A DNA stretch of 64,000 nucleotides, from NCBI GenBank assembly GCA_937900965.1, contig CALCGJ010000031.1, positions 17,341 through 81,340 on the forward strand, read 5' to 3'. Shown here one piece after another: positions 1 through 64,000 of the stretch. Every line of letters begins with the position of its first letter. Positions within the stretch are counted from its first letter, which is position 1. The notes under the pieces are model-generated. The model was not told the origin of the DNA and did no database searches. It saw only the letters and a program-made list of their open reading frames with translations. The translations under genes and the position numbers were made by a program. The DNA comes from an uncultured Bacteroidota bacterium (lineage in GTDB: Bacteria > Bacteroidota > Bacteroidia > Bacteroidales > FEN-979).

Positions 1-97
1 GGTCGCAATAGAGATAAAGCCCAAGCCAAACAAGGCAGAGAAGATTGCAAATCTCTTGTACATTTTGTACCTTTACCTTGGTTTTATTTCAAAAATA

Positions 98-1633
98 ATG
101 CAATCAACCCGGTTTACTCTCATTTTGTTAATAAGCTTTATGTTTGGTTCACAACTTGGATGCTCATCCCAGAATCCGGATGGGACATCACAAAAACATG
201 ACCGGAAACCTGCAGCGGCTGGCAGGTTTTATTCCGACGACCCCAAAGAACTCCGGTCCATGATTGCAAGTTTCTTGTCCGAAGCGATTCCACGGGAAGA
301 GAATCAGTTAGCGGCCATTATCTCCCCGCATGCCGGTTATGTATTTTCAGGGCAGGTTGCTGCCAATGCATTCAACCAGGTTGACCCGAATCGCTCATTC
401 GACAACGTATTCGTCATTGCCTCGAGCCACCAGGTAGCATTTCCAGGTGCATCTATCTATAACCAGGGTGACTATGTGACACCTCTCGGGACGGTGCCGG
501 TAAATATCCAGCTCGCTAACAAGCTGATGGAGGAGAACCCGCTTTTCATGTTTCATCCGGAAGCCGATAAATATGAACACAGCCTGGAGGTGCAGGTTCC
601 TTTTTTACAGGTGCTTTTGAAGAAGCCCTTTCAGCTCGTACCGATTGTACTTGGAACCCAGTCGGCCGAAACATGCGGGAAGATCGCTGAAGCCCTGAAG
701 CCATGGTTTAACGACCGCAACCTTTTTGTTATCAGCAGTGATTTCGCCCACTATCCCGAATACAAAGATGCCAAAAGTGCCGACCAGGCCACCTGTGATG
801 CCATCGTTGGAAATGACCCTGAAGGTTTCTCCAGGTTTCTTGATAGCTATAAGAAGAATAAGATCCCAAACCTGGCGACCAACTGCTGCGGCTGGACCTC
901 CGTGCTTACTCTCCTTAACCTTACATCAGATGATCCGGATTATACCTATACTCCGCTCTTCTATCAGAATTCGGGAGATTCGGGATATGGAGATAAAAAA
1001 CAGGTTGTAGGATACTGGGCTATCACAGTAACAAGAAACGGTGACAGCAAAGAGGAGAATGCAGATTTTTATCTCTCTGAAAAGGATAAAAAACGATTGC
1101 TGGAAATTGCCCGGAGCACGGTTCAGGGCTATATCCTTAACAAGAAGGTCCCCGGGATAGATGCTGCCAGCCTGTCGGAAAACCTGACGATACAGGCCGG
1201 AGCATTTGTGACTCTCAAAAAGGACGGTGCCCTGCGTGGCTGCATCGGCCGGTTCACGGCAACTATTCCATTGTATCAGGTAATTCAAAATATGGCGGTT
1301 GCCAGCGCTACCCAGGATTACCGCTTCTCCCCGGTTCAGTCCAATGAGGTCGACCGGCTTGAAATTGAGATATCTGTACTCTCACCCATGAAACAAATTT
1401 TTGATATCAGGGAGCTCGAGTTAGGACGGGATGGGATCTATATCAAGAAAGGAAACGCCGCCGGAACTTTCCTGCCACAGGTTGCTCCCGAAACAGGGTG
1501 GACAAAAGAGGAATTTCTGGGGCATTGTGCCCGAGATAAGGCAGGCATTGGCTGGGATGGGTGGAAAGATGCTGAACTCTATACATACCAGGCCATTGTG
1601 TTCTCAGAATCAGAGTTTAGCGGCCACAAATAG
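98..1633 (+). CDS. Fusion of AmmeMemoRadiSam system protein B (MEMO1-like) and protein A (AMMECR1 domain), with N-terminal signal peptide
   Basis: The ORF at 56..1633 starts at a TTG. The first ATG, at 98, gives MQSTRFTLILLISFMFGSQLGC|SSQ (a signal peptide with a Cys). The N-terminal half has the MEMO motif ISPHAGYVFSG. The C-terminal half has the AMMECR1 motif GAFVTLKKDGALRGCIGRF. Confidence 0.8.
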   Translation: MQSTRFTLILLISFMFGSQLGCSSQNPDGTSQKHDRKPAAAGRFYSDDPKELRSMIASFLSEAIPREENQLAAIISPHAGYVFSGQVAANAFNQVDPNRSFDNVFVIASSHQVAFPGASIYNQGDYVTPLGTVPVNIQLANKLMEENPLFMFHPEADKYEHSLEVQVPFLQVLLKKPFQLVPIVLGTQSAETCGKIAEALKPWFNDRNLFVISSDFAHYPEYKDAKSADQATCDAIVGNDPEGFSRFLDSYKKNKIPNLATNCCGWTSVLTLLNLTSDDPDYTYTPLFYQNSGDSGYGDKKQVVGYWAITVTRNGDSKEENADFYLSEKDKKRLLEIARSTVQGYILNKKVPGIDAASLSENLTIQAGAFVTLKKDGALRGCIGRFTATIPLYQVIQNMAVASATQDYRFSPVQSNEVDRLEIEISVLSPMKQIFDIRELELGRDGIYIKKGNAAGTFLPQVAPETGWTKEEFLGHCARDKAGIGWDGWKDAELYTYQAIVFSESEFSGHK

Positions 1634-4514
1634 ATAGATACGGGCAGTAGGTGCATCTCTCTTCTTCCGAAGTTTGGCTGAAAGGCTGATCAGGATCGAA
1701 AATATCAGCAAGTATCCGGCTGAGAATCTCTTCCATTTTTGCGATTTCATACTTCCCGATAGTGGTGGATTTTGGGATCCCATTCTCATCGGGCATGGTA
1801 ACTACAATAAACCCGGTTGACTGGTTCTTCAGAGAGATGATGCCAGCCTGATAATTGGTAACGGAATTTCCCCTGGCCAGCAGCCAGGTATAGGTAAGTA
1901 GCTGGAATCCCTTGTCAAGCACCGGGTCTGAGATCAGATCGTCCCAGTTGTTAACAGCAACATCCTTTTTAACCACGCTCCCGGTTTTGTAATCAATCAC
2001 ACGAGTGACCCCTCCTATCCGGTCAACCCGGTCAACAAACCCCTTGACTCTGACCTCCATATCCGCTCCATTCAGGGAAATAACCATTGATTTTGAAAGT
2101 GGTTTTTCAAGAAGTTCTACGGTAAGGGTCTCCCCTTTTTTTGCCAATTGATCCACAAGTCTTATCTCTCCCCGGATGAATTTCCGTACCATGATCCTGG
2201 CCACTTCAACCAATAACAAATTCTTCCCCGTTTTCACCCCATCCCCCTTGAAAACTTCCCGGAATGCGTTGTCGATCTCCTCATCTATTCCCGGCTCCAA
2301 AGATATGAGATCCTCACAGCTCAGGACTCGTTTGATAAATGGTTTATACAGATTCATCAGGGCATGATGGACTGCTGAACCAAGTGTCCTCGGATCAATC
2401 TCCCCCTCCTCTTCCTCAGGCTCCTTCAAGCCGGCTACTTCAGAAAAATAGAACCTCAGTGAACATGAACGATACGCATTCAGAGAGGTAGGTGCAAACC
2501 CCGATGAGGCTTTATGCCTTAGTTTTTCGATCACTGCACTCTCTTTTTGGATCTCAACGGGAGGGTATCCCTTTGCCCTCTGCAAAGGTGTAACCAGGAC
2601 CTCATTACGTATGTTGATCGATCTGTTATATCCAGGCAGCTCTGTCTCTATCTGCCTGATAAAGCGGCTCGGGTCACCTCCACCCATTTGTCCGGGCTCG
2701 GTATTGTATAACAAATAGATGTGAGTGGATCGCTGCAGCAACCGGTAAAAGTGATAAGCATAAACAGCATCCTTCTGACTGTACAATGGAAGATGAAAAT
2801 CCCTTCTGACATCAAATGGGATGAAAGATTGCAGGTTCTTGCCGGAAGGGAGTATCCCTTCGTTGCAGGAGAGAATAATCACCCTGTCGAAATCAAGTGT
2901 ACGAGTTTCCAGCATCCCCATGATCTGCAGTCCTTTCAGGGGTTCTCCGTAGAATGGCAGCATCGTGGTATCCAGCAATTGTTTCAGAAATTTTGACAGG
3001 CTTTCCCAGGTGAGAAACCCCCTGGATTCATCAATCAGCAACCGAAGCTGACGAAGGATCCGTGCACCGGCATAGGCATATTCTAGCTCTATCTTAGGGG
3101 CTGGCTTACCTTCCGGTTCCTGAAGCGTGGGTTCAGAAGAACCGATGGAAGCCACGAGTGCCTCTACCAGGGTCTGAAGTCCGGTCAAGGCTCCATCATG
3201 AGAATTCCAGGTACCGAACATCAGGTCCAGGAAATTAAGACTGGCGCCAAAGAGGCCTGTATGTTCTGTTTCAAGATCTTTGCGCCGGAGGAATGTCTTT
3301 AGCCCCCTTTTGATCCTCTCTACAAGCTCGCGGAAAGCAAACTGGTTCCCGTCAGCATTAGCCAGGGCGAGGCGCATTGCATAGGGATGTTGCAATACTT
3401 TTAGTACATCCCGGAAGTAGAATCTCCCTGATTCTTTACGCCCGGAGGTCATCCTAATGGCATTGTGATGCATCTCATAAACCAGAACCAGTAGGTCTGC
3501 GAGTGGCGTCTGGCTGAGGGGTAGACCCATGGTAATGTTCACGGCATCCAGACCATCCGGCAATGAGTTTAACAAGGGTAACAGCAGTTTCTCGTCCGGA
3601 AGGATGACAGCGGTCCGTTCATTAAGCAATTTCTGTTGATGCCACTCTTCCAGCAAGTTACCGGTTAACTTTACCTGTCCGATTATATCCGGCACACCAA
3701 TCACTTCAATCTCCTTTGTCCCGGATTTAAAATCTTCAGACTTCCACCGTCCCGACCATTCAGGCCATCTCCTGAACCATTCTCTCAGGTAATCGCCGGC
3801 TTCCTGTTTCGGATCATCCATATAATAGCTATCGGTATCCCAGAGCAGTTCACCGTCACCACGTTTCACAAGGAGATCAATGATTCTCTCTTCGGCAGTA
3901 GTAAGAGCATTGAAGCCTGCAAAAATGATCTTTGTCCAGGGAATCTCAGCTTCTCCGCTCTCCATTTTCTGCCAGGCATGCCGGAAGATCAGTCCCTGAT
4001 AGGCCTCCCCCCGGGATAGAAGTGCTTCTGTTAGTCCTGTATAATATGACAGCAGGGAGTTGTAGAACTTCAGGTAATTCTGCTGAAACTCTGTCAGTGG
4101 TGTATTATCAGGATTCCATACTGTCAATGCGCGAACCTCGTCCAGATATGTGAAAAGATTTGCTGGATCAACCAGGTAGCGATCTATCTCATTGAAATCG
4201 GAAAGCAGTTGACCTCCCCAGTTCAGGAACTCATCAAATGGCTGGGCTTTCTCCCCTTCGGTGCTCTGATGCACTTTATACAACTCAAAAAGGCAATGAA
4301 CCTGTTCCACCTCCTTCAGTCCTGAGACGGAACCAATAAACTCTTCAATTGAAAATAGAGCAGGAGCCCACGAGGTTCCAGGCAGCATTCCCGAGAGATA
4401 TTTTCGCAAAAAAAGTCCGGCCCTCCGGTTGGGAAGGATGATGGCAATCTCCGACAGCTTATCACCATAAGTTTCATGAATGTACTGTGCAGTCTGATAA
4501 AGAAACGGAGGCAT
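1617..4514 (-). CDS. AddB-like PD-(D/E)XK nuclease subunit of a helicase-nuclease complex (degenerate N-terminal ATPase, iron-staple nuclease)
   Basis: 965-aa ORF with an ATG at 4514. The C-terminal nuclease motif is GFVDRVDRI...VIDYKTGS. The Cys pattern YRSC...CTYCPYLSIC is the C-Xn-C-X2-C-X5-C pattern of AddB/Cas4-type Fe-S nucleases. Confidence 0.8.
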   Translation of the reverse strand: MPPFLYQTAQYIHETYGDKLSEIAIILPNRRAGLFLRKYLSGMLPGTSWAPALFSIEEFIGSVSGLKEVEQVHCLFELYKVHQSTEGEKAQPFDEFLNWGGQLLSDFNEIDRYLVDPANLFTYLDEVRALTVWNPDNTPLTEFQQNYLKFYNSLLSYYTGLTEALLSRGEAYQGLIFRHAWQKMESGEAEIPWTKIIFAGFNALTTAEERIIDLLVKRGDGELLWDTDSYYMDDPKQEAGDYLREWFRRWPEWSGRWKSEDFKSGTKEIEVIGVPDIIGQVKLTGNLLEEWHQQKLLNERTAVILPDEKLLLPLLNSLPDGLDAVNITMGLPLSQTPLADLLVLVYEMHHNAIRMTSGRKESGRFYFRDVLKVLQHPYAMRLALANADGNQFAFRELVERIKRGLKTFLRRKDLETEHTGLFGASLNFLDLMFGTWNSHDGALTGLQTLVEALVASIGSSEPTLQEPEGKPAPKIELEYAYAGARILRQLRLLIDESRGFLTWESLSKFLKQLLDTTMLPFYGEPLKGLQIMGMLETRTLDFDRVIILSCNEGILPSGKNLQSFIPFDVRRDFHLPLYSQKDAVYAYHFYRLLQRSTHIYLLYNTEPGQMGGGDPSRFIRQIETELPGYNRSINIRNEVLVTPLQRAKGYPPVEIQKESAVIEKLRHKASSGFAPTSLNAYRSCSLRFYFSEVAGLKEPEEEEGEIDPRTLGSAVHHALMNLYKPFIKRVLSCEDLISLEPGIDEEIDNAFREVFKGDGVKTGKNLLLVEVARIMVRKFIRGEIRLVDQLAKKGETLTVELLEKPLSKSMVISLNGADMEVRVKGFVDRVDRIGGVTRVIDYKTGSVVKKDVAVNNWDDLISDPVLDKGFQLLTYTWLLARGNSVTNYQAGIISLKNQSTGFIVVTMPDENGIPKSTTIGKYEIAKMEEILSRILADIFDPDQPFSQTSEEERCTYCPYLSICGR

Positions 4515-4622
4515 GGGTTAGTATTTACGATTAATTATTCACAGAAATATTAATTCACATTGGTGTTCATGAATGCTGCGCATTTCGCATGTAGATTGAC
4601 GATTGCATGTATGATTTACGAT

Positions 4623-5381
4623 TTAGATTTGGGTCTTGGGTTTTGGGACTTGGGTCTTGGGACTTGGGACTTGGGACTTGGGACTTGGGACTTGGGGCTT
4701 CAACTTTCCGATGTCTTCCCAAACCGGGCTCGTATCGACAAATCCTTTGATTAGATGATCGGAAGCAAGCCGAATATAAAGATCAGTCAGCGAAAATTTA
4801 CCACTCTCCGTCATCCATGAGAAGATATCCGGATGCAGGATCTGTATCCCGCTGAAAGCAAGGCTCCTGATATCATCACCCTCCCTGCTGATCCGCTGTT
4901 CTCCTGTTTTCCGGTTCTCCCATCCGTACAGTGTATTCTTCTTATCAAAGAGGAAATACCGTGAAGTTTCTCGTTCCCTTACCGCCAGGGTGGCAAGTGG
5001 AGATTCATACCGGTGAAAACGCATCATCTTGTTGAGGTCAAGGTCGGAGAGGATATCCACATTCCGAACCACAAATGGTTCGACATCACGAAAGAACCAG
5101 GATGCTTTTTTCACGCCACCACCAGTCTCCAGCAGCTCATCCGACTCATCAGAGATTGTAATCGTCATTCCGAGATTATCATTTAGCCTGAGGAACTCCA
5201 GTATTTTCTCAGGAAAATGGTGCACATTGATAATCACATCGCGTATCCCATAACGCTTAACGTGTTCCAGTGCATGTTGCAGCAATGGTTTCCCATCAAC
5301 TACTACAAGTGCTTTAGGAATGGAATTGGTGATTGGCCGTAACCGTGTCCCCAATCCCGCTGCAAGTATCATCGCTTTCAT
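4623..5381 (-). CDS. Sugar-1-phosphate nucleotidyltransferase, MurU-like (MurNAc-1-P uridylyltransferase family); C-terminal ~24 aa are repeat-encoded
   Basis: The N-terminus MKAMILAAGLGTRLRPIT is the GxGTRL nucleotidyltransferase signature. The gene lies directly downstream of an APH-type (AmgK-like) kinase. The tail KPQVPSPKSQVPSPKTQVPKPKTQI is the translation of the heptamer array at 4629..4698. Confidence 0.75.
   Translation of the reverse strand: MKAMILAAGLGTRLRPITNSIPKALVVVDGKPLLQHALEHVKRYGIRDVIINVHHFPEKILEFLRLNDNLGMTITISDESDELLETGGGVKKASWFFRDVEPFVVRNVDILSDLDLNKMMRFHRYESPLATLAVRERETSRYFLFDKKNTLYGWENRKTGEQRISREGDDIRSLAFSGIQILHPDIFSWMTESGKFSLTDLYIRLASDHLIKGFVDTSPVWEDIGKLKPQVPSPKSQVPSPKTQVPKPKTQI
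4629..4698. repeat. Heptanucleotide tandem array (TTGGGAC/TTGGGTC) x10
   Basis: Read directly: ttgggtc ttgggtt ttgggac ttgggtc ttgggac x5 ttggggc. A degenerate period-7 continuation (gattgac gattgca ... tttacga tttagat) runs back to about 4594. Confidence 0.95.
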
Positions 5382-5396
5382 ATTCTACGAATTTAA

Positions 5397-5449
5397 CCCC
5401 TAAATCCCGTTTGCTTCAGTACGCCTGAGGCGTACTTCGCAAGGGGACT
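5397..5449 (-). repeat. Split copy of the dispersed 25-nt element (R1) carrying an inserted 19-nt hairpin
   Basis: The halves cccctaaatccc and aaggggact are separated by the hairpin agtacgcc-tg-aggcgtact (5418..5436). The copy lies in the spacer between the kinase-fusion stop and the murU-like start. Confidence 0.8.
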
Positions 5450-5475
5450 ACAAATTCCTTATCCCTTCGACCCTA

Positions 5476-5495
5476 GGACGAGGCATGCCTCGTCC
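5476..5495. repeat. Perfect 20-nt palindrome GGACGAGGCATGCCTCGTCC (hairpin family R2)
   Basis: The sequence is self-complementary. It abuts the stop codon at 5496..5498 and is followed by CTACAAT. Near-identical copies are at 10371 and 60579. Confidence 0.9.
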
Positions 5496-7037
5496 CTACA
5501 ATCGGGCAAGGTTTGTATGATTTGTGTTAACAATAATCTTATACCGTTTTATCAGGAACTCCTTCATCCTCTCTGCACAATAAACCGACCGGTGTTGTCC
5601 CCCTGTACACCCGAAGTTGACGAACAGATGTTGAAATCCACGCTCCAGATAATTTATTACGCTCTGATCAACAAGAGCTGTGGCGTTGTGAAGGAACAGG
5701 TCAACCTCAGCTTCATTCTTCAGGAAGTCTATTACGGGTTTATCCTTCCCTGTAAGTTGTTTGTACTCGTCATATCTTCCCGGATTAGGAAGGGCACGGC
5801 AGTCAAACACAAAACCCCCTCCGTTTTCTGTCGGATCTGCAGGGATGCCGTTTTTGTAGGAGAAACTCGTAATGGTTAAGGTAAGGGAACTGATGCCGGA
5901 TGCCGGATGCCGGATGCCGGGTTTTCCCCTCCCTTCATGGGGAGGGGTCAGAGGTGGGGTACCACCGGTTTCCAGTATCCGGGATCCAGGATCTGGAACC
6001 GAAGCGAAGCGGAGTTCGGCGGAGCCAATCAGCTGGTCCAGCAAGCGGAATAGCGTTGGAAGTTCCACACCGAACTCCTTTTTCTCCCACAGAGTTCGCA
6101 GATTCTTCAGGTTATTCAAGGCATATGGTATACTCTGGAGGAAATGACTCTTTTGTTCATAAAACCCACGATAACCGTAGGCTCCTAGCGCCTGGAGAAT
6201 ACGAATCAGGATAAAGCCAGGGAAATAGGTCATAAATTCCATTCTTTTCCCCGGGATATACACTTCCAGTTCATCCAGATAGAATCCAAGAAGATGATCC
6301 CTGACATGCTGAGGCAGGTCGGCTTTGGCATCATACAGCATAGATGCTATGTCATATTGCAGCGGTCCTTTTCTACCTCCCTGATAATCAATATAGTATG
6401 GGTCGTTATTAACCAGCATGATGTTCCTCGACTGAAAATCCCGGTACATAAAATAATCAGCATCAGCCTGAAGCAAGAAGGTCGAAAATGTAGAGAAGTC
6501 CTCCTCCAGGGCCTGTTCATCAAACGGAACATGAGCAAGTTTCAGGAAGTAATATTTGAAGTAGTTCAGATCCCACAGCATCGATTGACTGTCGAATGCA
6601 TGTCGCGGATAACATTTGGCGAAGTCGATCCTTTCCCCACCCCTGATCTGGAATATAGGGAGCCTCTTAAGTACTTGCTCATAAAGATTCAGTATGGCAG
6701 AAGGAAATCCGGATTCCACTTTCTTCTTTGCGACCAGTTCGGAGAATAGTGTCTGATCACCCAGATCCGATAATAAGTAGCAATTTTTCTGCAGATCCTC
6801 TGCTAAGATTTCAGGGACAGGCAGTATAAGGGATTCAAATGTACGGGTGAATGACAGAAAGGCTTCATTCTCTTTCCGGTCGTTGTTGTATACGCCAATT
6901 ACCGTTCCACGCGTTCCGCTAAGTCTGAAATAGAGTCTGTTAGACCCGGAATCCGGAAGCCTGACAATGCCGTCAGCCCTTTCGCCAAACGTTCTTTGAT
7001 ACAGCGCTTTAACCGGTTCTTCGTTGTTCATTTTCAT
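5496..7037 (-). CDS. Two-domain protein: AmgK-like aminoglycoside-phosphotransferase-fold sugar kinase fused to a RapZ C-terminal-like domain
   Basis: The N-terminal ~340 aa look like an APH-type kinase (…YLLSDLGD…, DFQSRNIML, IDYQG). The C-terminal ~130 aa match the RapZ C-terminal domain (LTITSFSYKNGIP, FDCRALPNPGRY, LTGKDKPV, GCTGGQHRSV). The linker is encoded by repeats at 5880..6010. Confidence 0.75.
   Translation of the reverse strand: MKMNNEEPVKALYQRTFGERADGIVRLPDSGSNRLYFRLSGTRGTVIGVYNNDRKENEAFLSFTRTFESLILPVPEILAEDLQKNCYLLSDLGDQTLFSELVAKKKVESGFPSAILNLYEQVLKRLPIFQIRGGERIDFAKCYPRHAFDSQSMLWDLNYFKYYFLKLAHVPFDEQALEEDFSTFSTFLLQADADYFMYRDFQSRNIMLVNNDPYYIDYQGGRKGPLQYDIASMLYDAKADLPQHVRDHLLGFYLDELEVYIPGKRMEFMTYFPGFILIRILQALGAYGYRGFYEQKSHFLQSIPYALNNLKNLRTLWEKKEFGVELPTLFRLLDQLIGSAELRFASVPDPGSRILETGGTPPLTPPHEGRGKPGIRHPASGISSLTLTITSFSYKNGIPADPTENGGGFVFDCRALPNPGRYDEYKQLTGKDKPVIDFLKNEAEVDLFLHNATALVDQSVINYLERGFQHLFVNFGCTGGQHRSVYCAERMKEFLIKRYKIIVNTNHTNLARL
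5892..5919. repeat. Heptanucleotide tandem array (GATGCCG) x4 followed by the hairpin CCCCTCCC-ttcat-GGGAGGGG (5926..5947)
   Basis: Read directly. It lies inside the inter-domain linker of ORF 5496..7037. A further period-7 stretch, atccggg atccagg atctgga, is at about 5976..5996. Confidence 0.9.
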
Positions 7038-7071
7038 GTTTTTTTCATGAGGTTATGAGTCCATTTTATTG

Positions 7072-7096
7072 CCCCTAAATCCCCTGAAGGGGACTT
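7072..7096 (-). repeat. Dispersed 25-nt element R1 (plus strand reads CCCCTAAATCCCCTGAAGGGGACTT)
   Basis: This is the exact reverse complement of the copy at 39170..39194. It overlaps the AddA-like stop codon (7095..7097). A second hairpin, CCCCC-ttta-GGGGG (7100..7113), follows it and is itself translated as …GPLKGE. Confidence 0.9.
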
Positions 7097-10000
7097 ACTC
7101 CCCCTTTAGGGGGCCGGGGTGTGAATAATCCACTACCTCTTCAACGTCAACCTTTCCCCCAACATACACCAATAATTTCCTCACCCGCTGATAGCCCATC
7201 TCCTGAAGAAGCTGGCCGTATCTTTCAATCTGTCTTCGGTGTGATTGCGATCTCTTTCCGGTTTTATAGTCGATTACTGTCACCTCTATTCCATCAAAGA
7301 CTACCCTGTCAGGACGGGATGACTCTCCCTCAGCCTGCAGGATTTCCGGTTCAGTCTTAACCACGACTTCAGCATGAAAATACCTTGCTAGAAGTGGATG
7401 GGATACAACCGTGTCTAACATCTCACGAATAGATGGCTCCTCTTCACGGGATATCATTCCTGAAAGAAGAGCCCTCTTCAAAGCCTCTTCCCGATCCGGG
7501 GCTACCCTGATATCTGCCAGGATTGCGTGAATCCTGCTCCCAAAATCAACTTTTCCTGCAGGATCCTCCATATCCCAGAATTCAGGAGCCCTCTGGCGAA
7601 TTTTTATAGCTTTACGCCAGTCTGACGATGGCATGGATGAGAGTACCCGAATCCCCCCCCGCTTCTTCCGGGATGTTTTTTGCATGGGAGTGAATATTCC
7701 AAACTCATACGTTGATTTAGCCTCTTCCCAAACACCGATTGATTGCAGGTATGCCGAAAAGAAAGCTGGAAGCGATTTCAGCTCCTCCATGTTGGTTGGG
7801 GGCGAAGCAGTTATAATATATAATTGTTCCTGCGGACGGGTCAGAGCGACATAAAGCAAGTTCACCAAATCTAGCATTGATTTGATTTGTTCCTCCCTGA
7901 ACCGGTCAGCATAAACAGTATCCAGCATCTGCTTTTCGACTGGCAAAAAGGCGGATTTAAGTCCTGTCTTGTCTCCAGGGGGCAACTCAACCCACAGATA
8001 ATTCTTATTTGCCTTGAATAGGTTCTCATCTGCAAACGGAAAAATAACAACCGGAAATTCAAGTCCTTTCGCTTTGTGAATTGTCATAATTCTGACAGCA
8101 TCAACTCCTTCGGGTACGACGATAGAGAGTTTCATTTTATGCTGATCCCACCATTCCAGGAAATCGGCAGCGCTATGGGTCTCTTTCTCCACAAATGTTA
8201 TTACGGCATCAAGAAAGAACTGGACATAGGGATCCGCCTCCTGATCCAGACTAAACGTCCGGATCAGCTTTTCACAGAGATCATAAACCGGAAGACTGAG
8301 TAAGGTGTCTTTTTCAAGGTCTAGCCCATTGTTTCTCAGAATCAACATAAGGTTATCTTCCGGGTGAACAGACCGGCCAATTTCAGTTGCCAACATATGA
8401 AAATCCGCTTTCTTCTGTTTGAGTCTTCCGGCATTCATGAGGTAGTTCACAATCGAGGCCTGGATGATGGTATTGGCCGGATCAAACAGGAACCGGATCA
8501 ATTCGGTGATAAACCTTACTTCCGGTGAGTACGACAACAAGAGGGATTCTGATGAGACCACGTCTATCCCACGAAGGATCAGCTCCCTTGCAATTCGTCC
8601 GGCCTGCCTGTTGGTCCTGCATAAAATGGCAATATCCTGGAGTGCATATCCTCCTGTCAGAAGCTTGTTGATTATCTCTTCTGTGCGGTTTATTGTACAT
8701 TCAGCATACGTCAGATCCGGATCCTCCCCGGTGATGACATCCAGACGAATATACCCCCCCTCAGTGAGGGCGGAAGTTTTTTGCTCCAGATCTTTGTAAA
8801 CATCCTGTAAGCCGGGATCCAGGTGCTGAGAAAGCCAACGGAAGAATCGGTTGTTAAAGGTCACGATTTCCGGTGATGACCGGTAGTTAGAGTCAAGATG
8901 ATGTTCGGTAAAATACTGTAAGAAGAGAGTCTCCCGCTGTCGGATCAGTTCATTTTCATCACGGCCGGGAAGGGCCGGCAATGATGTAAACTGCGATACG
9001 TCTCCATTCCTCCATCGGTAAATAGCCTGTTTCCCATCACCAACAACGAGGTTGAAATATCCGCCAGCAAGAGCATTCTCCATAAGCGGGACAAAATTTA
9101 GCCACTGGAGGCGGGATGTATCCTGGAACTCGTCAATCATGAGGTGGTGATACTTCTCACCCAACCGTTCATAAATAAATGGGACAGGTTCGTGCATGAC
9201 GATCCGGGCAATACGGCTGTTGAATTCGGAAATGTGAACCAGGTTATGCTGACGTTTAAATCCCTCAAGTACCCGTCCGATCTCATTCAGGACAGCAAGG
9301 GGATAAATAGTTTTGGTCAATAACTTAGCCAGATGATAGCTTTGTGATTGTGTATTTCGCAACGCTTCAGATTGTTGACAGATCCCGTGCAATTCCGACT
9401 TGATCTCATGTATTGCTGCAATATCAGTTGATGAGGCTTTTGGTCCTGTCCATTTATCCTTTTCCAGTGTGGTAATCACCCGGCTGCCAGGCTCCAGCTT
9501 ATCCATTCTCCCTGTGGCCAGGTATACAAAATACCCAGGGATCCCGGTTTTTCCATAATAGAATGAGCCGTGAGGAATCCCGTTGAGGTCAATCAGCTTC
9601 AGTGCTTTCTCTCCCAGCTCTTTAAACTGTTGTTCAATCCATCGGATCCGGGCATGCAGCTGCTTGCTGATGCTGTTAAAATCATCGAGAGTGAGTGAGG
9701 AAAGTTTTCTCACATGGGTTTCACCCTCTTCATCCATGAGCAGTTTGGCGAAAGAGACCAGTAACCTGTCTATATTCCATCCTTTGTCCTCCTCCATCCT
9801 GGATTCCAGAAAACTGACAAGAAGCCTGGTGAGTTCCTCGTCGGAACCAGCACGCTCCAGCAAGAGGTCCACAGCAGTTGTTAAAAGCTCCTCCGCCTCC
9901 AGCTCCACAGCAAATGAGACCGGCAATCCGAAATCGTGAGCAAAAGCACGGATAATACGATGGGAAAAGCTATCGATGGTTCCTATAGAGAATTCAGAAT

Positions 10001-10313
10001 AGTGATGAAGAATCAGGGATAACGCCTCTCCGGCTCTACGGGACAACTCCACCAGGTCTAACCCGGTCTCCTCAATCAGGCTTAGTTGCATCTGTCCTGA
10101 GGATCCCTCAGGGATGATTTCATGGGTTTGGGAAAGATCGCTCAACGCTTTCATTACCCGATCCTTCATCTCGTTGGCTGCTTTATGAGTGAAGGTGATA
10201 GCCAGAATATGACGGAACCCTTGAGGATGTACCAGTACCATCTTCAAATATTCCTTAACCAGAGAAAATGTTTTTCCTGATCCGGCAGAACTCCTGTAAA
10301 CAGCAAAACTCAT
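7095..10313 (-). CDS. AddA-like UvrD/Rep-family helicase with C-terminal PD-(D/E)XK nuclease domain
   Basis: The Walker A motif is SAGSGKTF. UvrD-type motifs are present (MIDEFQDTS, TIHKAKGLEFPVV). The C-terminal nuclease motif is RPDRVVF…VIDYKTGK. Confidence 0.85.
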   Translation of the reverse strand: MSFAVYRSSAGSGKTFSLVKEYLKMVLVHPQGFRHILAITFTHKAANEMKDRVMKALSDLSQTHEIIPEGSSGQMQLSLIEETGLDLVELSRRAGEALSLILHHYSEFSIGTIDSFSHRIIRAFAHDFGLPVSFAVELEAEELLTTAVDLLLERAGSDEELTRLLVSFLESRMEEDKGWNIDRLLVSFAKLLMDEEGETHVRKLSSLTLDDFNSISKQLHARIRWIEQQFKELGEKALKLIDLNGIPHGSFYYGKTGIPGYFVYLATGRMDKLEPGSRVITTLEKDKWTGPKASSTDIAAIHEIKSELHGICQQSEALRNTQSQSYHLAKLLTKTIYPLAVLNEIGRVLEGFKRQHNLVHISEFNSRIARIVMHEPVPFIYERLGEKYHHLMIDEFQDTSRLQWLNFVPLMENALAGGYFNLVVGDGKQAIYRWRNGDVSQFTSLPALPGRDENELIRQRETLFLQYFTEHHLDSNYRSSPEIVTFNNRFFRWLSQHLDPGLQDVYKDLEQKTSALTEGGYIRLDVITGEDPDLTYAECTINRTEEIINKLLTGGYALQDIAILCRTNRQAGRIARELILRGIDVVSSESLLLSYSPEVRFITELIRFLFDPANTIIQASIVNYLMNAGRLKQKKADFHMLATEIGRSVHPEDNLMLILRNNGLDLEKDTLLSLPVYDLCEKLIRTFSLDQEADPYVQFFLDAVITFVEKETHSAADFLEWWDQHKMKLSIVVPEGVDAVRIMTIHKAKGLEFPVVIFPFADENLFKANKNYLWVELPPGDKTGLKSAFLPVEKQMLDTVYADRFREEQIKSMLDLVNLLYVALTRPQEQLYIITASPPTNMEELKSLPAFFSAYLQSIGVWEEAKSTYEFGIFTPMQKTSRKKRGGIRVLSSMPSSDWRKAIKIRQRAPEFWDMEDPAGKVDFGSRIHAILADIRVAPDREEALKRALLSGMISREEEPSIREMLDTVVSHPLLARYFHAEVVVKTEPEILQAEGESSRPDRVVFDGIEVTVIDYKTGKRSQSHRRQIERYGQLLQEMGYQRVRKLLVYVGGKVDVEEVVDYSHPGPLKGE

Positions 10314-10370
10314 TTCGATTTACGAATTATTTCAGGATTCCTCCATCCCTTCATCCCTTCATGCCCGTTT

Positions 10371-10390
10371 GGACAAGGCATGCCTCGTCC
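10371..10390. repeat. R2 palindrome copy GGACAAGGCATGCCTCGTCC (one mismatch)
   Basis: Read directly. It is the first of three consecutive hairpins in the 159-nt spacer between the T9SS-cargo stop (10473) and the AddA-like start (10313). Confidence 0.85.
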
Positions 10391-10399
10391 CTTTTTGCC

Positions 10400-10419
10400 A
10401 GCCGCAATAAATTGCGGCT
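10400..10419. repeat. Hairpin AGCCGCAAT-aa-ATTGCGGCT (family R3), followed by CTACAATC
   Basis: Read directly. An identical 20-mer recurs at 25468..25487. Confidence 0.9.
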
Positions 10420-10448
10420 CTACAATCTATATCAGCGCCATTCTGTAC

Positions 10449-10468
10449 AGCCGCCATTCATGGCGGCT
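10449..10468. repeat. Hairpin AGCCGCCAT-tc-ATGGCGGCT (R3 variant with a different stem sequence)
   Basis: Read directly. It has the same architecture as R3, with compensated stem changes. Confidence 0.85.
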
Positions 10469-10472
10469 CACA

Positions 10473-11762
10473 TTATTTTATCAATATCACTTTCCCATGA
10501 TATAGCTTATCTTCCGTTACCAACCGGATCAAATACATTCCTGCCGGAAAAGATGAAAGGTCCATTTCAAGGAATATTGCTGTGTTTTTCAGCTCCCTTC
10601 TCAAAATCTCTTTTCCGCTCCAATCAGATACTATCACATCACCTGTTTGAAAAATATCCGGAGTAGATATACGGATAGCCCCATTTGACGGATTCGGGAA
10701 TATGTTTAGCAAGTGGGTCTTCTGTTCCTCTATCCCAGGGGAGACAACAGTAACCAGCTTCTGGTCTGAAACGAATGTATTCAGGCCATCGATGACAACG
10801 ATTCCAAAAGTGGTTGTGGAATCCATCAACACCGTTAACGACTGGGTTGTATCCAACGTGTTCCAGATAAATCTGTAAGGTGGAGCACCTCCTGAGACTG
10901 CTGCATGGAATGTAACCATGGTACCCTTATCCACAGTTGTATCGGGGCCAAGGGAAACGGAGAGCGGAAGTGAGGGAAGCCGGGTGCTGTCGCGATATGT
11001 CGCCGTAACGATCAAACCTTCGCTGTTCACTTGCAAAACAGGGATCCCCATATGTTCAGCTAACCACTTGTATTCAGTTATGTTTCGGTCTGTGCCGATG
11101 CCAAACCCCATGGACTCGATGAAAATGCTGTCGTGTTGGAATAGGTCACACCGAACCCTGATGGATTCGAATGATCCAAACGGTGTGATAACGGTCCCCC
11201 ATCCATCCACAAAAGAGGTACGAGCTCTCTGGGTTGAGTAATAGAACATTCCGGGAAAATCAATTGCAACCGCAGAAGTTGAAGCCCAGCTTGCATTCGT
11301 ATCCACAGGGAAAGCATAGTATTTATCCGGGGTATTAAATTTGGCAGCAATTGGAACGCCCTGAATCTTAAATGCAAAGCCGTTATCCACAAAGGCTTCG
11401 CCTGAACTTTTAAAAAATGTGAACGATTGCGTAACAGGAAGTCCGGGAAATAACTCGCTGTTTCCCCTTGGACTGGCCAGGTTTGAAACTACGTTAGGGA
11501 TAAAATAGAACCAATATTCGGGGGGTGTGCTTGTCATCATTACGAACGTATCTATTCGCTGGTTCATCGGCTCCAGCATTGAAAAGTTCCATGTTGTATC
11601 ACGTCCGGTCTGGTGGTAGTTTCCCGGGACTGTACTTGTCATGCTCACCCGAAGTGTATCTCCGGCATTCGGCATGTCAGTTTCGTCAATTACTACCTGC
11701 GACCACAGTCCCAAAGGGAGAAGTAACAGGAGAAGGTGGGGAATATGGTTTTGAGCTTTCAT
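10473..11762 (-). CDS. T9SS type-A C-terminal sorting domain protein, function unknown
   Basis: The start ATG at 11762 gives the signal peptide MKAQNHIPHLLLLLLPLGLWSQV. The C-terminus NIFPNPSNGAIRIS…GMYLIRLVTEDKLYHGKVILIK is a Por_Secre_tail-type domain. The longer ORF in the track overlaps tamB and is not supported. Confidence 0.8.
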   Translation of the reverse strand: MKAQNHIPHLLLLLLPLGLWSQVVIDETDMPNAGDTLRVSMTSTVPGNYHQTGRDTTWNFSMLEPMNQRIDTFVMMTSTPPEYWFYFIPNVVSNLASPRGNSELFPGLPVTQSFTFFKSSGEAFVDNGFAFKIQGVPIAAKFNTPDKYYAFPVDTNASWASTSAVAIDFPGMFYYSTQRARTSFVDGWGTVITPFGSFESIRVRCDLFQHDSIFIESMGFGIGTDRNITEYKWLAEHMGIPVLQVNSEGLIVTATYRDSTRLPSLPLSVSLGPDTTVDKGTMVTFHAAVSGGAPPYRFIWNTLDTTQSLTVLMDSTTTFGIVVIDGLNTFVSDQKLVTVVSPGIEEQKTHLLNIFPNPSNGAIRISTPDIFQTGDVIVSDWSGKEILRRELKNTAIFLEMDLSSFPAGMYLIRLVTEDKLYHGKVILIK

Positions 11763-11763
11763 A

Positions 11764-14700
11764 TCACTCCTTTTTCTTTGTTTTTGATCTGCGAAACAAT
11801 TCTCCCCATTTGTAAAAATCACGCTGAAAAGAGATCCCGACACCTTGTGTGTAAGGGGCGTTATTATTGAGGAGGTCGATGGTATTGGTCCGGTTGAATG
11901 CCCGTATTCTCCATCTCCTGTTCTTGGTAAGGAGGTATTCAACATTGATATCACCTACGATAGTGCTGGCTTGAGCAGAAGTAGTATTCTTGTAAGATGA
12001 CATACCAAATGTTCCATCTATTAACAACCTGTCATCAAACAGTTGTGTTGAGACAGTCATGTCGATCTCCTGGCCTGCAGTTGAAGATCCTGGCTGATAA
12101 TTGACACCGATGTTCAGATTCTGAGACATCCCCGAGAGCCAACTGTTAATCTGGTTAGTTACAATCGAAAGTGATGCACCGCCTACATCAACTGCTCCAC
12201 CCGAGCCACCTGCGACCGGTTTAAACTGATTCATTACCAGAATGTATAAAACCTGCTGTGTCATCTCCGCAGTATTGCTTGTATCGATAGCATTATAGAC
12301 CATATTTCTCTCACTCTCCTGGGCATATGGTAAGGCTATTCCAAATGACATGATTGGGTTCATCAGCTTTCCGTTGAGGCGTATAATACACTCAACCGGA
12401 ATGCGGCCCTGAATAGTCGATGTCTCAGAACTTAGTCCCGACAGTGGAACTTTTGTCTTGTATATTGCAGATAACGATATATTTGCATCAGTAGGGTCAC
12501 CAGTCCATGAGATAGAACTTCCCTCTTTAATGGCGAAGGGCAACCGAATCAGGTTTTTCATCTGAAAAAGAAATGAGCCCTTGCTGATCGAGTAGCTTCC
12601 ATGAAGGCTGAAAGGGGTGGAAGGGTTCATCCCCATGGAGATGTTCCCGGATCCGTTTGCTTTGATATTTCCAAGTTGACCGGGGAATAATACCTCAACC
12701 TGGGCATCGGGCCTTACGGCAAGGCTAATGGCCAGGGTCAATCCCGTTGAAGAGGCTGGTCTGCTCAGCTTCGTTGCATTCTCAAGAGAATCTCCCCTGG
12801 GTTGCTTGAAAACAATGTAATCCACCTGTCCAACAGCCTGGGTCAGGTTAATCGGTATCGTTACATTGGTGTTCTGGCCAGTGCTGGCATTCGCAGTGAC
12901 AACAATGTAGTCGATAGGACCAACGATTTCAACCGTTCCGCTCGACCTTGCATTCCCGTAGAAGATACTATTCTGGGCATATGTGTTCCTGAAGGCTGAA
13001 AAGTCATCCATTCGGATATTCAGATTCAGGCTTAGATTGCGGAAATAGTTATGATTAAAAGACCCGTTCAGGTAGGCTTTATTTCCCAGGGAGTCGTATA
13101 GAACCATATTGTTAAAGGAAAATTTATCCGGCTCAATGGTGATGATATCGGCAACCGAATAGGGAACATTGAGGTAACTGATATTGAACTCGGTGCGCAT
13201 CAGTCTTAACTCACCCTTTAATGCAGGCTCCTGAAGGGTACCATCAATCCTGATCTCCCCAGATACAAGACCTGTCAGCCTGGACATAAAACCTGAAACA
13301 AACGGTTCAAGCATCTTGAGGTTCAGGTTCTTCAGCTTCAGGTCGAAATCAAAATGCGGATTTGGCGCTGCTGTGTAATAGCTTCCTGTAAGGGAAAACG
13401 GGATACTCTGGCCAATATTTCCGGTATATATTATTTCTGAGACCACATCAAGTTTATCTTCAGCCCTGTTGTAGTTCACCCGAAAAACGGCATCTCCGAG
13501 ATGCTGCCTGTTGAAACTGAAATTGTCAAGCTTCAGATCAGAATAGACTGACAACTCATTATAGACATCTGTGATTTTCAGATCTCCTGACAGGATCCCG
13601 TCGATGTCAATATTGGGATTTGAGAAAAAATAATCCAGTTGAGAGACATTTACCCCATTGAAGGTCAGATCAAGGGTATCCAGAAAATTGCGGGTAAGCC
13701 TCCCATTCAGTGATAACCACTGGTTGCCGCTCATAAAGGTAAGATCGTGAATTACGATCATGGAGGTATCCAGGATCACATAATTATCTTTCGAAATAGT
13801 CCATGGATTACCGGCCAGTTGTAAGTCAAGTTCATCCAGTTTAATTTTCACGCTCCCATCTTCCAGAAAAGTCAGGAATCCTTCAAAAAAGCTGTAGTCT
13901 TCTTCTGAAGCTGAGCTTACCTTGTAAAGGATACTGTCATGACGGGCGCTGGCAGTTAATAAGAGTGTGTCAAGTTGAATATAAACCGTATCTGTTGGTT
14001 TCGACTTATTCATGATCAGCCTGTCACAACCCGTCTGCACGGAGAGATCATCGCTGCGGGTTTCGGCATCAATGGACCAATTTTCCAGCTGCATTTCTCT
14101 GATATGCAGCAAAGGTGACCGACCCGTTAGTGTAAGTATCTTGTCAGCTTCATTATAATTGCCTTTCAGGTATGATTCCGGGGCGATTTCCAGGAATGGG
14201 AGAAAAATGGCTGTAACTTCAGCCGTATTCCTGAACGTTATCTGGTAGTTCAGCTCCTGTCCTGAATAATGGTATTTCATAGTTGAATCCTGTCGCATCT
14301 GAAAGCTGGCCAGGTAATTCCGGATGAAGGTAACTACTGATGGCACAAGTTTACTGAAGGCAAACTCACCGGTAAAATCAGCATCCAGCAGATCAGACCT
14401 CACTTCATAGGTTTTCTGTCCTGACGAGTCAGCGTTTGTCATGATAAGCAGGGAATCAATGAATGCCCTGTTTCTCCCTTCCCAGTATGAGATATTCCGC
14501 AGATCGATTGTCCCGACAATATTATCAATTGAATTTCCTTTGAAGTCGGCCTGCACTGAAGCTGAGAAGATCTCTACCGAGTCTCGTTCTAGTAGATGCA
14601 GGTTGAACAGCTGTGCATGGTCGACCCGTGAGTCGAATTTAAAAACTGCCAGGCTGTCGTTAAAATCGGCCATTCCGTGAAATGTGAGCTGCAAATCGGA

Positions 14701-16317
14701 ATCATCCACAGTTAAATCACCGAAAAATCTCTTCCGGATAAGTGAGCCATTGAGAGTTATGTTTTTGTAATTATACCTGTTTAGCATGGCTGAATCGACC
14801 TTCAATTGCATTAAAAGATCGGCTTCATTAAACGAAAGGCCCTTACCGTCAAGGTTGGCCCGTAAAGTGACCTTGCCTAACATTTCTGAATTTCCAATCA
14901 GTTTTCCTACGTCGAATGAGGTGATCCCCAGCTCACCTTGATATGCCAAAGGTCCCCTTTTTACAGGTTGTTTCAACTGCAGATTTGTTTTTGCGGATCC
15001 GATATCTGTCCGGATTTCCGCCTGGGCTATAAAATCATCAATAAAACCGGTAAAATCGCCCTTTACCCTTATTAGGCCTAAATTCCCGATCAATTCAGGA
15101 ATTTCCACACTCCCGGGATCTCCCGGAATCTTGAAAGCACTGATATCTTTGGCTGTTGTTGTAAAGTTTTTAATACTCATATCAACATAGGATGCGCTGA
15201 TATCGGGAAGTCCAACAATGTAAATATTACCATTAAAGATGGTGTTTTCTTCAAATGCCAGCTTTAAGTTATCTGCTCTGAGCTTAGCCACTGTCCCTGC
15301 TATATCACCATCGAACCTGATACGGTTACGCATTTCCTTTACTTCGGGAGCGAAAAATCCTATATCCGTCATATCAAACTCCGATGGCTGAATGTCGGCC
15401 TCAATCCTTACCTGTTTCAGAAAATCGGTAAACGCGATGAAGCCATTGTAACGGAATGCAAAATCAAGTGAAAGGTTTGAATTGTCGGTTGTCAGCTTCA
15501 GGTCATCCACTGTAATAAACTGATCGCTGACCTTACAATCACCCTGAAAATTATGCAGGTAGATTCCGCATTTTTCCCTGGCCGTGAGGTGATTGATCAT
15601 CGCATTGATCGTATCTCCTTCAATTCTTACGTTAGATATATCCAGATCAATATTCGTTACATCGATGTCGGTATAATCCATTCCTTGAGTTGTACCGGGG
15701 TTGGTTTCATCCTGGTAATGAAACCGGATGCCCTCGAGGATTATCCTTTTACATCTGATCGAAAGGGGTGCTGCAGGTGTTGTATCAGGTATTTTAGGGA
15801 TGGTGTCGGCCGAAGAGAAATGGTTAATAATAGCAACCAGGTTTAGAACTGAATCATTCCTGTGTTTCAGGAGCTGAAACTCCCCCTGGCTGATCAGAAT
15901 TTTCTGCACAGTGATGGTTCTTCCGGAAAGGCTGAACCAGATAGGTTTAATGCTAAGTTGGCGGGCAGAAAAGAGTGTAGTATCATGGTGGTCTTTCACC
16001 AGGATATCTTCGATAGTAAATCCATTGTGAAAGGAGAGGTCAAAGTTCCCGATGCGGAACGTAGCGCCTGTTTCCCGGGAGAGGTAATCAGCGGTCATCT
16101 GTATGGCAAGGCTCTGCACCCAGGTATCACGCAACACCAGATAAAGGGTGAAGACCAAAGCGATCAAGACCGTAACCAGATAGAGCCCTATTTTACCAAC
16201 TGTTTTTATTTTACTTTTGCCTTTTGGAACCTGATAAATAAATTCAATGCCACCCTTTATTCTCGGTATCGAAACTTCATGTGATGACACCTCCGCTTCA
16301 GTGGTTGAAGGAACCAT
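11764..16317 (-). CDS. tamB: Translocation/assembly module protein TamB (DUF490-type giant periplasm-spanning protein)
   Basis: About 1500 aa. There is a single N-terminal TM helix (IGLYLVTVLIALVFTLYLVL) and a repetitive beta-rich body. The C-terminus is …GDINVEYLLTKNRRWRIRAFNRTN…GVGISFQRDF. The start is uncertain: ATG 16317, GTG 16290 and TTG 16356 all overlap tsaD head to head. Confidence 0.8.
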   Translation of the reverse strand: MVPSTTEAEVSSHEVSIPRIKGGIEFIYQVPKGKSKIKTVGKIGLYLVTVLIALVFTLYLVLRDTWVQSLAIQMTADYLSRETGATFRIGNFDLSFHNGFTIEDILVKDHHDTTLFSARQLSIKPIWFSLSGRTITVQKILISQGEFQLLKHRNDSVLNLVAIINHFSSADTIPKIPDTTPAAPLSIRCKRIILEGIRFHYQDETNPGTTQGMDYTDIDVTNIDLDISNVRIEGDTINAMINHLTAREKCGIYLHNFQGDCKVSDQFITVDDLKLTTDNSNLSLDFAFRYNGFIAFTDFLKQVRIEADIQPSEFDMTDIGFFAPEVKEMRNRIRFDGDIAGTVAKLRADNLKLAFEENTIFNGNIYIVGLPDISASYVDMSIKNFTTTAKDISAFKIPGDPGSVEIPELIGNLGLIRVKGDFTGFIDDFIAQAEIRTDIGSAKTNLQLKQPVKRGPLAYQGELGITSFDVGKLIGNSEMLGKVTLRANLDGKGLSFNEADLLMQLKVDSAMLNRYNYKNITLNGSLIRKRFFGDLTVDDSDLQLTFHGMADFNDSLAVFKFDSRVDHAQLFNLHLLERDSVEIFSASVQADFKGNSIDNIVGTIDLRNISYWEGRNRAFIDSLLIMTNADSSGQKTYEVRSDLLDADFTGEFAFSKLVPSVVTFIRNYLASFQMRQDSTMKYHYSGQELNYQITFRNTAEVTAIFLPFLEIAPESYLKGNYNEADKILTLTGRSPLLHIREMQLENWSIDAETRSDDLSVQTGCDRLIMNKSKPTDTVYIQLDTLLLTASARHDSILYKVSSASEEDYSFFEGFLTFLEDGSVKIKLDELDLQLAGNPWTISKDNYVILDTSMIVIHDLTFMSGNQWLSLNGRLTRNFLDTLDLTFNGVNVSQLDYFFSNPNIDIDGILSGDLKITDVYNELSVYSDLKLDNFSFNRQHLGDAVFRVNYNRAEDKLDVVSEIIYTGNIGQSIPFSLTGSYYTAAPNPHFDFDLKLKNLNLKMLEPFVSGFMSRLTGLVSGEIRIDGTLQEPALKGELRLMRTEFNISYLNVPYSVADIITIEPDKFSFNNMVLYDSLGNKAYLNGSFNHNYFRNLSLNLNIRMDDFSAFRNTYAQNSIFYGNARSSGTVEIVGPIDYIVVTANASTGQNTNVTIPINLTQAVGQVDYIVFKQPRGDSLENATKLSRPASSTGLTLAISLAVRPDAQVEVLFPGQLGNIKANGSGNISMGMNPSTPFSLHGSYSISKGSFLFQMKNLIRLPFAIKEGSSISWTGDPTDANISLSAIYKTKVPLSGLSSETSTIQGRIPVECIIRLNGKLMNPIMSFGIALPYAQESERNMVYNAIDTSNTAEMTQQVLYILVMNQFKPVAGGSGGAVDVGGASLSIVTNQINSWLSGMSQNLNIGVNYQPGSSTAGQEIDMTVSTQLFDDRLLIDGTFGMSSYKNTTSAQASTIVGDINVEYLLTKNRRWRIRAFNRTNTIDLLNNNAPYTQGVGISFQRDFYKWGELFRRSKTKKKE
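16212..16219 (+). promoter_or_regulatory. Candidate Bacteroidota -7 box TACTTTTG for tsaD
   Basis: It matches TAnnTTTG and lies 28 nt upstream of the tsaD ATG (16247). Confidence 0.4.
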
Positions 16318-17302
16318 TGTACGGTCGAACGTTACTGCCAACCAGGAGATCCACAAGGAGTTCGGGGGTGTGGTCCCTGAGCTGGCATCCCGTGCTCATC
16401 AGCAAAATATAGTACCGGTGATTGAAGCCGCAATCCGGAGAGCAAATATACGTAAAAATCAACTTGCTGCGGTGGCCTTTACACAGGGCCCGGGGCTTCT
16501 TGGCTCGCTTCTCGTTGGATCATCATTTGCTAAAAGCTTTGCCCTCGCGATGGAGATTCCCCTGATCGAAGTTGACCATATGCAGGCGCACATCCTGGCG
16601 CATTTCCTGGAAGATCCGCAGAACCAGCGTCCTCTGCCTTCATTCCCGTTTGTCTGTCTGACAGTTTCCGGTGGCCATACCCAGATTGTATTGGTGCGTG
16701 ACTATTTTGATATGGAGGTGCTTGGTCAAACCATCGATGATGCTGCAGGAGAGGCTTTTGACAAATCAGCAAAGATCCTTGGACTCCCCTACCCCGGAGG
16801 TCCAATAATCGACAAGCTTGCTGCAGGAGGTGACCCCGTACGGTTTTCCTTCTCCCGCCCGAACATCCCGGCACTTGATTACAGCTTCAGCGGACTTAAA
16901 ACTTCAATCCTTTATTTTATCAGGGATGAGCTGAAAAAGGATCCTGCATTCATCGAGGAAAATAAAAGGGATCTCTGTGCATCGATCCAGGCAACAATTG
17001 TTGAGATATTGATGGGGAAGTTGAAGCTTGCAGTCGAAGAGATACGCGATACGCGATATGCGATCCCGGATCACGGATCGCGGATCGTTGATGTGGCAAT
17101 CGCCGGTGGCGTATCGGCAAACTCTGCCTTAAGGAAGGCACTGCTGGAGACCGCAGACAAGGAGGGCTGGAATGCCTTTATACCGCAGTTTGAGTACACA
17201 ACAGATAATGCAGCGATGATTGCTGTTGCAGGGTATTTCAAATTCCTGAAGGGCGATTTCACGAAGCAGTCTGCAATATCCTATGCCCGAAGCAGATGGT
17301 GA
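16247..17302 (+). CDS. tsaD: tRNA N6-adenosine threonylcarbamoyltransferase TsaD, with an in-frame repeat-derived insertion
   Basis: The N-terminus is MPPFILGIETSCDDT. Other family motifs are VDHMQAHI, LTVSGGHTQ, GEAFDK and AIAGGVSAN. The insertion IRDTRYAIPDHGSRI is encoded by the heptamers at 17041..17089. Confidence 0.92.
   Translation: MPPFILGIETSCDDTSASVVEGTIVRSNVTANQEIHKEFGGVVPELASRAHQQNIVPVIEAAIRRANIRKNQLAAVAFTQGPGLLGSLLVGSSFAKSFALAMEIPLIEVDHMQAHILAHFLEDPQNQRPLPSFPFVCLTVSGGHTQIVLVRDYFDMEVLGQTIDDAAGEAFDKSAKILGLPYPGGPIIDKLAAGGDPVRFSFSRPNIPALDYSFSGLKTSILYFIRDELKKDPAFIEENKRDLCASIQATIVEILMGKLKLAVEEIRDTRYAIPDHGSRIVDVAIAGGVSANSALRKALLETADKEGWNAFIPQFEYTTDNAAMIAVAGYFKFLKGDFTKQSAISYARSRW
17041..17089. 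repeat. Heptanucleotide tandem array (GATACGC GATACGC GATATGC GATCCCG GATCACG GATCGCG GATCGTT) inside tsaD
   Basis: Read directly. The GATCRCG unit is the same one found in the intergenic arrays at 25499..25526 and 25582..25616. Confidence 0.9.
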
Positions 17303-17958
17303 ACTTTATAGAGATCCCTACCGAACAAACTACCGCAGCTACGGATGTTGTTTTGGCACTGGTTGCTCTTGTTGTCTGCGTTCTTACCTTCAAGGCTGGT
17401 AAGCAATTCAATCCGAAAAAAGGTAAGATCTGGACATGGGCATTTGGTTTGCTGGCGTTTGCTGCGTTGACCGGTGCCATCGCTCATGGTTTTCAGATGT
17501 CACACCAGCTGAATTACATTCTCTGGCAGCCTCTGAACCTGGCACTGGGCCTTGCCATCTCAATGTTTGTTGTAGGTGTTACCTTTGACATGACAAAGGG
17601 AGATCTTCCAAAATTTGTCCTTCCTGTTTTGATAGTAACAGGCACCCTGTTTTATCTCGTCACCTTAATAATTCCAGGATCTTTCCTGGTGTTCATTCTA
17701 TATGAAGCAATCGCTATGTTATTTTCTCTTGTGGTCTATATCATCCTGGGATTCAGAAATCAAATTCGGGGTGCCTGGTTCATGGCCCTGGGGATTCTCA
17801 TCACAATAATTGCTGCAGCCATCCAGGCTTCTGAATCAATATCCTTCACATCTATCTGGAAATTCGATCACAACGGCATCTTCCATATCATACAAATTAT
17901 TGGTTTGTTGGTTCTCTATTGGGGTCTTCGTGCAGACCTTAAAAAAAAGAGCTCTTAA
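17296..17958 (+). CDS. Integral membrane protein with about seven TM helices, function unknown
   Basis: Its ATG overlaps the tsaD stop (ATGGTGA). I count seven hydrophobic segments. Conserved-looking His residues occur at AHGF and in FDHNGIFH. Confidence 0.6.
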   Translation: MVNFIEIPTEQTTAATDVVLALVALVVCVLTFKAGKQFNPKKGKIWTWAFGLLAFAALTGAIAHGFQMSHQLNYILWQPLNLALGLAISMFVVGVTFDMTKGDLPKFVLPVLIVTGTLFYLVTLIIPGSFLVFILYEAIAMLFSLVVYIILGFRNQIRGAWFMALGILITIIAAAIQASESISFTSIWKFDHNGIFHIIQIIGLLVLYWGLRADLKKKSS

Positions 17959-17993
17959 ATGGAACCGATAAAACTGGTTTGAAAAAAGAAATC

Positions 17994-18725
17994 ATGAGAA
18001 ATTATATTATCCTGTTCATATTCACACTGGTTAGCTCCGGTGCTTTTTCTCAGGTGATGATCACCGACAGGCCTGATCAGACAGAATCGGCATCGACCGT
18101 TCCGAAATTTCGCTTTCAACTTGAAACTGGTGGATCGTTGGAGGTTATTGATAAATTGAAGATATTGGTGCTTCCAGGAAGTTTGTTCCGGTACGGAATC
18201 GGTAATAACATTGAATTACGATTAACAACATCTTTACGGTACCGTCATCTGGAGACAGATACAGCAAATCAATCGTGGTTTGGTCTTGGGAATATCGATG
18301 TGGGAGCTAAATTCAGGTTGATTAACCGTAAAGTCCAACTGGCAATCCTGACGACCTTCTCCATCCCTTCAGGCACAGAGGGGTTTACATCTAAAAAAGC
18401 GGGGGCAGATGTTCGTCTTGCACTGGCCCACCCCATTGCGAAATTCCTCTCTATAGGGTACAACGTTGGGTATAGCTATTATGGGTTGGGACCAGGAAAT
18501 CTATTCTACTCAGCCTCTCTGGGCTTCAGTTTGACTGAAAAACTTGGATTTTTTACAGAGGTCTACGGTACCCTGGCCGATATGGAATACAATTCTCTCA
18601 GTTACGACAATGGACTCACCTATTTGATCCGGGAAAACCTGCAGGCTGATTTCTCTTTCGGCACCGGGATCAACCACAGGCATAATCTCATCTCAATGGG
18701 AATTAGCTGGAGAATACCGGATTAA
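17994..18725 (+). CDS. Outer-membrane beta-barrel transporter of the MetA-pathway/phenol-degradation-like family
   Basis: The ATG at 17994 gives the signal peptide MRNYIILFIFTLVSSGAFSQ. The mature N-terminus is ITDRPDQTESASTVP. The body has an alternating beta-strand pattern and ends in an aromatic-rich segment. Confidence 0.6.
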   Translation: MRNYIILFIFTLVSSGAFSQVMITDRPDQTESASTVPKFRFQLETGGSLEVIDKLKILVLPGSLFRYGIGNNIELRLTTSLRYRHLETDTANQSWFGLGNIDVGAKFRLINRKVQLAILTTFSIPSGTEGFTSKKAGADVRLALAHPIAKFLSIGYNVGYSYYGLGPGNLFYSASLGFSLTEKLGFFTEVYGTLADMEYNSLSYDNGLTYLIRENLQADFSFGTGINHRHNLISMGISWRIPD

Positions 18726-19357
18726 GTATGACAACTGCATTCGGCGTAGCTCCGTTTCTTTGCTTTTTCCATGGCTTCCATTCCCTCCTTCACGGAAAAC
18801 CAGATGAGTCCGGCAGCACCGATTGCATCGATGTAGGCAAAACCGGTGATTTCATAGATCAGGCTGGAGATCAACAGTACGATCGACATATACAGGCAAA
18901 CCATGGTGCAATTGGCATCAGCTATGACAGGGTCAGAATTGAGTTTTCTTCCAACCCGTTTTTTAGCCCAAACAAGCCAGGTCATCGTGAGGATAGAGAT
19001 CGCTGAGATCACAATTCCCCAGAATGTACTTTCGGGCTTATGCCCCTGGATAAGGTTGATGATTACCCCGGCACCCAATCCGGCCGAGAGAAAGAAAAAC
19101 CCGATACCAGTGATCCGCAATGCCGTGACTTCAAACGATGTGATTGATTTTCCAGGGTTTTTCCAGATACGGATTACCATCATCATAATCCCGATTCCGG
19201 AGATCACTTCAATGAAACTGTCAACACCAAAACCAAACAAAGCCAGGGTTTCATCAGAATAACCCAGAGCCATGGAGATAATACCCTCGATAAGGTTGTA
19301 AACGATGGTGACGATCGCCAGGTAAAAGGCGGATCGGAAAAGGTTTTTATTTCGCAT
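18722..19357 (-). CDS. Cation-efflux (CDF-like) membrane domain protein
   Basis: The start MRNKNLF is at 19357. The TM region is AFYLAIVTIVYNLIEGIISMALGYSDETLALFGFGVDSFIEVISG, typical of the cation_efflux TM domain. No cytoplasmic C-terminal domain is present. Confidence 0.6.
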   Translation of the reverse strand: MRNKNLFRSAFYLAIVTIVYNLIEGIISMALGYSDETLALFGFGVDSFIEVISGIGIMMMVIRIWKNPGKSITSFEVTALRITGIGFFFLSAGLGAGVIINLIQGHKPESTFWGIVISAISILTMTWLVWAKKRVGRKLNSDPVIADANCTMVCLYMSIVLLISSLIYEITGFAYIDAIGAAGLIWFSVKEGMEAMEKAKKRSYAECSCHT

Positions 19358-19434
19358 AGCGGGGCTCCCGTTCAGTTTTTTTTTTACCACATTAGTCACA
19401 ATAGGGCACATTAGTTCTATTGTGTTCTATGTGC

Positions 19435-20433
19435 CTATTGTGGTAACTTTCTTATTTTCCTAATTTCCCTCTTCCCTCTTACGCCATTCAGTGCTCTACA
19501 GCAATCTGCCAGCGCCTTTTCGGCTTCAGGCATTACCTTGCCAAAGATAACGAAGTCGTGGATCTGGCCGGGGTATATTTTCATTGTCACATCCCCACCT
19601 GACTGTTGTAAACGTTTGCCATAGGATTCAGCTTCATCCCGAAGGATATCAAATTCGGCAATCACAATGAAAGCCGGCGGAAGCCCTGACAGGTCTCTGG
19701 CAAGTAGCGGGGAGGCATAGGGATTCTTTACATCTTCAGGATGTTCAAGATAATGGTTTGTGTACCATTGCATCAACACCTCAGGCACCCAAAGACCAAA
19801 ACCAAATTGCCGGTATGAAAGGGTATTTGTCTCAGCCAGGTTAGTGGCCGGACAAATCAGGAGCTGAAAATGCACCGAAGGTCCTCCCCTGTCGCGTGCC
19901 ATTAAGGCGATGACTGTAGCCATATTCCCACCGGCACTGTCGCCGCCAACAGCAATATGCAAGAGATCCACATCAATGGCATCAGCCTGATCAGCTACCC
20001 ATTCCAGCGTGGCATATCCCTCTTCTAAAGCAACCGGGAAACGGGCTTCCGGAGAGAGCTGGTAATCAACAGCTACAACTACATATCCGGAGTTACTGGA
20101 TAAAATGGTGCAAACAGCGTCATAATCGTCAAGCGTTCCAACCACCCATCCGCCTCCATGAAGATAGACCAGCACCGGGAATGGGCCCTCTCCTTCCGGC
20201 GTATAAATCCGCAAGGGAATCTCTCCGAATGGCCCTTCTATCAAGATATTTCGGATAGAAGCAACAGGAACCGGTTTGGAAGAGAAAGCCTTAACGATAT
20301 TCCGCTCACGTGCCAGCTTTGGAGTCAATTCCGATAACGGAGGAAGATCGGCGGCGGCAATAGCTGTGAGAAACTGACTGGCATGAGGATCCAGTTTGCC
20401 CTCTTTGTAAGCAGGATAAAAGATCTCACTCAT
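19435..20433 (-). CDS. Alpha/beta hydrolase, hormone-sensitive-lipase (family IV) type esterase
   Basis: It has the oxyanion motif LHGGGW and the nucleophile elbow GDSAGG. Confidence 0.85.
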   Translation of the reverse strand: MSEIFYPAYKEGKLDPHASQFLTAIAAADLPPLSELTPKLARERNIVKAFSSKPVPVASIRNILIEGPFGEIPLRIYTPEGEGPFPVLVYLHGGGWVVGTLDDYDAVCTILSSNSGYVVVAVDYQLSPEARFPVALEEGYATLEWVADQADAIDVDLLHIAVGGDSAGGNMATVIALMARDRGGPSVHFQLLICPATNLAETNTLSYRQFGFGLWVPEVLMQWYTNHYLEHPEDVKNPYASPLLARDLSGLPPAFIVIAEFDILRDEAESYGKRLQQSGGDVTMKIYPGQIHDFVIFGKVMPEAEKALADCCRALNGVRGKREIRKIRKLPQ

Positions 20434-20447
20434 GATGTCCCCTATGG

Positions 20448-21281
20448 TTAATTGTCTTCGAGCAGTTCAAACCGCTCATCTTCTACCGGGATAAAACTAT
20501 CCCTGTAGCGATTGTAGTGATAATATACCAGGGGTTGGAACCCCTTGGGAAGATTAAACGCAATGTACTGATTGAGGAAAAAATCATACAGGTAGCTGGC
20601 ATGCACTTTCCCCAAATATGCAGATATGTTATTTATATCTTCAATCCCCAGGGAGTCAATTGTATAACTGTATTTAACATGCTGTCGGAAAGGATCTACA
20701 AAAAACTCCCCCTCTAGTTTATCGGAAGCCATGTGGGAAGAATAAAGGATGGTTTTTACTTGATTTGGACCACCTATCTTACTCAATTCCAGCCAAGTAG
20801 AAAAGTCAACTGCATCAAGGTCGAATTTTTTATAAAACAGGGTGTCATAGAAGTATTCCTCATCCTCATAGGGGTAGAAGTATTCATCCACCTGGATCTG
20901 TGCAATTGAAAGCTCATAGGATTGCGGTTGACCCAGCAGGAAAGAATCAGCCTCAGCTCCAATAAAGACAACCAGTTGAAGATTCCGGAGCTCATCCATG
21001 AAACCATTTACATAATTCTCCAGAAACAATGAGTCATTAATATACTGGATAAACCCGCTGGAAAAAAAGAGGGCAGAATCCTGTTCAGCAGAGTTCATCC
21101 GCTTTAGATCCTCTACCAACTCTCCTTTATGGTTGTATTTGAACAGCAATTTAGGAGGGGTAACATGAAAGAAAAATTCCGGTGGGTTTTTACGAAAATC
21201 CTTGGCAAGCCTATACTCAGGAGTACATGCTGTAACTCCGGCAAACAGGATAATAAGAATGTAAGCGAAACCTCTTTGCAT
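20448..21281 (-). CDS. Hypothetical lipoprotein
   Basis: The ATG at 21281 gives MQRGFAYILIILFAGVTAC|TPE (a lipobox). I see no recognisable catalytic motif. Confidence 0.55.
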   Translation of the reverse strand: MQRGFAYILIILFAGVTACTPEYRLAKDFRKNPPEFFFHVTPPKLLFKYNHKGELVEDLKRMNSAEQDSALFFSSGFIQYINDSLFLENYVNGFMDELRNLQLVVFIGAEADSFLLGQPQSYELSIAQIQVDEYFYPYEDEEYFYDTLFYKKFDLDAVDFSTWLELSKIGGPNQVKTILYSSHMASDKLEGEFFVDPFRQHVKYSYTIDSLGIEDINNISAYLGKVHASYLYDFFLNQYIAFNLPKGFQPLVYYHYNRYRDSFIPVEDERFELLEDN

Positions 21282-21329
21282 AATCAATTAACTCGAAATT
21301 CTATCATTTATTATGACGGTTAGCGTCGT

Positions 21330-22550
21330 CTAATCCCTCTTTGCTTCAAGCATCTTCAGTCCGAATGCTTTGCCAAAGTCATGACATTGCTTGATTGTCT
21401 CTTCGTGTGGAGTAAACCGGATCATCAACCCATCGGTAAATACATTCAGCCGGAGAACCTTAAGTGCGGAGTCAATGATTTTAGCAGCTTCCCCGCTCCA
21501 TCCAAAAGATCCAAACGAGGCAGCGATTTTGTTCCGGTCCCTGATTGGGTTAATAAGGGCAAATACCTGGTATACAGGCAATAACACGTTCTGACTGAAG
21601 GTTGGGCTTCCCAGGATAATTCCGGATGCTTCAATAATTTTTTGCTCTATCACCGCTAATTCCATAGTTTCAATATCGCAGAGGTCTACATCAAACGAAC
21701 CAGCCATCCTGATCCCTGCAGCGATCTCTTTAGCAATCAAACCCGTATTTTTATACGCTGAAACATAGCCAATGAAAACCCTGTTGGGAAGTGGAAAAAC
21801 CATAGCCTCTCTGGCATACTGTTCAGAGAGATCCACATACTTTTGCCAATTCTTACGGAGGATAGGACCGTGTCCGGGGCACACTATGTCGATCTCAAGA
21901 GACCGTATCTTACTGATTGCCTGTACCATAAACCGACTGTATGGTTTCATGATCACATCGAAATAATAGCGGTAGGCATCATCAAAATCCCCAACCAGGT
22001 CATCAAACATCTCTTCCCTGGCATAGTGACAACCGAATGAATCACACGTAAACAGGATCTTATCTTCTTCAAGGTATGTATAGATGGAATCGGGCCAGTG
22101 AAGGTTCGGAGCCCCGATAAACCTGAGTTTCTTGTTTCCCAGGTCTAGCGTGTCACCATCCTTTACAATCAGATGAGGCACCTCCATTCCCAATTGATCT
22201 TTCAGGTATCGGATCGCATTTCCGCTTCCCACAACTTTCGCTGAAGGAGCTATCTCAAGCAGATCCTTTAATGTTCCGGAATGATCAGGTTCCGTGTGGT
22301 TCATCACGATGTAGCTGATCTCGGAAGGATCAGTCATTTCCCTCACTTTTGCCAGGTAAGTATCACGGAAAGTAGCTTTTGTGGTTTCAATAATACATTT
22401 CTTATCCGCCCGGATAAAATAGGAGTTATAGGTTGTTCCGAACTCTGTTGCCATCACTACGTCAAACGTGATCAGGTCAGGGTCAAGCACACCGATCCAG
22501 GAAACATCTTTGGTAACCTTTAAGATTTTATTGCCATTCATTGCCATCAT
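21330..22550 (-). CDS. FprA-family flavodiiron protein (metallo-beta-lactamase-like plus flavodoxin-like domains)
   Basis: It has the di-iron motif NHTEPDHSG and a C-terminal flavodoxin-like segment GIILGSPTF. The first codons (MMAMNG) lie within the 9-mer array. Confidence 0.85.
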   Translation of the reverse strand: MMAMNGNKILKVTKDVSWIGVLDPDLITFDVVMATEFGTTYNSYFIRADKKCIIETTKATFRDTYLAKVREMTDPSEISYIVMNHTEPDHSGTLKDLLEIAPSAKVVGSGNAIRYLKDQLGMEVPHLIVKDGDTLDLGNKKLRFIGAPNLHWPDSIYTYLEEDKILFTCDSFGCHYAREEMFDDLVGDFDDAYRYYFDVIMKPYSRFMVQAISKIRSLEIDIVCPGHGPILRKNWQKYVDLSEQYAREAMVFPLPNRVFIGYVSAYKNTGLIAKEIAAGIRMAGSFDVDLCDIETMELAVIEQKIIEASGIILGSPTFSQNVLLPVYQVFALINPIRDRNKIAASFGSFGWSGEAAKIIDSALKVLRLNVFTDGLMIRFTPHEETIKQCHDFGKAFGLKMLEAKRD

Positions 22551-22644
22551 TGTTCATCATTGTTCATCATTGCACATCATTGCCATCATTGCCATCATTG
22601 CCATCATTGCCATCATTGCCATCATTGCCATCATTGCACATCAT
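22528..22644. repeat. Tandem 9/10-nt array (TGCCATCAT x7 perfect, flanked by the 10-mers TGTTCATCAT and TGCACATCAT)
   Basis: Read directly. Together with (TCCCTACT)x3 at 22655..22678, it fills the whole parC-fprA spacer. Confidence 0.95.
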
Positions 22645-22677
22645 TCTCTCCACCTCCCTACTTCCCTACTTCCCCAC

Positions 22678-25452
22678 TTATAGTTCCAGTTCCAGCTGTT
22701 CGTCGCTGATGGTTTTGGGTTCAGCGTTCCGGGTTCCGCGTTTCGCGTTCGGCGTTTTGGGTTCAGCGTTCGGCGTTCCGCGTTTCGCGTTTCGCGTTTG
22801 GCGTTCGGCATTTGGTGTTTCGCGTTTGGCGTTAGGCGTTTCGGTTTCCGGATTGCCGGTTGATGGTTCTTTGGGCTTTTTCCCAACTTTTTTAACCTTC
22901 TCCTCGACCTTCGACCCTGTCACCTCGACCTTCGACCCTGTCACCTCGACCCTGGTCTCCTGTTCCAGCCAATTCACCTTCTTCACCGCGTGACCGGTGA
23001 GTCGTTTCCCTTTTGCTTTATAGCCTTTTAGCCCAATGAATTCGGAGATGTTGATCTCTTCCTCTGCTGCCCCTTTGCTCTTCTGTTTCATATCAAAGAG
23101 AATCTGCAAACGTGGATACAAATCGGCAGAGATAGAGACAAAATGGTCTGAGTCATCGAGGTAGGCAAGCTTTTTCTCTGTTATTTCCGGACTAAACCGT
23201 TTTATGTAATATAACTTCGTCTTTGTATCCTGATAGATCACAGTATAGATTTTCCGGGGATCAAATTTCTCAATCCTGAACATATCTTCATCAAAATGGG
23301 TGGAGAGATCAAAAGAGGTGAACCGGAAGTGGCCTGACCGGGTGAAGGTGATAATCCTGTCGGCTCCTGAAAAAGCTCCGAGAAGGGTACCCCTATCCTC
23401 GGCGTTCAGTCTCATCACAGTATCATCATACCAGATGTTGAGAGATCCCAGTGTGGAGACACCTTCCTGGCGAATCTCGATCTTCTTGATTGCATACTTT
23501 GTAAGAATATTCCCCATGGAACTTCTCCCTTTGATAGCCAGGTCGGCAAAATTAAAATCAAACGAGCTCTTTTTGATCCGGGGTTTCGGCTTCAGGTCGA
23601 CCTTAACGACCTCTGCTTCGCCATTAGGGTTTGCGGAGAAGTAAAGCACTTTTGAGCCCAGGGTCCCCTTGGTTAAGTTATATTCCTTGTCGCGCGTTAC
23701 ACCTGTCACGGCAAAGCGCTTGATCATAATCTTCCCATTCTTACCATCTCTGTAAATCAGATTGTAGATCGTCCGGATGTCATTCTTCATGAAGACCTGA
23801 ATATGGATTACATCGTGACCGATAAAAACCTTGTCGGCTACTTTTGTCACCATAAAAGTGCCGTCACTACGGATGACGATAATGTCGTCAATATCTGAAC
23901 AATCGCATATAAATTCATCACGACGGAGGGAGGTTCCGGCAAATCCCAATTCCCGGTTGATATACAGTTTCACGTTTGCCGCAGCTACCTTTACCGCTTC
24001 AATAGATTCAAAATTGCGCAATTCAGTATGCCTGTCGCGATTTTTCCCGTATTTCTTCCTGATCTGCCGAAAATGCTCGATGGCAAAATCGGTCAGGTGG
24101 GCCAGGTGATTGCTCACCTCTTCTGTCTCCTGCCTGATGCCGTTGATCACATCATCGGCTTTGTTGGAATTAAATTTTGAGATTCGTTCAATGGGGATCT
24201 TCCGGAGTTTTTTGATATCCTCTTCGCTCAGCGGCCTGATGAAATCCTTTTCAAACGGCTTCATCCCGCTCTTGATAGCCTTATCTATATCCTCGTCCGT
24301 CTTGCATTTCTTAATCCCTTCGTAGACCTCATTTTCAATGAAGATTTTTTCGATGGATGCATAATGCAACTGCTCATTCAGCTCCTCCAGCCGTATCTCC
24401 AATTCTCTTTTCAGTAAGTAGACCGTGTGTGCTGTAGATATCCTCAGGATTTCCTTAACACCGACAAATCTTGGCTTTCCATTCTCGATAACACAGCAAT
24501 TGGCGGAAATTGGCACCTCACACTGTGTGAATGCATAGAGAGCATCCATTGTAGTATCCGGAGAGACACCAGGTGTCAGGTGGATCAGAATCTCTACATC
24601 CCTGGCGGTGTTATCATCGATCTTCCGAATCTTGATCTTTCCTTTGTCATTGGCATTGAGGATCGAGTCAATAACAGACTCTGTAGTTGTGCCATATGGG
24701 ATTTCATTGATCACCAATGTCTTTTTATCAACCTGGCTAATCCTGGCACGCAACCGGACCTTCCCGCCTCGCAACCCATCGTTGTACTTTGAGACATCAG
24801 CCAGTCCGCCTGTCGGAAAATCGGGGAAGAGTTCAAAATCCTTCCCCTGCAACACTTTGATGGAGGCATCAATCAGTTCGTTGAAATTATGCGGCAGAAT
24901 CCTGGAAGCAAGTCCCACAGCGATCCCCTCAACTCCCATTGCCAGCAACAGAGGAAACTTAACCGGCAGGGTGACCGGTTCTTTGTTCCGTCCGTCGTAG
25001 GAGGTTTTCCATACCGTAGTCTTTGGGTTGAAAACCACGTCGAGCGAAAATTTAGAGGGGCGTGCTTCAATATACCTTGGTGCTGCAGCACTGTCACCTG
25101 TATGGATATTTCCCCAGTTGCCCTGAGTATCAACCAGGAGATCCTTTTGCCCAAGCTGAACAAGTGCATCCCCAATAGAGGCATCACCATGAGGATGGTA
25201 TTTCATGGTATGTCCGATGATGTTGGCGACCTTGTTATACCGTCCGTCATCCAGCTCTTTCATAGCATGAAGCAAGCGACGCTGGACAGGTTTCAGTCCG
25301 TCAAGAATTTCCGGAACAGCCCGTTCCAGGATAACATAGGAGGCATAATCCAGGAACCAGTTCTGGTACATAACATCCAAATGGATTGCCTCTTCAAGCT
25401 TTCCTGATTCAAGTTCCGGGTGTTCGCCGTTAAGATTTTGTTCGTCGTTCAA
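22678..25452 (-). CDS. parC: DNA topoisomerase IV subunit A (ParC) with a ~95-aa repeat-encoded C-terminal extension
   Basis: The sequence MYQNWFLDYASYVILERAVPEILDGLKPVQRR…HPHGDASI is the Bacteroidota ParC type. I prefer the TTG start at 25452 (MNDEQNLNGEHPE…). The GTG at 25587 would read through hairpin and heptamer repeats. Confidence 0.85.
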   Translation of the reverse strand: MNDEQNLNGEHPELESGKLEEAIHLDVMYQNWFLDYASYVILERAVPEILDGLKPVQRRLLHAMKELDDGRYNKVANIIGHTMKYHPHGDASIGDALVQLGQKDLLVDTQGNWGNIHTGDSAAAPRYIEARPSKFSLDVVFNPKTTVWKTSYDGRNKEPVTLPVKFPLLLAMGVEGIAVGLASRILPHNFNELIDASIKVLQGKDFELFPDFPTGGLADVSKYNDGLRGGKVRLRARISQVDKKTLVINEIPYGTTTESVIDSILNANDKGKIKIRKIDDNTARDVEILIHLTPGVSPDTTMDALYAFTQCEVPISANCCVIENGKPRFVGVKEILRISTAHTVYLLKRELEIRLEELNEQLHYASIEKIFIENEVYEGIKKCKTDEDIDKAIKSGMKPFEKDFIRPLSEEDIKKLRKIPIERISKFNSNKADDVINGIRQETEEVSNHLAHLTDFAIEHFRQIRKKYGKNRDRHTELRNFESIEAVKVAAANVKLYINRELGFAGTSLRRDEFICDCSDIDDIIVIRSDGTFMVTKVADKVFIGHDVIHIQVFMKNDIRTIYNLIYRDGKNGKIMIKRFAVTGVTRDKEYNLTKGTLGSKVLYFSANPNGEAEVVKVDLKPKPRIKKSSFDFNFADLAIKGRSSMGNILTKYAIKKIEIRQEGVSTLGSLNIWYDDTVMRLNAEDRGTLLGAFSGADRIITFTRSGHFRFTSFDLSTHFDEDMFRIEKFDPRKIYTVIYQDTKTKLYYIKRFSPEITEKKLAYLDDSDHFVSISADLYPRLQILFDMKQKSKGAAEEEINISEFIGLKGYKAKGKRLTGHAVKKVNWLEQETRVEVTGSKVEVTGSKVEEKVKKVGKKPKEPSTGNPETETPNAKRETPNAERQTRNAKRGTPNAEPKTPNAKRGTRNAEPKTISDEQLELEL
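22711..22857. repeat. Heptanucleotide tandem array, consensus CGTTYSG, x21 (147 nt)
   Basis: Read directly: ggttttg ggttcag cgttccg ggttccg cgtttcg cgttcgg … cgtttcg gtttccg gattgcc. On the minus strand it is translated as a 7-aa periodic peptide. Confidence 0.95.
22903..22951. repeat. 21-nt (3 x 7) tandem repeat CTCGACC-TTCGACC-CTGTCAC x2.3
   Basis: Read directly. It encodes VEVTGSK VEVTGSK in the ParC tail. Confidence 0.9.
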
Positions 25453-25467
25453 AAGATTTCGGCTTAG

Positions 25468-25487
25468 AGCCGCAATAAATTGCGGCT
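25468..25487. repeat. R3 hairpin AGCCGCAATAAATTGCGGCT (second copy)
   Basis: It is identical to 10400..10419 and lies in the parC 5' leader. Confidence 0.9.
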
Positions 25488-25498
25488 GTACATTCGTA

Positions 25499-25526
25499 GA
25501 TCGCGGATCATGGATCGCACATCGCA
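25499..25526. repeat. Heptanucleotide array GATCGCG GATCATG GATCGCA CATCGCA
   Basis: Read directly. Confidence 0.85.
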
Positions 25527-25529
25527 CTA

Positions 25530-25537
25530 CAAAATTA
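25530..25537 (-). promoter_or_regulatory. Candidate -7 box TAATTTTG (minus strand) for parC
   Basis: The plus strand reads caaaatta, which matches TAnnTTTG on the minus strand. It lies about 77 nt upstream of the TTG at 25452 and downstream of the GTG at 25587, which argues against the long ORF. Confidence 0.35.
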
Positions 25538-25581
25538 CGATTTCCAAAGAAAGCAGGCAGGGTTGTTGATAAAAAGTTGTT

Positions 25582-25616
25582 TATCACGGATCACGGATCG
25601 CGGATCGCGGATCAAA
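25582..25616. repeat. Heptanucleotide array TATCACG GATCACG GATCGCG GATCGCG GATCAAA
   Basis: Read directly. It uses the same unit as the tsaD insertion. Confidence 0.9.
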
Positions 25617-25629
25617 GCATAATTTTCCC

Positions 25630-25637
25630 TATTTTTG
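25630..25637 (+). promoter_or_regulatory. Candidate -7 box TATTTTTG for tRNA-Arg
   Basis: It matches TAnnTTTG and lies 14 nt upstream of the tRNA 5' end. Confidence 0.45.
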
Positions 25638-25650
25638 CATCCGCAATCAG

Positions 25651-25723
25651 GGTCCAGTAGCTCAGGGGATAGAGCAACAGCCTTCTAAGCTGTGGGTCGT
25701 AGGTTCGATTCCTACCTGGATCA
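25651..25723 (+). tRNA. tRNA-Arg (anticodon UCU)
   Basis: I folded the cloverleaf by hand. The acceptor stem is ggtccag/ctggatc, the D arm is gctc-aggggata-gagc, the anticodon arm is acagc-cTTCTaa-gctgt, the variable loop is gggtc, and the T arm is gtagg-ttcgatt-cctac. The discriminator is A and no CCA is encoded. Confidence 0.9.
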
Positions 25724-25724
25724 C

Positions 25725-25997
25725 ATGAGAAGACTGAACAAGATTCAAAAAAGGATTCTGGTAATCGGGATTCTTCTGCTTATTGCAGTGACTGTATACC
25801 TGCCATGGAAAGCAGTAGTAAACCCTCCAGATTATACTATCTCTGAATTTATCGGATACGGGTTCCTTACCCATCCGCCCAACAGTCCAATGGGATATGA
25901 CTCTTTCGTGGTGATAGACTATCTGAGACTCCTCTTCCAATGGACAGGATTGGTAATCCTGATCTGGCTTGGCATCTGGCTTGCCAGAAAAAAATAG
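25725..25997 (+). CDS. Small hypothetical membrane protein (two predicted TM helices)
   Basis: The ATG lies immediately after the tRNA. The sequence is MRRLNKIQKRILVIGILLLIAVTVYLPW…LVILIWLGIWLARKK. I recognise no homology. Confidence 0.35.
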   Translation: MRRLNKIQKRILVIGILLLIAVTVYLPWKAVVNPPDYTISEFIGYGFLTHPPNSPMGYDSFVVIDYLRLLFQWTGLVILIWLGIWLARKK

Positions 25998-26040
25998 TCC
26001 TTTCCCTTGTCAAAATGTTTTCTTTATAACGATAGCAGAC

Positions 26041-26048
26041 TATCTTTG
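26041..26048 (+). promoter_or_regulatory. Candidate -7 box TATCTTTG for porP/sprF-like gene
   Basis: It matches TAnnTTTG and lies 29 nt upstream of the ATG at 26077. Confidence 0.4.
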
Positions 26049-26076
26049 TAAGGATACGATTTCATTCAAACCAGTG

Positions 26077-27006
26077 ATGAAAAAGGGATTGGCGATTGCA
26101 ATGTTTCTTATTTCGGCAGTAACATACAGCCAGCAGGATCCGCTATATACACAATACATGTATAATAAACTGGCGATCAATCCCGCTTATGCCGGCAGTC
26201 ACGAAGTACTTTCAGTAGAGGCCCTGACAAGGATTCAATGGGTTGGGATTACAGGAGCCCCCCGTACAACGTCGTTAACTGCCAGTACCCCTTTACGTAA
26301 TCCACGTATCGCGCTCGGACTCTATACTTACGTTGATAAACTTGGCCCTACAACTGATTATGGAGTGATGGGGAATTTTACATACAGGATTATTTTTGAT
26401 AACAGTAAACTGTGTTTTGGAGTTAATGCAGGGTTCAAATATTACAACATCGACTTTGCCTCTCTTAAGGCGAAAGATCCCGGAGATATTGAACTTATCA
26501 ACCAGGTGACAAACAAAGCAGTGCCTGATGTAGACTTCGGGATCTATTATTATACCCCCCGGTACTATGTAGGTTTATCATCCAAGCATCTGATACAGAA
26601 TCAGATGTCGGTTTCAAGTACTCCTTTACCGGATACCGATGTAAGTTTCTCCAGATTGAAGCGACACTTTTACGGAATAGCCGGTGCTGCTATCCCGTTA
26701 TCAGATAATCTGGTATTGATGCCTTCCCTGTTAATGAAACTGGTTGAAGGAGCCCCTTTTCAAACCGATATCAATGCAAGTATCCTCATTCGTGAAATAT
26801 TTACTATAGGGGCTTCCTACCGAACGAATGCAGCCATTGCCTTTCTGGTTGAAGTCAATATTACGAAGAACCTTTCCATTGGATATTCTTACGATATATG
26901 GTTCAATGCCCTCCAGGGGTATAACAAGGGTTCTCATGAAATCAGGATTGGTTATGATGTAAATCTTTTTGATAATTCACGGATGCTTACTCCCAGGTAT
27001 TTTTAA
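26077..27006 (+). CDS. PorP/SprF-family type IX secretion system membrane protein
   Basis: The ATG at 26077 gives MKKGLAIAMFLISAVTYSQQDPLYTQYMYNKLAINPAYAG, the characteristic PorP/SprF N-terminus. The protein is about 310 aa with beta-barrel-like composition. Confidence 0.85.
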   Translation: MKKGLAIAMFLISAVTYSQQDPLYTQYMYNKLAINPAYAGSHEVLSVEALTRIQWVGITGAPRTTSLTASTPLRNPRIALGLYTYVDKLGPTTDYGVMGNFTYRIIFDNSKLCFGVNAGFKYYNIDFASLKAKDPGDIELINQVTNKAVPDVDFGIYYYTPRYYVGLSSKHLIQNQMSVSSTPLPDTDVSFSRLKRHFYGIAGAAIPLSDNLVLMPSLLMKLVEGAPFQTDINASILIREIFTIGASYRTNAAIAFLVEVNITKNLSIGYSYDIWFNALQGYNKGSHEIRIGYDVNLFDNSRMLTPRYF

Positions 27007-27024
27007 TTATACTATCTCCGGAAA

Positions 27025-29076
27025 ATGAACCAGCGTTCCCTCTTCATCACAATTCTATTTATTGCAGGAATTTGCCTGGTCACTTTTGGTCAGATCAAAA
27101 AGGCAAAAAAACAGATGGCTCTGTATAATTATTCAGAAGCTATGTCGATTCTGAACAGGTCACTGAAAAAAGGCAACACGGATAAACAGGCAGTCATTCT
27201 CCTGATTGCAGAGTGTTACCGGAAGCAAAATGATGTCGAAAATGCCAGAAAATTTTATGAAAAGGCCATAGGATATGGGGCCACAGAGCCTACTACCCTG
27301 TTTAATTACGCACAGGCATTGCGGTCATGCGGAGAGTATAAGCAGGCCAGGAAATACTTTTTAGCGTATTGTGAACTTGTCCCTGGCGATTGCCGTGCGA
27401 AGAGCCTGGCAGATTACTGTGACACTGCCCTTGTATGGCGCGATATCCCACCTGTTTTTGAAATAAAAAATGCCACCTCCCTGAATTCAAAAGAGGCCGA
27501 GTTTGGTCCGGTAATTTTTGAGAACCAGGTTTGTTTCACTTCGGATCGCACGCTCTCAGGAAAAAGCACAGAGAGTTATGGTTGGACCGGTAATGCTTAC
27601 CTCCGTTTATATTTTTCTGTTCCATTGTCTGCGGATGACCTCTATCAGGGCTTTAAAGATATAAAGATGGCCCCCGATTTATTTAATAAGGCATTTCATG
27701 ACGGTCCGGCATCCTTTACATCCGATTTCTCTGAAGTGCTTTTCAACCGTACGCTAACTTATAAGGATAAAGGAAAAAAGGATGAACATAAGATCAGAAC
27801 CCATTTGCTGAAAATTTATCATTCTGAACGAAACGATTCGAAATGGATGAAAGCTGTTCCGTTTTTCCTGAACAGTGACGATTACTCCGTTGGTCATCCG
27901 GCTTTTTCCCCGGATGGGAATGTGCTCTATTTTGTTTCTGACATGGAGGGTGGATATGGCGGGACAGATCTATATATGTGTCATCGTGAAGATTCGAAAT
28001 GGAGCCAGCCGATAAACCTTGGACCAGTCATCAATACGTTCGGCAATGAGATGTTTCCTTTCATGGCTAATGATGAGACCCTTTACTTTGCATCTGATGG
28101 ACATCCGGGATTTGGGGGCCTCGATATATTTCTCACCCAACTTGCAGATAGCACCTGGTTGTTTCCGCAACAAATGGGAATGCCCATTAACACTTCATTT
28201 GATGATTTTTCATTTTTCATCTCGGAAGATAGAGGGCAAGGAATCTTTAGTTCCAACCGACCAGGTGGATTAGGGAGTGATGACCTCTACTTGTTCCGTC
28301 GCTTACCGAAATCCATACAGTCACCAGTTTCAATAACTACTCCCTTTCTTTCAGGGTATGTAAAAGACAAGAGAAACCTCAATCCCATTGATAAAGCAAC
28401 GGTTTTCATTTTTGAAAAGGGAAAAGCTCAGGTTCTTGTCCTTAAAACTGACTCCAATGGGTATTACAGAACCGAAATAACGCCAGGTGAATTATATACT
28501 GTCAAAGCAATGCATACCGCCTATATCGCCGATTGTTTTCAAGTTAAAGCCGACAATTTGAGTGAGGAGGTGGAGCAAAATGCACCGCGTGACCTCCTTC
28601 TTGATGTTCTGGACAGCGACCGTGTCTTTGTGCTTGAGAATATCTATTACGACCTCGATAACTGGAACATCCGCGATGATGCGAAACCCGCACTGGATAA
28701 ACTGGTCGTAGCTATGAAAGAAAATCCGGTTAATATTGAACTCGGATCACATACCGACAGCAGAGCTTCGGATGTTTATAACCTTCAATTATCCCAAAAA
28801 AGGGCTGAGTCGGCCGTAAAATATATTATATCACAGGGAATTAACCCGGATCGGATAACTGCCAAAGGATATGGGGAAACACAACTTGTAAATGGATGCA
28901 AGGATGGAGTATCCTGTAGCGAAGAGGATCACCAACAGAACCGGAGAACCGAATTCAAAGTGATCTCATGGGATAATGACAAGCACGAAGAAACCTTCAA
29001 TCCAGCCAATTACTTTCACGGAGAGATGATTGATGCACTGCTGTTACGCGAAGATTTTTTTATCTTTTGCAAGTAA
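27025..29076 (+). CDS. OmpA-family protein (TPR, TolB-like beta-propeller repeats, carboxypeptidase-regulatory-like domain, OmpA C-terminal peptidoglycan-binding domain)
   Basis: It has PD40-like repeats (FSPDGNVLYFVSD, YFASDGHPGFGGLDIF, SNRPGGLGSDDLY). The C-terminal OmpA motif is NIELGSHTDSRASDVYNLQLSQKRAESAVKY. Confidence 0.85.
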   Translation: MNQRSLFITILFIAGICLVTFGQIKKAKKQMALYNYSEAMSILNRSLKKGNTDKQAVILLIAECYRKQNDVENARKFYEKAIGYGATEPTTLFNYAQALRSCGEYKQARKYFLAYCELVPGDCRAKSLADYCDTALVWRDIPPVFEIKNATSLNSKEAEFGPVIFENQVCFTSDRTLSGKSTESYGWTGNAYLRLYFSVPLSADDLYQGFKDIKMAPDLFNKAFHDGPASFTSDFSEVLFNRTLTYKDKGKKDEHKIRTHLLKIYHSERNDSKWMKAVPFFLNSDDYSVGHPAFSPDGNVLYFVSDMEGGYGGTDLYMCHREDSKWSQPINLGPVINTFGNEMFPFMANDETLYFASDGHPGFGGLDIFLTQLADSTWLFPQQMGMPINTSFDDFSFFISEDRGQGIFSSNRPGGLGSDDLYLFRRLPKSIQSPVSITTPFLSGYVKDKRNLNPIDKATVFIFEKGKAQVLVLKTDSNGYYRTEITPGELYTVKAMHTAYIADCFQVKADNLSEEVEQNAPRDLLLDVLDSDRVFVLENIYYDLDNWNIRDDAKPALDKLVVAMKENPVNIELGSHTDSRASDVYNLQLSQKRAESAVKYIISQGINPDRITAKGYGETQLVNGCKDGVSCSEEDHQQNRRTEFKVISWDNDKHEETFNPANYFHGEMIDALLLREDFFIFCK

Positions 29077-29112
29077 ACTGACAACACAGCTGATTTTTTC
29101 CCTGTTATTATG

Positions 29113-29120
29113 TAAGTTTG
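29113..29120 (+). promoter_or_regulatory. Candidate -7 box TAAGTTTG
   Basis: It matches TAnnTTTG and lies 19 nt upstream of the ATG at 29139. Confidence 0.4.
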
Positions 29121-29138
29121 TTTAACAAAACCCAGAAC

Positions 29139-30080
29139 ATGAAAAAATATTTTATACTTATTATGTTTCTCGTAATCTCCAGCCTGGTTTTAGGGCAGGA
29201 TATCAAAGAAGTTGCTGCGGCCGTCGACAAATCTAAAACAGGTGCCTCTTCCGACAGTATTAAGCACTGGAATGTCAGTGGAATGGGTTCTTTGAGTTTT
29301 GCGCAGGCAGGTTACTCTAACTGGGCCGCGGGGGGGACAAACTCCCTGGGGCTTATTGGAATGATCAACCTGAACATCAACTATTCAAAAGGGAAGCATG
29401 CCTGGGCCAACATCGTAGACCTGGCTTACGGATTCCAGTTTCTCGGTCTTGGCTCCAGCTCGCAGCAATACAATAAAACAGACGACAAAATTGAGCTGAC
29501 TTCCACGTATGGATATGAGATCCATCGAAACAAAAAATGGTATGCATCCGTGCTGGCAAACTTCAAGTCCCAATTCTCAAAAGGGTACAAATATCCTGAC
29601 GACAGCACGGTGATCTCCACCATCATGGCTCCGGGATACCTGGTAGCCGGTATAGGCGTGACCTATGTTCCTGCCAAATGGTTCAGGCTTTACCTCTCAC
29701 CAACCTCTGGCAGATTTACCTTCGTTCTTGACCAGGCATTGTCCGATTCCGGCGCTTTTGGAGTGACACGCGGCAAGAATATCCGTGGTGAGTTTGGAGT
29801 CTATATTCGCGCCGATCTAAATAAGGATCTGGCCAAGAACATCAACCTCACCTCATCACTGGAACTCTTTACCGATTATCTGAATAACTTCGGGAACATC
29901 GATGTTAACTGGAATGTGCTTTTAACATTGAAGGTGAACAAATGGCTTGCGGCAACCATCAATGCCAATTTGATATACGATGACGATGTTAATATCAAAA
30001 ATTCACCAACAGATCCGGGCGGACCGAGGACACAGTTTAAAGAGGTGATTGGGGTCGGAATTTCGTATAAGCTAAACTGA
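29139..30080 (+). CDS. DUF3078-family outer-membrane beta-barrel protein
   Basis: The signal peptide is MKKYFILIMFLVISSLVLGQ. The motif WNVSGMGSLSFAQAGYSNWAAGG is typical of DUF3078. Confidence 0.7.
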   Translation: MKKYFILIMFLVISSLVLGQDIKEVAAAVDKSKTGASSDSIKHWNVSGMGSLSFAQAGYSNWAAGGTNSLGLIGMINLNINYSKGKHAWANIVDLAYGFQFLGLGSSSQQYNKTDDKIELTSTYGYEIHRNKKWYASVLANFKSQFSKGYKYPDDSTVISTIMAPGYLVAGIGVTYVPAKWFRLYLSPTSGRFTFVLDQALSDSGAFGVTRGKNIRGEFGVYIRADLNKDLAKNINLTSSLELFTDYLNNFGNIDVNWNVLLTLKVNKWLAATINANLIYDDDVNIKNSPTDPGGPRTQFKEVIGVGISYKLN

Positions 30081-30137
30081 TGCGGAACAGGATAAAAGTT
30101 GTAAATTGCCAACTAAAACCTATAACCTGAATCCAAT

Positions 30138-30410
30138 ATGGCAACTAAATCACTTTACGACCAGGGTCTTCCTCATGACGAGATAAAGTACCTGGAACAC
30201 TTTCAACGGGGTAATGATTTCTGTAAGATTGAACTCTACCGGTCGGCCCGCGAAGAGTTCAAAGCAGCATTACACTACAAACCCGGCGATGAAGCTTCGA
30301 AAAAGCTGGAGACAGATTGCGAACTCCAGATTAAATCCGACGCAAAAAAGGTGTATGTTATTGTTCCTGTTGTTTTGGCCATTATTGCGGCTGTGATTAT
30401 CTTCGTGTAG
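30138..30410 (+). CDS. Small hypothetical protein with C-terminal TM anchor
   Basis: 90-aa ORF. The C-terminal hydrophobic helix is VYVIVPVVLAIIAAVIIFV. The soluble part is helical and TPR-like. Confidence 0.4.
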   Translation: MATKSLYDQGLPHDEIKYLEHFQRGNDFCKIELYRSAREEFKAALHYKPGDEASKKLETDCELQIKSDAKKVYVIVPVVLAIIAAVIIFV

Positions 30411-30428
30411 CTCTTTTCCCCAGCGCTC

Positions 30429-32447
30429 ATGAAGGAACAAAAACTACGCATCGTCAAAGAGGATCCCTGGCTCGAACAGGCTGAAGCAGAGATCAGCAAC
30501 AGGTACCATCGATACTGTGACCAGCTCAATTCTATAGAATCTGAAGAGGGCTCTCTCACACGTTTTGCTGATGGCTATTTATACTTCGGTATCACTTACA
30601 ACCGGAAACACAAAGGATGGTATTACAGGGAGTGGGCGCCTCACGCAGAAGACCTCTACCTGTTTGGAGACTTCAACGACTGGCAGCGTTACTCCCACCG
30701 GATGAGCCGAATTGAATACGGTGTTTGGGAGATATTTCTACCGGAAGAGGAGTATAGGGAGCGGTTTACACATCAAAGTAAAATCAAAGTACTGGTTCAT
30801 TCCGAAACGGGATGGCAGGAGAGGATTCCAGCGTATATCAGAAGGGTTGTACAGGATCCAATCAGTCTTGATTACACAGGTCAGGTGTGGCTTCCACCTA
30901 AACCATTCAACTGGGAAAAAGATAATTTTTCCATTGGACGGCTGAAAGAGTTGGTGATCTATGAAACACATCCCGGAATGTCGCAGGAACGGGAAGGTGT
31001 TGGCACATTTGTCGAGTTCGCCGATTACCTTATTCCCTACATAAAGAATGCGGGCTATAATGTAATTCAACTGATGGCGGTTGCCGAACATCCCTATTAT
31101 GGCTCCTTCGGATATCATGTCACCAATTTTTTCGCAGTATCCAGCCGGTTTGGCACACCTGAAGATCTGAAATACCTCATCAAAAAGGCTCACGAACAGG
31201 ATATAGCAGTGATCATGGACGTGGTTCACTCCCATGCTGCCAAGAATACCCTGGAGGGGCTGAATGGATTTGATGGTTCCGGTCATCAGTATTTTCACGC
31301 AGATGAACGCGGGAACCATCCTCACTGGGACTCTAAGATTTTTGATTACGGCAAACGTGAAGTCCTTCGTTTTCTCCTTTCAAATCTAAAATTCTGGTTG
31401 AAGGAGTTTCATTTTGACGGTTTCCGCTTCGATGGTGTAACCAGCATGATCTATTTTGATCATGGCTTCCGGGAAATATGGGACCTGAAAGGATTTTTCA
31501 AAGAGGGAGTAGAGTGGGATGCCCTCACCTACCTCCAACTAGCCAACACATTGGTACACAGGATCAAGCCAAAATCGGTTACAATAACAGAGGAGGTCAG
31601 CGGTATGCCAGGCATGTGCTGGCCTATAAAGGATGGGGGCATTGGCTTTGATTACCGTTTGGGTATGGCAATTCCCGACTATTGGATCCGGCTTCTCAAA
31701 GAGAAACAGGATGAAGATTGGAATATTCATGATCTCTGGCACACATTGAATGATCACCTGCCCTCTGTTAAAACAGTAGCCTATTGCGAGTCCCACGACC
31801 AGGCATTGGTTGGAGACCAGACCCTCGCATTCAGGTTGATGCAATCAGAGATCTATTTCAATATGTCAAAACACGATCAGAGCGTAGTCATTGACCGGGG
31901 GCTGGCACTTCACAAGATGATCCGGTTGATCACGATCTCACTTGGTGGACAAGCTTACCTGAACTTTATGGGAAATGAGTTCGGCCATCCCGAATGGATC
32001 GATTTCCCCCGGGAGGGCAATAACTGGAGTTTCTATCATGCCCGCCGGCAATGGTCTCTGGTGGAAAATCCGGATCTGAAATACCACTTTCTTGCTGAAT
32101 TTGACCGAAAGATGCTAAGTATTGTCAAAGCACATCATATTCTTTCTCAAAATTACGGACAGCAAATCAACATGGATGAAGAGAATAAAACCATTGTGTT
32201 TGAGAAAGAGGGACTGATCTTTGTCTTTAACTTCCACCCCGACCGCTCAATCCCCGGCTACTCTTTTCAGTTGCCGGAACCAGGAGATTATATCCCTGTG
32301 TTAAATACCGATAGTCCTGAATTCGGTGGCCAGGGAAGGATCGACGAATTACAAAAACACATCACCACATTCGATATAAAAACCAGGACCCACTGGCTTA
32401 CAATCTACAACACCAACCGCACCGCACAGATCTTCAAACGGGTTTAA
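30429..32447 (+). CDS. glgB: 1,4-alpha-glucan branching enzyme, GH13 (eukaryote-like GH13_8 type), cytoplasmic
   Basis: The four GH13 regions are DVVHSHA, GFRFDGVTSM, TITEEVSGMP and AYCESHDQALVGD. No signal peptide is present. Confidence 0.88.
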   Translation: MKEQKLRIVKEDPWLEQAEAEISNRYHRYCDQLNSIESEEGSLTRFADGYLYFGITYNRKHKGWYYREWAPHAEDLYLFGDFNDWQRYSHRMSRIEYGVWEIFLPEEEYRERFTHQSKIKVLVHSETGWQERIPAYIRRVVQDPISLDYTGQVWLPPKPFNWEKDNFSIGRLKELVIYETHPGMSQEREGVGTFVEFADYLIPYIKNAGYNVIQLMAVAEHPYYGSFGYHVTNFFAVSSRFGTPEDLKYLIKKAHEQDIAVIMDVVHSHAAKNTLEGLNGFDGSGHQYFHADERGNHPHWDSKIFDYGKREVLRFLLSNLKFWLKEFHFDGFRFDGVTSMIYFDHGFREIWDLKGFFKEGVEWDALTYLQLANTLVHRIKPKSVTITEEVSGMPGMCWPIKDGGIGFDYRLGMAIPDYWIRLLKEKQDEDWNIHDLWHTLNDHLPSVKTVAYCESHDQALVGDQTLAFRLMQSEIYFNMSKHDQSVVIDRGLALHKMIRLITISLGGQAYLNFMGNEFGHPEWIDFPREGNNWSFYHARRQWSLVENPDLKYHFLAEFDRKMLSIVKAHHILSQNYGQQINMDEENKTIVFEKEGLIFVFNFHPDRSIPGYSFQLPEPGDYIPVLNTDSPEFGGQGRIDELQKHITTFDIKTRTHWLTIYNTNRTAQIFKRV

Positions 32448-32480
32448 CCCCGGTTCTGCAAAAATCTGAGAGAAAACGAT

Positions 32481-32488
32481 TACTTTTG
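32481..32488 (+). promoter_or_regulatory. Candidate -7 box TACTTTTG
   Basis: It matches TAnnTTTG and lies 23 nt upstream of the ATG at 32511. Confidence 0.4.
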
Positions 32489-32510
32489 CATTATCTATAA
32501 TCCCACGAAT

Positions 32511-34118
32511 ATGAACAATTCTGCAACCAGGTTTGTGCTAATACTGCTTCTGCTTACTCCCTTAAGTGTTTTGCAAGCTTCAGGCGAAATCGCCGACACG
32601 TCATACAACTTCCTGTTCAAGCTGAACATGACCAAAGCCGTCCAGGATAGCCTTTTTAATCCCAACTCCGACACCGTCTATGTCCATTTCGAAGAGAACA
32701 TTCCTGACCTTCAACTATTTGAAGGCTCAGACCGGGTTTTCAGCGGTCTGATTCAGCAGGGGCTTGATTCGGGTGCTACATATCACTTCAGATACCGCAT
32801 CATCAGTGGCAATGATACAATTGATGAGTCAATCAGCAGAGAGGTTACAGCAATGCCGGGAGTAACAGAGATTTTCGCCTGGTGGAATGATGAATACCTG
32901 AATACTACAACCTTTCGCGTAAATTTCTCGGGAACTCCGGATTCAGTTTTCCACATCGGTGTGGATACAATACAGATCATGGGTGATATGACAGAGTGGG
33001 AACCAATCCAGCTCCAGCGTGCAGGATCCACCTCTGACTACGATATCTCATTCCACCTTGATCCCTCCCTTCTTTATGAATATATCTTCAGGATCATCCG
33101 GGATAGTATAATAACCTATGAGGACTTTGGAGGCCTGAGCCGGATGTTTTTACCACCTGACACTACGATCACTGTTATTCAGTATTTTAACAATCAGGAT
33201 ACAACGAAAATATTGTTGACTCTTGAATGCAACATGAACATCCAGACTGAATTTGGGAACTTTAATCCACTAACCGACTTTCTCGATGTGGCAGGAAATT
33301 TCAACGACTGGGGAGCGTGGGATCTTCTATACGACCCTTATCAAACCGGTCGGTATACGATCTCAAAGTTGTTTGACAATACACTGATTGGAGGAGCTCC
33401 CGTCGAATTCAAATTCCGGATTAACGGATCCTGGGCTACCGCTGAGCTTGACAGCCTGGATCCCCGTTCATATGTACTTCAACCGATTGACACAAACGGA
33501 AACCCCAATACGTACATTTGCTGGTATAACAATATAGGCCCTGTTGTTCCCTCACCACCCTGGGTAACGGATTTGTACATCCAGGGGTTAATAGAGGTGA
33601 AGCAGATTCTCACCGGATCATACCTCTATCATAATCTGAGCGGAATTCCTGAGGGAAACTCTCTTTACAAGTGGTACCGGGCCGATTCTGTAGGAGGGAC
33701 ACTGGAACCGATCGATAGCGCATGGACCGTCAATTACACGACCGACACCATTGCTGATATGGGGAAATACCTTGTGTTTGAGGTTACTCCTGTTGCATCT
33801 TCCGGCGAAGATACACTGGGTTTGCCTGTACAGGTTTATACCACAGGCCGTATCGGTGGCGTCGGCATTCAGGAATTTGCGCAGAACCCTATCCGTATCT
33901 ATCCCAATCCAGCAGAGTATGCAATTATATGCGAAGGTTTATATCCTATCAATCAGGTTGAGATATTCTCCCTTGTAGGCCAGGTTGTATTCAGAGCAAC
34001 TCATTTTGATGAGAAAAGTGTCAGGCTTGATATTTCCACGCTTCCTCCGGGTTTGTATCTGTTGAAAGCCTATAGCGCGGATCACCTGCCTGCGCTTCAG
34101 AGGTTTATTAAACAGTGA
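32511..34118 (+). CDS. T9SS-secreted protein with repeated putative glycan-binding (CBM-like) modules; paralog of 50703..52712
   Basis: It has a signal peptide. The internal modules are LDVAGNFNDWGAW…EFKFRINGSWATAEL. The C-terminal T9SS domain is IRIYPNPAEY…GLYLLKAY…FIKQ. A block of about 120 aa is shared with ORF 50703. Confidence 0.75.
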   Translation: MNNSATRFVLILLLLTPLSVLQASGEIADTSYNFLFKLNMTKAVQDSLFNPNSDTVYVHFEENIPDLQLFEGSDRVFSGLIQQGLDSGATYHFRYRIISGNDTIDESISREVTAMPGVTEIFAWWNDEYLNTTTFRVNFSGTPDSVFHIGVDTIQIMGDMTEWEPIQLQRAGSTSDYDISFHLDPSLLYEYIFRIIRDSIITYEDFGGLSRMFLPPDTTITVIQYFNNQDTTKILLTLECNMNIQTEFGNFNPLTDFLDVAGNFNDWGAWDLLYDPYQTGRYTISKLFDNTLIGGAPVEFKFRINGSWATAELDSLDPRSYVLQPIDTNGNPNTYICWYNNIGPVVPSPPWVTDLYIQGLIEVKQILTGSYLYHNLSGIPEGNSLYKWYRADSVGGTLEPIDSAWTVNYTTDTIADMGKYLVFEVTPVASSGEDTLGLPVQVYTTGRIGGVGIQEFAQNPIRIYPNPAEYAIICEGLYPINQVEIFSLVGQVVFRATHFDEKSVRLDISTLPPGLYLLKAYSADHLPALQRFIKQ

Positions 34119-34120
34119 TG

Positions 34121-34187
34121 AGGTGACAAGGTAACAAGGTGAAAAGGTGACAAGGTACAAATTCACGTTATTCACGTTATTCACGAT
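34121..34187. repeat. Tandem 8-mer (AGGTGACA-type x5) followed by 9-mer (ATTCACGTT x3)
   Basis: Read directly: aggtgaca aggtaaca aggtgaaa aggtgaca aggtacaa | attcacgtt attcacgtt attcacgat. It fills the spacer between the stop at 34118 and the ATG at 34200. Confidence 0.9.
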
Positions 34188-34199
34188 TACTACTGACGC

Positions 34200-35513
34200 A
34201 TGACCAAAAAACCAGCGTTATCGTTCTGGCAAATCTGGAACATGAGTTTCGGTTTCCTTGGGATCCAGTTTGGTTGGGGGCTTCAGATGGCAAATATGAG
34301 CGCCATCTACGAATACCTGGGAGCTGAACCTGATCAAATTCCATTACTCTGGCTGGCTGCGCCTTTAACCGGGTTGATCGTGCAGCCTATAATCGGAAAC
34401 ATGAGTGACCGCACCTGGAACCGCATGGGTCGCCGTCGCCCCTATTTTCTTGTCGGGGCTCTTCTCTCTTCTGCAGCGCTCATTTTCATGCCCAACTCTT
34501 CGGCGTTATGGATGGCCGCCGGATTACTCTGGGTACTGGATGCCTCAATCAACATTTCGATGGAACCATTTCGCGCTTTTGTAGCCGATATGTTACCTGA
34601 AAAACAACGGGCAAGGGGATTTGCTATGCAGAGTATCTTTATTGGGTTGGGAGCTATAATTGCATCAGCTCTTCCCTGGATACTTACGAACCTGTTCGAC
34701 GTGCAAGGCGGGAGTAGTGAAGGTTCAGTCATACCCCTATCCGTAAAACTTTCTTTTTACGTAGGAGCTGCTGCTTTCTTCGGAGCAGTCCTCTGGACTA
34801 TCATCCGTACCAAAGAGTACCCCCCTGAGGATATGGAAGCATTCAGAGCAAAAAATACGGAAAGGCGCAGCATCGGCCAGTTTTTTACCGAGATATTTCA
34901 GGATATTCTTCACATGCCTGCGGCAATGAAAAGACTGGCCTGGGTTCAGATATTTTCCTGGCTCGGACTTTTTTGTATGTGGCTCTATTTTCCTGTTGCT
35001 GTTGCACGGAATGTGTTTGGTGCTCCCTCAGAGACTTCTGAGATCTACCAGCAAGGAATCGAATGGGCCGGTCTCTGTTTTGCCATGTATTCTCTCGTTT
35101 GCTTTGGATTCGCTTTCCTGCTACCCCTAATCGCAACGCGGATCGGGATGGCGTGGACCCATATCATCAGTCTGGCCTGTGGCGCTGCAGGGCTTATATC
35201 GGTTGCTGTCATCCACGACCCCTGGCTTCTTATGCTCTCCATGACTGGAGTTGGCATTGCCTGGGCAAGTATCCTCTCCATGCCATATGCCATCCTTTCA
35301 GGATCTTTACCTCCGGAAAAAACAGGTGTTTACATGGGGATATTCAACTTTTTCATTGTTCTTCCGGAGATCTTTGCCTCACTGGTATTCGGATGGGTGA
35401 TGCTGAACATCCTTGACAATAACCGTATGGCCGCCGTGATTGCCGGAGGAGTCTGCATGCTGATCGCCGCAGGGTTTATGTTGCGGGTCAGGGACGAAGG
35501 AAATAGCGCATAG
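34200..35513 (+). CDS. MFS sugar transporter, SLC45/GPH-like (probable maltose/malto-oligosaccharide:H+ symporter)
   Basis: It has 12-TM composition and the signature [21 protein letters not shown]. It lies in an alpha-glucan locus. Confidence 0.8.
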
Positions 35514-35578
35514 CGCAGAGCACAGAGCACAGATTAGTTTTGTTTAATCCTGAGCCCTGTGCCCTGAGCCCTGCGCAA
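35503..35578. repeat. Two heptamer arrays forming an imperfect inverted pair (ATAGCGC ATAGCGC AGAGCAC AGAGCAC … TGAGCCC TGTGCCC TGAGCCC TGCGCAA)
   Basis: Read directly. It starts inside the last codons of the MFS gene (stop at 35511..35513). A related word, GCTCAGGGCACAGG, recurs at about 60624..60637. Confidence 0.85.
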
Positions 35579-35618
35579 CAATTCTTTAACGGCTCAAATT
35601 ATAATCTAAATACACAAT

Positions 35619-37121
35619 ATGATAGAAGAACGTGCCAGCGGGATTCTCCTGCACCCCACTTCACTTCCGGGAAAATACGGGATCGGGACACTGGGAAAAG
35701 CTGCAACCGACTTTATTGACTTCCTTGTACGATCGAAACAGAAATACTGGCAGATCCTTCCACTGGGTCCAACCGGATATGCCGATTCGCCATACCAGTG
35801 TTATTCAGCCCATGCAGGTAACCCGAATCTGATTGATCTGGAGATTCTGGTCAAGGAACGTTTGCTTAGCTTCGAAGATCTGAATGAATTTCCCGTTTCT
35901 GATAATGGCCCAGTCGACTTCGACATGGTTCAGAAAGCAAGAAAACCATTCCTCTATAAAGCTTATAAAAACTTCAGTGAAAGGAATGATCCAACTGCAA
36001 AACTGAAATTCCGGAACTTCCTGAAAGAGAATTACTCCTGGCTGAATGATTATGCCCTGTTTGTAGCCATTAAAAACAACCTTGAGTTCAAACCATGGTA
36101 TGACTGGGAAGAAGATATCAAAAAGCGGCAACCCGAAGCATTGAAACACTATGAGGATCTGGTCCGGGATGAGATCGATTACAATAAATTCACCCAGTAT
36201 ATCTTTTTCCGGCAATGGACTTCTGTTAAAGAGTATGCCCATCAGAGATCGGTCCGGATCATCGGCGATATTCCACTCTATATCTCCCCCGACAGCGCCG
36301 ATGCATGGACCAATCCCGGAATCTTCGAATATGATGAAGAACTCAACCCCATCCATGTCGGGGGTGTCCCTCCCGACTATTTCAGTGAAACGGGTCAACT
36401 CTGGGGGAATCCTCTTTTCCGTTGGGAAGAAAAAACAGAAGAGGTCTTCCGTTGGTGGGCCGACCGGATACAGAGTAATTTGAACATGTTTGACATCATC
36501 CGGATTGATCATTTTCGCGGATTTGCAGCTTATTGGGCTGTACCCTATGGCGAGACCACCGCAATCAACGGCAATTGGGTTGATGGGCCGGGGAAGGAGT
36601 TCTTCACAGCCATGGTTGAACGGCTTGGTAATCTGCCGGTCATAGCAGAAGATCTGGGTGTGATCACCCCTGATGTTGAAGAACTTCGCGATGAATTTGG
36701 TTTCCCCGGAATGAAAGTCCTCGAGTTTGCTTTTGATTCAGCCGAGACAAATGATTACCTGCCATTCAACTATACAAAAAACTGTATTGTATATACGGGG
36801 ACGCATGATAATGACACCGTAAAGGGGTGGTTTGCCGCTGCCAGTGATTCTGACCGGGCCTGCACACTCAATTATCTCAATACAACAGGAGAAGATATCC
36901 ACTGGGATATGATCAGACTCGCTTTGTCTTCTGTTGCGAATACAGCTATTATTCCCCTGCAGGATCTGCTGGGGCTGGATTCATCGGGGCGGATGAATGT
37001 ACCTGGAACGACAAACAACAACTGGCGATGGAGAGCCCTTACAGAGGACTTTACAGATGAACTGGCGGCAAAACTGGCAAAGCTGACAGTGCTATTTGGA
37101 AGATATAACGAGGGAAAGTGA
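35619..37121 (+). CDS. malQ: 4-alpha-glucanotransferase (amylomaltase), GH77
   Basis: The N-terminus is RASGILLHPTSLPGKYGIGTLG. It also has IIGDIPLYI, RIDHFRGF and TGTHDNDT. Confidence 0.9.
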   Translation: MIEERASGILLHPTSLPGKYGIGTLGKAATDFIDFLVRSKQKYWQILPLGPTGYADSPYQCYSAHAGNPNLIDLEILVKERLLSFEDLNEFPVSDNGPVDFDMVQKARKPFLYKAYKNFSERNDPTAKLKFRNFLKENYSWLNDYALFVAIKNNLEFKPWYDWEEDIKKRQPEALKHYEDLVRDEIDYNKFTQYIFFRQWTSVKEYAHQRSVRIIGDIPLYISPDSADAWTNPGIFEYDEELNPIHVGGVPPDYFSETGQLWGNPLFRWEEKTEEVFRWWADRIQSNLNMFDIIRIDHFRGFAAYWAVPYGETTAINGNWVDGPGKEFFTAMVERLGNLPVIAEDLGVITPDVEELRDEFGFPGMKVLEFAFDSAETNDYLPFNYTKNCIVYTGTHDNDTVKGWFAAASDSDRACTLNYLNTTGEDIHWDMIRLALSSVANTAIIPLQDLLGLDSSGRMNVPGTTNNNWRWRALTEDFTDELAAKLAKLTVLFGRYNEGK

Positions 37122-37145
37122 TCTGTTTTTATTAGAACATTGATG

Positions 37146-37216
37146 ACACAGATAACACATGATCTTCACTGATTTATTATCTGTGATTATCAGTAGAAAT
37201 CAGTATAATCTGTGTG
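37146..37216. repeat. 9-nt periodic ACACAGAT-type direct/inverted repeat block
   Basis: acacagata acacatgat … tatctgtga … taatctgtgtg. It belongs to the same word family as 44627..44715. Confidence 0.75.
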
Positions 37217-37274
37217 CCATATTTTCTTTAATTTAACAGCCTCAAAAGAATATCAACCAGAAAGATCAGAAAAC

Positions 37275-39137
37275 ATGCTACGGAGTGTAATAGTGATCAT
37301 CGCAGGATTTCTGAGCCTGACCCTTGTCGCACAGAAAAACCAGGAATTACGTGTAGAGCCTACATTCTGGTGGACTGGATTTCAACATCCGGAACTTCAG
37401 CTTCTTGTCCATGCAAATAACATCTCTGCAACTACTGTCGCTTTCTCCTATCCGGGAGTCGAAGTGGCCAGTATTGAGACGGTAAAGAATCCGAACTACC
37501 TCTTTATCAACCTCCTTATCTCTGACGAAGCCAAACCCGGGAAATTTCAGGTTCGGTTCATGAAAGAGAAAGCCGTGGTTGAGGAATATTCCTATGAATT
37601 GAGGCAACGGGATCTCAGCAGAAAGTATCACCGGGGTTTCGATGCTTCCGATGTGATCTATCTCCTGATGCCCGACCGGTTTGCCAATGGTGATACAACC
37701 AACGACAATGCCCCAGGTATGAGAGAAGATGCTGACCGGGCAAACCCAAACGGCCGTCATGGCGGAGATATCAAGGGAATTACCGATCACCTTGATTACC
37801 TGGAAGAACTTGGGGTTACGACTCTCTGGATAAATCCCCTGCTTGAGAACAACCAGGAAATATATTCCTACCACGGATATTCCACTACCGACTATTACAA
37901 AATAGATCCGCGATTTGGCACAAATGAAGATTATGTTGCCCTCTCTAATGCGATCCATGCCCGCGGAATGAAACTGGTTATGGATATGATCTTCAACCAT
38001 TGCGGCAGCTTCCACTGGTGGATGAAAGACCTCCCTTCGGATGACTGGATCAACGAATGGCCGGAATTTACCCGTACTTCATACCGGGCAGGTACGGTTT
38101 CTGATCCTTATGCCTCTCCTGCCGACAGTGAGAAATTTGTCAGGGGCTGGTTTGACCAAACTATGCCCGATCTCAACCAGCACAACTCCTACCTGAAGAA
38201 TTACCTGATCCAGAACAGCATCTGGTGGACCGAATTCGCTCATCTTGACGGCATCAGACAGGACACCCATCCTTATCCCTTCAAGGATATGATGGCGGAA
38301 TGGGGGAAACGAATGAAGGATGAATATCCCCATTTTAACATCATTGGCGAATGCTGGATGGCATATCCCTCCACCGTAGCTTACTGGCAACAGGATGCCC
38401 CCAATAAAGACGGATACAATTCATACCTCCCCAGCGTGTTTGATTTTCCCATGTACGACGCACTACGTGAGGCCTTCACCCAACCCGAAGGCTGGAATAC
38501 AGGGATCCTTCACCTGTACGAGGTGCTGTCGCAGGATGGGGCCTATCCGGATCCAATGAATGTGGTCACCTTTGCCGACAATCACGATGTGAACAGGTAT
38601 CTGAAAACGCAGCAGAATGATGTTCGTAACCTGAAAATGGCCATGGCTTTTATCCTGACCACGCGAGGTATTCCCCAGATCTTTTACGGCACCGAGATGC
38701 TGATGACCACCGGAGAAGATGAGGGGCATGGCGCCCTCAGGCATGATGTCCACGGAGGCTGGCCCGGTGACGTTCGGGATGCATTTACCGAAAAAGGAAG
38801 AACTCCGGAGGAGCAGGATATGTTTTCCTACCTGCAAACCATTCTGCGATGGCGAAAAAATAATCCGGTAATTCATTCCGGGCAACTGAGTCATTACATT
38901 CCACAGGATGGCGTTTACGTCTATTTTAGGTATAATGAAACAGATACGGTGATGGTGGTGATAAATAAGAATGACGAAATAAAAGCCCTCGATACAAGTC
39001 GATTCTCAGACTTTCTGAGTAGCCATTCCATAGGAAATGAGATCATTACCGGGCAACAAATAAACCAACTGAATCCCATTACTCTTGCTCCGAAATCAGT
39101 GAAGATTATTGAAATAAATCACCAATCAATAGAATGA
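37275..39137 (+). CDS. Periplasmic GH13 alpha-amylase-family enzyme, SusA-like neopullulanase/cyclomaltodextrinase type
   Basis: The ATG at 37275 gives an SPI-type signal peptide, MLRSVIVIIAGFLSLTLVAQ. The GH13 regions are DMIFNHCG, GIRQDTHPY, IIGECW and FADNHDVNR. Confidence 0.85.
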   Translation: MLRSVIVIIAGFLSLTLVAQKNQELRVEPTFWWTGFQHPELQLLVHANNISATTVAFSYPGVEVASIETVKNPNYLFINLLISDEAKPGKFQVRFMKEKAVVEEYSYELRQRDLSRKYHRGFDASDVIYLLMPDRFANGDTTNDNAPGMREDADRANPNGRHGGDIKGITDHLDYLEELGVTTLWINPLLENNQEIYSYHGYSTTDYYKIDPRFGTNEDYVALSNAIHARGMKLVMDMIFNHCGSFHWWMKDLPSDDWINEWPEFTRTSYRAGTVSDPYASPADSEKFVRGWFDQTMPDLNQHNSYLKNYLIQNSIWWTEFAHLDGIRQDTHPYPFKDMMAEWGKRMKDEYPHFNIIGECWMAYPSTVAYWQQDAPNKDGYNSYLPSVFDFPMYDALREAFTQPEGWNTGILHLYEVLSQDGAYPDPMNVVTFADNHDVNRYLKTQQNDVRNLKMAMAFILTTRGIPQIFYGTEMLMTTGEDEGHGALRHDVHGGWPGDVRDAFTEKGRTPEEQDMFSYLQTILRWRKNNPVIHSGQLSHYIPQDGVYVYFRYNETDTVMVVINKNDEIKALDTSRFSDFLSSHSIGNEIITGQQINQLNPITLAPKSVKIIEINHQSIE

Positions 39138-39147
39138 CCCCTCCTAA

Positions 39148-39194
39148 CCTCCCATTAAAGGGGAGGATTAAGTCCCCTTCAGGGGATTTAGGGG
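39148..39194 (+). repeat. Composite: hairpin CCTCCC-attaaag-GGGAGG followed by the R1 element AAGTCCCCTTCAGGGGATTTAGGGG (39170..39194)
   Basis: Read directly. The same hairpin+R1 composite is at 55768..55810. It lies between the GH13 stop (39137) and the MFS start (39215). Confidence 0.9.
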
Positions 39195-39214
39195 TTAAAA
39201 CGTAATTTGAAATC

Positions 39215-40447
39215 ATGTTAGCGATCCAGAAAAAACTCAGCAATATATTTTACGTGATCCTTGGCCTCCCATCCACCGCCATGGGATTTGCCCTGTCGAT
39301 CCAGATAGCTGTATTAAGCTGGATTCTTTATACAAAGTACGGACTGGATATCCATGAGATCGGGATCGTGTGGGCGGCAGGACCTATTGCCGGGATTATC
39401 GGACAACCGATCATCGGATTGATCAGCGACAAGATCTGGTTCTGGGGTGGGCGGCGACGACCTTTCATAATCATCGGTGGAGTCCTTGCTGCCCTTATGA
39501 TTCTTGCCCTCCCTAACCTGGATAAGATCAACGATTTTTTCGGGATCGGAAGTCTGATGGCAGTTGCTATCACCGTGGCGCTAACCCTCGATCTCTCCAT
39601 CAATATAAGTTTCAATCCCACCCGGTCAATCATTGCCGACGTAACCCCTGACGGGCAACCCAGAACCAAAGGATTCACCTGGATGCAATCTACTTCCAAC
39701 CTCTTCGGTAGTCTTGCTTATCTCACCGGTGCCCTTCTGGGCAACTATACCCTGATCTATGCGGGTGTTGCTGTTGTCTTTCTCTTTTCCATAGGCCCTC
39801 TCTTTTTCATCAGAGAACCCCGTGCACTTACCGAAACCAATAAACAAGTTGCCACGCGAACCCAATGGGGGGAACTTTTCAAACTCTATTTCGCTCATAG
39901 CTTCTCCTGGCTTGGGATTCAAACTATGTTTATCTACATTATAGCTTTCATTGAACAGAAGATCCATCCTGAAACCGCAATTCAGACAGGCCAGATCATC
40001 GGATGGTCCTTCTTTATCCTGAATGCGGTTGGATTCATATGGCCCGCATTCCTGCTGGAGCCTCTGAGTAAAAAGATCGGCAGGGTTCCTACGCAGGCAA
40101 TCTGTGTTGCCTCCATGTCGCTGGGCTATTTTGGCATTGTCCTCTGGGCTCATAACGCCATCTTACTATACATCCTGATGGGGGTACTCACCTTTGGATG
40201 GGCAGCCGTGGTCAGTCTGCCATTTGCCATCATGTCGGAAATGGTGAACAAAGCCAGGATGGGATTTTTCATGGGGATATTCAACCTCTCGGTAGTACTA
40301 CCACAGCTTGTCGCCAGCTTTGTGATCGGAAGCATTGTTATGCGATCAGCCAATAAAAACATCATCTTCATTATCAGCGGAGTATCACTGGCCGTTTCGG
40401 CCCTTCTCTGGCTCACAGTCAGGGAGAAGAAAAAGACAGGTTCTTAG
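39215..40447 (+). CDS. Second SLC45/GPH-like MFS sugar transporter (paralog of 34200..35513)
   Basis: It has the signature LISDKIWFWGGRRRPFIIIGG and 12-TM composition. Confidence 0.8.
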   Translation: MLAIQKKLSNIFYVILGLPSTAMGFALSIQIAVLSWILYTKYGLDIHEIGIVWAAGPIAGIIGQPIIGLISDKIWFWGGRRRPFIIIGGVLAALMILALPNLDKINDFFGIGSLMAVAITVALTLDLSINISFNPTRSIIADVTPDGQPRTKGFTWMQSTSNLFGSLAYLTGALLGNYTLIYAGVAVVFLFSIGPLFFIREPRALTETNKQVATRTQWGELFKLYFAHSFSWLGIQTMFIYIIAFIEQKIHPETAIQTGQIIGWSFFILNAVGFIWPAFLLEPLSKKIGRVPTQAICVASMSLGYFGIVLWAHNAILLYILMGVLTFGWAAVVSLPFAIMSEMVNKARMGFFMGIFNLSVVLPQLVASFVIGSIVMRSANKNIIFIISGVSLAVSALLWLTVREKKKTGS

Positions 40448-40469
40448 ATAAACCCAAAAAGCATGTGAA

Positions 40470-40760
40470 ATGAAGAAGGAAAAAATCATAGTAAAAGGAA
40501 CTGAGATTTCAGTTTTACAGTTTAATAGAGAAGACTTCATTTCTCTCACTGATATTGCAAGATACAAAGATGCTAACCGTACAGATTATATTATACAAAA
40601 CTGGTTAAGAAACAGGAATACTATTGAGTTACTTGGCTTTTGGGAACAAATCTATAATCCTGATTTTAAACCCATCGAATTCGATGGGTTTAGAAAAAAA
40701 GATAAAGTCATTGCTTCAAAATGTAACATTGAAAAAACTAAAGTAGATTATGATAGATAG
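40470..40760 (+). pseudogene. Truncated KilA-N domain gene (N-terminal ~75 aa only)
   Basis: KIIVKGTEISVLQFNREDFISLTDIARYK…IQNWLRNRNTIELLGFWEQIYNPDFKPIEFDGF matches the N-terminal half of Bacteroidota KilA-N proteins. The frame then degenerates and stops. The local sequence is AT-rich. Confidence 0.65.
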
Positions 40761-42222
40761 AGTTTTTAATAAAGGCAGAGTTATGCTGATGCAAACCATT
40801 TGCCTGATCTCTTTAACCGGGCTCCACATAACGGGTTCACAGGCTCAGAGCTTTCAGCAGTTCATCGATTACCTCAATGCCCTGCCAGAGGAACAGCGGC
40901 AGGCAAAAGTGGACAGCTTCATGAGTGCCGGGCATTCATTCCCCTACACCGAAATGGATTCCCTCGTTGCCTTTGTATACCAGGGAACTGCAGTGAAAAT
41001 TGCTGTAGCCGGCGACGCCACCGGCTGGTCTCCTGACCTGGACCTGGAAAAGGTTGCAGGGACCGACTTCTGGTATTACCAGGCAGTATATGAACCTGAT
41101 GCCCGACTCGATTATAAATTCGTGAAGAACGGGGTTACCTGGCTCCTCGACCCGCTCAATCCCTATACCTGCACAGGTGGGTATGGTCCCAATTCAGAAC
41201 TCAGGATGCCCGCATGCACGATTCCTCCCGAAATCGCCTACTATCCTGCCATTCCTCACGGTACACTTCACGACACCCTTCTTTACAGCACAAACCTGGG
41301 AAACAGCCGGAGTATAAAGATCTACCTGCCACCCGGATATGATACTACCACCAGGAGTTACCCGGTTATCCTCTTTCATGACGGGCTGGAATACATCACC
41401 CTGGGAGAAGCGCCAAACATCCTCGACTACCTGATTGCACACCTGGAGATCGTTCCGGTGATCGCGATCTTTGTTCCCCCTGTCAACCGGAACCAGGAGT
41501 ATGCCGGATCCCTGAAGGAACCATTCAGGAAATTTATCATCGAAGAGCTGATGCCGGTATTTGATGAACAATACCGGATCGAAACCGATCCACAGAAGAG
41601 AGCCATGTTAGGTGCCTCCAATGGCGGGAACATCTCCCTCTATATCGGCATGAAAAACCCTGAATCATTTGGAAAGATAGCAGCACAATCCAGCAACATC
41701 CAGACAGAAATTTCCAATACTTTCCAGGGAAGTGACAAACTTGACCTGGAGCTGTACCTGGATATCGGGAAGTACGACATCCCGATGTTGATTCCGTTGG
41801 TGGCAAACCTGGTTTCCATTCTCGAAGCCAAACAATATGATTTTCAGCATTTCATTTTCAATGAAGGCCACAGCTATTGTAACTGGCGGGACCATTTACG
41901 GCTGCCTCTTGTTCAGTTCTTTCCATTCAACACAGGTATTCAGGAAAACCGGGGTCAGCTCAACTTTAAACTCGATCAGAATTATCCCAATCCTTTCAGG
42001 GAGCAGACCACTATTCCATTCTCCCTGACACCGGGAGCAGAAGCTTCATTGATTTTACAAACCATGAGCGGACAACATCTCGAAACACTTGTATCCGGGC
42101 GATTTGATCAACCCATAAATAACTTCGTGTTCCATAATAAGAATTATCCTGCCGGATCCTACAGTTATACCCTGATCGTGCAGGGCGCCTCAAAATCAAA
42201 AACCTTAACCATAATCAGATAA
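40750..42222 (+). CDS. Putative esterase (esterase D/enterochelin-esterase-like alpha/beta hydrolase) with N-terminal E-set/CBM48-like module and T9SS C-terminal sorting domain
   Basis: The N-terminal module is VKIAVAGDATGWSP…YKFVKNGVTWLLDPLNP. The esterase core is IYLPPGYD…YPVILFHDG…GASNGG. The C-terminus is NYPNPFREQTTIPFSL…YSYTLIV…LTIIR. An alternative start is the ATG at 40783. Confidence 0.75.
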   Translation: MIDRVFNKGRVMLMQTICLISLTGLHITGSQAQSFQQFIDYLNALPEEQRQAKVDSFMSAGHSFPYTEMDSLVAFVYQGTAVKIAVAGDATGWSPDLDLEKVAGTDFWYYQAVYEPDARLDYKFVKNGVTWLLDPLNPYTCTGGYGPNSELRMPACTIPPEIAYYPAIPHGTLHDTLLYSTNLGNSRSIKIYLPPGYDTTTRSYPVILFHDGLEYITLGEAPNILDYLIAHLEIVPVIAIFVPPVNRNQEYAGSLKEPFRKFIIEELMPVFDEQYRIETDPQKRAMLGASNGGNISLYIGMKNPESFGKIAAQSSNIQTEISNTFQGSDKLDLELYLDIGKYDIPMLIPLVANLVSILEAKQYDFQHFIFNEGHSYCNWRDHLRLPLVQFFPFNTGIQENRGQLNFKLDQNYPNPFREQTTIPFSLTPGAEASLILQTMSGQHLETLVSGRFDQPINNFVFHNKNYPAGSYSYTLIVQGASKSKTLTIIR

Positions 42223-42233
42223 CATCAGGCATC

Positions 42234-44615
42234 ATGAAGAAAATGGTTCGTTTTAGTACTATACTTTTCTCCATCCTGGTTCTGACAACCTGTAATCCCA
42301 GGCAACTTATCCAGGTATCTGACAACCCACTGATGAAAAAGATCGCCCCACCTGTTGTACTCGGGGAGGATTCTACGATTATCATACTGGCTGACTATTT
42401 CACGCAACCCGGCCTGATTGATTCTGTTACCACCGGATCTTTTCTGACCGTTAATTTTTCCGGCGACCATTCCCAATTGATCCTGAAACCTTCCGGGAGC
42501 ATGATCCCTCAGCTGTCGGTCCTGACCTGCTGGGGAGAGGGAGTTCCCTATGCGTTGCTCATCAAGCGTTCCTCTGTAATTCCCGTGACCTTCATATTCG
42601 ACCCACATGGAAAGCGTTACAATAAGGTACGGATCGCAGGCCAGATCAATGACTGGAATCCGGATAGGAATCCCATGCAATTCAACGGAAATACCTGGGA
42701 AACAAAAGTCTTGCTAACTCCGGGCAACTATCAGTATAAATTGGTGGTTGATGACGACTGGATCTTAGACCCGGGGAATCCCGATACAATCAGTAACGGC
42801 ATCGGTGGATATAACTCCCTGCTCAGGGCCGGGAACCTGATGTCGGAAGAGAGACCTTTTCTCTATACCCTCGATGCTACGGAGAACACAATCCTTGTTG
42901 GCGGCATGGAACTGGTTGATGAGGTTATTGTATTCTGGCAAAACTATCAGGTACCTGAACATCTACTTTACAGGGATAGCAGCACGCTGATCATCAGCCT
43001 GCCCCATGCGGCATCAGGGGAGGAACAGAGCTTCATAAGGGTTTGGGGCAGCAACGAAACAGGTGTTGGCAACGACCTTCTCATCCCGTTGAGAAAGAGG
43101 CATGTAATCACACGCCCTGATGAACTGTCGCGTTCTGATAAAGAGACCATGATCCTCTACTTCATGATGCTGGACCGGTTCAGGAATGGAAATCCACACA
43201 ATGATCAGCCTGTTGATGATCCGGAAGTCGATCCAAGGGTAAACTACCTGGGAGGTGATCTTCAGGGAATTATTGACAAGCTGGATGATGGCTACTTTAC
43301 AAACCTTGGCATCAATACACTCTGGCTATCGCCTGTGACCCAGAATCCCCTTTCGGCTTTCAGGGAGTACCCCGAACCACACCGCAAGTTCTCCGGCTAT
43401 CATGGTTACTGGCCACTCACGCTGACAACTGTAGATACCCGTTTCGGGACAGCAGAGGAGCTGAAGCAGCTGGTGAAAGAGGCTCACTCCAGGGATGTAG
43501 GCGTTATCCTTGATTTTGTAGCTCATCATGTTCATGAAAATTATCCCCTCCTGAAGGAACACCCTGATTGGATTACGCAACTGGATCTACCTGACGGGCG
43601 GAAGAATATCCGTTTGTGGGATGAATACCGCCTGAGCACCTGGTTCGACATTTTCCTCCCTACACTCGACCTTTCGAAACCCGAAGTATATGAACTGGTA
43701 TCCGATTCGGCTCTCTTTTGGATTGAGGAGTACCAGCTGGATGGATTCCGGCATGATGCCGCAAAACATGTCCCGCAGATTTTCTGGCGCACGCTCACAC
43801 GAAAACTGGACTCAATCCTGGAACCCGGGGGACGATCCATTTACCAGATCGGGGAGACTTTTGGCAGCCGTGAGCTGATTGGCAGTTACATCAATCCGGG
43901 AATGCTCGATGCCCAATTTGATTTTAACCTTTACTGGGAAGCAAAACTTGCATTTGCTTCCCCTGGTAGCTCGTTTCAGGATCTGAACATTGCTTTGCTG
44001 CAATCTCTCTCCTTTTTCGGATACCACAATCTTATGGGTAACATCACCGGGAACCAGGATATGGCAAGGTTCATCTCATACGCAGGAGGTGCGCTGAAAC
44101 CAAATGAAGACGATCGTGAAGCTGGCTGGCTGCGTGAGATAAAGGTAGTAGATACTATAGGCTACAGAAGGCTTGCCTCCCTGATGGCATTTAACATGAC
44201 CATCCCCGGGATCCCCGTCATTTATTATGGCGACGAATATGGTTTACCCGGAGCAAACGACCCTGATAACCGTCGGATGATGCAGTTCGAAGGCCTGACA
44301 AACCATGAGCAACGGACGCTTGATATCACAAAGAAACTAACCCACCTGCGCAGTGAGCACCTCCCGCTGTTATACGGAGACCTGGTACCGCTGGTTGTGA
44401 GTGACAGAAGATATGCCTACATGCGCGTCTACATGGGAGAGGCTGCAATTGTTGTTTTCAACAAAGATACAGAGAGTCAAACAGTGGAGATCGAACTGCC
44501 GGCATGGCTTCGTGAAGCCAGGTTGAAGGGACATTTCGGCTCCGAATTCAAGAAAAACGGTAATCTTCTAAAAGTACCATTAACCGGAAATTCATTTGAA
44601 ATATTAACACACTAA
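42234..44615 (+). CDS. GH13 alpha-amylase-family lipoprotein with CBM48-like module
   Basis: The lipobox is LVLTTC|N. The CBM48-like module is VRIAGQINDWNPDRNPMQFNGNTWETKVLLTPGNYQYKLVVDDDWILDPGNP. The GH13 regions are LDFVAHHV, GFRHDAAKH, IGETFG and GNQDMARF. Confidence 0.85.
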   Translation: MKKMVRFSTILFSILVLTTCNPRQLIQVSDNPLMKKIAPPVVLGEDSTIIILADYFTQPGLIDSVTTGSFLTVNFSGDHSQLILKPSGSMIPQLSVLTCWGEGVPYALLIKRSSVIPVTFIFDPHGKRYNKVRIAGQINDWNPDRNPMQFNGNTWETKVLLTPGNYQYKLVVDDDWILDPGNPDTISNGIGGYNSLLRAGNLMSEERPFLYTLDATENTILVGGMELVDEVIVFWQNYQVPEHLLYRDSSTLIISLPHAASGEEQSFIRVWGSNETGVGNDLLIPLRKRHVITRPDELSRSDKETMILYFMMLDRFRNGNPHNDQPVDDPEVDPRVNYLGGDLQGIIDKLDDGYFTNLGINTLWLSPVTQNPLSAFREYPEPHRKFSGYHGYWPLTLTTVDTRFGTAEELKQLVKEAHSRDVGVILDFVAHHVHENYPLLKEHPDWITQLDLPDGRKNIRLWDEYRLSTWFDIFLPTLDLSKPEVYELVSDSALFWIEEYQLDGFRHDAAKHVPQIFWRTLTRKLDSILEPGGRSIYQIGETFGSRELIGSYINPGMLDAQFDFNLYWEAKLAFASPGSSFQDLNIALLQSLSFFGYHNLMGNITGNQDMARFISYAGGALKPNEDDREAGWLREIKVVDTIGYRRLASLMAFNMTIPGIPVIYYGDEYGLPGANDPDNRRMMQFEGLTNHEQRTLDITKKLTHLRSEHLPLLYGDLVPLVVSDRRYAYMRVYMGEAAIVVFNKDTESQTVEIELPAWLREARLKGHFGSEFKKNGNLLKVPLTGNSFEILTH

Positions 44616-44626
44616 TTCTTATTGAA

Positions 44627-44715
44627 ACACAGATTACACAGAAAACACAGATTAACACAGATAATGAAATCCGTGATCATCTGTGTTGCCGAAGGCATCT
44701 GTGTCATCCGTGTTC
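44627..44715. repeat. Four direct ACACAGAWW 9/10-mers followed by inverted copies (ATCTGTGT x2, CCGTGAT/CCGTGTT)
   Basis: Read directly: acacagatt acacagaaa acacagatta acacagataa tgaaatccgtgatcatctgtgttgccgaaggcatctgtgtcatccgtgttc. It could fold as a long imperfect stem-loop. Confidence 0.85.
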
Positions 44716-44736
44716 TAAAATTAAAAAACAAAACCC

Positions 44737-46107
44737 ATGAAACAAGTGAGAGAATTAACTTCTTCAGCAATCCTGGTACTGTTTGCGATCATCTTCTTAT
44801 CATTAAATTCATGTACATCATGGACATCCGGAGATTTTGTCCCTTCCCGGCATCCTGAATGGAGCAAAAACGCCACTATTTACGAAGTCAATATCCGGCA
44901 ATTCACACCGGAAGGTACCTTTGCAGCATTTGAGGAGCACCTGCCGCGACTTCAGAAGATGGGGATCAAGATCCTGTGGCTTATGCCTATCCAGCCAATC
45001 GGTGTCGTAAACCGGAAGGGAACCCTTGGAAGTTATTATTCTGTTAAGGACTACCTTTCAGTCAATCCTGAATACGGGACCCTTGATGATTTCAAACAGC
45101 TTGTGAATAAAACACATAAGATGGGGATGTATCTCATCATCGACTGGGTTGCTAACCACACAGCATGGGACAATGCTCTAATCACCGAACACCCTGAATG
45201 GTATAAGCACAACGAGGAAGGAAATATTATTCCACCTGTTGCCGACTGGACCGATGTGGCCTGGCTGGATTACAATCAACCCGAGGTATGGAATTATATG
45301 AATGATGCACTTCAATTCTGGATCAAAGAGTGTGATATTGATGGCTATCGCTGTGATGTGGCCGGAATGGTACCTGTAGCTTTCTGGGACACAGTTGTTC
45401 CGCAATTAAAAGCGATCAGGGAGTTGTTTATGCTGGCCGAATGGGAGACACCCGATATGCACGACACGGCTTTCGATGCCACCTACTCATGGGATCTTTA
45501 TCACCTAATGAACCAGATCGCGAAAGGAGAAAAAAGTGCAAACGTCATTGATACATTGTTAATAACGGAGCGGAACACTTATCCTCCGCATGCATATCGT
45601 ATGCGTTTCACAACCAACCACGATGAGAACTCGTGGAACGGAACGGTATTCGAAAGACTGGGAGAAGGAGCTGAAGCCTTTGCAGCCTTCACCTTTACTT
45701 TCCCGGGTATCCCTTTGATCTATTCAGGCCAGGAAGCCGCACTGGATAAGCGGCTGTCATTCTTTGAAAAGGACTCCATCGCGTGGGGAGAAATTCCATT
45801 GGGTGACTTTTACGCCAGGCTTGTCCGGTTAAAAGCCTGCCATCCTTCACTCCGGAGTGGTGACGACGGAGGAGAGTTTACCCGGGTTACGACATCAGCT
45901 GATACTGCGGTGTACGCATTTCTCAGAACCCTGGGTGACGACCGGGTACTATCCGTATTCAACTTCACTCCTGTGACACAATCATTCTCCTTAACAAGCG
46001 AGGCTATCAATGGAACCTATAAGGAGGTCTTCACGGATAAAGATTGGACATTCGAAGGTAATGATACCATTTCGTTAGGTCCCTGGGGATTTTTAATTCT
46101 GCTGTAA
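44737..46107 (+). CDS. GH13 alpha-amylase-family lipoprotein (compact ~430-aa catalytic core)
   Basis: The lipobox is LSLNSC|T. The GH13 regions are IIDWVANHT, GYRCDVAGM, MLAEWE and FTTNHDENS. Confidence 0.85.
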   Translation: MKQVRELTSSAILVLFAIIFLSLNSCTSWTSGDFVPSRHPEWSKNATIYEVNIRQFTPEGTFAAFEEHLPRLQKMGIKILWLMPIQPIGVVNRKGTLGSYYSVKDYLSVNPEYGTLDDFKQLVNKTHKMGMYLIIDWVANHTAWDNALITEHPEWYKHNEEGNIIPPVADWTDVAWLDYNQPEVWNYMNDALQFWIKECDIDGYRCDVAGMVPVAFWDTVVPQLKAIRELFMLAEWETPDMHDTAFDATYSWDLYHLMNQIAKGEKSANVIDTLLITERNTYPPHAYRMRFTTNHDENSWNGTVFERLGEGAEAFAAFTFTFPGIPLIYSGQEAALDKRLSFFEKDSIAWGEIPLGDFYARLVRLKACHPSLRSGDDGGEFTRVTTSADTAVYAFLRTLGDDRVLSVFNFTPVTQSFSLTSEAINGTYKEVFTDKDWTFEGNDTISLGPWGFLILL

Positions 46108-47430
46108 ATTCGGATTGACATCAATCTCCCGCTGAGGGATCAGGTATATCAAACTTCGGTCGTTCCATGGGAGGTCCTTGCCTGATATTTTATCCCTTTT
46201 CAAACGCTTCATGTTAAAGAAGTTATCACCCTGAAAGCAGAGCTCTTTGAAACGTTCGTAATAGATCCATGTAGAATTTATACTTGTCGAATCTTTTACA
46301 CCAGCACGTTTCCTGACTACATTGAGATCCTCCAAAGCACCCTGGGCATCCCCCTGGTTGAAGCGGGACTCACAACGATTAAGGTAGACCTCAGCCAGCC
46401 GGATCAGTGGAATATTCATATACCGGTCGTCGAACATAGAGGTAAAGTATTTCCCATCTTTAGAAAAGAAAAACTTGGTATATCGTTGATCATCTGGTCC
46501 ACCTGTAAATGTAAAAACTTTCAGTACACCTGTGGAGGGGCTGAATTTGCCATTGCTGGCCAGCCGGTAATAACCGTTCAGTGTACCTGCTGATGTACTG
46601 GTCTGTGTGCTGAGTACCGCAAAAATTATCTCTGAGGTCACAGTACTACCGAAGTTATCCACCACACTGTCGACCAGTTTGAAACCGCCATCATTGATAA
46701 CCTCTGTGGAGATATCAATGCAATTCTGGTACTGGTCAAGGTAAAAATAGACACGAGACAACAACGCTTTTGCCGACCATTTCGTGGCCCGGTTGCTGTT
46801 GGAAGCCGGCAACAGATCAGCTGCTAAAGTCAGGTCCGTTACGATCTGAGCATACACTTCATCAACAGTATTTCTGGATGGCCTGGCATCAATTCCTGTT
46901 GGTGCCAGGATCAAAGGAACTCCCAGTCCATTTGCTGATGATCCAGGTACTGAATTTCCCAGGTATCTGACCATATCGAAATAGATCATGGCACGTATAA
47001 AGAGGCATTCGCCGCGAAGCCGGTTTGCATCTTCCTCGGCAGGAGCCACTAAAGGAACTGCCTCAATGATAGAGTTGGCCATATTGATCGTGAAGTAGCA
47101 TCGGTCCCAGAAAGAGGCTGACAAACGGTTATCGGGCGACATGTTCTTCTCCAGCATCTGGGTCTCTTCGTAAACGATGTTTCCCTGTCCCGAATTCTTT
47201 ACGTTATTGCAGAGCATATCACCACAGGCCCAGATGTTTCCACCATACAGGTCCCCGTTCTGAAGGGCGTTGTAGGTTCCCAGTAATGCAGCCTGCAAGC
47301 CGTCGTAGGTGGTCAGGGCTGTTTCATCTGAAATGCTTTTGCTGGGTACTTTGTTGGTTATCTTCTCACAGGCTGTAAGTACAATGAGAATCAAAACAAA
47401 TCCTAGAGTCAGGTTTAATATCTTTTTCAT
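46093..47430 (-). CDS. susD: SusD/RagB-family nutrient-binding outer-membrane lipoprotein
   Basis: The lipobox is IVLTAC|E. It has a TPR-like helical composition and lies immediately downstream of the SusC-like gene. Its 3' end overlaps the convergent GH13 gene by 15 nt. Confidence 0.85.
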   Translation of the reverse strand: MKKILNLTLGFVLILIVLTACEKITNKVPSKSISDETALTTYDGLQAALLGTYNALQNGDLYGGNIWACGDMLCNNVKNSGQGNIVYEETQMLEKNMSPDNRLSASFWDRCYFTINMANSIIEAVPLVAPAEEDANRLRGECLFIRAMIYFDMVRYLGNSVPGSSANGLGVPLILAPTGIDARPSRNTVDEVYAQIVTDLTLAADLLPASNSNRATKWSAKALLSRVYFYLDQYQNCIDISTEVINDGGFKLVDSVVDNFGSTVTSEIIFAVLSTQTSTSAGTLNGYYRLASNGKFSPSTGVLKVFTFTGGPDDQRYTKFFFSKDGKYFTSMFDDRYMNIPLIRLAEVYLNRCESRFNQGDAQGALEDLNVVRKRAGVKDSTSINSTWIYYERFKELCFQGDNFFNMKRLKRDKISGKDLPWNDRSLIYLIPQREIDVNPNLQQN

Positions 47431-47448
47431 GATTCTTCGGTTTTGAGA

Positions 47449-50400
47449 TTAAAAATTAAGATTCACTCCGAACGAAAAGGTCTTCGCCTGCGGAGGGCTG
47501 AGATAGGTAACCCCTTGTGTGATGTTACCGCTTTGGTCGCGGTTGACTTCAGGATCCCACCCGCCGTATTTAGTCCATGTCCACCAGTTCTGAGCCAGGA
47601 AATAGACACGGATACTGGACATCGCAATTGTCTTTGACCAGTTGGATGGCAGCGTATACCCGATGGTAAATGTCTTCAGCCGGATAAAAGCGCCATCATC
47701 CAGGTACCTTGTAGAGTTGTGGGTAGAATAGGTATTTTCCCAAAGCAGTTGTGGTGTCTCTGCATCATCGCCAGGTTTCGTCCAGTGGTTCTCGATCGTG
47801 GTCATCTGGTTCCAGTTTGCTCCGATCGAGCCACCTTCGAAAAACTTTCCATCATCACGGTAGACATCATTTCCCCACTGAAAGGTGAACAGGATTGAGG
47901 CATCGATGCCTTTCCATGAAAAGATATTATTGAAACCTCCAAACCAGGAAGGATAGGGATTTCCGGTCACTTTTGCATTGTTGGCAAAAAAGTCAGGATC
48001 TCCGTCATCCCATGGACCGATAGTTCCATCAGCCAGAACGAACAATTCCGTTCCTGTCTGCGGATCTACACCATAGTACTCAACAAGCCTCCATGCTCCT
48101 ACCGGGCTCCCCTCCTGTGCATAGTTGTTACCATAGTTCTCTCCGGCCACAATTTGTCCCTGGATATCAAGGATCTCATTTTTGTTGTTGTTGATGTTGA
48201 ATTCAGTCTGCCACTTGAATTTACCCACCAGGTTATTGCTGGTGATAAACAACTCGACCCCTCTGTTCTGCATGGTTCCCACGTTCATGGTTACGCTGGA
48301 TGCCCCGCTGGTTTGCGGGATATTGACATTCAACAACATATCGGAAGTATACTTATAGTAATAATCAAATCCTCCCGAGATCCGTCCACCCCATAATGCG
48401 TAGTCAAGACCCACATCAAGCTGGGAGGTCTTTTCCCAACCAAGGTTTGGATTTCCGATAATATCCAGCTTGATTCCCGGTTCACCGTTGTAACGGGTTG
48501 AATTATAGGAGCCGAAATAGCGGTAATTCCCGATTTCTGCATTCCCGGTCATTCCGTAGCTTGTCCTGAATTTCAGATAGGAAAGTACTTTTTTCATACC
48601 TTCCGGATAGAACTTCTCTTCAGTAATAGTCCATCCGATTGAGGTAGCGGGGAACCATCCCCATTTATTTCCGGGACCAAACCTGGAAGAGGCATCACGA
48701 CGCAAACTGAAGGTAAAATAATACCTGTTGGCGAAGTTATAAGTGGCCCGCCCGATATAAGATAAAAACCCATAAGATTCCGTCCAGTTATCGGCAGTGA
48801 TAATGGAAGCGCTTCCGGGTTGGGTGAGGTCAGGGCTTGGAAAATCGGAACCGGTTATCCAGTTTCCATACTCATTGCTGTTTTGCACCTGAAAACCGAG
48901 GAATGCGGACAAGGCATGCTTGTTAAAGGTCTTATCGATATTGAGTGATAGCAGGTTTGTATATGACTCAACCTGAACCCTCCGGTCGGTAGCAACAGCA
49001 TTTTCATGGGTGATTGTCCCTTCATATTTATAATCTTTCAGGTACATGTTGTTCAAACCGAAATCATTCCGCAGTGATAACCATTTGGTGAAATGAAACT
49101 CGCCAAATACATTTCCGATGATGGAAAAAGTATTCGCTGAATAGGTAAGGTCATCCCGGGTAGCAACCACATTTGTGAAATTTGAGCTCTTAGGTGCAAA
49201 AAAGCCTCCTGTGGAGGTATAGACCGGCATAATTGGCAATGAGCGGCTTTGAGCTGTTCCAATTCCCCCGGCCCAGCCGGTTGGTACCCGGTTGTTGATC
49301 GTGTAGGACACTCCAACATTGGCTCCGAATTTAAACTTGTCAGATGCAATGTGAGAAAAATTTACCCTTCCGTTGATCCTCTTGAACTTATTATCCTGGA
49401 TAAATCCCTTTTCACCATAATAGGCTCCGTTTATGAAATACTGGGTTTTGGCAGTTCCTCCGGTAGCCGAAAGGGAGGCATTTTGCAGGAACCCAGTGTT
49501 AAGCATCTCATCGAGCCAGTTTGTGTTGGTATTATCAATAACGTTCTTATTGGCATCATAGGTTTCCATTTTCTGCTGGTCGGAAAAGCTATTGTAATCT
49601 CCTTCAAAAAGGAGGTTGGTATTGTAAATACCGTATGGTAACTGTTCATAGTATTCCTGTTCCGTACCCATGGTGGAGTTGAACCAGGCCTCTTTGGTAA
49701 GCCTCAGGTAAGCAGGACCGTCAAGGATCTTCAATCGGTTGGTTACGGTATTGAAACCAGCCCAGTAATTGAAACTGAAAAGGGTCTTTGGTTCACCTTT
49801 GCCAAGTTTTCCCTGTTTTGTTGTGATAAGAACCACACCATTCGATGACCGGGCTCCATATATAGCAGCCGCAGCCGCATCTTTCAGAATCTCAATCGAA
49901 GCAATATCGGCCGGATCGATCTGGGAGAGGACATTAGACTTATCCGGAAATCCCGATTCATTGGTATAACTCCCCGAGATGGCTGGAACTCCATCGACAA
50001 CATAAAGAGGTTCACTACTGGCCAGAATGGAGGAGGTTCCACGGATACGGAAGGTAACAGCCCCCCCCGGAAGTCCATTATCACTTGTTATTTGAACTCC
50101 GGGTGTACGACCTTGCAATGCCTTCCCAAAATTCTCCACGGGTATTGACTCGATCTCTTTGGCCTTCACTGTAGTGATAGAGCTTGTAATATCCCGCTTT
50201 CGTTCGGTACCATATCCAACCACCACTATCTCGTCCAGCATCAGGTTATCCTCAGCGATTTTAAAATTCTGGATCACTGTCTTCCCCTGAACGATTGTTA
50301 TCGGTGCAGACATTGTCTGATACCCTATATAACTGCATACCAGCACCTGATTTCCTGCAGGTGCATCAAAGGAGTATTGCCCATCAAGATTTGTGGACAC

Positions 50401-50568
50401 CCCAATGGTCGTCCCTTCAATGTATACGTTGGCTCCGGGAATTTTCTCCCCTGTCTGCGAATCCTCAACAATCCCGGTAATCACGCCGGTTTGTGAGAAA
50501 CCACTCAGCCCGCAGAGCACCAAAACGATAGAAACGAACCATGACTTCAAACGTACAATTTTCCTCAT
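47449..50568 (-). CDS. susC: SusC/RagA-family TonB-dependent outer-membrane transporter
   Basis: It has a signal peptide, a carboxypeptidase-regulatory-like domain (ITGIVEDSQTGEKIPGANVYIEGTTIGVSTNLDGQYSF), a plug (DEIVVVGYGT…) and a C-terminal beta-barrel ending …GVNLNF. Confidence 0.92.
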   Translation of the reverse strand: MRKIVRLKSWFVSIVLVLCGLSGFSQTGVITGIVEDSQTGEKIPGANVYIEGTTIGVSTNLDGQYSFDAPAGNQVLVCSYIGYQTMSAPITIVQGKTVIQNFKIAEDNLMLDEIVVVGYGTERKRDITSSITTVKAKEIESIPVENFGKALQGRTPGVQITSDNGLPGGAVTFRIRGTSSILASSEPLYVVDGVPAISGSYTNESGFPDKSNVLSQIDPADIASIEILKDAAAAAIYGARSSNGVVLITTKQGKLGKGEPKTLFSFNYWAGFNTVTNRLKILDGPAYLRLTKEAWFNSTMGTEQEYYEQLPYGIYNTNLLFEGDYNSFSDQQKMETYDANKNVIDNTNTNWLDEMLNTGFLQNASLSATGGTAKTQYFINGAYYGEKGFIQDNKFKRINGRVNFSHIASDKFKFGANVGVSYTINNRVPTGWAGGIGTAQSRSLPIMPVYTSTGGFFAPKSSNFTNVVATRDDLTYSANTFSIIGNVFGEFHFTKWLSLRNDFGLNNMYLKDYKYEGTITHENAVATDRRVQVESYTNLLSLNIDKTFNKHALSAFLGFQVQNSNEYGNWITGSDFPSPDLTQPGSASIITADNWTESYGFLSYIGRATYNFANRYYFTFSLRRDASSRFGPGNKWGWFPATSIGWTITEEKFYPEGMKKVLSYLKFRTSYGMTGNAEIGNYRYFGSYNSTRYNGEPGIKLDIIGNPNLGWEKTSQLDVGLDYALWGGRISGGFDYYYKYTSDMLLNVNIPQTSGASSVTMNVGTMQNRGVELFITSNNLVGKFKWQTEFNINNNKNEILDIQGQIVAGENYGNNYAQEGSPVGAWRLVEYYGVDPQTGTELFVLADGTIGPWDDGDPDFFANNAKVTGNPYPSWFGGFNNIFSWKGIDASILFTFQWGNDVYRDDGKFFEGGSIGANWNQMTTIENHWTKPGDDAETPQLLWENTYSTHNSTRYLDDGAFIRLKTFTIGYTLPSNWSKTIAMSSIRVYFLAQNWWTWTKYGGWDPEVNRDQSGNITQGVTYLSPPQAKTFSFGVNLNF

Positions 50569-50651
50569 AGCTGCTATGTTTAATGATTACTATTCGTTGT
50601 TGTAAAAATAAAAAAAAATGTTGTCACAAGATAATATCTTTTTATTTTAAT

Positions 50652-50659
50652 TATATTTG
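50652..50659 (+). promoter_or_regulatory. Candidate -7 box TATATTTG
   Basis: It matches TAnnTTTG. It lies in the AT-rich divergent spacer, 44 nt upstream of the ATG at 50703. Confidence 0.4.
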
Positions 50660-50702
50660 TGTACGATAAACCGTCAAAAAATCAACATTAATCCAAACGC
50701 GT

Positions 50703-52712
50703 ATGAAAAAATTTACTTTGAACTTATTAAAAAGCATGCTGGTGCTGGTTGCATTTGCTGCTGTTTTGAGTGTTTCCCATGCACAGATGCCCGCCGCTAT
50801 CACGATTGAGCCGGCCGGCGCAACCGTGTTTGATGACATTACTCTCACCTTCAACCCCGAGATGGCCTGCTTCCAGAATGCATCCCTTGCCGGTGTACCC
50901 CTGGTTTATATGCATTCAGGTGTAAGAATTGGTGGAAATAACTGGCAGAATGTTGTGGAATACAATGCGGTTGGCGCCAACGGAGAGTCACCACACCTGC
51001 AACCCAATGGCGACGGCACTTACTCTATTTCTTATAATCCCGCCGCTTTCTATGACATCGCCCCAGGAACCATTGTGACACATATTTGTGCCGTGTTCAA
51101 TGATGGCCAATGGGATTCCAAGGATGGACGTGATTTCGATCCTGCCAATCCGCCGAATTGCATGGACTTCTTCATTCCTTTGGCATTCACCTCCACTGAT
51201 CCAAAATTCTCGTTCAAAGTGAATATGAATAAAGCTTTTAACGAAGGGATCTTTGATCCTGTTTCCGATGATGTTTATGCCATCGTTGCTGAAAGGGTCG
51301 ATCCCATTCTCCTTGATCCGAGCGTAGATCTTATCTATACGGGCACCCTGGAAGCAGGACTCGATTCAGGTGTGGTATACAACATCCATTTCAGGATCAA
51401 TGATGACCTGAACGAAGATGTAACCCGTCCCTATACAGCGGTCCCGGGAAATGTCGAAATCGATGTTTGGTGGAACGACGATCCGATCAATGCAGTCGTT
51501 TTCCAGTGCGATATGACATACCAGGTTGACCTGGGTACCTTTGATCCGGCTGTTGACTTCCTGGATATAGCAGGAAGTATGAATGGCTGGTCAGGATCAC
51601 CTCATATGGCCCAGGTTGGCACATCATTCGTTTACGAGATCTCATACACCCTTGAGGCCGGAACAATTTATGAATACAAATACCGGATCAACGGTGACTG
51701 GGCCACCTCCGAGTTCCCTGACGGAGGCCCCAACCGGATGTTCCTCGCTCCTTCCGAGCCCAAAACAGTTCTGAACATTTACAACGATTTCAACCCGGCT
51801 ACCATCCCGATGCTGTTCCAGTGCAACATGTCCTACCAGATCTCGGCAGGTCATTTTGATCCTATGGTCGACTATCTCGACATTGCCGGAAATATGAACG
51901 GATGGGGAGCATACGACGTTTGTTTCGACCGGGGTAACGATCAAGTCTATGTGATTACCATGATGATCGATACGATCAATGTTGGCGGATCTCCCATTGA
52001 GTTTAAATTCAGGTTTAACGGCGACTGGGGCACATCAGAATTCCCGGGAGGCGGCCCAAACCGTAAATACAACCTCCAGGATACTACGGGTGGATTTATG
52101 AATACCTATTATTGCTGGTATTCCGATCTGGACCCAAGTGTAGCTACTCCTCCCTGGGCCTATGACCTGATGATCGATGGAACACTTACTGTCGGGAATG
52201 AACTGACTGGTGTTTATACCTATGAGAATGTCAATGGGATCCCCGAGGGAGCTTCAACATTCAAGTGGTACTGGGCTGATGATAACGCAGGCACCAACCT
52301 TACTGAGATTCCTGATGCCACCACCAAAAACTACACAACGCTAACTGCTGAGATCGGAAAATATGTCGCTTTTGAGGTGACCCCGATCGCTGCAAGTGGT
52401 GACTCAGCTGTAGGTTTGCCTGTGATGGTTTATACAGACGAACCAATTGGTGGCCTGGCTATCCAGGATGTAGGCAACACCTGGGTCAACTTCTACCCCA
52501 ACCCGGTAACTGACAAGATTACATTTGAGCACCTTGGCCAGATAACACGTATTGCTGTGTACAACCTCATGGGCCAGGAAGTAATGTCGGTAAGCAATGT
52601 CGCAACCCAAAAACTTACACTACCAACGACCACGCTGAAGGCTGGAGTCTATTTTGTGAGGTTCTTCACTCATGATCAAAGTATGGGTACTGCGAAGTTC
52701 CTGAAATTATAA
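50703..52712 (+). CDS. T9SS-secreted protein with several putative glycan-binding (CBM-like) modules; paralog of 32511..34118
   Basis: It has a signal peptide. The repeated modules are LDIAGSMNGWSGS…YKYRINGDWATSEFPDGGPNRMF and LDIAGNMNGWGAY…FKFRFNGDWGTSEFPGGGPNRKY. The T9SS tail is VNFYPNPVTDKITF…GVYFVRFF…AKFLKL. Confidence 0.75.
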   Translation: MKKFTLNLLKSMLVLVAFAAVLSVSHAQMPAAITIEPAGATVFDDITLTFNPEMACFQNASLAGVPLVYMHSGVRIGGNNWQNVVEYNAVGANGESPHLQPNGDGTYSISYNPAAFYDIAPGTIVTHICAVFNDGQWDSKDGRDFDPANPPNCMDFFIPLAFTSTDPKFSFKVNMNKAFNEGIFDPVSDDVYAIVAERVDPILLDPSVDLIYTGTLEAGLDSGVVYNIHFRINDDLNEDVTRPYTAVPGNVEIDVWWNDDPINAVVFQCDMTYQVDLGTFDPAVDFLDIAGSMNGWSGSPHMAQVGTSFVYEISYTLEAGTIYEYKYRINGDWATSEFPDGGPNRMFLAPSEPKTVLNIYNDFNPATIPMLFQCNMSYQISAGHFDPMVDYLDIAGNMNGWGAYDVCFDRGNDQVYVITMMIDTINVGGSPIEFKFRFNGDWGTSEFPGGGPNRKYNLQDTTGGFMNTYYCWYSDLDPSVATPPWAYDLMIDGTLTVGNELTGVYTYENVNGIPEGASTFKWYWADDNAGTNLTEIPDATTKNYTTLTAEIGKYVAFEVTPIAASGDSAVGLPVMVYTDEPIGGLAIQDVGNTWVNFYPNPVTDKITFEHLGQITRIAVYNLMGQEVMSVSNVATQKLTLPTTTLKAGVYFVRFFTHDQSMGTAKFLKL

Positions 52713-52754
52713 CATGACCTGATTACATAATCCCATTCCAAATGGGTCATTGAA

Positions 52755-52791
52755 CGTAGGGGCAATTCATGAATTGCCCCTACGTTTTTTT
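52755..52791 (+). terminator. Rho-independent terminator: perfect 30-nt palindrome plus T7
   Basis: cgtaggggcaattca|tgaattgcccctacg is exactly self-complementary and is followed by ttttttt. It lies 43 nt after the stop of 50703..52712. Confidence 0.8.
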
Positions 52792-52819
52792 ACCCGACGA
52801 TAATTGTAATCCCATCATG

Positions 52820-52837
52820 GGCGATTCATAAATCGCC
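52820..52837. repeat. Hairpin GGCGATT-cata-AATCGCC followed by TCTACAAT
   Basis: Read directly. It has the same hairpin+CTACAAT architecture as R2 and R3. Confidence 0.8.
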
Positions 52838-52861
52838 TCTACAATATCCCTGCAGATTTCG

Positions 52862-52869
52862 TACCTTTG
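52862..52869 (+). promoter_or_regulatory. Candidate -7 box TACCTTTG
   Basis: It matches TAnnTTTG and lies 22 nt upstream of the ATG at 52891. Confidence 0.45.
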
Positions 52870-52890
52870 CTGTAATTTAACGAATTGACC

Positions 52891-55710
52891 ATGAAGAGAC
52901 TAAAACTACTCCTGATGCTTTTTTTTCTGGCAACTGCATTGCCTCTTTTCTCACAGGTTGTTGTTACCAATCCGGAATTCGCTGTTGATATTGACTCCTG
53001 CGACGTCATATTCGACGCTACCCAGGGAAATGGTGAACTGGCGAATGTGGCCCCTCCGATTTATGCCCATACCGGGGTAATCACGAATCTCAGCACCTCT
53101 CCAACCGATTGGAAATACGTGGTGGCCGGCTGGACACAGAACATCCCGAAAGCTATGCTGATCCCTCTTGGAAACAATATCTACAAACTTAAAGTAACAC
53201 CTTCTATAAGAGAATATTATGGAGTGCCTGTATCTGAACAGATCTTGAAAATGGCATTTGTCTTCCGGAACTCCGATGGGTCAAAAGTAGGCAGGGACAG
53301 TGACGGCAGTGATATCTTCGCCGATGTCTATCCGGCCTATACAAGTGTTAACATCATCCAGCCTGTTGAAAATAACCTGCTTGTAAACCAGGGAGACAGC
53401 ATTCCTGTAGAAGCTTTTAGTCCGCTTGCCGACTCGCTCTTCCTGATCATGAATAATACAGTAGTAAAATCGGTAGCCGGACAGCTGCTGACCGATACCA
53501 TCCTGGCAGATAACTTTGGTCAGGACTGGATGGATCACTACGTTAAGATCCTGGTAAGCAACGATACAGCATCAGCCGCAGATTCATTTGCCTATATGGT
53601 GATCCCACCTTCTCCTATAGCAGCCCTGCCACAGGGTATCGTTGATGGGATCAATTACATCAACGAAACAACCGTTGTCCTCTCCCTGTTTGCACCGGGA
53701 AAACAAAACTGTTTTGTGATAGGGGATTTCAACGACTGGGAATTCGACTCGCTCTTCTATATGTATAAAACACCTGACGGAAACCGGTTCTGGATAGAGC
53801 TAACCGGTCTCATCCCTCAGAAAGAGTATATTTTTCAATACCTGGTTAACGGCACACTCAGAGTTGGAGATCCCTATGCCGATAAAGTCAGTGACTATGA
53901 CGACAGGTACATTTCAAACAGTACGTACCCGAACCTGATCCCTTATCCAACCGGTAAAACGACAGGTATTGCCACGGTCCTCCAAACCGCACAGGATCCC
54001 TATCCATGGAAACCAACCTCATTCACTCCTCCCGATGTCACCGACCTGGTTATCTATGAGTTATTGATCCGGGATTTTACTGCTCAACACGATTTCCAAT
54101 CCCTGATAGATACCCTGGATTACCTGAAGAGACTGGGTGTAAATGCTGTTGAACTGATGCCGATCATGGAGTTTGAAGGAAATATCAGCTGGGGGTATAA
54201 CCCCGATTTCAGTTTCGCCGTGGATAAATACTACGGGCCAAAAAACAGCTGCAAACAATTCGTGGAAGCAGCCCATGCCAAAGGGATAGCAGTAATCCTG
54301 GATATCGTTTGCAATCACCACTTCGGGCAATCTCCGCTGGTAAGGTTATACTGGGATGGAGCCAGCCAGCGACCAGCCCAAGATAATCCCTGGTTTAACC
54401 AGATCCCAAAGCATCCTTACAATGTTGGCTATGATTTTAACCACGAGAGCATCTACACAAAGAACTACATGGAACGGTTGATCCGTTACTGGATCAGTGA
54501 GTACCATATTGATGGATACCGTTTCGACCTCTCCAAGGGATTAACACAAAAAGATTCATACCCGAATAATGTAAGCCTCTGGGGGAAGTATGATCAATCA
54601 CGTATAGATATTCTGAAAAACTACGCAAACGCAATCTGGTCAATAAGTCCGAAAGCATATGTCATTCTTGAACATTTCGCTGATAACGACGAAGAGATCG
54701 TGCTGGCAGCTGACGACATGCTGATTTGGGGAAACATGACCGGCTCCTATGGAGACGGATCCATGGGATGGAACCAGAATGGTAAATCAAATCTCTCATG
54801 GGCCTCCTATATGCAGCGTGGCTGGGACGAGCCAAACCTTGTTGTATATATGGAGAGCCATGATGAAGAACGGATGATGTATAAAAATATCACCTGGGGC
54901 AATACTACCTCAGGTTACTCAATCAAGGATACTGCAACCGGCCTGAAAAGAATCGAACTGGCAGCCAATTTCTTCTTCGGCATCCCTGGGCCAAAGATGA
55001 TCTGGCAGTTCGGGGAGCTCGGTTACGACTATTCGATCAACTGGCCTACCGGAACGAATGAATCACGGCTCACTCCAAAACCTATCCGCTGGGATTACTT
55101 TTCCCAACCGCAGAGAAAACACGTTTACAATATCTTTGCGTCACTTGCAAATCTAAAAAAGAATCAACCCGCGTTCAAAACGACCAACTTTACACTGAAT
55201 GTTGCCAATGCCATGAAGTCGATCGTTCTGAGAAATGACAATATGGATGTGGTAATCCTTGGAAATTTTGATTTGTCCGAGAATGAGATTATCCCCAACT
55301 TTACAACTACGGGTAAATGGTATGACTACTGGACGGGGGATTCACTTGATGTAACCGATACCGGGATGCCAATCCTGTTGACTGAAGGCGAATACCGGTT
55401 ATATACCTCCAAAAAGCTACCCTCTCCTCCTTTCCTAGGAATCAATGATTCTGATTATAATACTGATAATAAAATACTTAACGCACATATTTATCCAAAT
55501 CCAACCTCCGGGATTCTGCATATCGAAACCCGGGAACAAGAGCTCCAGGTAGTTGTATCAGATCAGAGTGGCAGGCAACTTATTCAAACGACTATTTATG
55601 GAGAAGCTAAATCAACACTTGATCTTGGGTCGCTGAAGCCAGGGATGTATTTCATCCGTTTCACAGCTCAGGGAAAAGCGCAAATTGTGGGGAAAGTCAT
55701 TAAATACTAA
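52891..55710 (+). CDS. Secreted GH13 alpha-amylase-family enzyme with N-terminal binding modules and T9SS C-terminal sorting domain
   Basis: The signal peptide is MKRLKLLLMLFFLATALPLFSQ. The CBM48-like module is FVIGDFNDWEFD…YIFQYLVNG. The GH13 regions are LDIVCNHH, GYRFDLSKG, VILEHFA and YMESHDEER. The T9SS tail is HIYPNPTSGILHIE…GMYFIRF…GKVIKY. Confidence 0.88.
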   Translation: MKRLKLLLMLFFLATALPLFSQVVVTNPEFAVDIDSCDVIFDATQGNGELANVAPPIYAHTGVITNLSTSPTDWKYVVAGWTQNIPKAMLIPLGNNIYKLKVTPSIREYYGVPVSEQILKMAFVFRNSDGSKVGRDSDGSDIFADVYPAYTSVNIIQPVENNLLVNQGDSIPVEAFSPLADSLFLIMNNTVVKSVAGQLLTDTILADNFGQDWMDHYVKILVSNDTASAADSFAYMVIPPSPIAALPQGIVDGINYINETTVVLSLFAPGKQNCFVIGDFNDWEFDSLFYMYKTPDGNRFWIELTGLIPQKEYIFQYLVNGTLRVGDPYADKVSDYDDRYISNSTYPNLIPYPTGKTTGIATVLQTAQDPYPWKPTSFTPPDVTDLVIYELLIRDFTAQHDFQSLIDTLDYLKRLGVNAVELMPIMEFEGNISWGYNPDFSFAVDKYYGPKNSCKQFVEAAHAKGIAVILDIVCNHHFGQSPLVRLYWDGASQRPAQDNPWFNQIPKHPYNVGYDFNHESIYTKNYMERLIRYWISEYHIDGYRFDLSKGLTQKDSYPNNVSLWGKYDQSRIDILKNYANAIWSISPKAYVILEHFADNDEEIVLAADDMLIWGNMTGSYGDGSMGWNQNGKSNLSWASYMQRGWDEPNLVVYMESHDEERMMYKNITWGNTTSGYSIKDTATGLKRIELAANFFFGIPGPKMIWQFGELGYDYSINWPTGTNESRLTPKPIRWDYFSQPQRKHVYNIFASLANLKKNQPAFKTTNFTLNVANAMKSIVLRNDNMDVVILGNFDLSENEIIPNFTTTGKWYDYWTGDSLDVTDTGMPILLTEGEYRLYTSKKLPSPPFLGINDSDYNTDNKILNAHIYPNPTSGILHIETREQELQVVVSDQSGRQLIQTTIYGEAKSTLDLGSLKPGMYFIRFTAQGKAQIVGKVIKY

Positions 55711-55722
55711 TACCCCTTCCTG

Positions 55723-55810
55723 CCCCTAAATCCCCTAAAGGGGACTTGCTCCGCTTCGCGGGTCTATCCTCCCGAAGGGAGGGGTAAGTCCCCTTCAGGG
55801 GATTTAGGGG
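55723..55810. repeat. Inverted pair of R1 elements (55723..55747 and 55786..55810) flanking the hairpin CCTCCC-gaa-GGGAGG; probable bidirectional terminator between convergent genes
   Basis: cccctaaatcccctaaaggggactt … aagtccccttcaggggatttagggg. A further hairpin, GGGGTTTT-caaca-AAAACCCC, is at 55807..55827. The right half lies inside the 3' end of the pepE ORF. Confidence 0.85.
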
Positions 55811-56546
55811 TTTTCAACAAAAACCCCAGATCATCCCTTGCATTCACTTCCCGGGTCTCTTCTCCGTATTTAAATATCCGTAAAGGACGTTCTCCTATCA
55901 GTTCCATGTTATCATCAGTAACTTTCAGCAAACAGCCTTCACGCAATCCGGCAACATAGATGTCCCTGTTCACCGTGAGGAACTCAAGAATCCGTTGCTC
56001 CCTGGTCTCACCGGCATGACCGGCAGGATTTGCATCAAGATAATGTGGATTGATCTGAAAAGGGATCAGGTTCAAACAGTTAAATGAAGGAGGTTCACTG
56101 ATCGGCATGTCGTTGGTCGTCTTCATGGTAGGACAGGCAACATTCGAACCAGCACTCCATCCGGCATAGGGAATCCCCTGCAGAACCCGCTCACGGATAG
56201 CATCCATCGCTCCTGTGGCCTGCATCATCATAACAAGGTGAAAGGTATTTCCCCCTCCCACGGCAATCGCTTCAGCATTCATTACTGCAGCAATAGGATC
56301 AGACTCCCGGTGAATGGAATGAATACCAAGGCCAAGGTCATTGAATACACCAGCAACCCTCTTTTCATATATATCAAAGGAATCCGCTACACTGTCGGGA
56401 GCCAGGTTAACCCCGGCATAGGGGACGAAAAGAATATTTTTTACGCCATATCCCTGATAAAAGGATTTCAGGTGTTGTCGGGGCCAGGCGAGATAGTCCT
56501 CGCCAGCATTGGTTGAATTGCTTATCAGCAATAGGTTTCTGTTCAT
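55764..56546 (-). CDS. pepE: Dipeptidase E (peptidase S51) with a ~16-aa repeat-encoded C-terminal tail
   Basis: It has LLLISNSTNAG, GGNTFHL and the nucleophile motif GWSAGSNV. The tail KTPKSPEGDLPLPSGG is the translation of the R1/hairpin repeats. Confidence 0.85.
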   Translation of the reverse strand: MNRNLLLISNSTNAGEDYLAWPRQHLKSFYQGYGVKNILFVPYAGVNLAPDSVADSFDIYEKRVAGVFNDLGLGIHSIHRESDPIAAVMNAEAIAVGGGNTFHLVMMMQATGAMDAIRERVLQGIPYAGWSAGSNVACPTMKTTNDMPISEPPSFNCLNLIPFQINPHYLDANPAGHAGETREQRILEFLTVNRDIYVAGLREGCLLKVTDDNMELIGERPLRIFKYGEETREVNARDDLGFLLKTPKSPEGDLPLPSGG

Positions 56547-56549
56547 ATT

Positions 56550-59246
56550 TTATGGTGTTTTGAGTAACTGTTCCGTTTGAAGTTGCCGCCACCTGCTGGT
56601 ATATGCGTTTGCAAATTTAACAAACCAACGGTTTCCTCCCGTATAACTTCTGACACGATTTTCGGGATCTCCATCTGGAAATGCCCTGAAATCTGAGATT
56701 GACAATGCATTCCCAACTCTCTCCTGGAGCTCCCTGACATCCCTTGCTTCCATATCTTCCCGTTTAAGCCAGGTCAGGCAAATCCAGGCTGAGTTCACAT
56801 CTCCGGTTTGAAGGAAAAAAGTAACAGCTTCAATATACATAGGCACTCTCGATGACTGAGCTACAAAATCAAGGGTAGTAACTTTTGGGACTCCAAATTG
56901 CTCAAGTTGTGTATTAAGGTAAAAGCGATCGTTGTCATTAGCAAGTTTCATTGCAGCCTGAAAATTTCCTATAGTAAGCTGGTTAAGAGCCTGCTGCTGT
57001 TTCTCCAAATAGAAAGCTGCCGAAATATATTTTTTGATGGTATCATCGTATGCCTGGAGATCGAGTTCACATTCAGGGTGTTGTCTGGCTTTCTGGCGAG
57101 CGTCACCCAGCTGCTTGACAGCCAGGTCAAACTGCTTCAGTTCAATATTCCGCCACGCCCTGATAGCGAGCATATCTGCCTCCTCTTTTGCACTGAGGCA
57201 GATCTTCAGGTCGATCTTACGGCGATAACTGCTGAGAGCCGATTGCAGGTCGGGATCCATATCCAGATTATACAGGTCCATTACACTCTCCACCTCCTGT
57301 ACGTACTCTTTTGCCATCTCAAGTTCGTTCTTCCAGATCATCCCAGTTGCCATAGATATCTCATTCAGCATATGGTGCTTGTAGCTTTCCAGGGCCATAC
57401 GTTCGAGGGCTGTATCCAGTGGCATCCCAAGAACCGTGCCCACCTCCTTCATCCGGTTGAATGTTTTATATGCCTCCTCATGGTTGTAGGTCATATACAG
57501 GTATGTTCCCCTGTCGGCCAGGTGCTGGTATCGGATCGGCAATATCCTGTTATTCAGCTCATCACACGCAGACTGGATCTCCGGATCATTCTTGATCAGA
57601 TCGGAATACCGGCATACATTATCATAGCTTGCAAGTGCACTGTCTGTCAACCGTTGACGTACAAAAAGAAGTGTTTGGTCTCTCTCTTTAAAAAACAACC
57701 CCTTCAACGCCTCCATCTCCCTGGATTCCAGGTGGTCTTCAACATATGCAATCATCTCCGGCGGATAACTAAGAGAGAAGAGCTGGTAACAATCGAGTGC
57801 TTCCTGGTATTGTTTCTCTCCCAATATAAAGTCGCACCCCTGAAGCCGCTGGTCGAACAACTTTCGAAACACCCGTTGAAACATTGTGTCAGTTGGAATT
57901 ACTCCTTCATAACCAGCCAGGTAATCTCCTGCATGGCTGATATAATCTTCAGCCATTTGAAATTTCCGGAGGTTGATGCAACTTTCAGCTATACCGAGAT
58001 ATGATGCATAGATCCCCTTGACAGCTTCACCCTGCAACGGTTTATTATCGGGCTCCATCTGCATCGGAACCTGCTCTTTATAGGCACTGGCATGTTCCAG
58101 GAGAGTGATAGCACCTACATAATTGGATTCGTCAATCAACTGTCTTGCTCCTTGCAAATAGGCATCCCACACAGTTTGTGTGATACTATGTAACCTGTTG
58201 GTCGGATCTTCTGAAGGATACATCTTTTTAACCAGGTCATTTAATGTTTCCTTCTCATTCGTGAAGCCTGTGCTCAGAAACCAGGAGTCAAGATATTCCT
58301 TGTAGAGGTCTCCCCGGATGTCGTTTAACAGCATCGATCTCCGGATGTAGGATATAAGATGTAAGATATAGGTCTCTGCCAGATCTGTCAATGATCCTTT
58401 CCAGTCAATCAGGGCTGGATCTGCCAGTTGTTGTACGAAGGTCATGGTAGCACTTCGTGAGAATTTATCAAGTTTCAGGAACTTCCCGGCAAATTGTTCC
58501 GGATCATTTCCATTAAGATGGAGCTGCACGTCAAAATTATGATCACGGATTAAACGAACAATTCTGTTGACCTCCATCAGGAGAATATATTTTTCAGGCA
58601 GGTCCGCTGTGGATAATGGATTGTAATTATCCGTAGCCTCAAGAAGATAATCAGTCAGGGCAGCCGCAGCAAAGTAGTCGTTGACCAACTGAATTCTGCT
58701 CCGAAACTTCTCAAAGGCAGCATCGCTGAAATGGAAAGTGATGTCGCTCAGGGTAACAGAGAATTTTCCGGGTACCACAACAGGGATATCAGAGCTGGTA
58801 TAACCCGTTACAAGTTGACTGACACTCAGGTTTGTCAGGTTGTATTGCCGGAGGATGTTGCTGTCGGGGAGGTCGATCAGGTTGAGGTTACAGGTCAGCA
58901 GGTCGGGACTGAGCACCTCATTCATAGAGAAGCCCCGGTATAAAGGGGAGCTGAAAGAATGAATGTCATTAAAACGGATGTTCACTTCCGGGCTCTTCAT
59001 CGCCGGAAGTCTCACTTCCAGAATCTCCGAGTACGCAACACCGATTTTAAGTCGCTTTGGACTTTCATCCAGTGCTGAAGCCAGTTTGATCAGGATAGCA
59101 TTGCTATTGGAATGTGTTGATGAGGCGGGTTGTTGAAAAAAAATGAAGGTATGCTGTTCAGTCAATCGATTATACGTTGCTTCCTGCCCATACAAAAAGA
59201 ACGGGAACCAGAAGATTGCAGCAATAAAAACGTTTTTAAATATCAT
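56550..59246 (-). CDS. Large hypothetical exported/membrane-anchored protein rich in TPR-like helical repeats
   Basis: The ATG at 59246 gives MIFKNVFIAAIFWFPFFLYGQE. The protein is about 900 aa and helical. Its stop lies 3 nt before the pepE ATG (TAAaatATG). I recognise no catalytic motif. Confidence 0.6.
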   Translation of the reverse strand: MIFKNVFIAAIFWFPFFLYGQEATYNRLTEQHTFIFFQQPASSTHSNSNAILIKLASALDESPKRLKIGVAYSEILEVRLPAMKSPEVNIRFNDIHSFSSPLYRGFSMNEVLSPDLLTCNLNLIDLPDSNILRQYNLTNLSVSQLVTGYTSSDIPVVVPGKFSVTLSDITFHFSDAAFEKFRSRIQLVNDYFAAAALTDYLLEATDNYNPLSTADLPEKYILLMEVNRIVRLIRDHNFDVQLHLNGNDPEQFAGKFLKLDKFSRSATMTFVQQLADPALIDWKGSLTDLAETYILHLISYIRRSMLLNDIRGDLYKEYLDSWFLSTGFTNEKETLNDLVKKMYPSEDPTNRLHSITQTVWDAYLQGARQLIDESNYVGAITLLEHASAYKEQVPMQMEPDNKPLQGEAVKGIYASYLGIAESCINLRKFQMAEDYISHAGDYLAGYEGVIPTDTMFQRVFRKLFDQRLQGCDFILGEKQYQEALDCYQLFSLSYPPEMIAYVEDHLESREMEALKGLFFKERDQTLLFVRQRLTDSALASYDNVCRYSDLIKNDPEIQSACDELNNRILPIRYQHLADRGTYLYMTYNHEEAYKTFNRMKEVGTVLGMPLDTALERMALESYKHHMLNEISMATGMIWKNELEMAKEYVQEVESVMDLYNLDMDPDLQSALSSYRRKIDLKICLSAKEEADMLAIRAWRNIELKQFDLAVKQLGDARQKARQHPECELDLQAYDDTIKKYISAAFYLEKQQQALNQLTIGNFQAAMKLANDNDRFYLNTQLEQFGVPKVTTLDFVAQSSRVPMYIEAVTFFLQTGDVNSAWICLTWLKREDMEARDVRELQERVGNALSISDFRAFPDGDPENRVRSYTGGNRWFVKFANAYTSRWRQLQTEQLLKTP

Positions 59247-59275
59247 TTCTGAACAGAAGATAAGGGGTAAGCGGA

Positions 59276-59283
59276 CAAAAATA
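59276..59283 (-). promoter_or_regulatory. Candidate -7 box TATTTTTG (minus strand) for the 900-aa gene/pepE operon
   Basis: The plus strand reads caaaaata. It lies 29 nt upstream of the ATG at 59246, which supports that start over the TTG at 59288. Confidence 0.4.
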
Positions 59284-59309
59284 ATCAATATTAATCAGAT
59301 TATTTTTTT

Positions 59310-59317
59310 TACATTTG
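59310..59317 (+). promoter_or_regulatory. Candidate -7 box TACATTTG for the RND efflux operon
   Basis: It matches TAnnTTTG and lies 50 nt upstream of the ATG at 59368. Confidence 0.4.
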
Positions 59318-59367
59318 AAATGAAAAACTCAGCAATTCCTTTCAATAGAAATAAATTTCACTTGATT

Positions 59368-60546
59368 ATGAAGAACAGATTGATTCTCTATAGACTAGCG
59401 TTCATTTTCGTTTCCTTACTTTTTTTGTATCCGGGCTGTAAGCCCAAAACTGAGGAGCAACAGGCGCCCCCTGCCCTTAACGTGATGGCCATAAAGGGAA
59501 CCCGTGTTCCCCTATCAATGAATATGGTTGGCCTGGCCGAAGGGATTCCCACAGTCGAGATCCGCGCACGTGTGGAGGGATATCTGGAAAACTGGTCATT
59601 TCGTGAAGGATCCATTGTACAGAAAGGGCAGGTTCTCTTTACAATAGAGAAAGCTGAATACATCAATAATCTCGATTACGCAACTGCCGATCTGGCTAAC
59701 AAAGAAGCAGCCTGGGAGTATGCTCAGCTCAATGTGGCCAGGCTAAAACCTCTGGTTGCTGCCAATGCCATCAGTCAGAATGACTATGACGTTGCTATGA
59801 CCCAGGAGAAACAGGCAAAGGCAGCTGTAGCCAGTGCGAAAGCTGATCTGCAGCAGGCAAATCTAAACCTCTCATACACCACCATGGCCTCCCCCATTAC
59901 AGGATATATCGGCTCCGTGCAAATCCGCCCGGGAAACCTTGTCGGGCGGGGTGAAAGCACTCTGCTTGCGACTGTTTCTGCCATTGATCCCATTTATGTT
60001 AATTTCCAGATGAATGAAACCAGTTATCTGTCGATCATGAGTTGGATAATCGAGAACAAAGCCAAACTGAAAGGGAAAGAGCAGCTTAAGGATAATAATT
60101 CTATCCCTGTTTACATGCTACTCTCTACCAAACAAACGTATCCCTTTGGAGGGACCATTGATTTCATCGGACGAGCTATCGATCCAGCAACAGGAACCAT
60201 TGCGTTGAGAGCAGAGTTCCCAAACAAAGACGGACTTATCAAACCAGGGTCCTATAGTGAGATCACATTGATCCTTGGAGTGGAGGATAACGGGATTCTC
60301 ATCCCGCAATCCAGTGTACAGCCAATCCAGGACAGAAATTTTGTTTTTATTCTCGATTCAGCCAATAAGGTCAAACGGCTACCAATTATTACAGGACAAC
60401 ATATCGAAAACATGGTTGTTGTGATGAAAGGGTTGAACATTGGAGACCGGATCCTTCTGGAGGGATATCAGAAAATACGGGATGGGATGGAAGTAACGCC
60501 CATTATGGTAAAAGATACATTGAGGGTGCCTGAGATCATAAAGTAG
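59368..60546 (+). CDS. Efflux RND transporter periplasmic adaptor (membrane fusion protein) lipoprotein
   Basis: The ATG at 59368 gives MKNRLILYRLAFIFVSLLFLYPGC|KP. The HlyD/AcrA-type motifs are RVEGYLENWSFREGSIVQKGQVLFTIE and ASPITGYIG. Confidence 0.88.
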   Translation: MKNRLILYRLAFIFVSLLFLYPGCKPKTEEQQAPPALNVMAIKGTRVPLSMNMVGLAEGIPTVEIRARVEGYLENWSFREGSIVQKGQVLFTIEKAEYINNLDYATADLANKEAAWEYAQLNVARLKPLVAANAISQNDYDVAMTQEKQAKAAVASAKADLQQANLNLSYTTMASPITGYIGSVQIRPGNLVGRGESTLLATVSAIDPIYVNFQMNETSYLSIMSWIIENKAKLKGKEQLKDNNSIPVYMLLSTKQTYPFGGTIDFIGRAIDPATGTIALRAEFPNKDGLIKPGSYSEITLILGVEDNGILIPQSSVQPIQDRNFVFILDSANKVKRLPIITGQHIENMVVVMKGLNIGDRILLEGYQKIRDGMEVTPIMVKDTLRVPEIIK

Positions 60547-60579
60547 GGTTGAGGGTCAAAGGTCAAGGGTCAAGGTAGA
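60545..60579. repeat. Heptanucleotide array AGGGTTG AGGGTCA AAGGTCA AGGGTCA AGGTAGA
   Basis: Read directly. It starts within the MFP stop codon. The same unit occurs at 63797..63831. Confidence 0.9.
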
Positions 60580-60598
60580 GACGAGGCATGCCTCGTCT
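60579..60598. repeat. R2 palindrome copy AGACGAGGCATGCCTCGTCT
   Basis: It is a perfect 20-nt palindrome with the same core as 5476 and 10371. Confidence 0.9.
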
Positions 60599-60638
60599 TA
60601 GGGAAGAAGAATAAATAGCGCCGAGCTCAGGGCACAGG

Positions 60639-60661
60639 AAGTCCCCTTTAGGATTTAGGGG
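60639..60661 (+). repeat. Degenerate R1 element AAGTCCCCTTTAGG-ATTTAGGGG
   Basis: It has 23 of the 25 positions of R1 (a 2-nt deletion and one substitution), in the same orientation relative to the downstream gene as the other intra-operon copies. Confidence 0.8.
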
Positions 60662-60662
60662 T

Positions 60663-60697
60663 GAATTCGTAAATCGTAAATCGAAATTTGAAATATG
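60663..60697 (+). repeat. Heptanucleotide leader array GAATTCG TAAATCG TAAATCG AAATTTG AAATATG ending in the permease start codon
   Basis: Read directly. The related word ATTCGTAAATCGAAATG directly precedes the AddA-like start (minus strand, 10311..10330). Confidence 0.85.
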
Positions 60698-63600
60698 CTA
60701 CAACAATTTATACAACGCCCGATTCTCTCTTTCGTAATAGCCATTCTGATCACCCTGGTAGGTGTGCTGAGCCTGATGGTCCTTCCTGTCGCACAATATC
60801 CTGATGTTGTTCCGCCTACGGTCCAGGTAACGGCTTATTACCCTGGCGCCAGCGCTGAGGTGGTGCAAAAGACTGTTGCAGTCCCTCTGGAGGAACAGAT
60901 CAACGGTGTGGAGAACATGATGTACATGACTTCCCAATGTGCCAACGACGGATCCTGTAACATCACCGTCTATTTCGAAGTGGGGACAGATCCTGATATG
61001 GCAACGGTTAACACCCAGAATCGTGCACAACGTGCGTTTAGTGTACTGCCTGCTGCAGTTACACAGGGAGGGGTGATCGTTATGAAACGAAATCCGAGTA
61101 TCCTTATGCTCTATGCACTTACTTCGACGGATACTTCGTACAATTTTGAATTTCTGTCCAACTATGCCCAGATCAATATTGTCAATACGATGAAGCGTAT
61201 TGAGGGTGTAGGGGATGTATCTCTGCTCGGGGGTGACGACTATGCCATGCGCATCTGGCTCAACCCCGACCGGATGGCCGGTCTCAGTATCACTACCGAT
61301 GATGTAGCCAGCGCTATAATGGATCAGAACCTGGAAGCAGCTGCCGGGGCTATCGGCAAAAATCCAGCTATCCCCGGACAGGAACTCGCCTATATCATTC
61401 GGGCTGAAGGCAGGTTACAATCTATTGAGGAGTTTAACAACATCATCATCAAAACAAAAATTGACGGCTCCATCGTGCGGATGGAAGATATTGCCAGGGT
61501 AGAACTTGGGCTGAAAACATACGATGTTCGTACCCGATTCAATCAAAAGCCCTCCCCTTTCATTGCTGTATACCAGTCACCCGGATCCAATGCAACCCAG
61601 ATACGGGCAGATTGTGACGCAATGATGATGAGTCTGGCCAGCCAGTTTCCGCCCGGACTGGAGTATGAGATAGGGCTCGACACGGTTGAATTTGTGGATG
61701 CATCTGTCCATGATGTACTGAAGACACTTCTTGAAGCATTTATACTTGTTTTTCTCGTCGTCTTCATCTTTCTCCAGGATTGGCGGGCAACCCTGATTCC
61801 TGCCGTTACTGTACCTGTCTCCCTGATTGGTGCATTAGCTGCATTCTCGCTTTTCGGCTTTTCGATCAATATGCTTACCCTCTTTGCACTGGTATTGGCT
61901 ATCGGCATCGTGGTGGATGACGCGATTGTGGTCCTTGAGGCGGTGCAGGAGAAGATAGATGAACATGGAATGAGTCCGCTGGAGGCCACCCGAGAGACCA
62001 TGAAAGAGATCGCTCCGGCGATCTTCACCATCACCCTGGTTCTTTCTGCGGTCTTTATCCCAGTATCGTTCCTTGGAGGAACCACCGGGCAAATGTATAA
62101 ACAGTTCGCACTCACCCTCACCTCCTCGATCGTCATATCCGGATTGCTTGCACTTACCTTAAGTCCGGCGATGTGTGTCCTGCTTCTGAAGCCGAAACCT
62201 GAACGAAAAGGGCTGATCGGTAAATTCTTCGATGGATTTGACAGAGGATTCAATTACACGACAAATAAATACATCGCTATTGTAAACAACTTCCTGCATC
62301 ACATCAGCAGACCTCTCATTTTCCTTGGGATAGTCACCATCCTGGTAGTGGTTGTCATGAAGCTCCTGCCAACCGGATTTTTACCTGAAGAAGACCAGGG
62401 GTATTTCTTTGTCAATGTGATCTCTCCTAAAGGGGTCTCGCTACAGATGACCGACCAGGTGATGCATAGTATTGAAAAAATACTTGAAGAGACTCCGGGT
62501 GTTCAGTCCTACTCCTCCGTCCCGGGGTACAGCATCCTTGACGGGACCGTGAGTACCACGAGTGGAGCGGTCTTTGTCAAACTCCTCCCGTGGGATCAGC
62601 GAACGAAAGATTCGTTGCAAGTGGAGTCGATCATCGCCAGGTTACAGACGAAACTTAACCAAATCCCTAACGGAATTTGTATGGCATTCAATGCACCTGC
62701 AATCTCCGGTTTGGGAACCACCGGAGGTCTTGAGTTACAGTTGGAAGACAAGATCGGCGCCGGTCTGGATAAACTGGCAGAGGTTACAACTAATTTTGCA
62801 GTAGCAGCCATGCAGAACAAAACGCTTTCTAATGTATTCACCGGTTTCCGGGTCGATATCCCACAATATTTCCTTACGGTAAATAAAGATAAAGCCAAAA
62901 CGATGGGGGTCCCGGTCAGTGATATCTACGGTGCTCTCCAGGCCCAGTTCGGAAGCCTCTATATCAACGATTACAACCAATTTGGAAAGTCCTACAGGGT
63001 GATTATTCAGGCCGATGCGGTCTACCGGTCCAACCCCGAAGATGTGAACCTGATCTATGTCAGGTCCAGCAGGGGTGACATGGTGCCACTGGGGACACTT
63101 GTCAGCCTTGAACCGATTGAAGGCCCGGATGTGGTGAGGCGGTTCAACCTCTTTAGCTCTTCCAGTTTTACTATTGCACCTGCACCTGGATACTCATCCG
63201 GACAGGCTATCGAAGCTGTTGCAGAGATAGCAAAAACGACTTTGCCTTTCGGATTTGGTTACGAATATTCGGGACTGACACGACAGGAGTTGATTGCAGG
63301 AAACCAGGCCCCGTTTGTTTTTGCACTCTGTTTCGTCTTTGTCTACCTGCTCCTGGCTGCCAAATATGAGAGCTGGTTCCTTCCGATACCCATCCTGCTT
63401 GCAATGCCTTTCGGCATCTTAGGCGCTTTCGGATTGCAGTGGATAAGTGGTTTGCAGAACAACATTTACGCACAAATCGGACTGATCATGCTGATCGGAC
63501 TGGTGGCAAAGAACGCCATTCTCATTATCGAATATGCCAGGCAAAAGCATGAAGAGGGCATGGATCTGATCAAAGCCGCTGAAGTAGCTGCGCGGCTCCG

Positions 63601-63859
63601 TTTCAGGCCTATCCTGATGACCTCTTTCGCTTTCATCCTGGGTGTGGTACCATTGGTTATTGCAGGTGGAGCCGGTGCTGCCAGCAGGCATGCACTCGGA
63701 ACCTCAGTGTTTGGCGGAATGCTGTTGGCCACTATCTGCGGTGTCCTTGTGGTACCTGCTCTCTATGTGGTATTTCAGCGACTTGAGAATTGGATAAAGG
63801 GTAAGGGTCAAGGGTCGAGGGTCGAGGGTCAAGAAAAAAATGGCAATTCATGGCAATAA
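60695..63859 (+). CDS. Efflux RND transporter permease (HAE1/AcrB family) with a ~20-aa repeat-encoded C-terminal tail
   Basis: The N-terminus is FIQRPILSFVIAILITLVG. It is 12-TM and about 1035 aa of AcrB-type sequence (…VVDDAIVVLE…, …GLVAKNAILIIEYA…). The tail KGKGQGSRVEGQEKNGNSWQ is encoded by the heptamers. Confidence 0.92.
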   Translation: MLQQFIQRPILSFVIAILITLVGVLSLMVLPVAQYPDVVPPTVQVTAYYPGASAEVVQKTVAVPLEEQINGVENMMYMTSQCANDGSCNITVYFEVGTDPDMATVNTQNRAQRAFSVLPAAVTQGGVIVMKRNPSILMLYALTSTDTSYNFEFLSNYAQINIVNTMKRIEGVGDVSLLGGDDYAMRIWLNPDRMAGLSITTDDVASAIMDQNLEAAAGAIGKNPAIPGQELAYIIRAEGRLQSIEEFNNIIIKTKIDGSIVRMEDIARVELGLKTYDVRTRFNQKPSPFIAVYQSPGSNATQIRADCDAMMMSLASQFPPGLEYEIGLDTVEFVDASVHDVLKTLLEAFILVFLVVFIFLQDWRATLIPAVTVPVSLIGALAAFSLFGFSINMLTLFALVLAIGIVVDDAIVVLEAVQEKIDEHGMSPLEATRETMKEIAPAIFTITLVLSAVFIPVSFLGGTTGQMYKQFALTLTSSIVISGLLALTLSPAMCVLLLKPKPERKGLIGKFFDGFDRGFNYTTNKYIAIVNNFLHHISRPLIFLGIVTILVVVVMKLLPTGFLPEEDQGYFFVNVISPKGVSLQMTDQVMHSIEKILEETPGVQSYSSVPGYSILDGTVSTTSGAVFVKLLPWDQRTKDSLQVESIIARLQTKLNQIPNGICMAFNAPAISGLGTTGGLELQLEDKIGAGLDKLAEVTTNFAVAAMQNKTLSNVFTGFRVDIPQYFLTVNKDKAKTMGVPVSDIYGALQAQFGSLYINDYNQFGKSYRVIIQADAVYRSNPEDVNLIYVRSSRGDMVPLGTLVSLEPIEGPDVVRRFNLFSSSSFTIAPAPGYSSGQAIEAVAEIAKTTLPFGFGYEYSGLTRQELIAGNQAPFVFALCFVFVYLLLAAKYESWFLPIPILLAMPFGILGAFGLQWISGLQNNIYAQIGLIMLIGLVAKNAILIIEYARQKHEEGMDLIKAAEVAARLRFRPILMTSFAFILGVVPLVIAGGAGAASRHALGTSVFGGMLLATICGVLVVPALYVVFQRLENWIKGKGQGSRVEGQEKNGNSWQ
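63797..63838. repeat. Heptanucleotide array AAGGGTA AGGGTCA AGGGTCG AGGGTCG AGGGTCA AGAAAAA, followed by ~10-nt repeats (ATGGCAATTC-type, 63839..63880)
   Basis: Read directly. Confidence 0.9.
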
Positions 63860-63870
63860 ATGTACAATTC

Positions 63871-64000
63871 ATGGTAAATAAAAAATATTCTTCAAAATTT
63901 CTGGTATATAGTTTACTGCTTCTCTTCATTGCCGGTTGCAAGGTGGGTCCGAACTACAAGCGGCCGGATATTGATACTGGGAAAGAGTTTCGGTTTTCCG
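63871..64000 (+). CDS. Efflux transporter outer-membrane factor lipoprotein (NodT/TolC family), 5' part only; runs off the window
   Basis: Hand translation gives MVNKKYSSKFLVYSLLLLFIAGC|KVGPNYKRPDIDTGKEFRFS. This has a lipobox and the characteristic C-x-VGP-x-Y-x-RP start of NodT-family OMFs. Confidence 0.75.
   Translation, partial: MVNKKYSSKFLVYSLLLLFIAGCKVGPNYKRPDIDTGKEFRFS

What the first reader, a model, noticed from the sequence alone, without database searches (positions are those of the whole stretch)
22678..22975. ParC carries a ~95-aa C-terminal extension that is a direct translation of heptamer DNA repeats
Homology-like ParC sequence ends near …AVKKVNWLEQE. The ORF then reads on through the 21-nt repeat (VEVTGSK VEVTGSK) and through 21 heptamer units. 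These 147 nt equal exactly 49 codons.

The result is a 7-aa periodic, Lys/Arg/Pro-rich peptide (TPNAKRE TPNAERQ TRNAKRG TPNAEPK TPNAKRG TRNAEPK), ending …DEQLELEL.

A second minus-strand frame (ORF 22641..22886) and a plus-strand frame (22541..22993) are also open across the array, so the unit avoids stop codons in several frames. Gain or loss of one unit would therefore swap the tail for a different one rather than simply truncate it.

A basic periodic tail on a DNA-binding topoisomerase C-terminal domain could matter functionally, or it could be tolerated junk.
Basis: partly seen in the sequence, partly recalled or inferred. Interest (0 to 1): 0.65.

Follow-up and report, generated by a model that had tools for sequence, protein, structure and literature searches.

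The report
Repeat-built ParC tail ending in clamp-binding motif
The topoisomerase IV subunit ParC of this uncultured Bacteroidota bacterium really does carry a 92-residue floppy tail translated from 7-base DNA repeats, but the tail is not junk: it stays in frame to reach a short end motif (QLELEL) kept in almost all Bacteroidota ParC proteins, and that motif looks like the peptide replication proteins use to dock on the DNA sliding clamp.

Summary
After ...VKKVNWLEQE, the parC ORF (22678..25587, minus strand) reads 92 more codons. These run through a perfect 21-nt repeat (VEVTGSK x2.4) and about 20 degenerate heptamer units (consensus GC[G/C][A/G]AAC).

Across 179 distinct Bacteroidota ParC sequences the tail varies from 21 to 188 aa and is otherwise unconserved. 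Yet 173 carry Q-[LMIF]-x-L-(F | x-[LFW]) in the last 12 residues, against 0.08% of shuffled tails. This fits the published beta-clamp-binding motif; E. coli Pol III alpha ends ...QVELEFD. AlphaFold2 models the tail as disordered after a GyrA/ParC-type all-beta C-terminal domain.

Close relatives build their tails from different heptamer arrays, all in frame to the same end. Seven near-clonal assemblies share an identical heptamer array. They differ only by an in-frame 21-nt copy and by an intergenic 9-mer count.

Best reading: a repeat-generated flexible linker tethering a probable clamp-binding motif. Binding itself is untested. I found no report of a ParC-clamp link in the searchable literature.

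The parts
22678..25452 (-). parC coding sequence (topoisomerase IV subunit A), as called in the identical database protein P0001 (TTG start, 924 aa). The mechanical ORF extends to GTG at 25587 (969 aa).
   Evidence: Pfam DNA_topoisoIV, E 1.9e-107. NCBIfam NF009397 1346 bits (cut-off 780) and NF007209 769 bits (cut-off 644). No GyrA box.
22945..24000 (-). Folded all-beta C-terminal domain (ORF aa 530 to about 881). Its last strand is ...VKKVNWL.
   Evidence: AF2 pLDDT 80-97. Foldseek hits to GyrA/ParC C-terminal domains, E 3.5e-8 to 2.6e-4.
22681..22956 (-). 92-aa C-terminal tail after NWLEQE. It is disordered and low-complexity (K+R 20, D+E 15, P 9).
   Evidence: AF2 pLDDT 35-46 with no secondary structure for fragment residues 353-440. 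Conservation stops here in A1.
22902..22951 (-). Perfect 21-nt repeat (GGTCGAGGTGACAGGGTCGAA, i.e. three heptamer lengths), 2.4 copies, encoding VEVTGSK VEVTGSK. Copy number is polymorphic and the change is in frame.
   Evidence: TRF, 100% match. P0122 / L092 has one copy fewer with 0 substitutions elsewhere in the gene.
22870..22899 (-). Basic patch KVKKVGKKPK. It corresponds to the KKRGRK-type patch seen about 10-30 aa before the C-terminus in 78 of 179 homologues.
22712..22851 (-). Degenerate heptamer array, 20 units, consensus GC[G/C][A/G]AAC. It encodes TPNAKRE / TPNAERQ / TRNAKRG / TPNAEPK... and sits between the basic patch and the terminal motif.
   Evidence: TRF. Register and per-position counts. 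Identical in the window and in L001-L005 and L092.
22681..22707 (-). Conserved C-terminal motif SDEQLELEL. The core QLELEL (22681..22698) matches the clamp-binding consensus Q-phi-x-[L/M]-x-[F/L].
   Evidence: 173/179 loose definition, 155/179 strict definition, shuffles <=0.08%. Consensus from PMC11139829 and PMC4564189.
22678..22680 (-). parC stop codon (TAA).
22530..22679 (-). Context, not part of the protein. An 8-nt repeat (GGGAAGTA x3, 22655-22679) and a 9-nt array (ATGATGGCA, 22530-22645) fill the spacer to the next gene (21330..22550). The 9-mer count differs among assemblies (6, 7, 10).

Best explanation
The tail is a translated, intrinsically disordered linker. Its job is to hold a short C-terminal docking peptide (SDEQLELEL) at a distance from the folded ParC C-terminal domain.

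In this clade of heptamer-repeat-rich Bacteroidota genomes, the linker has been built and rebuilt by expansion of 7-nt tandem arrays. The linker's own sequence, charge and length are almost free to drift. Only net in-frame changes survive, because the terminal motif must still be read.

The motif most likely is a beta-sliding-clamp (DnaN) binding motif. It would tether topoisomerase IV to clamps left on newly replicated DNA behind the fork, where precatenanes arise. E. coli achieves this localisation through MukB and SeqA instead.

Shown: the repeats, their translation, the disorder, motif conservation, in-frame-only variation, and rapid array turnover.

Inferred: that the motif binds DnaN, and what follows from that for localisation.
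For: 1. The tail is real and stable. The same 924-aa protein sits on 13 contigs from independent metagenomes. The CDS differs by 0-1 substitution among them.

2. Motif conservation. It is found in 173/179 distinct complete Bacteroidota ParC sequences within the last 12 aa, and in 157 at the very end. It occurs in 0/9050 windows elsewhere in the tails and in 0.08% of shuffled tails. Under the review's strict definition the count is 155/179 against 0.05%.

3. Both canonical forms occur: the hexapeptide Q-M/L-E-L-P/E-L (126 sequences) and the pentapeptide Q-M-x-L-F (32). Q and L are invariant. Some homologues end in QLNLF or QLGLF, which are validated E. coli Pol V and Pol II motifs. E. coli Pol III alpha ends SEQVELEFD.

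4. The motif lies at the end of a disordered region, as in Pol II, Pol IV and Pol III alpha (PMC11139829).

5. The tail bodies are unrelated: 21-188 aa, with different heptamer arrays in each close relative. A relative in the same 90% cluster as P0004 has a tail about 33 aa long (after WLEP) with the same end.

6. Among near-clonal assemblies only an in-frame 21-nt change occurs inside the ORF, while the adjacent intergenic 9-mer varies freely.

7. Topo IV is known to need partner proteins to localise behind forks (PMC8216471).

8. More divergent representatives from 50%-identity clusters keep the motif.
Against: - No binding data exist, and no DnaN sequence from this organism was available. 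A ParC-DnaN complex could not be modelled with the tools allowed.
- Short hydrophobic C-terminal motifs can serve other partners.
- Position 2 is mostly Met and the penultimate residue is often Pro. That is allowed by the consensus but not its most common form.
- A few family members lack the motif (P0132, P0215, P0241, L074).
- The 2024 clamp review lists no topoisomerase among partners. That could mean the link is new, or that it does not exist.
- The assemblies are consensus sequences, so rare out-of-frame alleles would be invisible.
Confidence: 0.6

Rival explanations
1. The conserved end motif docks on a partner other than the sliding clamp, such as ParE, SMC-ScpAB, FtsK or a protease adaptor. 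The tail is still a linker plus short linear motif, but the target is different.
For: The conservation pattern alone shows selection, not the identity of the partner. E. coli ParC uses its C-terminal domain to bind MukB, SeqA and FtsK (PMC8216471). The clamp review lists no topoisomerase partner.
Against: The motif matches the clamp-binding consensus in both its pentapeptide and hexapeptide forms. The invariant Q and L sit at the diagnostic positions. Some homologues carry peptides identical to validated clamp binders (QLNLF, QLGLF). No other known bacterial motif has this pattern, to my knowledge.
Confidence: 0.2
2. [quoted passage not shown] In this view it is an autoregulatory appendage that folds back on the C-terminal domain and tunes DNA binding or strand-passage preference, with the end motif contacting ParC itself.
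For: GyrA tails are unstructured, variable in length (0-77 aa) and acidic (PMC8216471). 158/179 Bacteroidota ParC tails are net acidic. The tail follows the same type of domain.
Against: In this clade tail charge is not conserved: +4 here, +16 in P0009, -9 in P0004. What is conserved is a hydrophobic Q-x-x-L motif, which GyrA tails lack. A tail of about 33 aa and one of 106 aa coexist within a single 90% cluster.
Confidence: 0.12
3. The heptamer array is a contingency (phase-variation) locus. Slippage by one unit switches ParC between a motif-bearing form and a form with a replaced or truncated tail.
For: The unit length is not a multiple of 3. A -1 unit change gives a 979-aa protein with a different end, and +1 gives a 943-aa truncation. 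Other tandem arrays at this locus do change copy number among samples.
Against: - The array is degenerate (76-79% match, longest perfect run 2 units), which makes it a poor slippage substrate.
- It is identical in 7 independent assemblies.
- The only in-ORF variant is in frame.
- Every relative examined keeps the motif in frame.
Confidence: 0.04
4. The whole extension is tolerated junk. An intergenic repeat array was captured by loss of the ancestral stop codon and has no function.
For: Other genes in the window do simply run into heptamer arrays at their 3' ends: an NTP-transferase (4623..5381) and an AcrB-family pump (60695..63859). The array sequence itself is not conserved.
Against: The frame returns to a motif shared with ParC from non-repetitive genomes across Bacteroidales and Flavobacteriales. 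The array is therefore an insertion inside an ancestral tail, not a read-through. Tails exist in all homologues.
Confidence: 0.04

Closest known systems
Clamp-binding motifs at the disordered C-termini of E. coli Pol II (QLGLF), Pol IV (QLVLGL) and Pol III alpha (QVELEF)
   Same: All are short linear motifs of the form Q-phi-x-[L/M]-[F/L] or Q-phi-x-[L/M]-x-[F/L], placed at the extreme C-terminus after a flexible segment (PMC11139829; PMC4564189). The ParC ends QLELEL, QMELPL, QMSLF, QLNLF and QLGLF fit this pattern.
   Different: The carrier is a type IIA topoisomerase, not a polymerase or repair factor. Binding is not demonstrated. Met is the preferred residue at position 2.
Acidic unstructured C-terminal tail of GyrA (E. 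coli 35 aa, S. aureus 77 aa)
   Same: Both are non-conserved, variable-length disordered tails following the beta-pinwheel C-terminal domain of a type IIA topoisomerase A subunit (PMC8216471). Most Bacteroidota ParC tails are also acidic.
   Different: GyrA tails have no conserved terminal hydrophobic motif and lack positive charges. This tail is net basic, repeat-derived, and ends in a conserved Q-x-x-L motif.
Recruitment of E. coli Topo IV behind the fork by MukB, SeqA and FtsK
   Same: The functional logic is the same: ParC is localised by protein-protein contacts to newly replicated DNA (PMC8216471; PMC5061553).
   Different: Those partners bind the folded ParC C-terminal domain. MukB and SeqA are gamma-proteobacterial (my own knowledge). 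Here the proposed handle is a terminal peptide and the proposed partner is DnaN.
SSB architecture: folded domain, variable disordered linker, conserved C-terminal tip
   Same: The three-part layout matches, with a fast-evolving, repeat-prone linker and a conserved docking tip (my own knowledge of SSB; PMC9565051 was only listed, not read).
   Different: The SSB tip is acidic (DDDIPF-type), not Q-x-x-L. The proteins are unrelated.
Heptanucleotide tandem arrays (long simple sequence repeats; cyanobacterial STRR-type; TAACTGA repeats)
   Same: Both involve many short 7-nt tandem arrays per genome, mostly at gene boundaries. Heptamers are the most abundant class of 5-11 nt repeats in repeat-rich prokaryotes, and they also occur in some Bacteroidetes (PMC4679880).
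   Different: Here several different units are used, not one. The arrays are embedded in frame inside an essential gene's coding region instead of lying between genes.
Contingency loci (phase-variable simple sequence repeats in ORFs)
   Same: Both have a tandem repeat inside an ORF with a unit length that is not a multiple of 3.
   Different: This array is degenerate and invariant among samples. No frame-shifted allele was seen.

Membership tests
Topoisomerase IV subunit A (ParC) | N-terminal type IIA breakage-reunion domain with the catalytic tyrosine | tested here: met
   Pfam PF00521, E 1.9e-107, aa 89-504. AAPRYIE motif present.
Topoisomerase IV subunit A (ParC) | Scores above the curated cut-off of a ParC family model | tested here: met
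   NF009397: 1346 bits against a cut-off of 780. NF007209 'DNA topoisomerase IV subunit A': 769 bits against 644. The GyrA models fall far below their cut-offs.
Topoisomerase IV subunit A (ParC) | Beta-pinwheel C-terminal domain without a GyrA box | tested here: met
   The AF2 all-beta domain matches GyrA/ParC C-terminal domains. No QRRGGKG-like motif. Foldseek TM-scores are low (0.2-0.4), so the blade geometry is not resolved.
Topoisomerase IV subunit A (ParC) | Decatenase activity together with a ParE partner | not testable with these tools
   No parE gene lies next to it in the window. Enzymology would be needed.
Beta-clamp-binding motif (CBM) proteins | Sequence fits Q-phi-x-[L/M]-[F/L] or Q-phi-x-[L/M]-x-[F/L] | tested here: met
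   QLELEL here. 155/179 homologues fit the strict definition in the last 8 aa, against 0.05% of shuffles. Definition taken from PMC11139829.
Beta-clamp-binding motif (CBM) proteins | Motif lies in a disordered or terminal, accessible segment | tested here: met
   It is at the extreme C-terminus of a segment with pLDDT 35-46 and no secondary structure.
Beta-clamp-binding motif (CBM) proteins | Motif conserved among orthologues while its flanks are not | tested here: met
   Q and L are invariant. Flanking positions carry about 1 bit of information against 3-4.3 bits in the motif. The motif is retained in divergent cluster representatives.
Beta-clamp-binding motif (CBM) proteins | Physical, mutation-sensitive binding to the hydrophobic cleft of DnaN | not testable with these tools
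   No complex prediction or biochemistry was available. This is the decisive missing feature.
GyrA-type acidic C-terminal tail | Unstructured tail after the C-terminal domain, enriched in acidic residues and lacking positive charges | tested here: not met
   The tail is unstructured, but it has K+R 20 against D+E 15. The family as a whole is mostly acidic (158/179).
Phase-variable contingency locus | Near-perfect repeat tract whose copy number varies among isolates and shifts the reading frame | tested here: not met
   Unit match is 76-79% and the longest perfect run is 2 units. The array is identical in 7 assemblies. Read-level minor alleles were not testable.
Heptanucleotide long simple sequence repeats | Multiple tandem 7-nt arrays per genome, mostly at gene boundaries | tested here: met
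   The 64-kb window holds 9 arrays of period 7, 14 or 21 nt among 19 tandem-repeat regions. In this clade such arrays occur at 2.8 per 10 kb, against 0.46 in other Bacteroidota parC loci.

The most novel reading that the evidence does not exclude
Bacteroidota topoisomerase IV is a previously unrecognised client of the beta sliding clamp. A conserved C-terminal clamp-binding motif on ParC, held on a disordered linker, tethers the decatenase to clamps left behind the replication fork. In bacteria lacking MukB/SeqA this would replace the recruitment those proteins provide. In heptamer-rich genomes the linker's length and charge are remodelled quickly by 7-nt repeat expansion under an in-frame constraint.
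Probability: 0.5. Interest if true: 0.72.

Novelty: new variant of a known kind. Interest (0 to 1): 0.6.

Why it matters
How topoisomerase IV finds newly replicated DNA is understood only in E. coli, where it relies on gamma-proteobacterial partners (MukB, SeqA). A clamp-binding peptide on ParC would give a simple, testable recruitment mechanism for a whole phylum that includes the dominant gut Bacteroides. It would also add a type II topoisomerase to the list of sliding-clamp clients, which matters for clamp-targeting antibiotics.

Separately, the locus is a clean natural example of how slippage-prone non-triplet DNA repeats can build and rapidly remodel a disordered protein linker. The only constraint appears to be that the frame is restored before a functional end motif.

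Tried and rejected
- **Exact look-up of the downstream flavodiiron-like protein:** not on record. Its length differs by one residue in other assemblies.
- **JGI metagenome scan for alleles with -2 to +2 heptamer units** between fixed flanks: 0 hits. This organism is not in that collection.
- **The same scan for the GCAACCA array of relative P0003:** a single contig with the reference length, so uninformative.
- **Six literature searches touching a ParC/Topo IV-clamp link:** searches found none, and the 2024 clamp review does not mention topoisomerases. The library lacks most subscription journals, so absence is not proof.
- **Other clamp-motif proteins in the window for comparison:** none of the 35 ORFs apart from ParC has the motif at a terminus. 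No replication genes are present.
- **Sequencing or frameshift artefact:** rejected. Seven assemblies agree and the in-frame end motif is conserved.
- **Read-through into an intergenic array:** rejected for parC, though it does describe two other genes in the window.
- **dN/dS on the array:** not attempted. Each unit is read in all three phases and the arrays of different species are not alignable.
- **Modelling a ParC-DnaN complex:** not possible.
Full report
**1. The observation**

The minus-strand ORF 22678..25587 (969 aa from GTG) is ParC.
- Pfam DNA_topoisoIV matches aa 89-504 with E 1.9e-107.
- NCBIfam NF009397 and NF007209 both score above their curated cut-offs, while the GyrA models fall far below theirs.
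- There is no GyrA box.
- A 100%-identical database protein, P0001, starts 45 aa later at TTG 25452 and is 924 aa.

After ...VKKVNWLEQE the ORF continues for 92 codons (22681..22956). Tandem Repeats Finder reports a perfect 21-nt repeat at 22902..22951 (2.4 copies, VEVTGSK) and a period-7/14/28 array at 22714..22850 with 76-79% match.

In register there are 19 clear NNNNAAC units plus one degenerate flanking unit (22851..22712). The consensus is GC[G/C][A/G]AAC, positions 2, 5 and 6 are invariant, and the longest perfect tandem is two units. However, the third minus-strand frame carries three stops.

Multi-frame openness is mostly arithmetic. Because 7 and 3 are coprime, the three same-strand frames of a heptamer array read the same 21-nt superunit. 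Frame 1 indeed gives a permuted version of the same peptide.

**2. Where the fold ends**

I aligned the C-terminal 440 aa with 70 homologues (A1). AlphaFold2 on that alignment gave an all-beta domain with pLDDT 80-97, ending with the strand ...VKKVNWL. The last 88 residues have pLDDT 35-46 and no secondary structure. Foldseek matched the folded part to GyrA/ParC C-terminal domains (E 3.5e-8 to 2.6e-4). The tail is therefore a disordered appendage on a normal ParC.

**3.

I printed the C-termini of the 120 best homologues and translated 80 GTDB loci. These span Bacteroidales, Rikenellaceae, Alistipes, Odoribacter, Flavobacteriaceae and Cryomorphaceae-like genomes. Every ParC has a tail after the W-x-E anchor. 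Its length is 21-188 aa (median 67), it is otherwise unalignable, and it is net acidic in 158 of 179 sequences.

Nearly all tails end the same way: DEQLELEL, DAIQMELPL, GEQMELF, NQMSLF, AQMKLEL, GQFTLEW.
- The pattern Q-[LMIFV]-x-[LFM]-(F | x-[LFWMI]) occurs in the last 12 residues of 173/179 distinct complete sequences, and at the very C-terminus in 157.
- It occurs in 0 of 9,050 twelve-residue windows elsewhere in the tails, and in 0.08% of shuffled tails.
- Q and the L three residues later are invariant in all 158 end-aligned sequences. Flanking positions carry about 1 bit of information.
- More divergent representatives from 50%-identity clusters mostly keep it (QMELEF, QIKLF, QMELF, QLGLF, QLELF, QLNLF, QMKLEL). 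A few lack it.

**4. What the motif resembles**

The bacterial clamp-binding motif is defined as QL[S/D]LF or QxxLF (PMC12309361). It is also given as QLxLF or QLxLxL (PMC4564189), and as Q-phi-x-[L/M]-[F/L] or Q-phi-x-[L/M]-x-[F/L], often in disordered C-terminal tails (PMC11139829).

QLELEL fits the hexapeptide form. Under the strict definition, 155/179 homologues match in the last 8 residues, against 0.05% of shuffles. The C-terminal clamp-binding peptide of E. coli Pol III alpha is SEQVELEFD. The Pol II and Pol V motifs are QLGLF and QLNLF, and both also occur as ParC ends in homologues.

The coexistence of a pentapeptide class (32 sequences) and a hexapeptide class (126) mirrors the two known motif classes. 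That review lists no topoisomerase among clamp partners. Six literature searches touching such a link found no ParC-clamp report. Binding itself is an inference.

**5. How the tail evolves**

I retrieved DNA for five close relatives with 74-85% protein identity. Each tail is a mosaic of different heptamer arrays:
- CAGTCAC x6 plus AAACGCG x24
- GACGAGG x19 plus CCCGAAA x8
- GCAACCA x9
- GGTCGAG x21 plus AAGCGAA x14
- AGAAGCC x6.6 plus AAAGCGA x11

All read in frame to the same ending. Within single 90%-identity clusters, tails differ wholesale. P0004's tail after WLEP is about 106 aa and P0125's is about 33 aa, yet both end SDEQLELEL. P0009 and P0129 carry different arrays and both end GQMTLEL.

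Lag-7 periodicity of at least 30% occurs in only 6 of 179 tails, all from this clade. P0005, at 77% identity, has an ordinary acidic non-repetitive tail. Tandem arrays of period 7, 14 or 21 nt occur at 2.8 per 10 kb in this clade's loci, against 0.46 in other Bacteroidota parC loci. The array is therefore a lineage-specific insertion into an ancestral tail, lying between a basic patch (KVKKVGKKPK) and the end motif.

**6. Population evidence**

The exact 924-aa protein is on 13 contigs from independent metagenomes. Across five of them the 2,775-nt CDS has 0-1 substitutions. In a sixth, L092, it has none apart from the 21-nt deletion. The heptamer array is identical in all six and in the window.

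The only differences at the locus are copy numbers of perfect repeats:
- One 21-nt unit fewer, in frame, in P0122/L092.
- 6, 7 or 10 copies of the intergenic ATGATGGCA array just downstream of the stop.

In simulation, -1 unit replaces the end and gives a 979-aa protein. A +1 unit change truncates at 943 aa. Changes of +/-3 units keep the motif. No out-of-frame allele was seen, but consensus assemblies cannot exclude rare ones.

**7. Context**

Heptamer arrays in the window mostly sit at gene boundaries. Two other genes simply run into one at their 3' end: an NTP-transferase at 4623..5381 and an AcrB-family pump at 60695..63859. parC differs because the frame comes back to a conserved motif.

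**8. Verdict**

The repeat-encoded sequence is an essentially free-drifting spacer, but the tail as a whole is a selected linker-plus-motif module.

The most likely mechanism is clamp tethering of Topo IV (confidence about 0.6). The rivals are another docking partner (0.2), GyrA-like autoregulation (0.12), phase variation (0.04) and pure junk (0.04).

Noticed in passing
window 22530-22645 (minus-strand unit ATGATGGCA); L001-L005, L092: A perfect 9-nt array between the parC stop and the start of the flavodiiron-like gene (21330..22550) varies in copy number among otherwise identical assemblies: 6, 7 or 10 copies. Two contigs end inside it. Every unit carries two ATGs, and the annotated start codon of the next gene lies in the array's degenerate end.
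   Followed up: partly
window 22655-22679: An 8-nt repeat, GGGAAGTA x3, overlaps the parC stop codon. The parC to next-gene spacer therefore consists almost entirely of three different tandem repeats.
   Followed up: no
window 4623-5381 (-), array 4629-4700: An NTP-transferase-family ORF ends with about 26 aa (KPQVPSPKSQVPSPKTQVPKPKTQI) read straight from a (CCCAAGT)n heptamer array. This is a plain read-through tail with no conserved end.
   Followed up: partly
window 60695-63859 (+), arrays 63797-63833 and 63840-63874: In an AcrB-family efflux pump the Pfam match ends at aa 1028 of 1054. The remaining residues are read from an (AAGGGTC)n array, which is followed by a 10-nt ATGGCAATTC repeat.
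   Followed up: partly
window 25583-25614 and about 25480-25500; tRNA at 25651-25724 (+): GATCCGC/GATCCGT heptamers lie between a tRNA-Arg(TCT) gene and the parC start, and again just upstream of the TTG start. They are invariant among the assemblies compared.
   Followed up: partly
ParC homologues (P0017-P0120, L007-L086): 78 of 179 tails carry a K/R-rich patch (KKRGRKKK-like) about 10-30 aa before the C-terminal motif. It may be a second functional element, such as a DNA or clamp-surface contact. Here it is KVKKVGKKPK at 22870-22899.
   Followed up: partly
P0125/P0126 versus P0004/P0124; P0129 versus P0009: Proteins in the same 90%-identity cluster differ by up to 88 aa purely in the tail. 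This shows very fast turnover of the repeat arrays relative to point substitution.
   Followed up: partly
window 1617-4514 and 7095-10313 (-): An AddB/AddA-like pair: a PD-(D/E)XK nuclease, and a UvrD-type helicase with a C-terminal nuclease domain.
   Followed up: no
window 30429-55710: A cluster of alpha-amylase-family enzymes, a TonB-dependent receptor and proteins with type IX secretion sorting domains. It looks like a starch/glycan utilisation locus. Together with PorP/SprF at 25969-27006, it fits a Bacteroidota origin.
   Followed up: no

Follow-up and report, generated by a model that had tools for sequence, protein, structure and literature searches.

In the window, as the whole 64-kb stretch of DNA analysed is called here, from an uncultured, Prolixibacteraceae-like Bacteroidota bacterium, 25 kb hold a locus with five GH13 genes, a GH77 gene and modules of starch-binding type. 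The locus is predicted, with a probability of about 0.8, to be an alpha-glucan (starch, glycogen or maltodextrin) hybrid PUL working by the flow proposed below. A hybrid PUL, in the naming of McKee 2021, is a PUL with at least one CAZyme having a type-A T9SS C-terminal domain (CTD), as quoted in PMC10792170. In the present locus, a SusC/RagA-type transporter gene adjoins a SusD-family lipoprotein gene, CAZymes for one glycan class are co-located, and at least one CAZyme, the GH13_47 amylase encoded at 52891–55710, has a type-A CTD. This design has already been described under the name of hybrid PUL, and the locus is a widespread, little-studied instance of it. What is new here is an uncharacterised protein family, predicted to be T9SS-sorted and starch-binding, that is tied to one SusCD subtype.

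All 14 genes listed by the original prediction, which was made from the DNA letters, were recovered at their positions and in their families by examination of the ORFs and searches of Pfam and NCBIfam; the profile matches agree with a SusC/SusD pair set among five GH13 genes, a GH77 malQ and two SLC45-like MFS genes. Family assignments, CTD matches, the CBM20 fold and conserved synteny were computed directly. Signal peptides were called by eye from the N-termini.

A GH13_47 amylase with a type-A CTD

The amylase (plus strand, 52891–55710) consists of an SPI signal peptide, an N-terminal module (residues 23–150, window 52957–53340), a CBM48, a GH13 core and a type-A CTD (window 55489–55707). 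The CTD scores 44.3 bits with TIGR04183 (cut-off 23) and 46.5 bits with PF18962, and reaches the last residues. Residues 247–841 match PDB entry 8xx9 with an E-value of 3.4e-183, which we infer from PMC11239784 to be the R. marinus enzyme, and BoGH13ASus (8dge, 8dl2) is matched with an E-value of 9e-106. The catalytic residues are intact: the nucleophile D546 aligns with the position that carries the mutation in 8xxa, and the ILEHF and MESHDE motifs are kept. The protein is thus placed in GH13_47 by its closeness to the founding members, its CBM48 and GH13 core, and its catalytic triad. Both B. ovatus and R. marinus have alpha-amylases of this subfamily that are alpha-1,6-tolerant (PMC11239784), and the surface amylase of the B. 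ovatus Sus belongs to it (PMC11633381, PMC11784079).

Regarding the CBM98 of BoGH13ASus, the alignment with 8dge starts at chain residue 162, past the N-terminal module. This module of the window amylase has a weak match to DUF4961 alone (E = 3e-3) and is homologous to the N-terminal module of the binding protein CTD_B described below (HHalign 99.4%, E = 1e-21). Relatives of the amylase number 471 in species-representative genomes, and a T9SS tail was found in all 74 of those having an intact C-terminus. Export of the amylase by the T9SS is supported in silico.

Two non-catalytic proteins with CBM20-like modules

CTD_B (plus strand, 50703–52712) is a putative starch-binding protein that is predicted to be secreted. 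Its signal peptide is followed by the N-terminal module common to the amylase (residues 29–160, window 50787–51182), three CBM20-like modules (residues 165–475, the second and third at window 51486–52127), an Ig_AIR9 domain (480–577), a flexible linker (586–593) and a type-A CTD (598–669, window 52494–52709), which scores 44.1 bits with TIGR04183 and passes PF18962. CTD_A (plus strand, 32511–34118), likewise predicted to be secreted and non-catalytic, is a paralog with 40% identity over 509 aa. It consists of a signal peptide, CBM20-like repeats, an Ig_AIR9 domain and a type-A CTD (residues 463–535, window 33897–34115; TIGR04183, 35.7 bits; PF18962, 34.4 bits), without the N-terminal module. 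A Sec signal peptide together with a type-A domain ending at the last residues is therefore found in CTD_A, CTD_B and the amylase.

CTD_B was modelled with AF2 (pLDDT 86.3). A Foldseek search with the whole chain returned mostly generic multi-Ig receptors and was uninformative, and two modules (residues 262–475) were then modelled alone, with a pLDDT of 93.9. This model gave 42 matches with E ≤ 0.001, nearly all to CBM20 domains, apart from a CBM26 (6b15) and an antibody Fab of low probability. The best match was the CBM20 of STBD1 with maltotetraose (8x8k; TMt 0.70–0.74), and others were domain E of CGTase, glucoamylase and beta-amylase. As modelled, the modules have the CBM20 beta-sandwich fold. 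CTD_B has no match to the Pfam CBM20 profile PF00686; its score with X25_BaPul_like is 27.0 bits, exactly at the threshold of 27, and its AMPK1_CBM match is sub-threshold. The CTD family comprises 292 unnamed proteins, whose members match CBM48, AMPK-CBM, X25 and CBM20 in Pfam, PF00686 being matched in a few. Trp, Asn, Glu and Arg positions are invariant in every module, and alpha-glucan genes are present at 56 of 64 loci of the family.

CTD_B at the position of SusE/F

The arrangement of the window is repeated in five loci (L001, L002, L004, L021 and L062). Its core, where the SusD–SusC genes face those of CTD_B and the amylase, is also found at L083, L085, L086 and L149, and in four others (L082, L090, L091 and L096) SusD/SusC stand next to CTD_B, with no amylase in the sequence covered. 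The core of SusCD, CTD protein and CTD-bearing amylase is thus kept across diverged lineages; at L083 its neighbours are LacI, MFS, beta-PGM and GH65 maltose phosphorylase genes. As many independent contigs show this arrangement, a chance placement of T9SS cargo near a PUL was ruled out.

Wherever the SusC/short-SusD of the window type was found, it had a T9SS binding protein alongside (14/14) and never a SusE/F-like lipoprotein (0/14). The CTD family accompanied the SusC subtype of the window at 5/5 loci versus 1/22 (Fisher p = 7e-5), and SusE/F-like genes at 0/5 versus 15/22 (p = 0.01), p-values that overstate independence because the loci are phylogenetically related. In two closer relatives (L003 and L018), a SusC–SusD–SusE/F module occupies the same slot, with a PF16411 gene exactly at the position of CTD_B. 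On this comparison of loci, CTD_B holds, in this SusCD subtype, the genomic position of SusE/F in canonical Sus-like loci, and probably has their role there. Strict replacement of SusE/F by CTD proteins was rejected as a general rule, since in other lineages L112 and further loci encode SusE/F-like lipoproteins as well as proteins of the CTD family.

A wider proposal can be advanced tentatively, that CTD_A and CTD_B represent a widespread, uncharacterised class of T9SS-sorted surface glycan-binding proteins with CBM20-like modules, an Ig_AIR9 domain, a terminal type-A CTD and in some cases the N-terminal module of the amylase, dedicated extracellular partners of the SusC/short-SusD subtype, which would take the role of SusE/F and perhaps recruit the amylase via the common module. 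If so, a "utilisome-like" starch-capture complex could be built from T9SS cargo instead of lipoproteins.

It is a serious possibility, short of an expectation, that the T9SS cargo (amylase, CTD_A, CTD_B and esterase) is instead released as soluble "public goods", the CBM proteins working at a distance to disrupt or target starch granules and not as SusE/F equivalents. The T9SS-dependent amylase activity of F. johnsoniae is assayed in cell-free supernatants (PMC11885536), so that the cargo here may also be released, which would weaken the analogy with SusE/F; ChiA is wholly secreted and soluble (PMC5127042). Moreover, no SusC was found within 10 kb at 43 of 73 loci of amylase relatives, Ignavibacteriota included. 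Release at a distance is at odds with the strict coupling of the divergently transcribed SusCD and CTD_B in all 14 loci, and with the place of CTD_B in the slot that SusE/F-like genes fill in L003 and L018. Type-A CTD cargo can also be attached covalently to the surface in other Bacteroidota, as is known for PorU and A-LPS of P. gingivalis.

An esterase with a divergent tail

The gene at 40750–42222 (plus strand) encodes a CE1/feruloyl-esterase-like protein (PF00756, 88.5 bits), with PDB matches to a CE1 with CBM48 (7b5v) and to the FAE 6rzn. Its N-terminal CBM48-like module (residues 83–152) shares 35% identity with that of the GH13 lipoprotein encoded at 42234. The tail (residues ~412–490, window 41983–42219) has a YPNPF motif and a fitting length. 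It scores 18.2 bits with TIGR04183 (E = 1.8e-3), under the cut-off of 23, and the Pfam search of the esterase returned no PF18962 match; the tail thus fails by curated thresholds, and the esterase is not counted as type-A CTD cargo. The four T9SS tails claimed by the original prediction are accordingly reduced to those of CTD_A, CTD_B and the amylase.

The esterase may then not be a T9SS substrate at all but a periplasmic enzyme, with a C-terminal beta-domain that has decayed or been repurposed. Besides the low score and the missing Pfam match, an E-value of just 0.01 for the window tail with an independent CTD HMM speaks for this, as does the lack of a recorded PF18962 match in ~60% of full-length, 50–60% identical orthologs. 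It is nevertheless somewhat unlikely, as the remaining ~40% of these orthologs pass PF18962, the motif and length are right, and the tail profile of the esterase family matches that of the CTD_B family (HHalign 96.8%, E = 3e-10, 75 columns). The tail is regarded, marginally, as a divergent type-A CTD-like domain.

The SusCD pair and two GH13 lipoproteins

The SusC/RagA-type TonB-dependent transporter (minus strand, 47449–50568) scores 822.5 bits with TIGR04056 (cut-off 368) and 59 bits with TIGR04057. Its gene is separated by 18 nt from that of a short (445 aa) SusD-family lipoprotein (minus strand, 46093–47430), which matches SusD-like_3 with 93.6 bits and SusD_RagB with 69.8 bits. The latter scores 54 bits with the SusD profile NF033071, the cut-off of which is 725, and its best PDB matches are 3kez and 3mcx, B. 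thetaiotaomicron SusD (3ck7) being matched with an E-value of just 1.4e-4. It is not orthologous to the starch-binding SusD of B. thetaiotaomicron, and a ligand can thus be proposed for it solely from synteny.

The distance from the starch-binding SusD, together with the position of the pair on the strand opposite to all other genes of the locus, might mean that SusCD merely neighbours the starch genes and that alpha-glucan products enter otherwise. This is very unlikely, as 13 further contigs of diverged lineages have the same pair (47–96% SusC identity) beside CTD_B, often together with the GH13_47 amylase, and MFS, GH65 and LacI genes flank the pair in L083 and L149.

Two further GH13 enzymes are lipoproteins. 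The first (plus strand, 42234–44615) is GH13_36-like (Alpha-amylase, 139 bits) and has an AMPK-CBM/CBM48-like module (AMPK1_CBM, 42 bits; cut-off 26.8). It resembles Anoxybacillus and Geobacillus amylases (5a2a and 4e2o, ~1e-59), and its lipobox LTTC is followed by NPRQ, without an acidic export signal. The second (plus strand, 44737–46107) is a compact GH13_48/49-like enzyme (Alpha-amylase, 116 bits) that scores 193 bits with NF041321 (MalA-Halo), under the cut-off, and matches 4gkl (5e-72) and 3dhu (9e-69); its lipobox LNSC precedes TSWTSG. As neither carries an acidic surface-export motif, both probably face the periplasm. The notion that T9SS sorting supplants the lipoprotein paradigm in this locus therefore applies to the amylase, CTD_A and CTD_B, whereas the SusD-like protein and these two GH13 enzymes remain lipoproteins.

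Periplasmic, inner-membrane and cytoplasmic functions

A SusA-type neopullulanase/cyclomaltodextrinase (GH13_46-like; plus strand, 37275–39137), predicted to be periplasmic, contains Cyc-maltodext_N, Alpha-amylase and Cyc-maltodext_C domains. It matches 1h3g (1e-183) and, over residues 26–611, the entry "Neopullulanase SusA" 9fyz (3e-183). The ATG at 37275 yields a proper SPI signal peptide, the N-terminus being MLRSVIVIIAGFLSLTLVAQ.

Two MFS sugar transporters are encoded. The first (plus strand, 34200–35513; MFS_1, 103 bits), which is GPH/sucrose-SLC45-like and syntenic, matches the sucrose/SLC45-type profile TIGR01301 with an E-value of 1.5e-31, under the cut-off, and is a candidate inner-membrane importer of maltose or maltooligosaccharides. 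The second (plus strand, 39215–40447; MFS_1, 110.8 bits) is also below the TIGR01301 cut-off (E = 8e-18), and its orthologs in syntenic loci are 72–95% identical. The gene order GlgB–CTD_A–MFS–MalQ is found again in ~20 loci.

The GH77 4-alpha-glucanotransferase MalQ (plus strand, 35619–37121), predicted to be cytoplasmic, scores 608.6 bits with PF02446 and 731 bits with NF011080 (cut-off 477). The GH13_8 (eukaryote-type) 1,4-alpha-glucan branching enzyme (plus strand, 30429–32447), with CBM_48, Alpha-amylase and Alpha-amylase_C domains, is closer to rice BEI (3amk) and human GBE1 (4bzy), matched at ~1e-196, than to bacterial GlgB (~1e-59); it has no signal peptide and is predicted to be cytoplasmic. 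The presence of these last two genes in the block could suggest a cluster devoted mainly to endogenous glycogen turnover and not to external starch, but this is hardly credible, given that seven products have signal peptides or lipoboxes and that SusC, the SusD-like protein and three or four T9SS-tailed starch-module proteins make sense solely for an extracellular substrate.

Genes absent from the window

That neither GH97 or GH31 enzymes nor a regulator would be present in the window was upheld. No GH97 or GH31 is encoded in the 64 kb according to Pfam and NCBIfam. LacI, SusR, HTCS and ECF regulators were not found in the window; no regulator domain turned up in the ORFs of 120 aa or more, and the ORFs in gaps yielded just a KilA-N fragment and a TPR-like 90-mer. 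A tblastn search with the LacI of L083 found homologs in nine other loci, a weak 29% match in L072 being excluded, and none in the window. No ORF of the window matches the SusE/F profiles PF16411 and PF14292. A 912-aa neighbour was considered as the missing SusB and discarded; it has no Pfam, NCBIfam or PDB match, and its 22 homologs are all hypothetical proteins.

Sigma-70 promoters and terminators predicted in the locus numbered 27 and 17, against shuffle expectations of 29.8 and 18.1, with a tool whose promoters are not of the Bacteroidota type; such counts carry no information on operon structure. Regarding the T9SS, the window contains a PorP/SprF-family gene (263.6 bits; cut-off 90.6) and a sub-threshold PorE-like gene, and none of the core genes sprA, porK/L/M/N and porU/V. 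A PorV gene is present near the homologous locus L083.

Proposed flow of alpha-glucan

From the predicted domains and signals, we infer localisation, substrate, the release or cell attachment of the cargo, and co-regulation. The amylase, one or two binding proteins (CTD_B and CTD_A) and probably the CE1-type esterase would pass through the inner membrane via Sec. The polymer would be held outside the cell by the binding proteins while the amylase cuts it to maltooligosaccharides, which would be captured by the short SusD-like lipoprotein and imported by the SusC TonB-dependent transporter. In the periplasm, the oligosaccharides would be shortened by the SusA-type neopullulanase and the two GH13 lipoproteins, and the products may be moved into the cytoplasm by the two SLC45-like MFS carriers. 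There, the GH77 MalQ would disproportionate them, and the GH13_8 branching enzyme could route glucan to glycogen. The combination of SusCD import with T9SS-delivered enzyme and binding proteins, as originally put forward, is supported in silico by domains, tails and synteny.

Comparison with known systems

Hybrid PULs resemble this locus in having SusC/SusD, periplasmic enzymes and a key endo-acting enzyme with a T9SS CTD and not a lipobox (PMC5127042, PMC10792170). Their archetype is the chitin utilisation locus of F. johnsoniae with the T9SS-secreted ChiA (PMC5127042, PMC10792170). Compared to the chitin locus, the glycan here would be an alpha-glucan, and the enzyme is a GH13_47 with a type-A CTD. 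The CTD of ChiA is of a type other than type-A. CBM-only proteins with type-A CTDs have been noted inside an alginate hybrid PUL (PMC10792170). The present locus differs from hybrid PULs by a conserved non-catalytic CBM20-like family coupled to one SusCD subtype, and by having no sensor or regulator gene.

With the Sus of B. thetaiotaomicron and B. ovatus, the locus shares a SusC-type transporter, a SusD-family lipoprotein and a SusA ortholog, and with that of B. ovatus an outward amylase of the same subfamily as BoGH13ASus, GH13_47 with CBM48 (PMC11633381). Unlike in these systems, the amylase has a T9SS CTD and not a lipobox. There is no SusE/F, GH97 SusB or SusR, the SusD is short and non-orthologous, and MFS carriers, MalQ and the branching enzyme would stand in for the periplasmic glucosidase route.

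Models of glycan capture in Bacteroidota come mostly from gut Bacteroides. Gut Bacteroides are not known to possess a T9SS, hence every surface component there would be a lipoprotein. Outside the gut the default appears to be different, the GH13_47 surface amylase being usually T9SS cargo, judging from the tails of all 74 sequences with an intact C-terminus among the 471 relatives. Alpha-glucans are the commonest storage polysaccharides, and the amylase is accompanied by an unnamed, predicted T9SS-sorted starch-binding family. These findings matter for pipelines that predict PULs, for the reading of sediment, lake and bioreactor secretomes and metaproteomes, and for the choice of targets for the biochemistry of cooperation between T9SS cargo and SusCD; they overturn no concept.

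The alpha-amylases of F. johnsoniae are comparable in that T9SS export enables starch degradation and use, amylase secretion being a routine T9SS read-out (PMC11885536); the same source mentions no CBM-only T9SS protein as their partner. SusE and SusF resemble the binding proteins in being non-catalytic, with tandem starch-binding beta-sandwich modules and genes beside SusCD and a surface amylase. CTD_A and CTD_B differ from them by matching neither PF16411 nor PF14292, and by combining CBM20-like modules, Ig_AIR9 and a T9SS CTD behind an SPI signal peptide in place of a lipobox.

Organization of the locus

The locus is a genuine and conserved alpha-glucan hybrid PUL. ORF listing with Pfam and NCBIfam scans recovered all the genes named in the original prediction, and reading of the N-termini showed that the proposed starts at 37275 and 52891 are those that give credible signal peptides. 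The plus-strand block (30429-46107) has intergenic gaps of 11-153 nt, except one of 302 nt. It begins with a CBM48-GH13 branching enzyme (30429-32447, +), followed by CTD_A, which is secreted, non-catalytic and T9SS-tailed (32511-34118, +), an MFS carrier (34200-35513, +), a GH77 MalQ (35619-37121, +; 731 bits), a SusA-type cyclomaltodextrinase/neopullulanase (37275-39137, +), a second MFS carrier (39215-40447, +), an esterase (40750-42222, +; PF00756), a large GH13 lipoprotein with an AMPK-CBM/CBM48-like module (42234-44615, +) and a compact GH13 lipoprotein (44737-46107, +). A 445-residue SusD-family lipoprotein (46093-47430, -) and SusC (47449-50568, -; TIGR04056, 822 bits) are convergent with this block. 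CTD_B, also non-catalytic and T9SS-tailed (50703-52712), diverges from SusC across a gap of 134 nt. Beside it, on the same side of the gap, is the GH13 amylase of 939 residues, which carries a T9SS tail (52891-55710).

The 302-nt gap, the only long one in the block, is filled by an ORF of 96 codons (40470-40760, +) that overlaps the start of the esterase gene. It encodes a truncated KilA-N domain (PF04383, 33.5 bits) and is probably what is left of a mobile or phage-derived gene that inserted here.

Immediately upstream, within 25969-29076 (+), are a PorP/SprF-family T9SS gene (263.6 bits, cut-off 90.6) and a PorE/CHU_0125-like OmpA-domain gene that scores below both cut-offs. At least part of a T9SS is therefore encoded by this organism; the core T9SS genes fall outside the 64-kb window. 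A DUF3078 protein, encoded in the 25969-30080 region (+), directly precedes the alpha-glucan genes. The order PorP-PorE-DUF3078-branching enzyme is repeated in two other loci (L114 and L129). Elsewhere in the window, a further protein, whose Por_Secre_tail passes its cut-off (36.8 bits) and which has no other recognisable domain, adjoins a TamB-like protein of 1530 residues, the two genes occupying 10473-11954 (-) and 11764-16356 (-).

Downstream, a secreted protein of 912 residues (56550-59288, -) lies 3 nt from PepE (55764-56546). Its 22 homologs are all hypothetical, one source calling it a TPR protein, and weak homologs (24-29% identity) adjoin the genes of the amylase and the CTD protein in some 40 of the fetched loci. 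No match was found in Pfam, NCBIfam or the PDB, and its candidacy as the "missing" glucosidase is not supported. An RND efflux pair (59143-63859, +), consisting of an HlyD-type membrane-fusion protein and an AcrB-type pump (1110 bits), appears unrelated to the locus.

Sorting signals

Type-A T9SS C-terminal sorting domains (CTDs) had been proposed for four proteins. With a TIGR04183 cut-off of 23 bits, the tails of CTD_A (35.7 bits), CTD_B (44.1 bits) and the amylase (44.3 bits) were recognized, and all three also passed PF18962. The esterase tail fell below the cut-off (18.2 bits, E 1.8e-3) and gave no hit in the PF18962 search. Despite this curated failure, it is probably a divergent CTD, given its YPNPF motif, the PF18962 hits recorded in about 40% of its full-length orthologs (50-60% identical), and the match between the esterase-family and CTD_B-family tail profiles (HHalign 96.8%, E 3e-10, 75 columns).

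Lipoboxes are present in SusD and in both GH13 lipoproteins. An acidic run after the cysteine is the surface-export signal of Bacteroidota lipoproteins. Such a run is present in the SusE/F-like lipoproteins of two related loci, L003 and L018 (C-KKDEE and C-KKDDT). The cysteine is followed by NPRQL in the large GH13 lipoprotein and by TSWTSG in the compact one, with no acidic run. As the signal is missing, both GH13 lipoproteins would face the periplasm.

Enzymes

The amylase matches the solved alpha-amylase 8xx9 (E 3.4e-183, residues 247-841) and 8dge/8dl2 (E 9e-106), 8dl2 being labelled "BoGH13ASus from Bacteroides ovatus" by the fold-search tool. BoGH13ASus is the outer-membrane amylase of the B. 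ovatus Sus (PMC11633381, PMC11784079). Together with a Rhodothermus marinus enzyme it founded GH13_47, and both tolerate alpha-1,6 branches (PMC11239784). Asp546 of the amylase (GYRFD546LSKG) aligns with the position occupied by Ala in the mutant structure 8xxa, and ILEHF and MESHDE are conserved in the same alignment.

The SusA-type enzyme matches "Neopullulanase SusA" 9fyz (E 3e-183) and a Flavobacterium cyclomaltodextrinase, 1h3g (E 1e-183). The nearest structures are Anoxybacillus and Geobacillus amylases (~1e-59) for the large GH13 lipoprotein, and 4gkl and 3dhu for the compact one. The gene at 30429-32447 (+), originally termed glgB-type, does encode a branching enzyme, but of the eukaryote type GH13_8 instead of the bacterial GlgB type (GH13_9), matching rice BEI and human GBE1 at ~1e-196 and bacterial GlgB at ~1e-59. 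The esterase resembles CBM48-carrying CE1 feruloyl esterases (7b5v, 6rzn); over residues 83-152 it shares 35% identity with the CBM module of the large GH13 lipoprotein. At least 10 loci (the window and loci among L098-L124) conserve, as part of the alpha-glucan gene block, a CE1/feruloyl-esterase-like enzyme bearing a CBM48-like module, and its position is constant, with the second MFS gene on one side and the gene of the large GH13 lipoprotein on the other.

The putative binding proteins

The two proteins, CTD_A and CTD_B, are paralogs with 40% identity over 509 residues. The 292 database relatives of CTD_B are all unnamed or annotated as "T9SS type A sorting domain-containing protein", and variously bear CBM48, AMPK-CBM, X25 or CBM20 Pfam hits in addition to PF18962. 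An AlphaFold2 model of CTD_B, built from 42 family members (pLDDT 86.3), is a string of beta-sandwich modules: an N-terminal module (residues 29-160), three repeat modules (165-260, 262-365 and 367-475), an Ig_AIR9 domain (480-577) and, after a low-confidence linker (586-593), the CTD (596-669). Modules 2-3 were modelled separately (pLDDT 93.9) and submitted to Foldseek. Starch-binding CBM20 domains dominate the matches, including STBD1 CBM20 with maltotetraose (TMt 0.70-0.74), CGTase domain E, glucoamylase and beta-amylase. The E. rectale CBM26 (6b15) ranked second, and low-probability antibody Fabs occurred lower down. In each repeat, Trp, Asn, Glu and Arg positions that do not vary across the family are retained; W296, W333, W401 and W442 are among the invariant Trp residues. 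The CBM20 profile had no passing match in the window CTD_B itself. The modelled fold and the family-level domain hits support a putative starch-binding function for CTD_A and CTD_B.

The N-terminal modules of CTD_B (50787-51182) and of the amylase (52957-53340), about 130 residues long, are homologous (HHalign 99.4%, E 1e-21, 116 columns). This module matches DUF4961 only weakly and is absent from CTD_A.

Conservation

A search of one genome per GTDB species yielded 471 relatives of the amylase. The closest (84-85% identity) come from Prolixibacteraceae/Bacteroidales MAGs, and others belong to Chitinophagales, Flavobacteriales, Ignavibacteriota, Melioribacteraceae and Calditrichaceae. Of the top 80 of the 471, all 74 with an intact C-terminus matched a tail HMM built solely from CTD_B-family tails, indicating that a T9SS tail is the normal state of this amylase clade; nearly all have SPI-type signal peptides.

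SusC occurs within the fetched flanks of 30 of the 73 amylase loci of at least 6 kb. The right-hand order GH13 lipoprotein, GH13 lipoprotein, SusD (-), SusC (-), CTD_B, amylase is repeated in five loci (L001, L002, L004, L021 and L062). The left block (DUF3078, branching enzyme, CTD_A, MFS, MalQ, SusA, MFS, esterase, GH13 lipoprotein) recurs in full or for the most part in about 20 contigs. Scanning metagenomes with an alignment of the CTD_B family, together with three context look-ups, gave 83 CTD_B-family loci. Among the 64 of at least 6 kb, 56 have a homolog of some alpha-glucan gene of the window and 31 have a GH13_47 amylase.

In a more distant Bacteroidales MAG (L083), the core is flanked by LacI, MFS, HAD hydrolase and GH65 maltose phosphorylase genes; LacI sits in the divergent gap and PorV is nearby. 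Homologs of this LacI occur in nine further loci, leaving out a weak match of 29% in L072; the homolog search found none either in the window or among its close relatives.

Coupling to a SusCD subtype

The amylases of L003 and L018 are 75 and 60% identical, respectively, to that of the window. In both loci, co-directional genes for SusC, a SusD of about 500 residues and a PF16411 SusE/F-like lipoprotein fill the slot that separates the genes of the compact GH13 lipoprotein and the amylase. This SusC is only 28% identical to that of the window, which belongs to a divergent subtype with a short SusD. Over all fetched loci and the window, CTD-family proteins accompany 14 of 14 window-type SusCs and 16 of the 37 of two canonical types; SusE/F-like proteins accompany none and 28, respectively. 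In the subset ascertained by the amylase only, the corresponding counts are 5 of 5 and 1 of 22 for the CTD family (Fisher p = 7e-5), and 0 of 5 and 15 of 22 for SusE/F-like proteins (p = 0.01), p-values that overstate independence because the loci are related to one another. Window-type SusCs span 47% to 96% identity, so that several lineages are involved. Replacement of SusE/F by CTD-family proteins is not universal. In L112, SusE-like, SusD and SusC genes face the amylase and a CTD-family protein.

The same locus encodes, next to the SusE-like gene, a SusD-family protein of 735 residues (1492-3699, -) with an inserted SusF_SusE domain (PF16411), an unusual architecture in which SusD and SusE/F are fused.

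CTD_A and CTD_B may represent a new class of surface glycan-binding proteins that are sorted by the T9SS and serve one particular SusCD subtype as partners instead of SusE/F; a link to the amylase may run through the shared N-terminal module. This reading is tentative, with a probability of about one in three.

Comparison with known systems

The literature search, of incomplete coverage, found neither this CTD binding-protein family nor its association with a SusCD subtype described. PULs with type-A CTD CAZymes go by the name "hybrid PULs", a term of McKee et al. 2021 that is quoted in PMC10792170, and CBM-only CTD proteins are listed in a hybrid alginate PUL (PMC10792170). In rumen Bacteroidales, T9SS-tailed CAZymes occur without PULs (PMC5831590). 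The archetype of the hybrid PUL is the chitin locus of F. johnsoniae (PMC5127042). The same species feeds on starch by means of T9SS-secreted alpha-amylases, which serve as a standard T9SS assay (PMC11885536). The original prediction of SusCD import combined with T9SS-delivered enzyme and binding proteins was therefore correct, but the design itself was already known from hybrid PULs and from the F. johnsoniae precedents.
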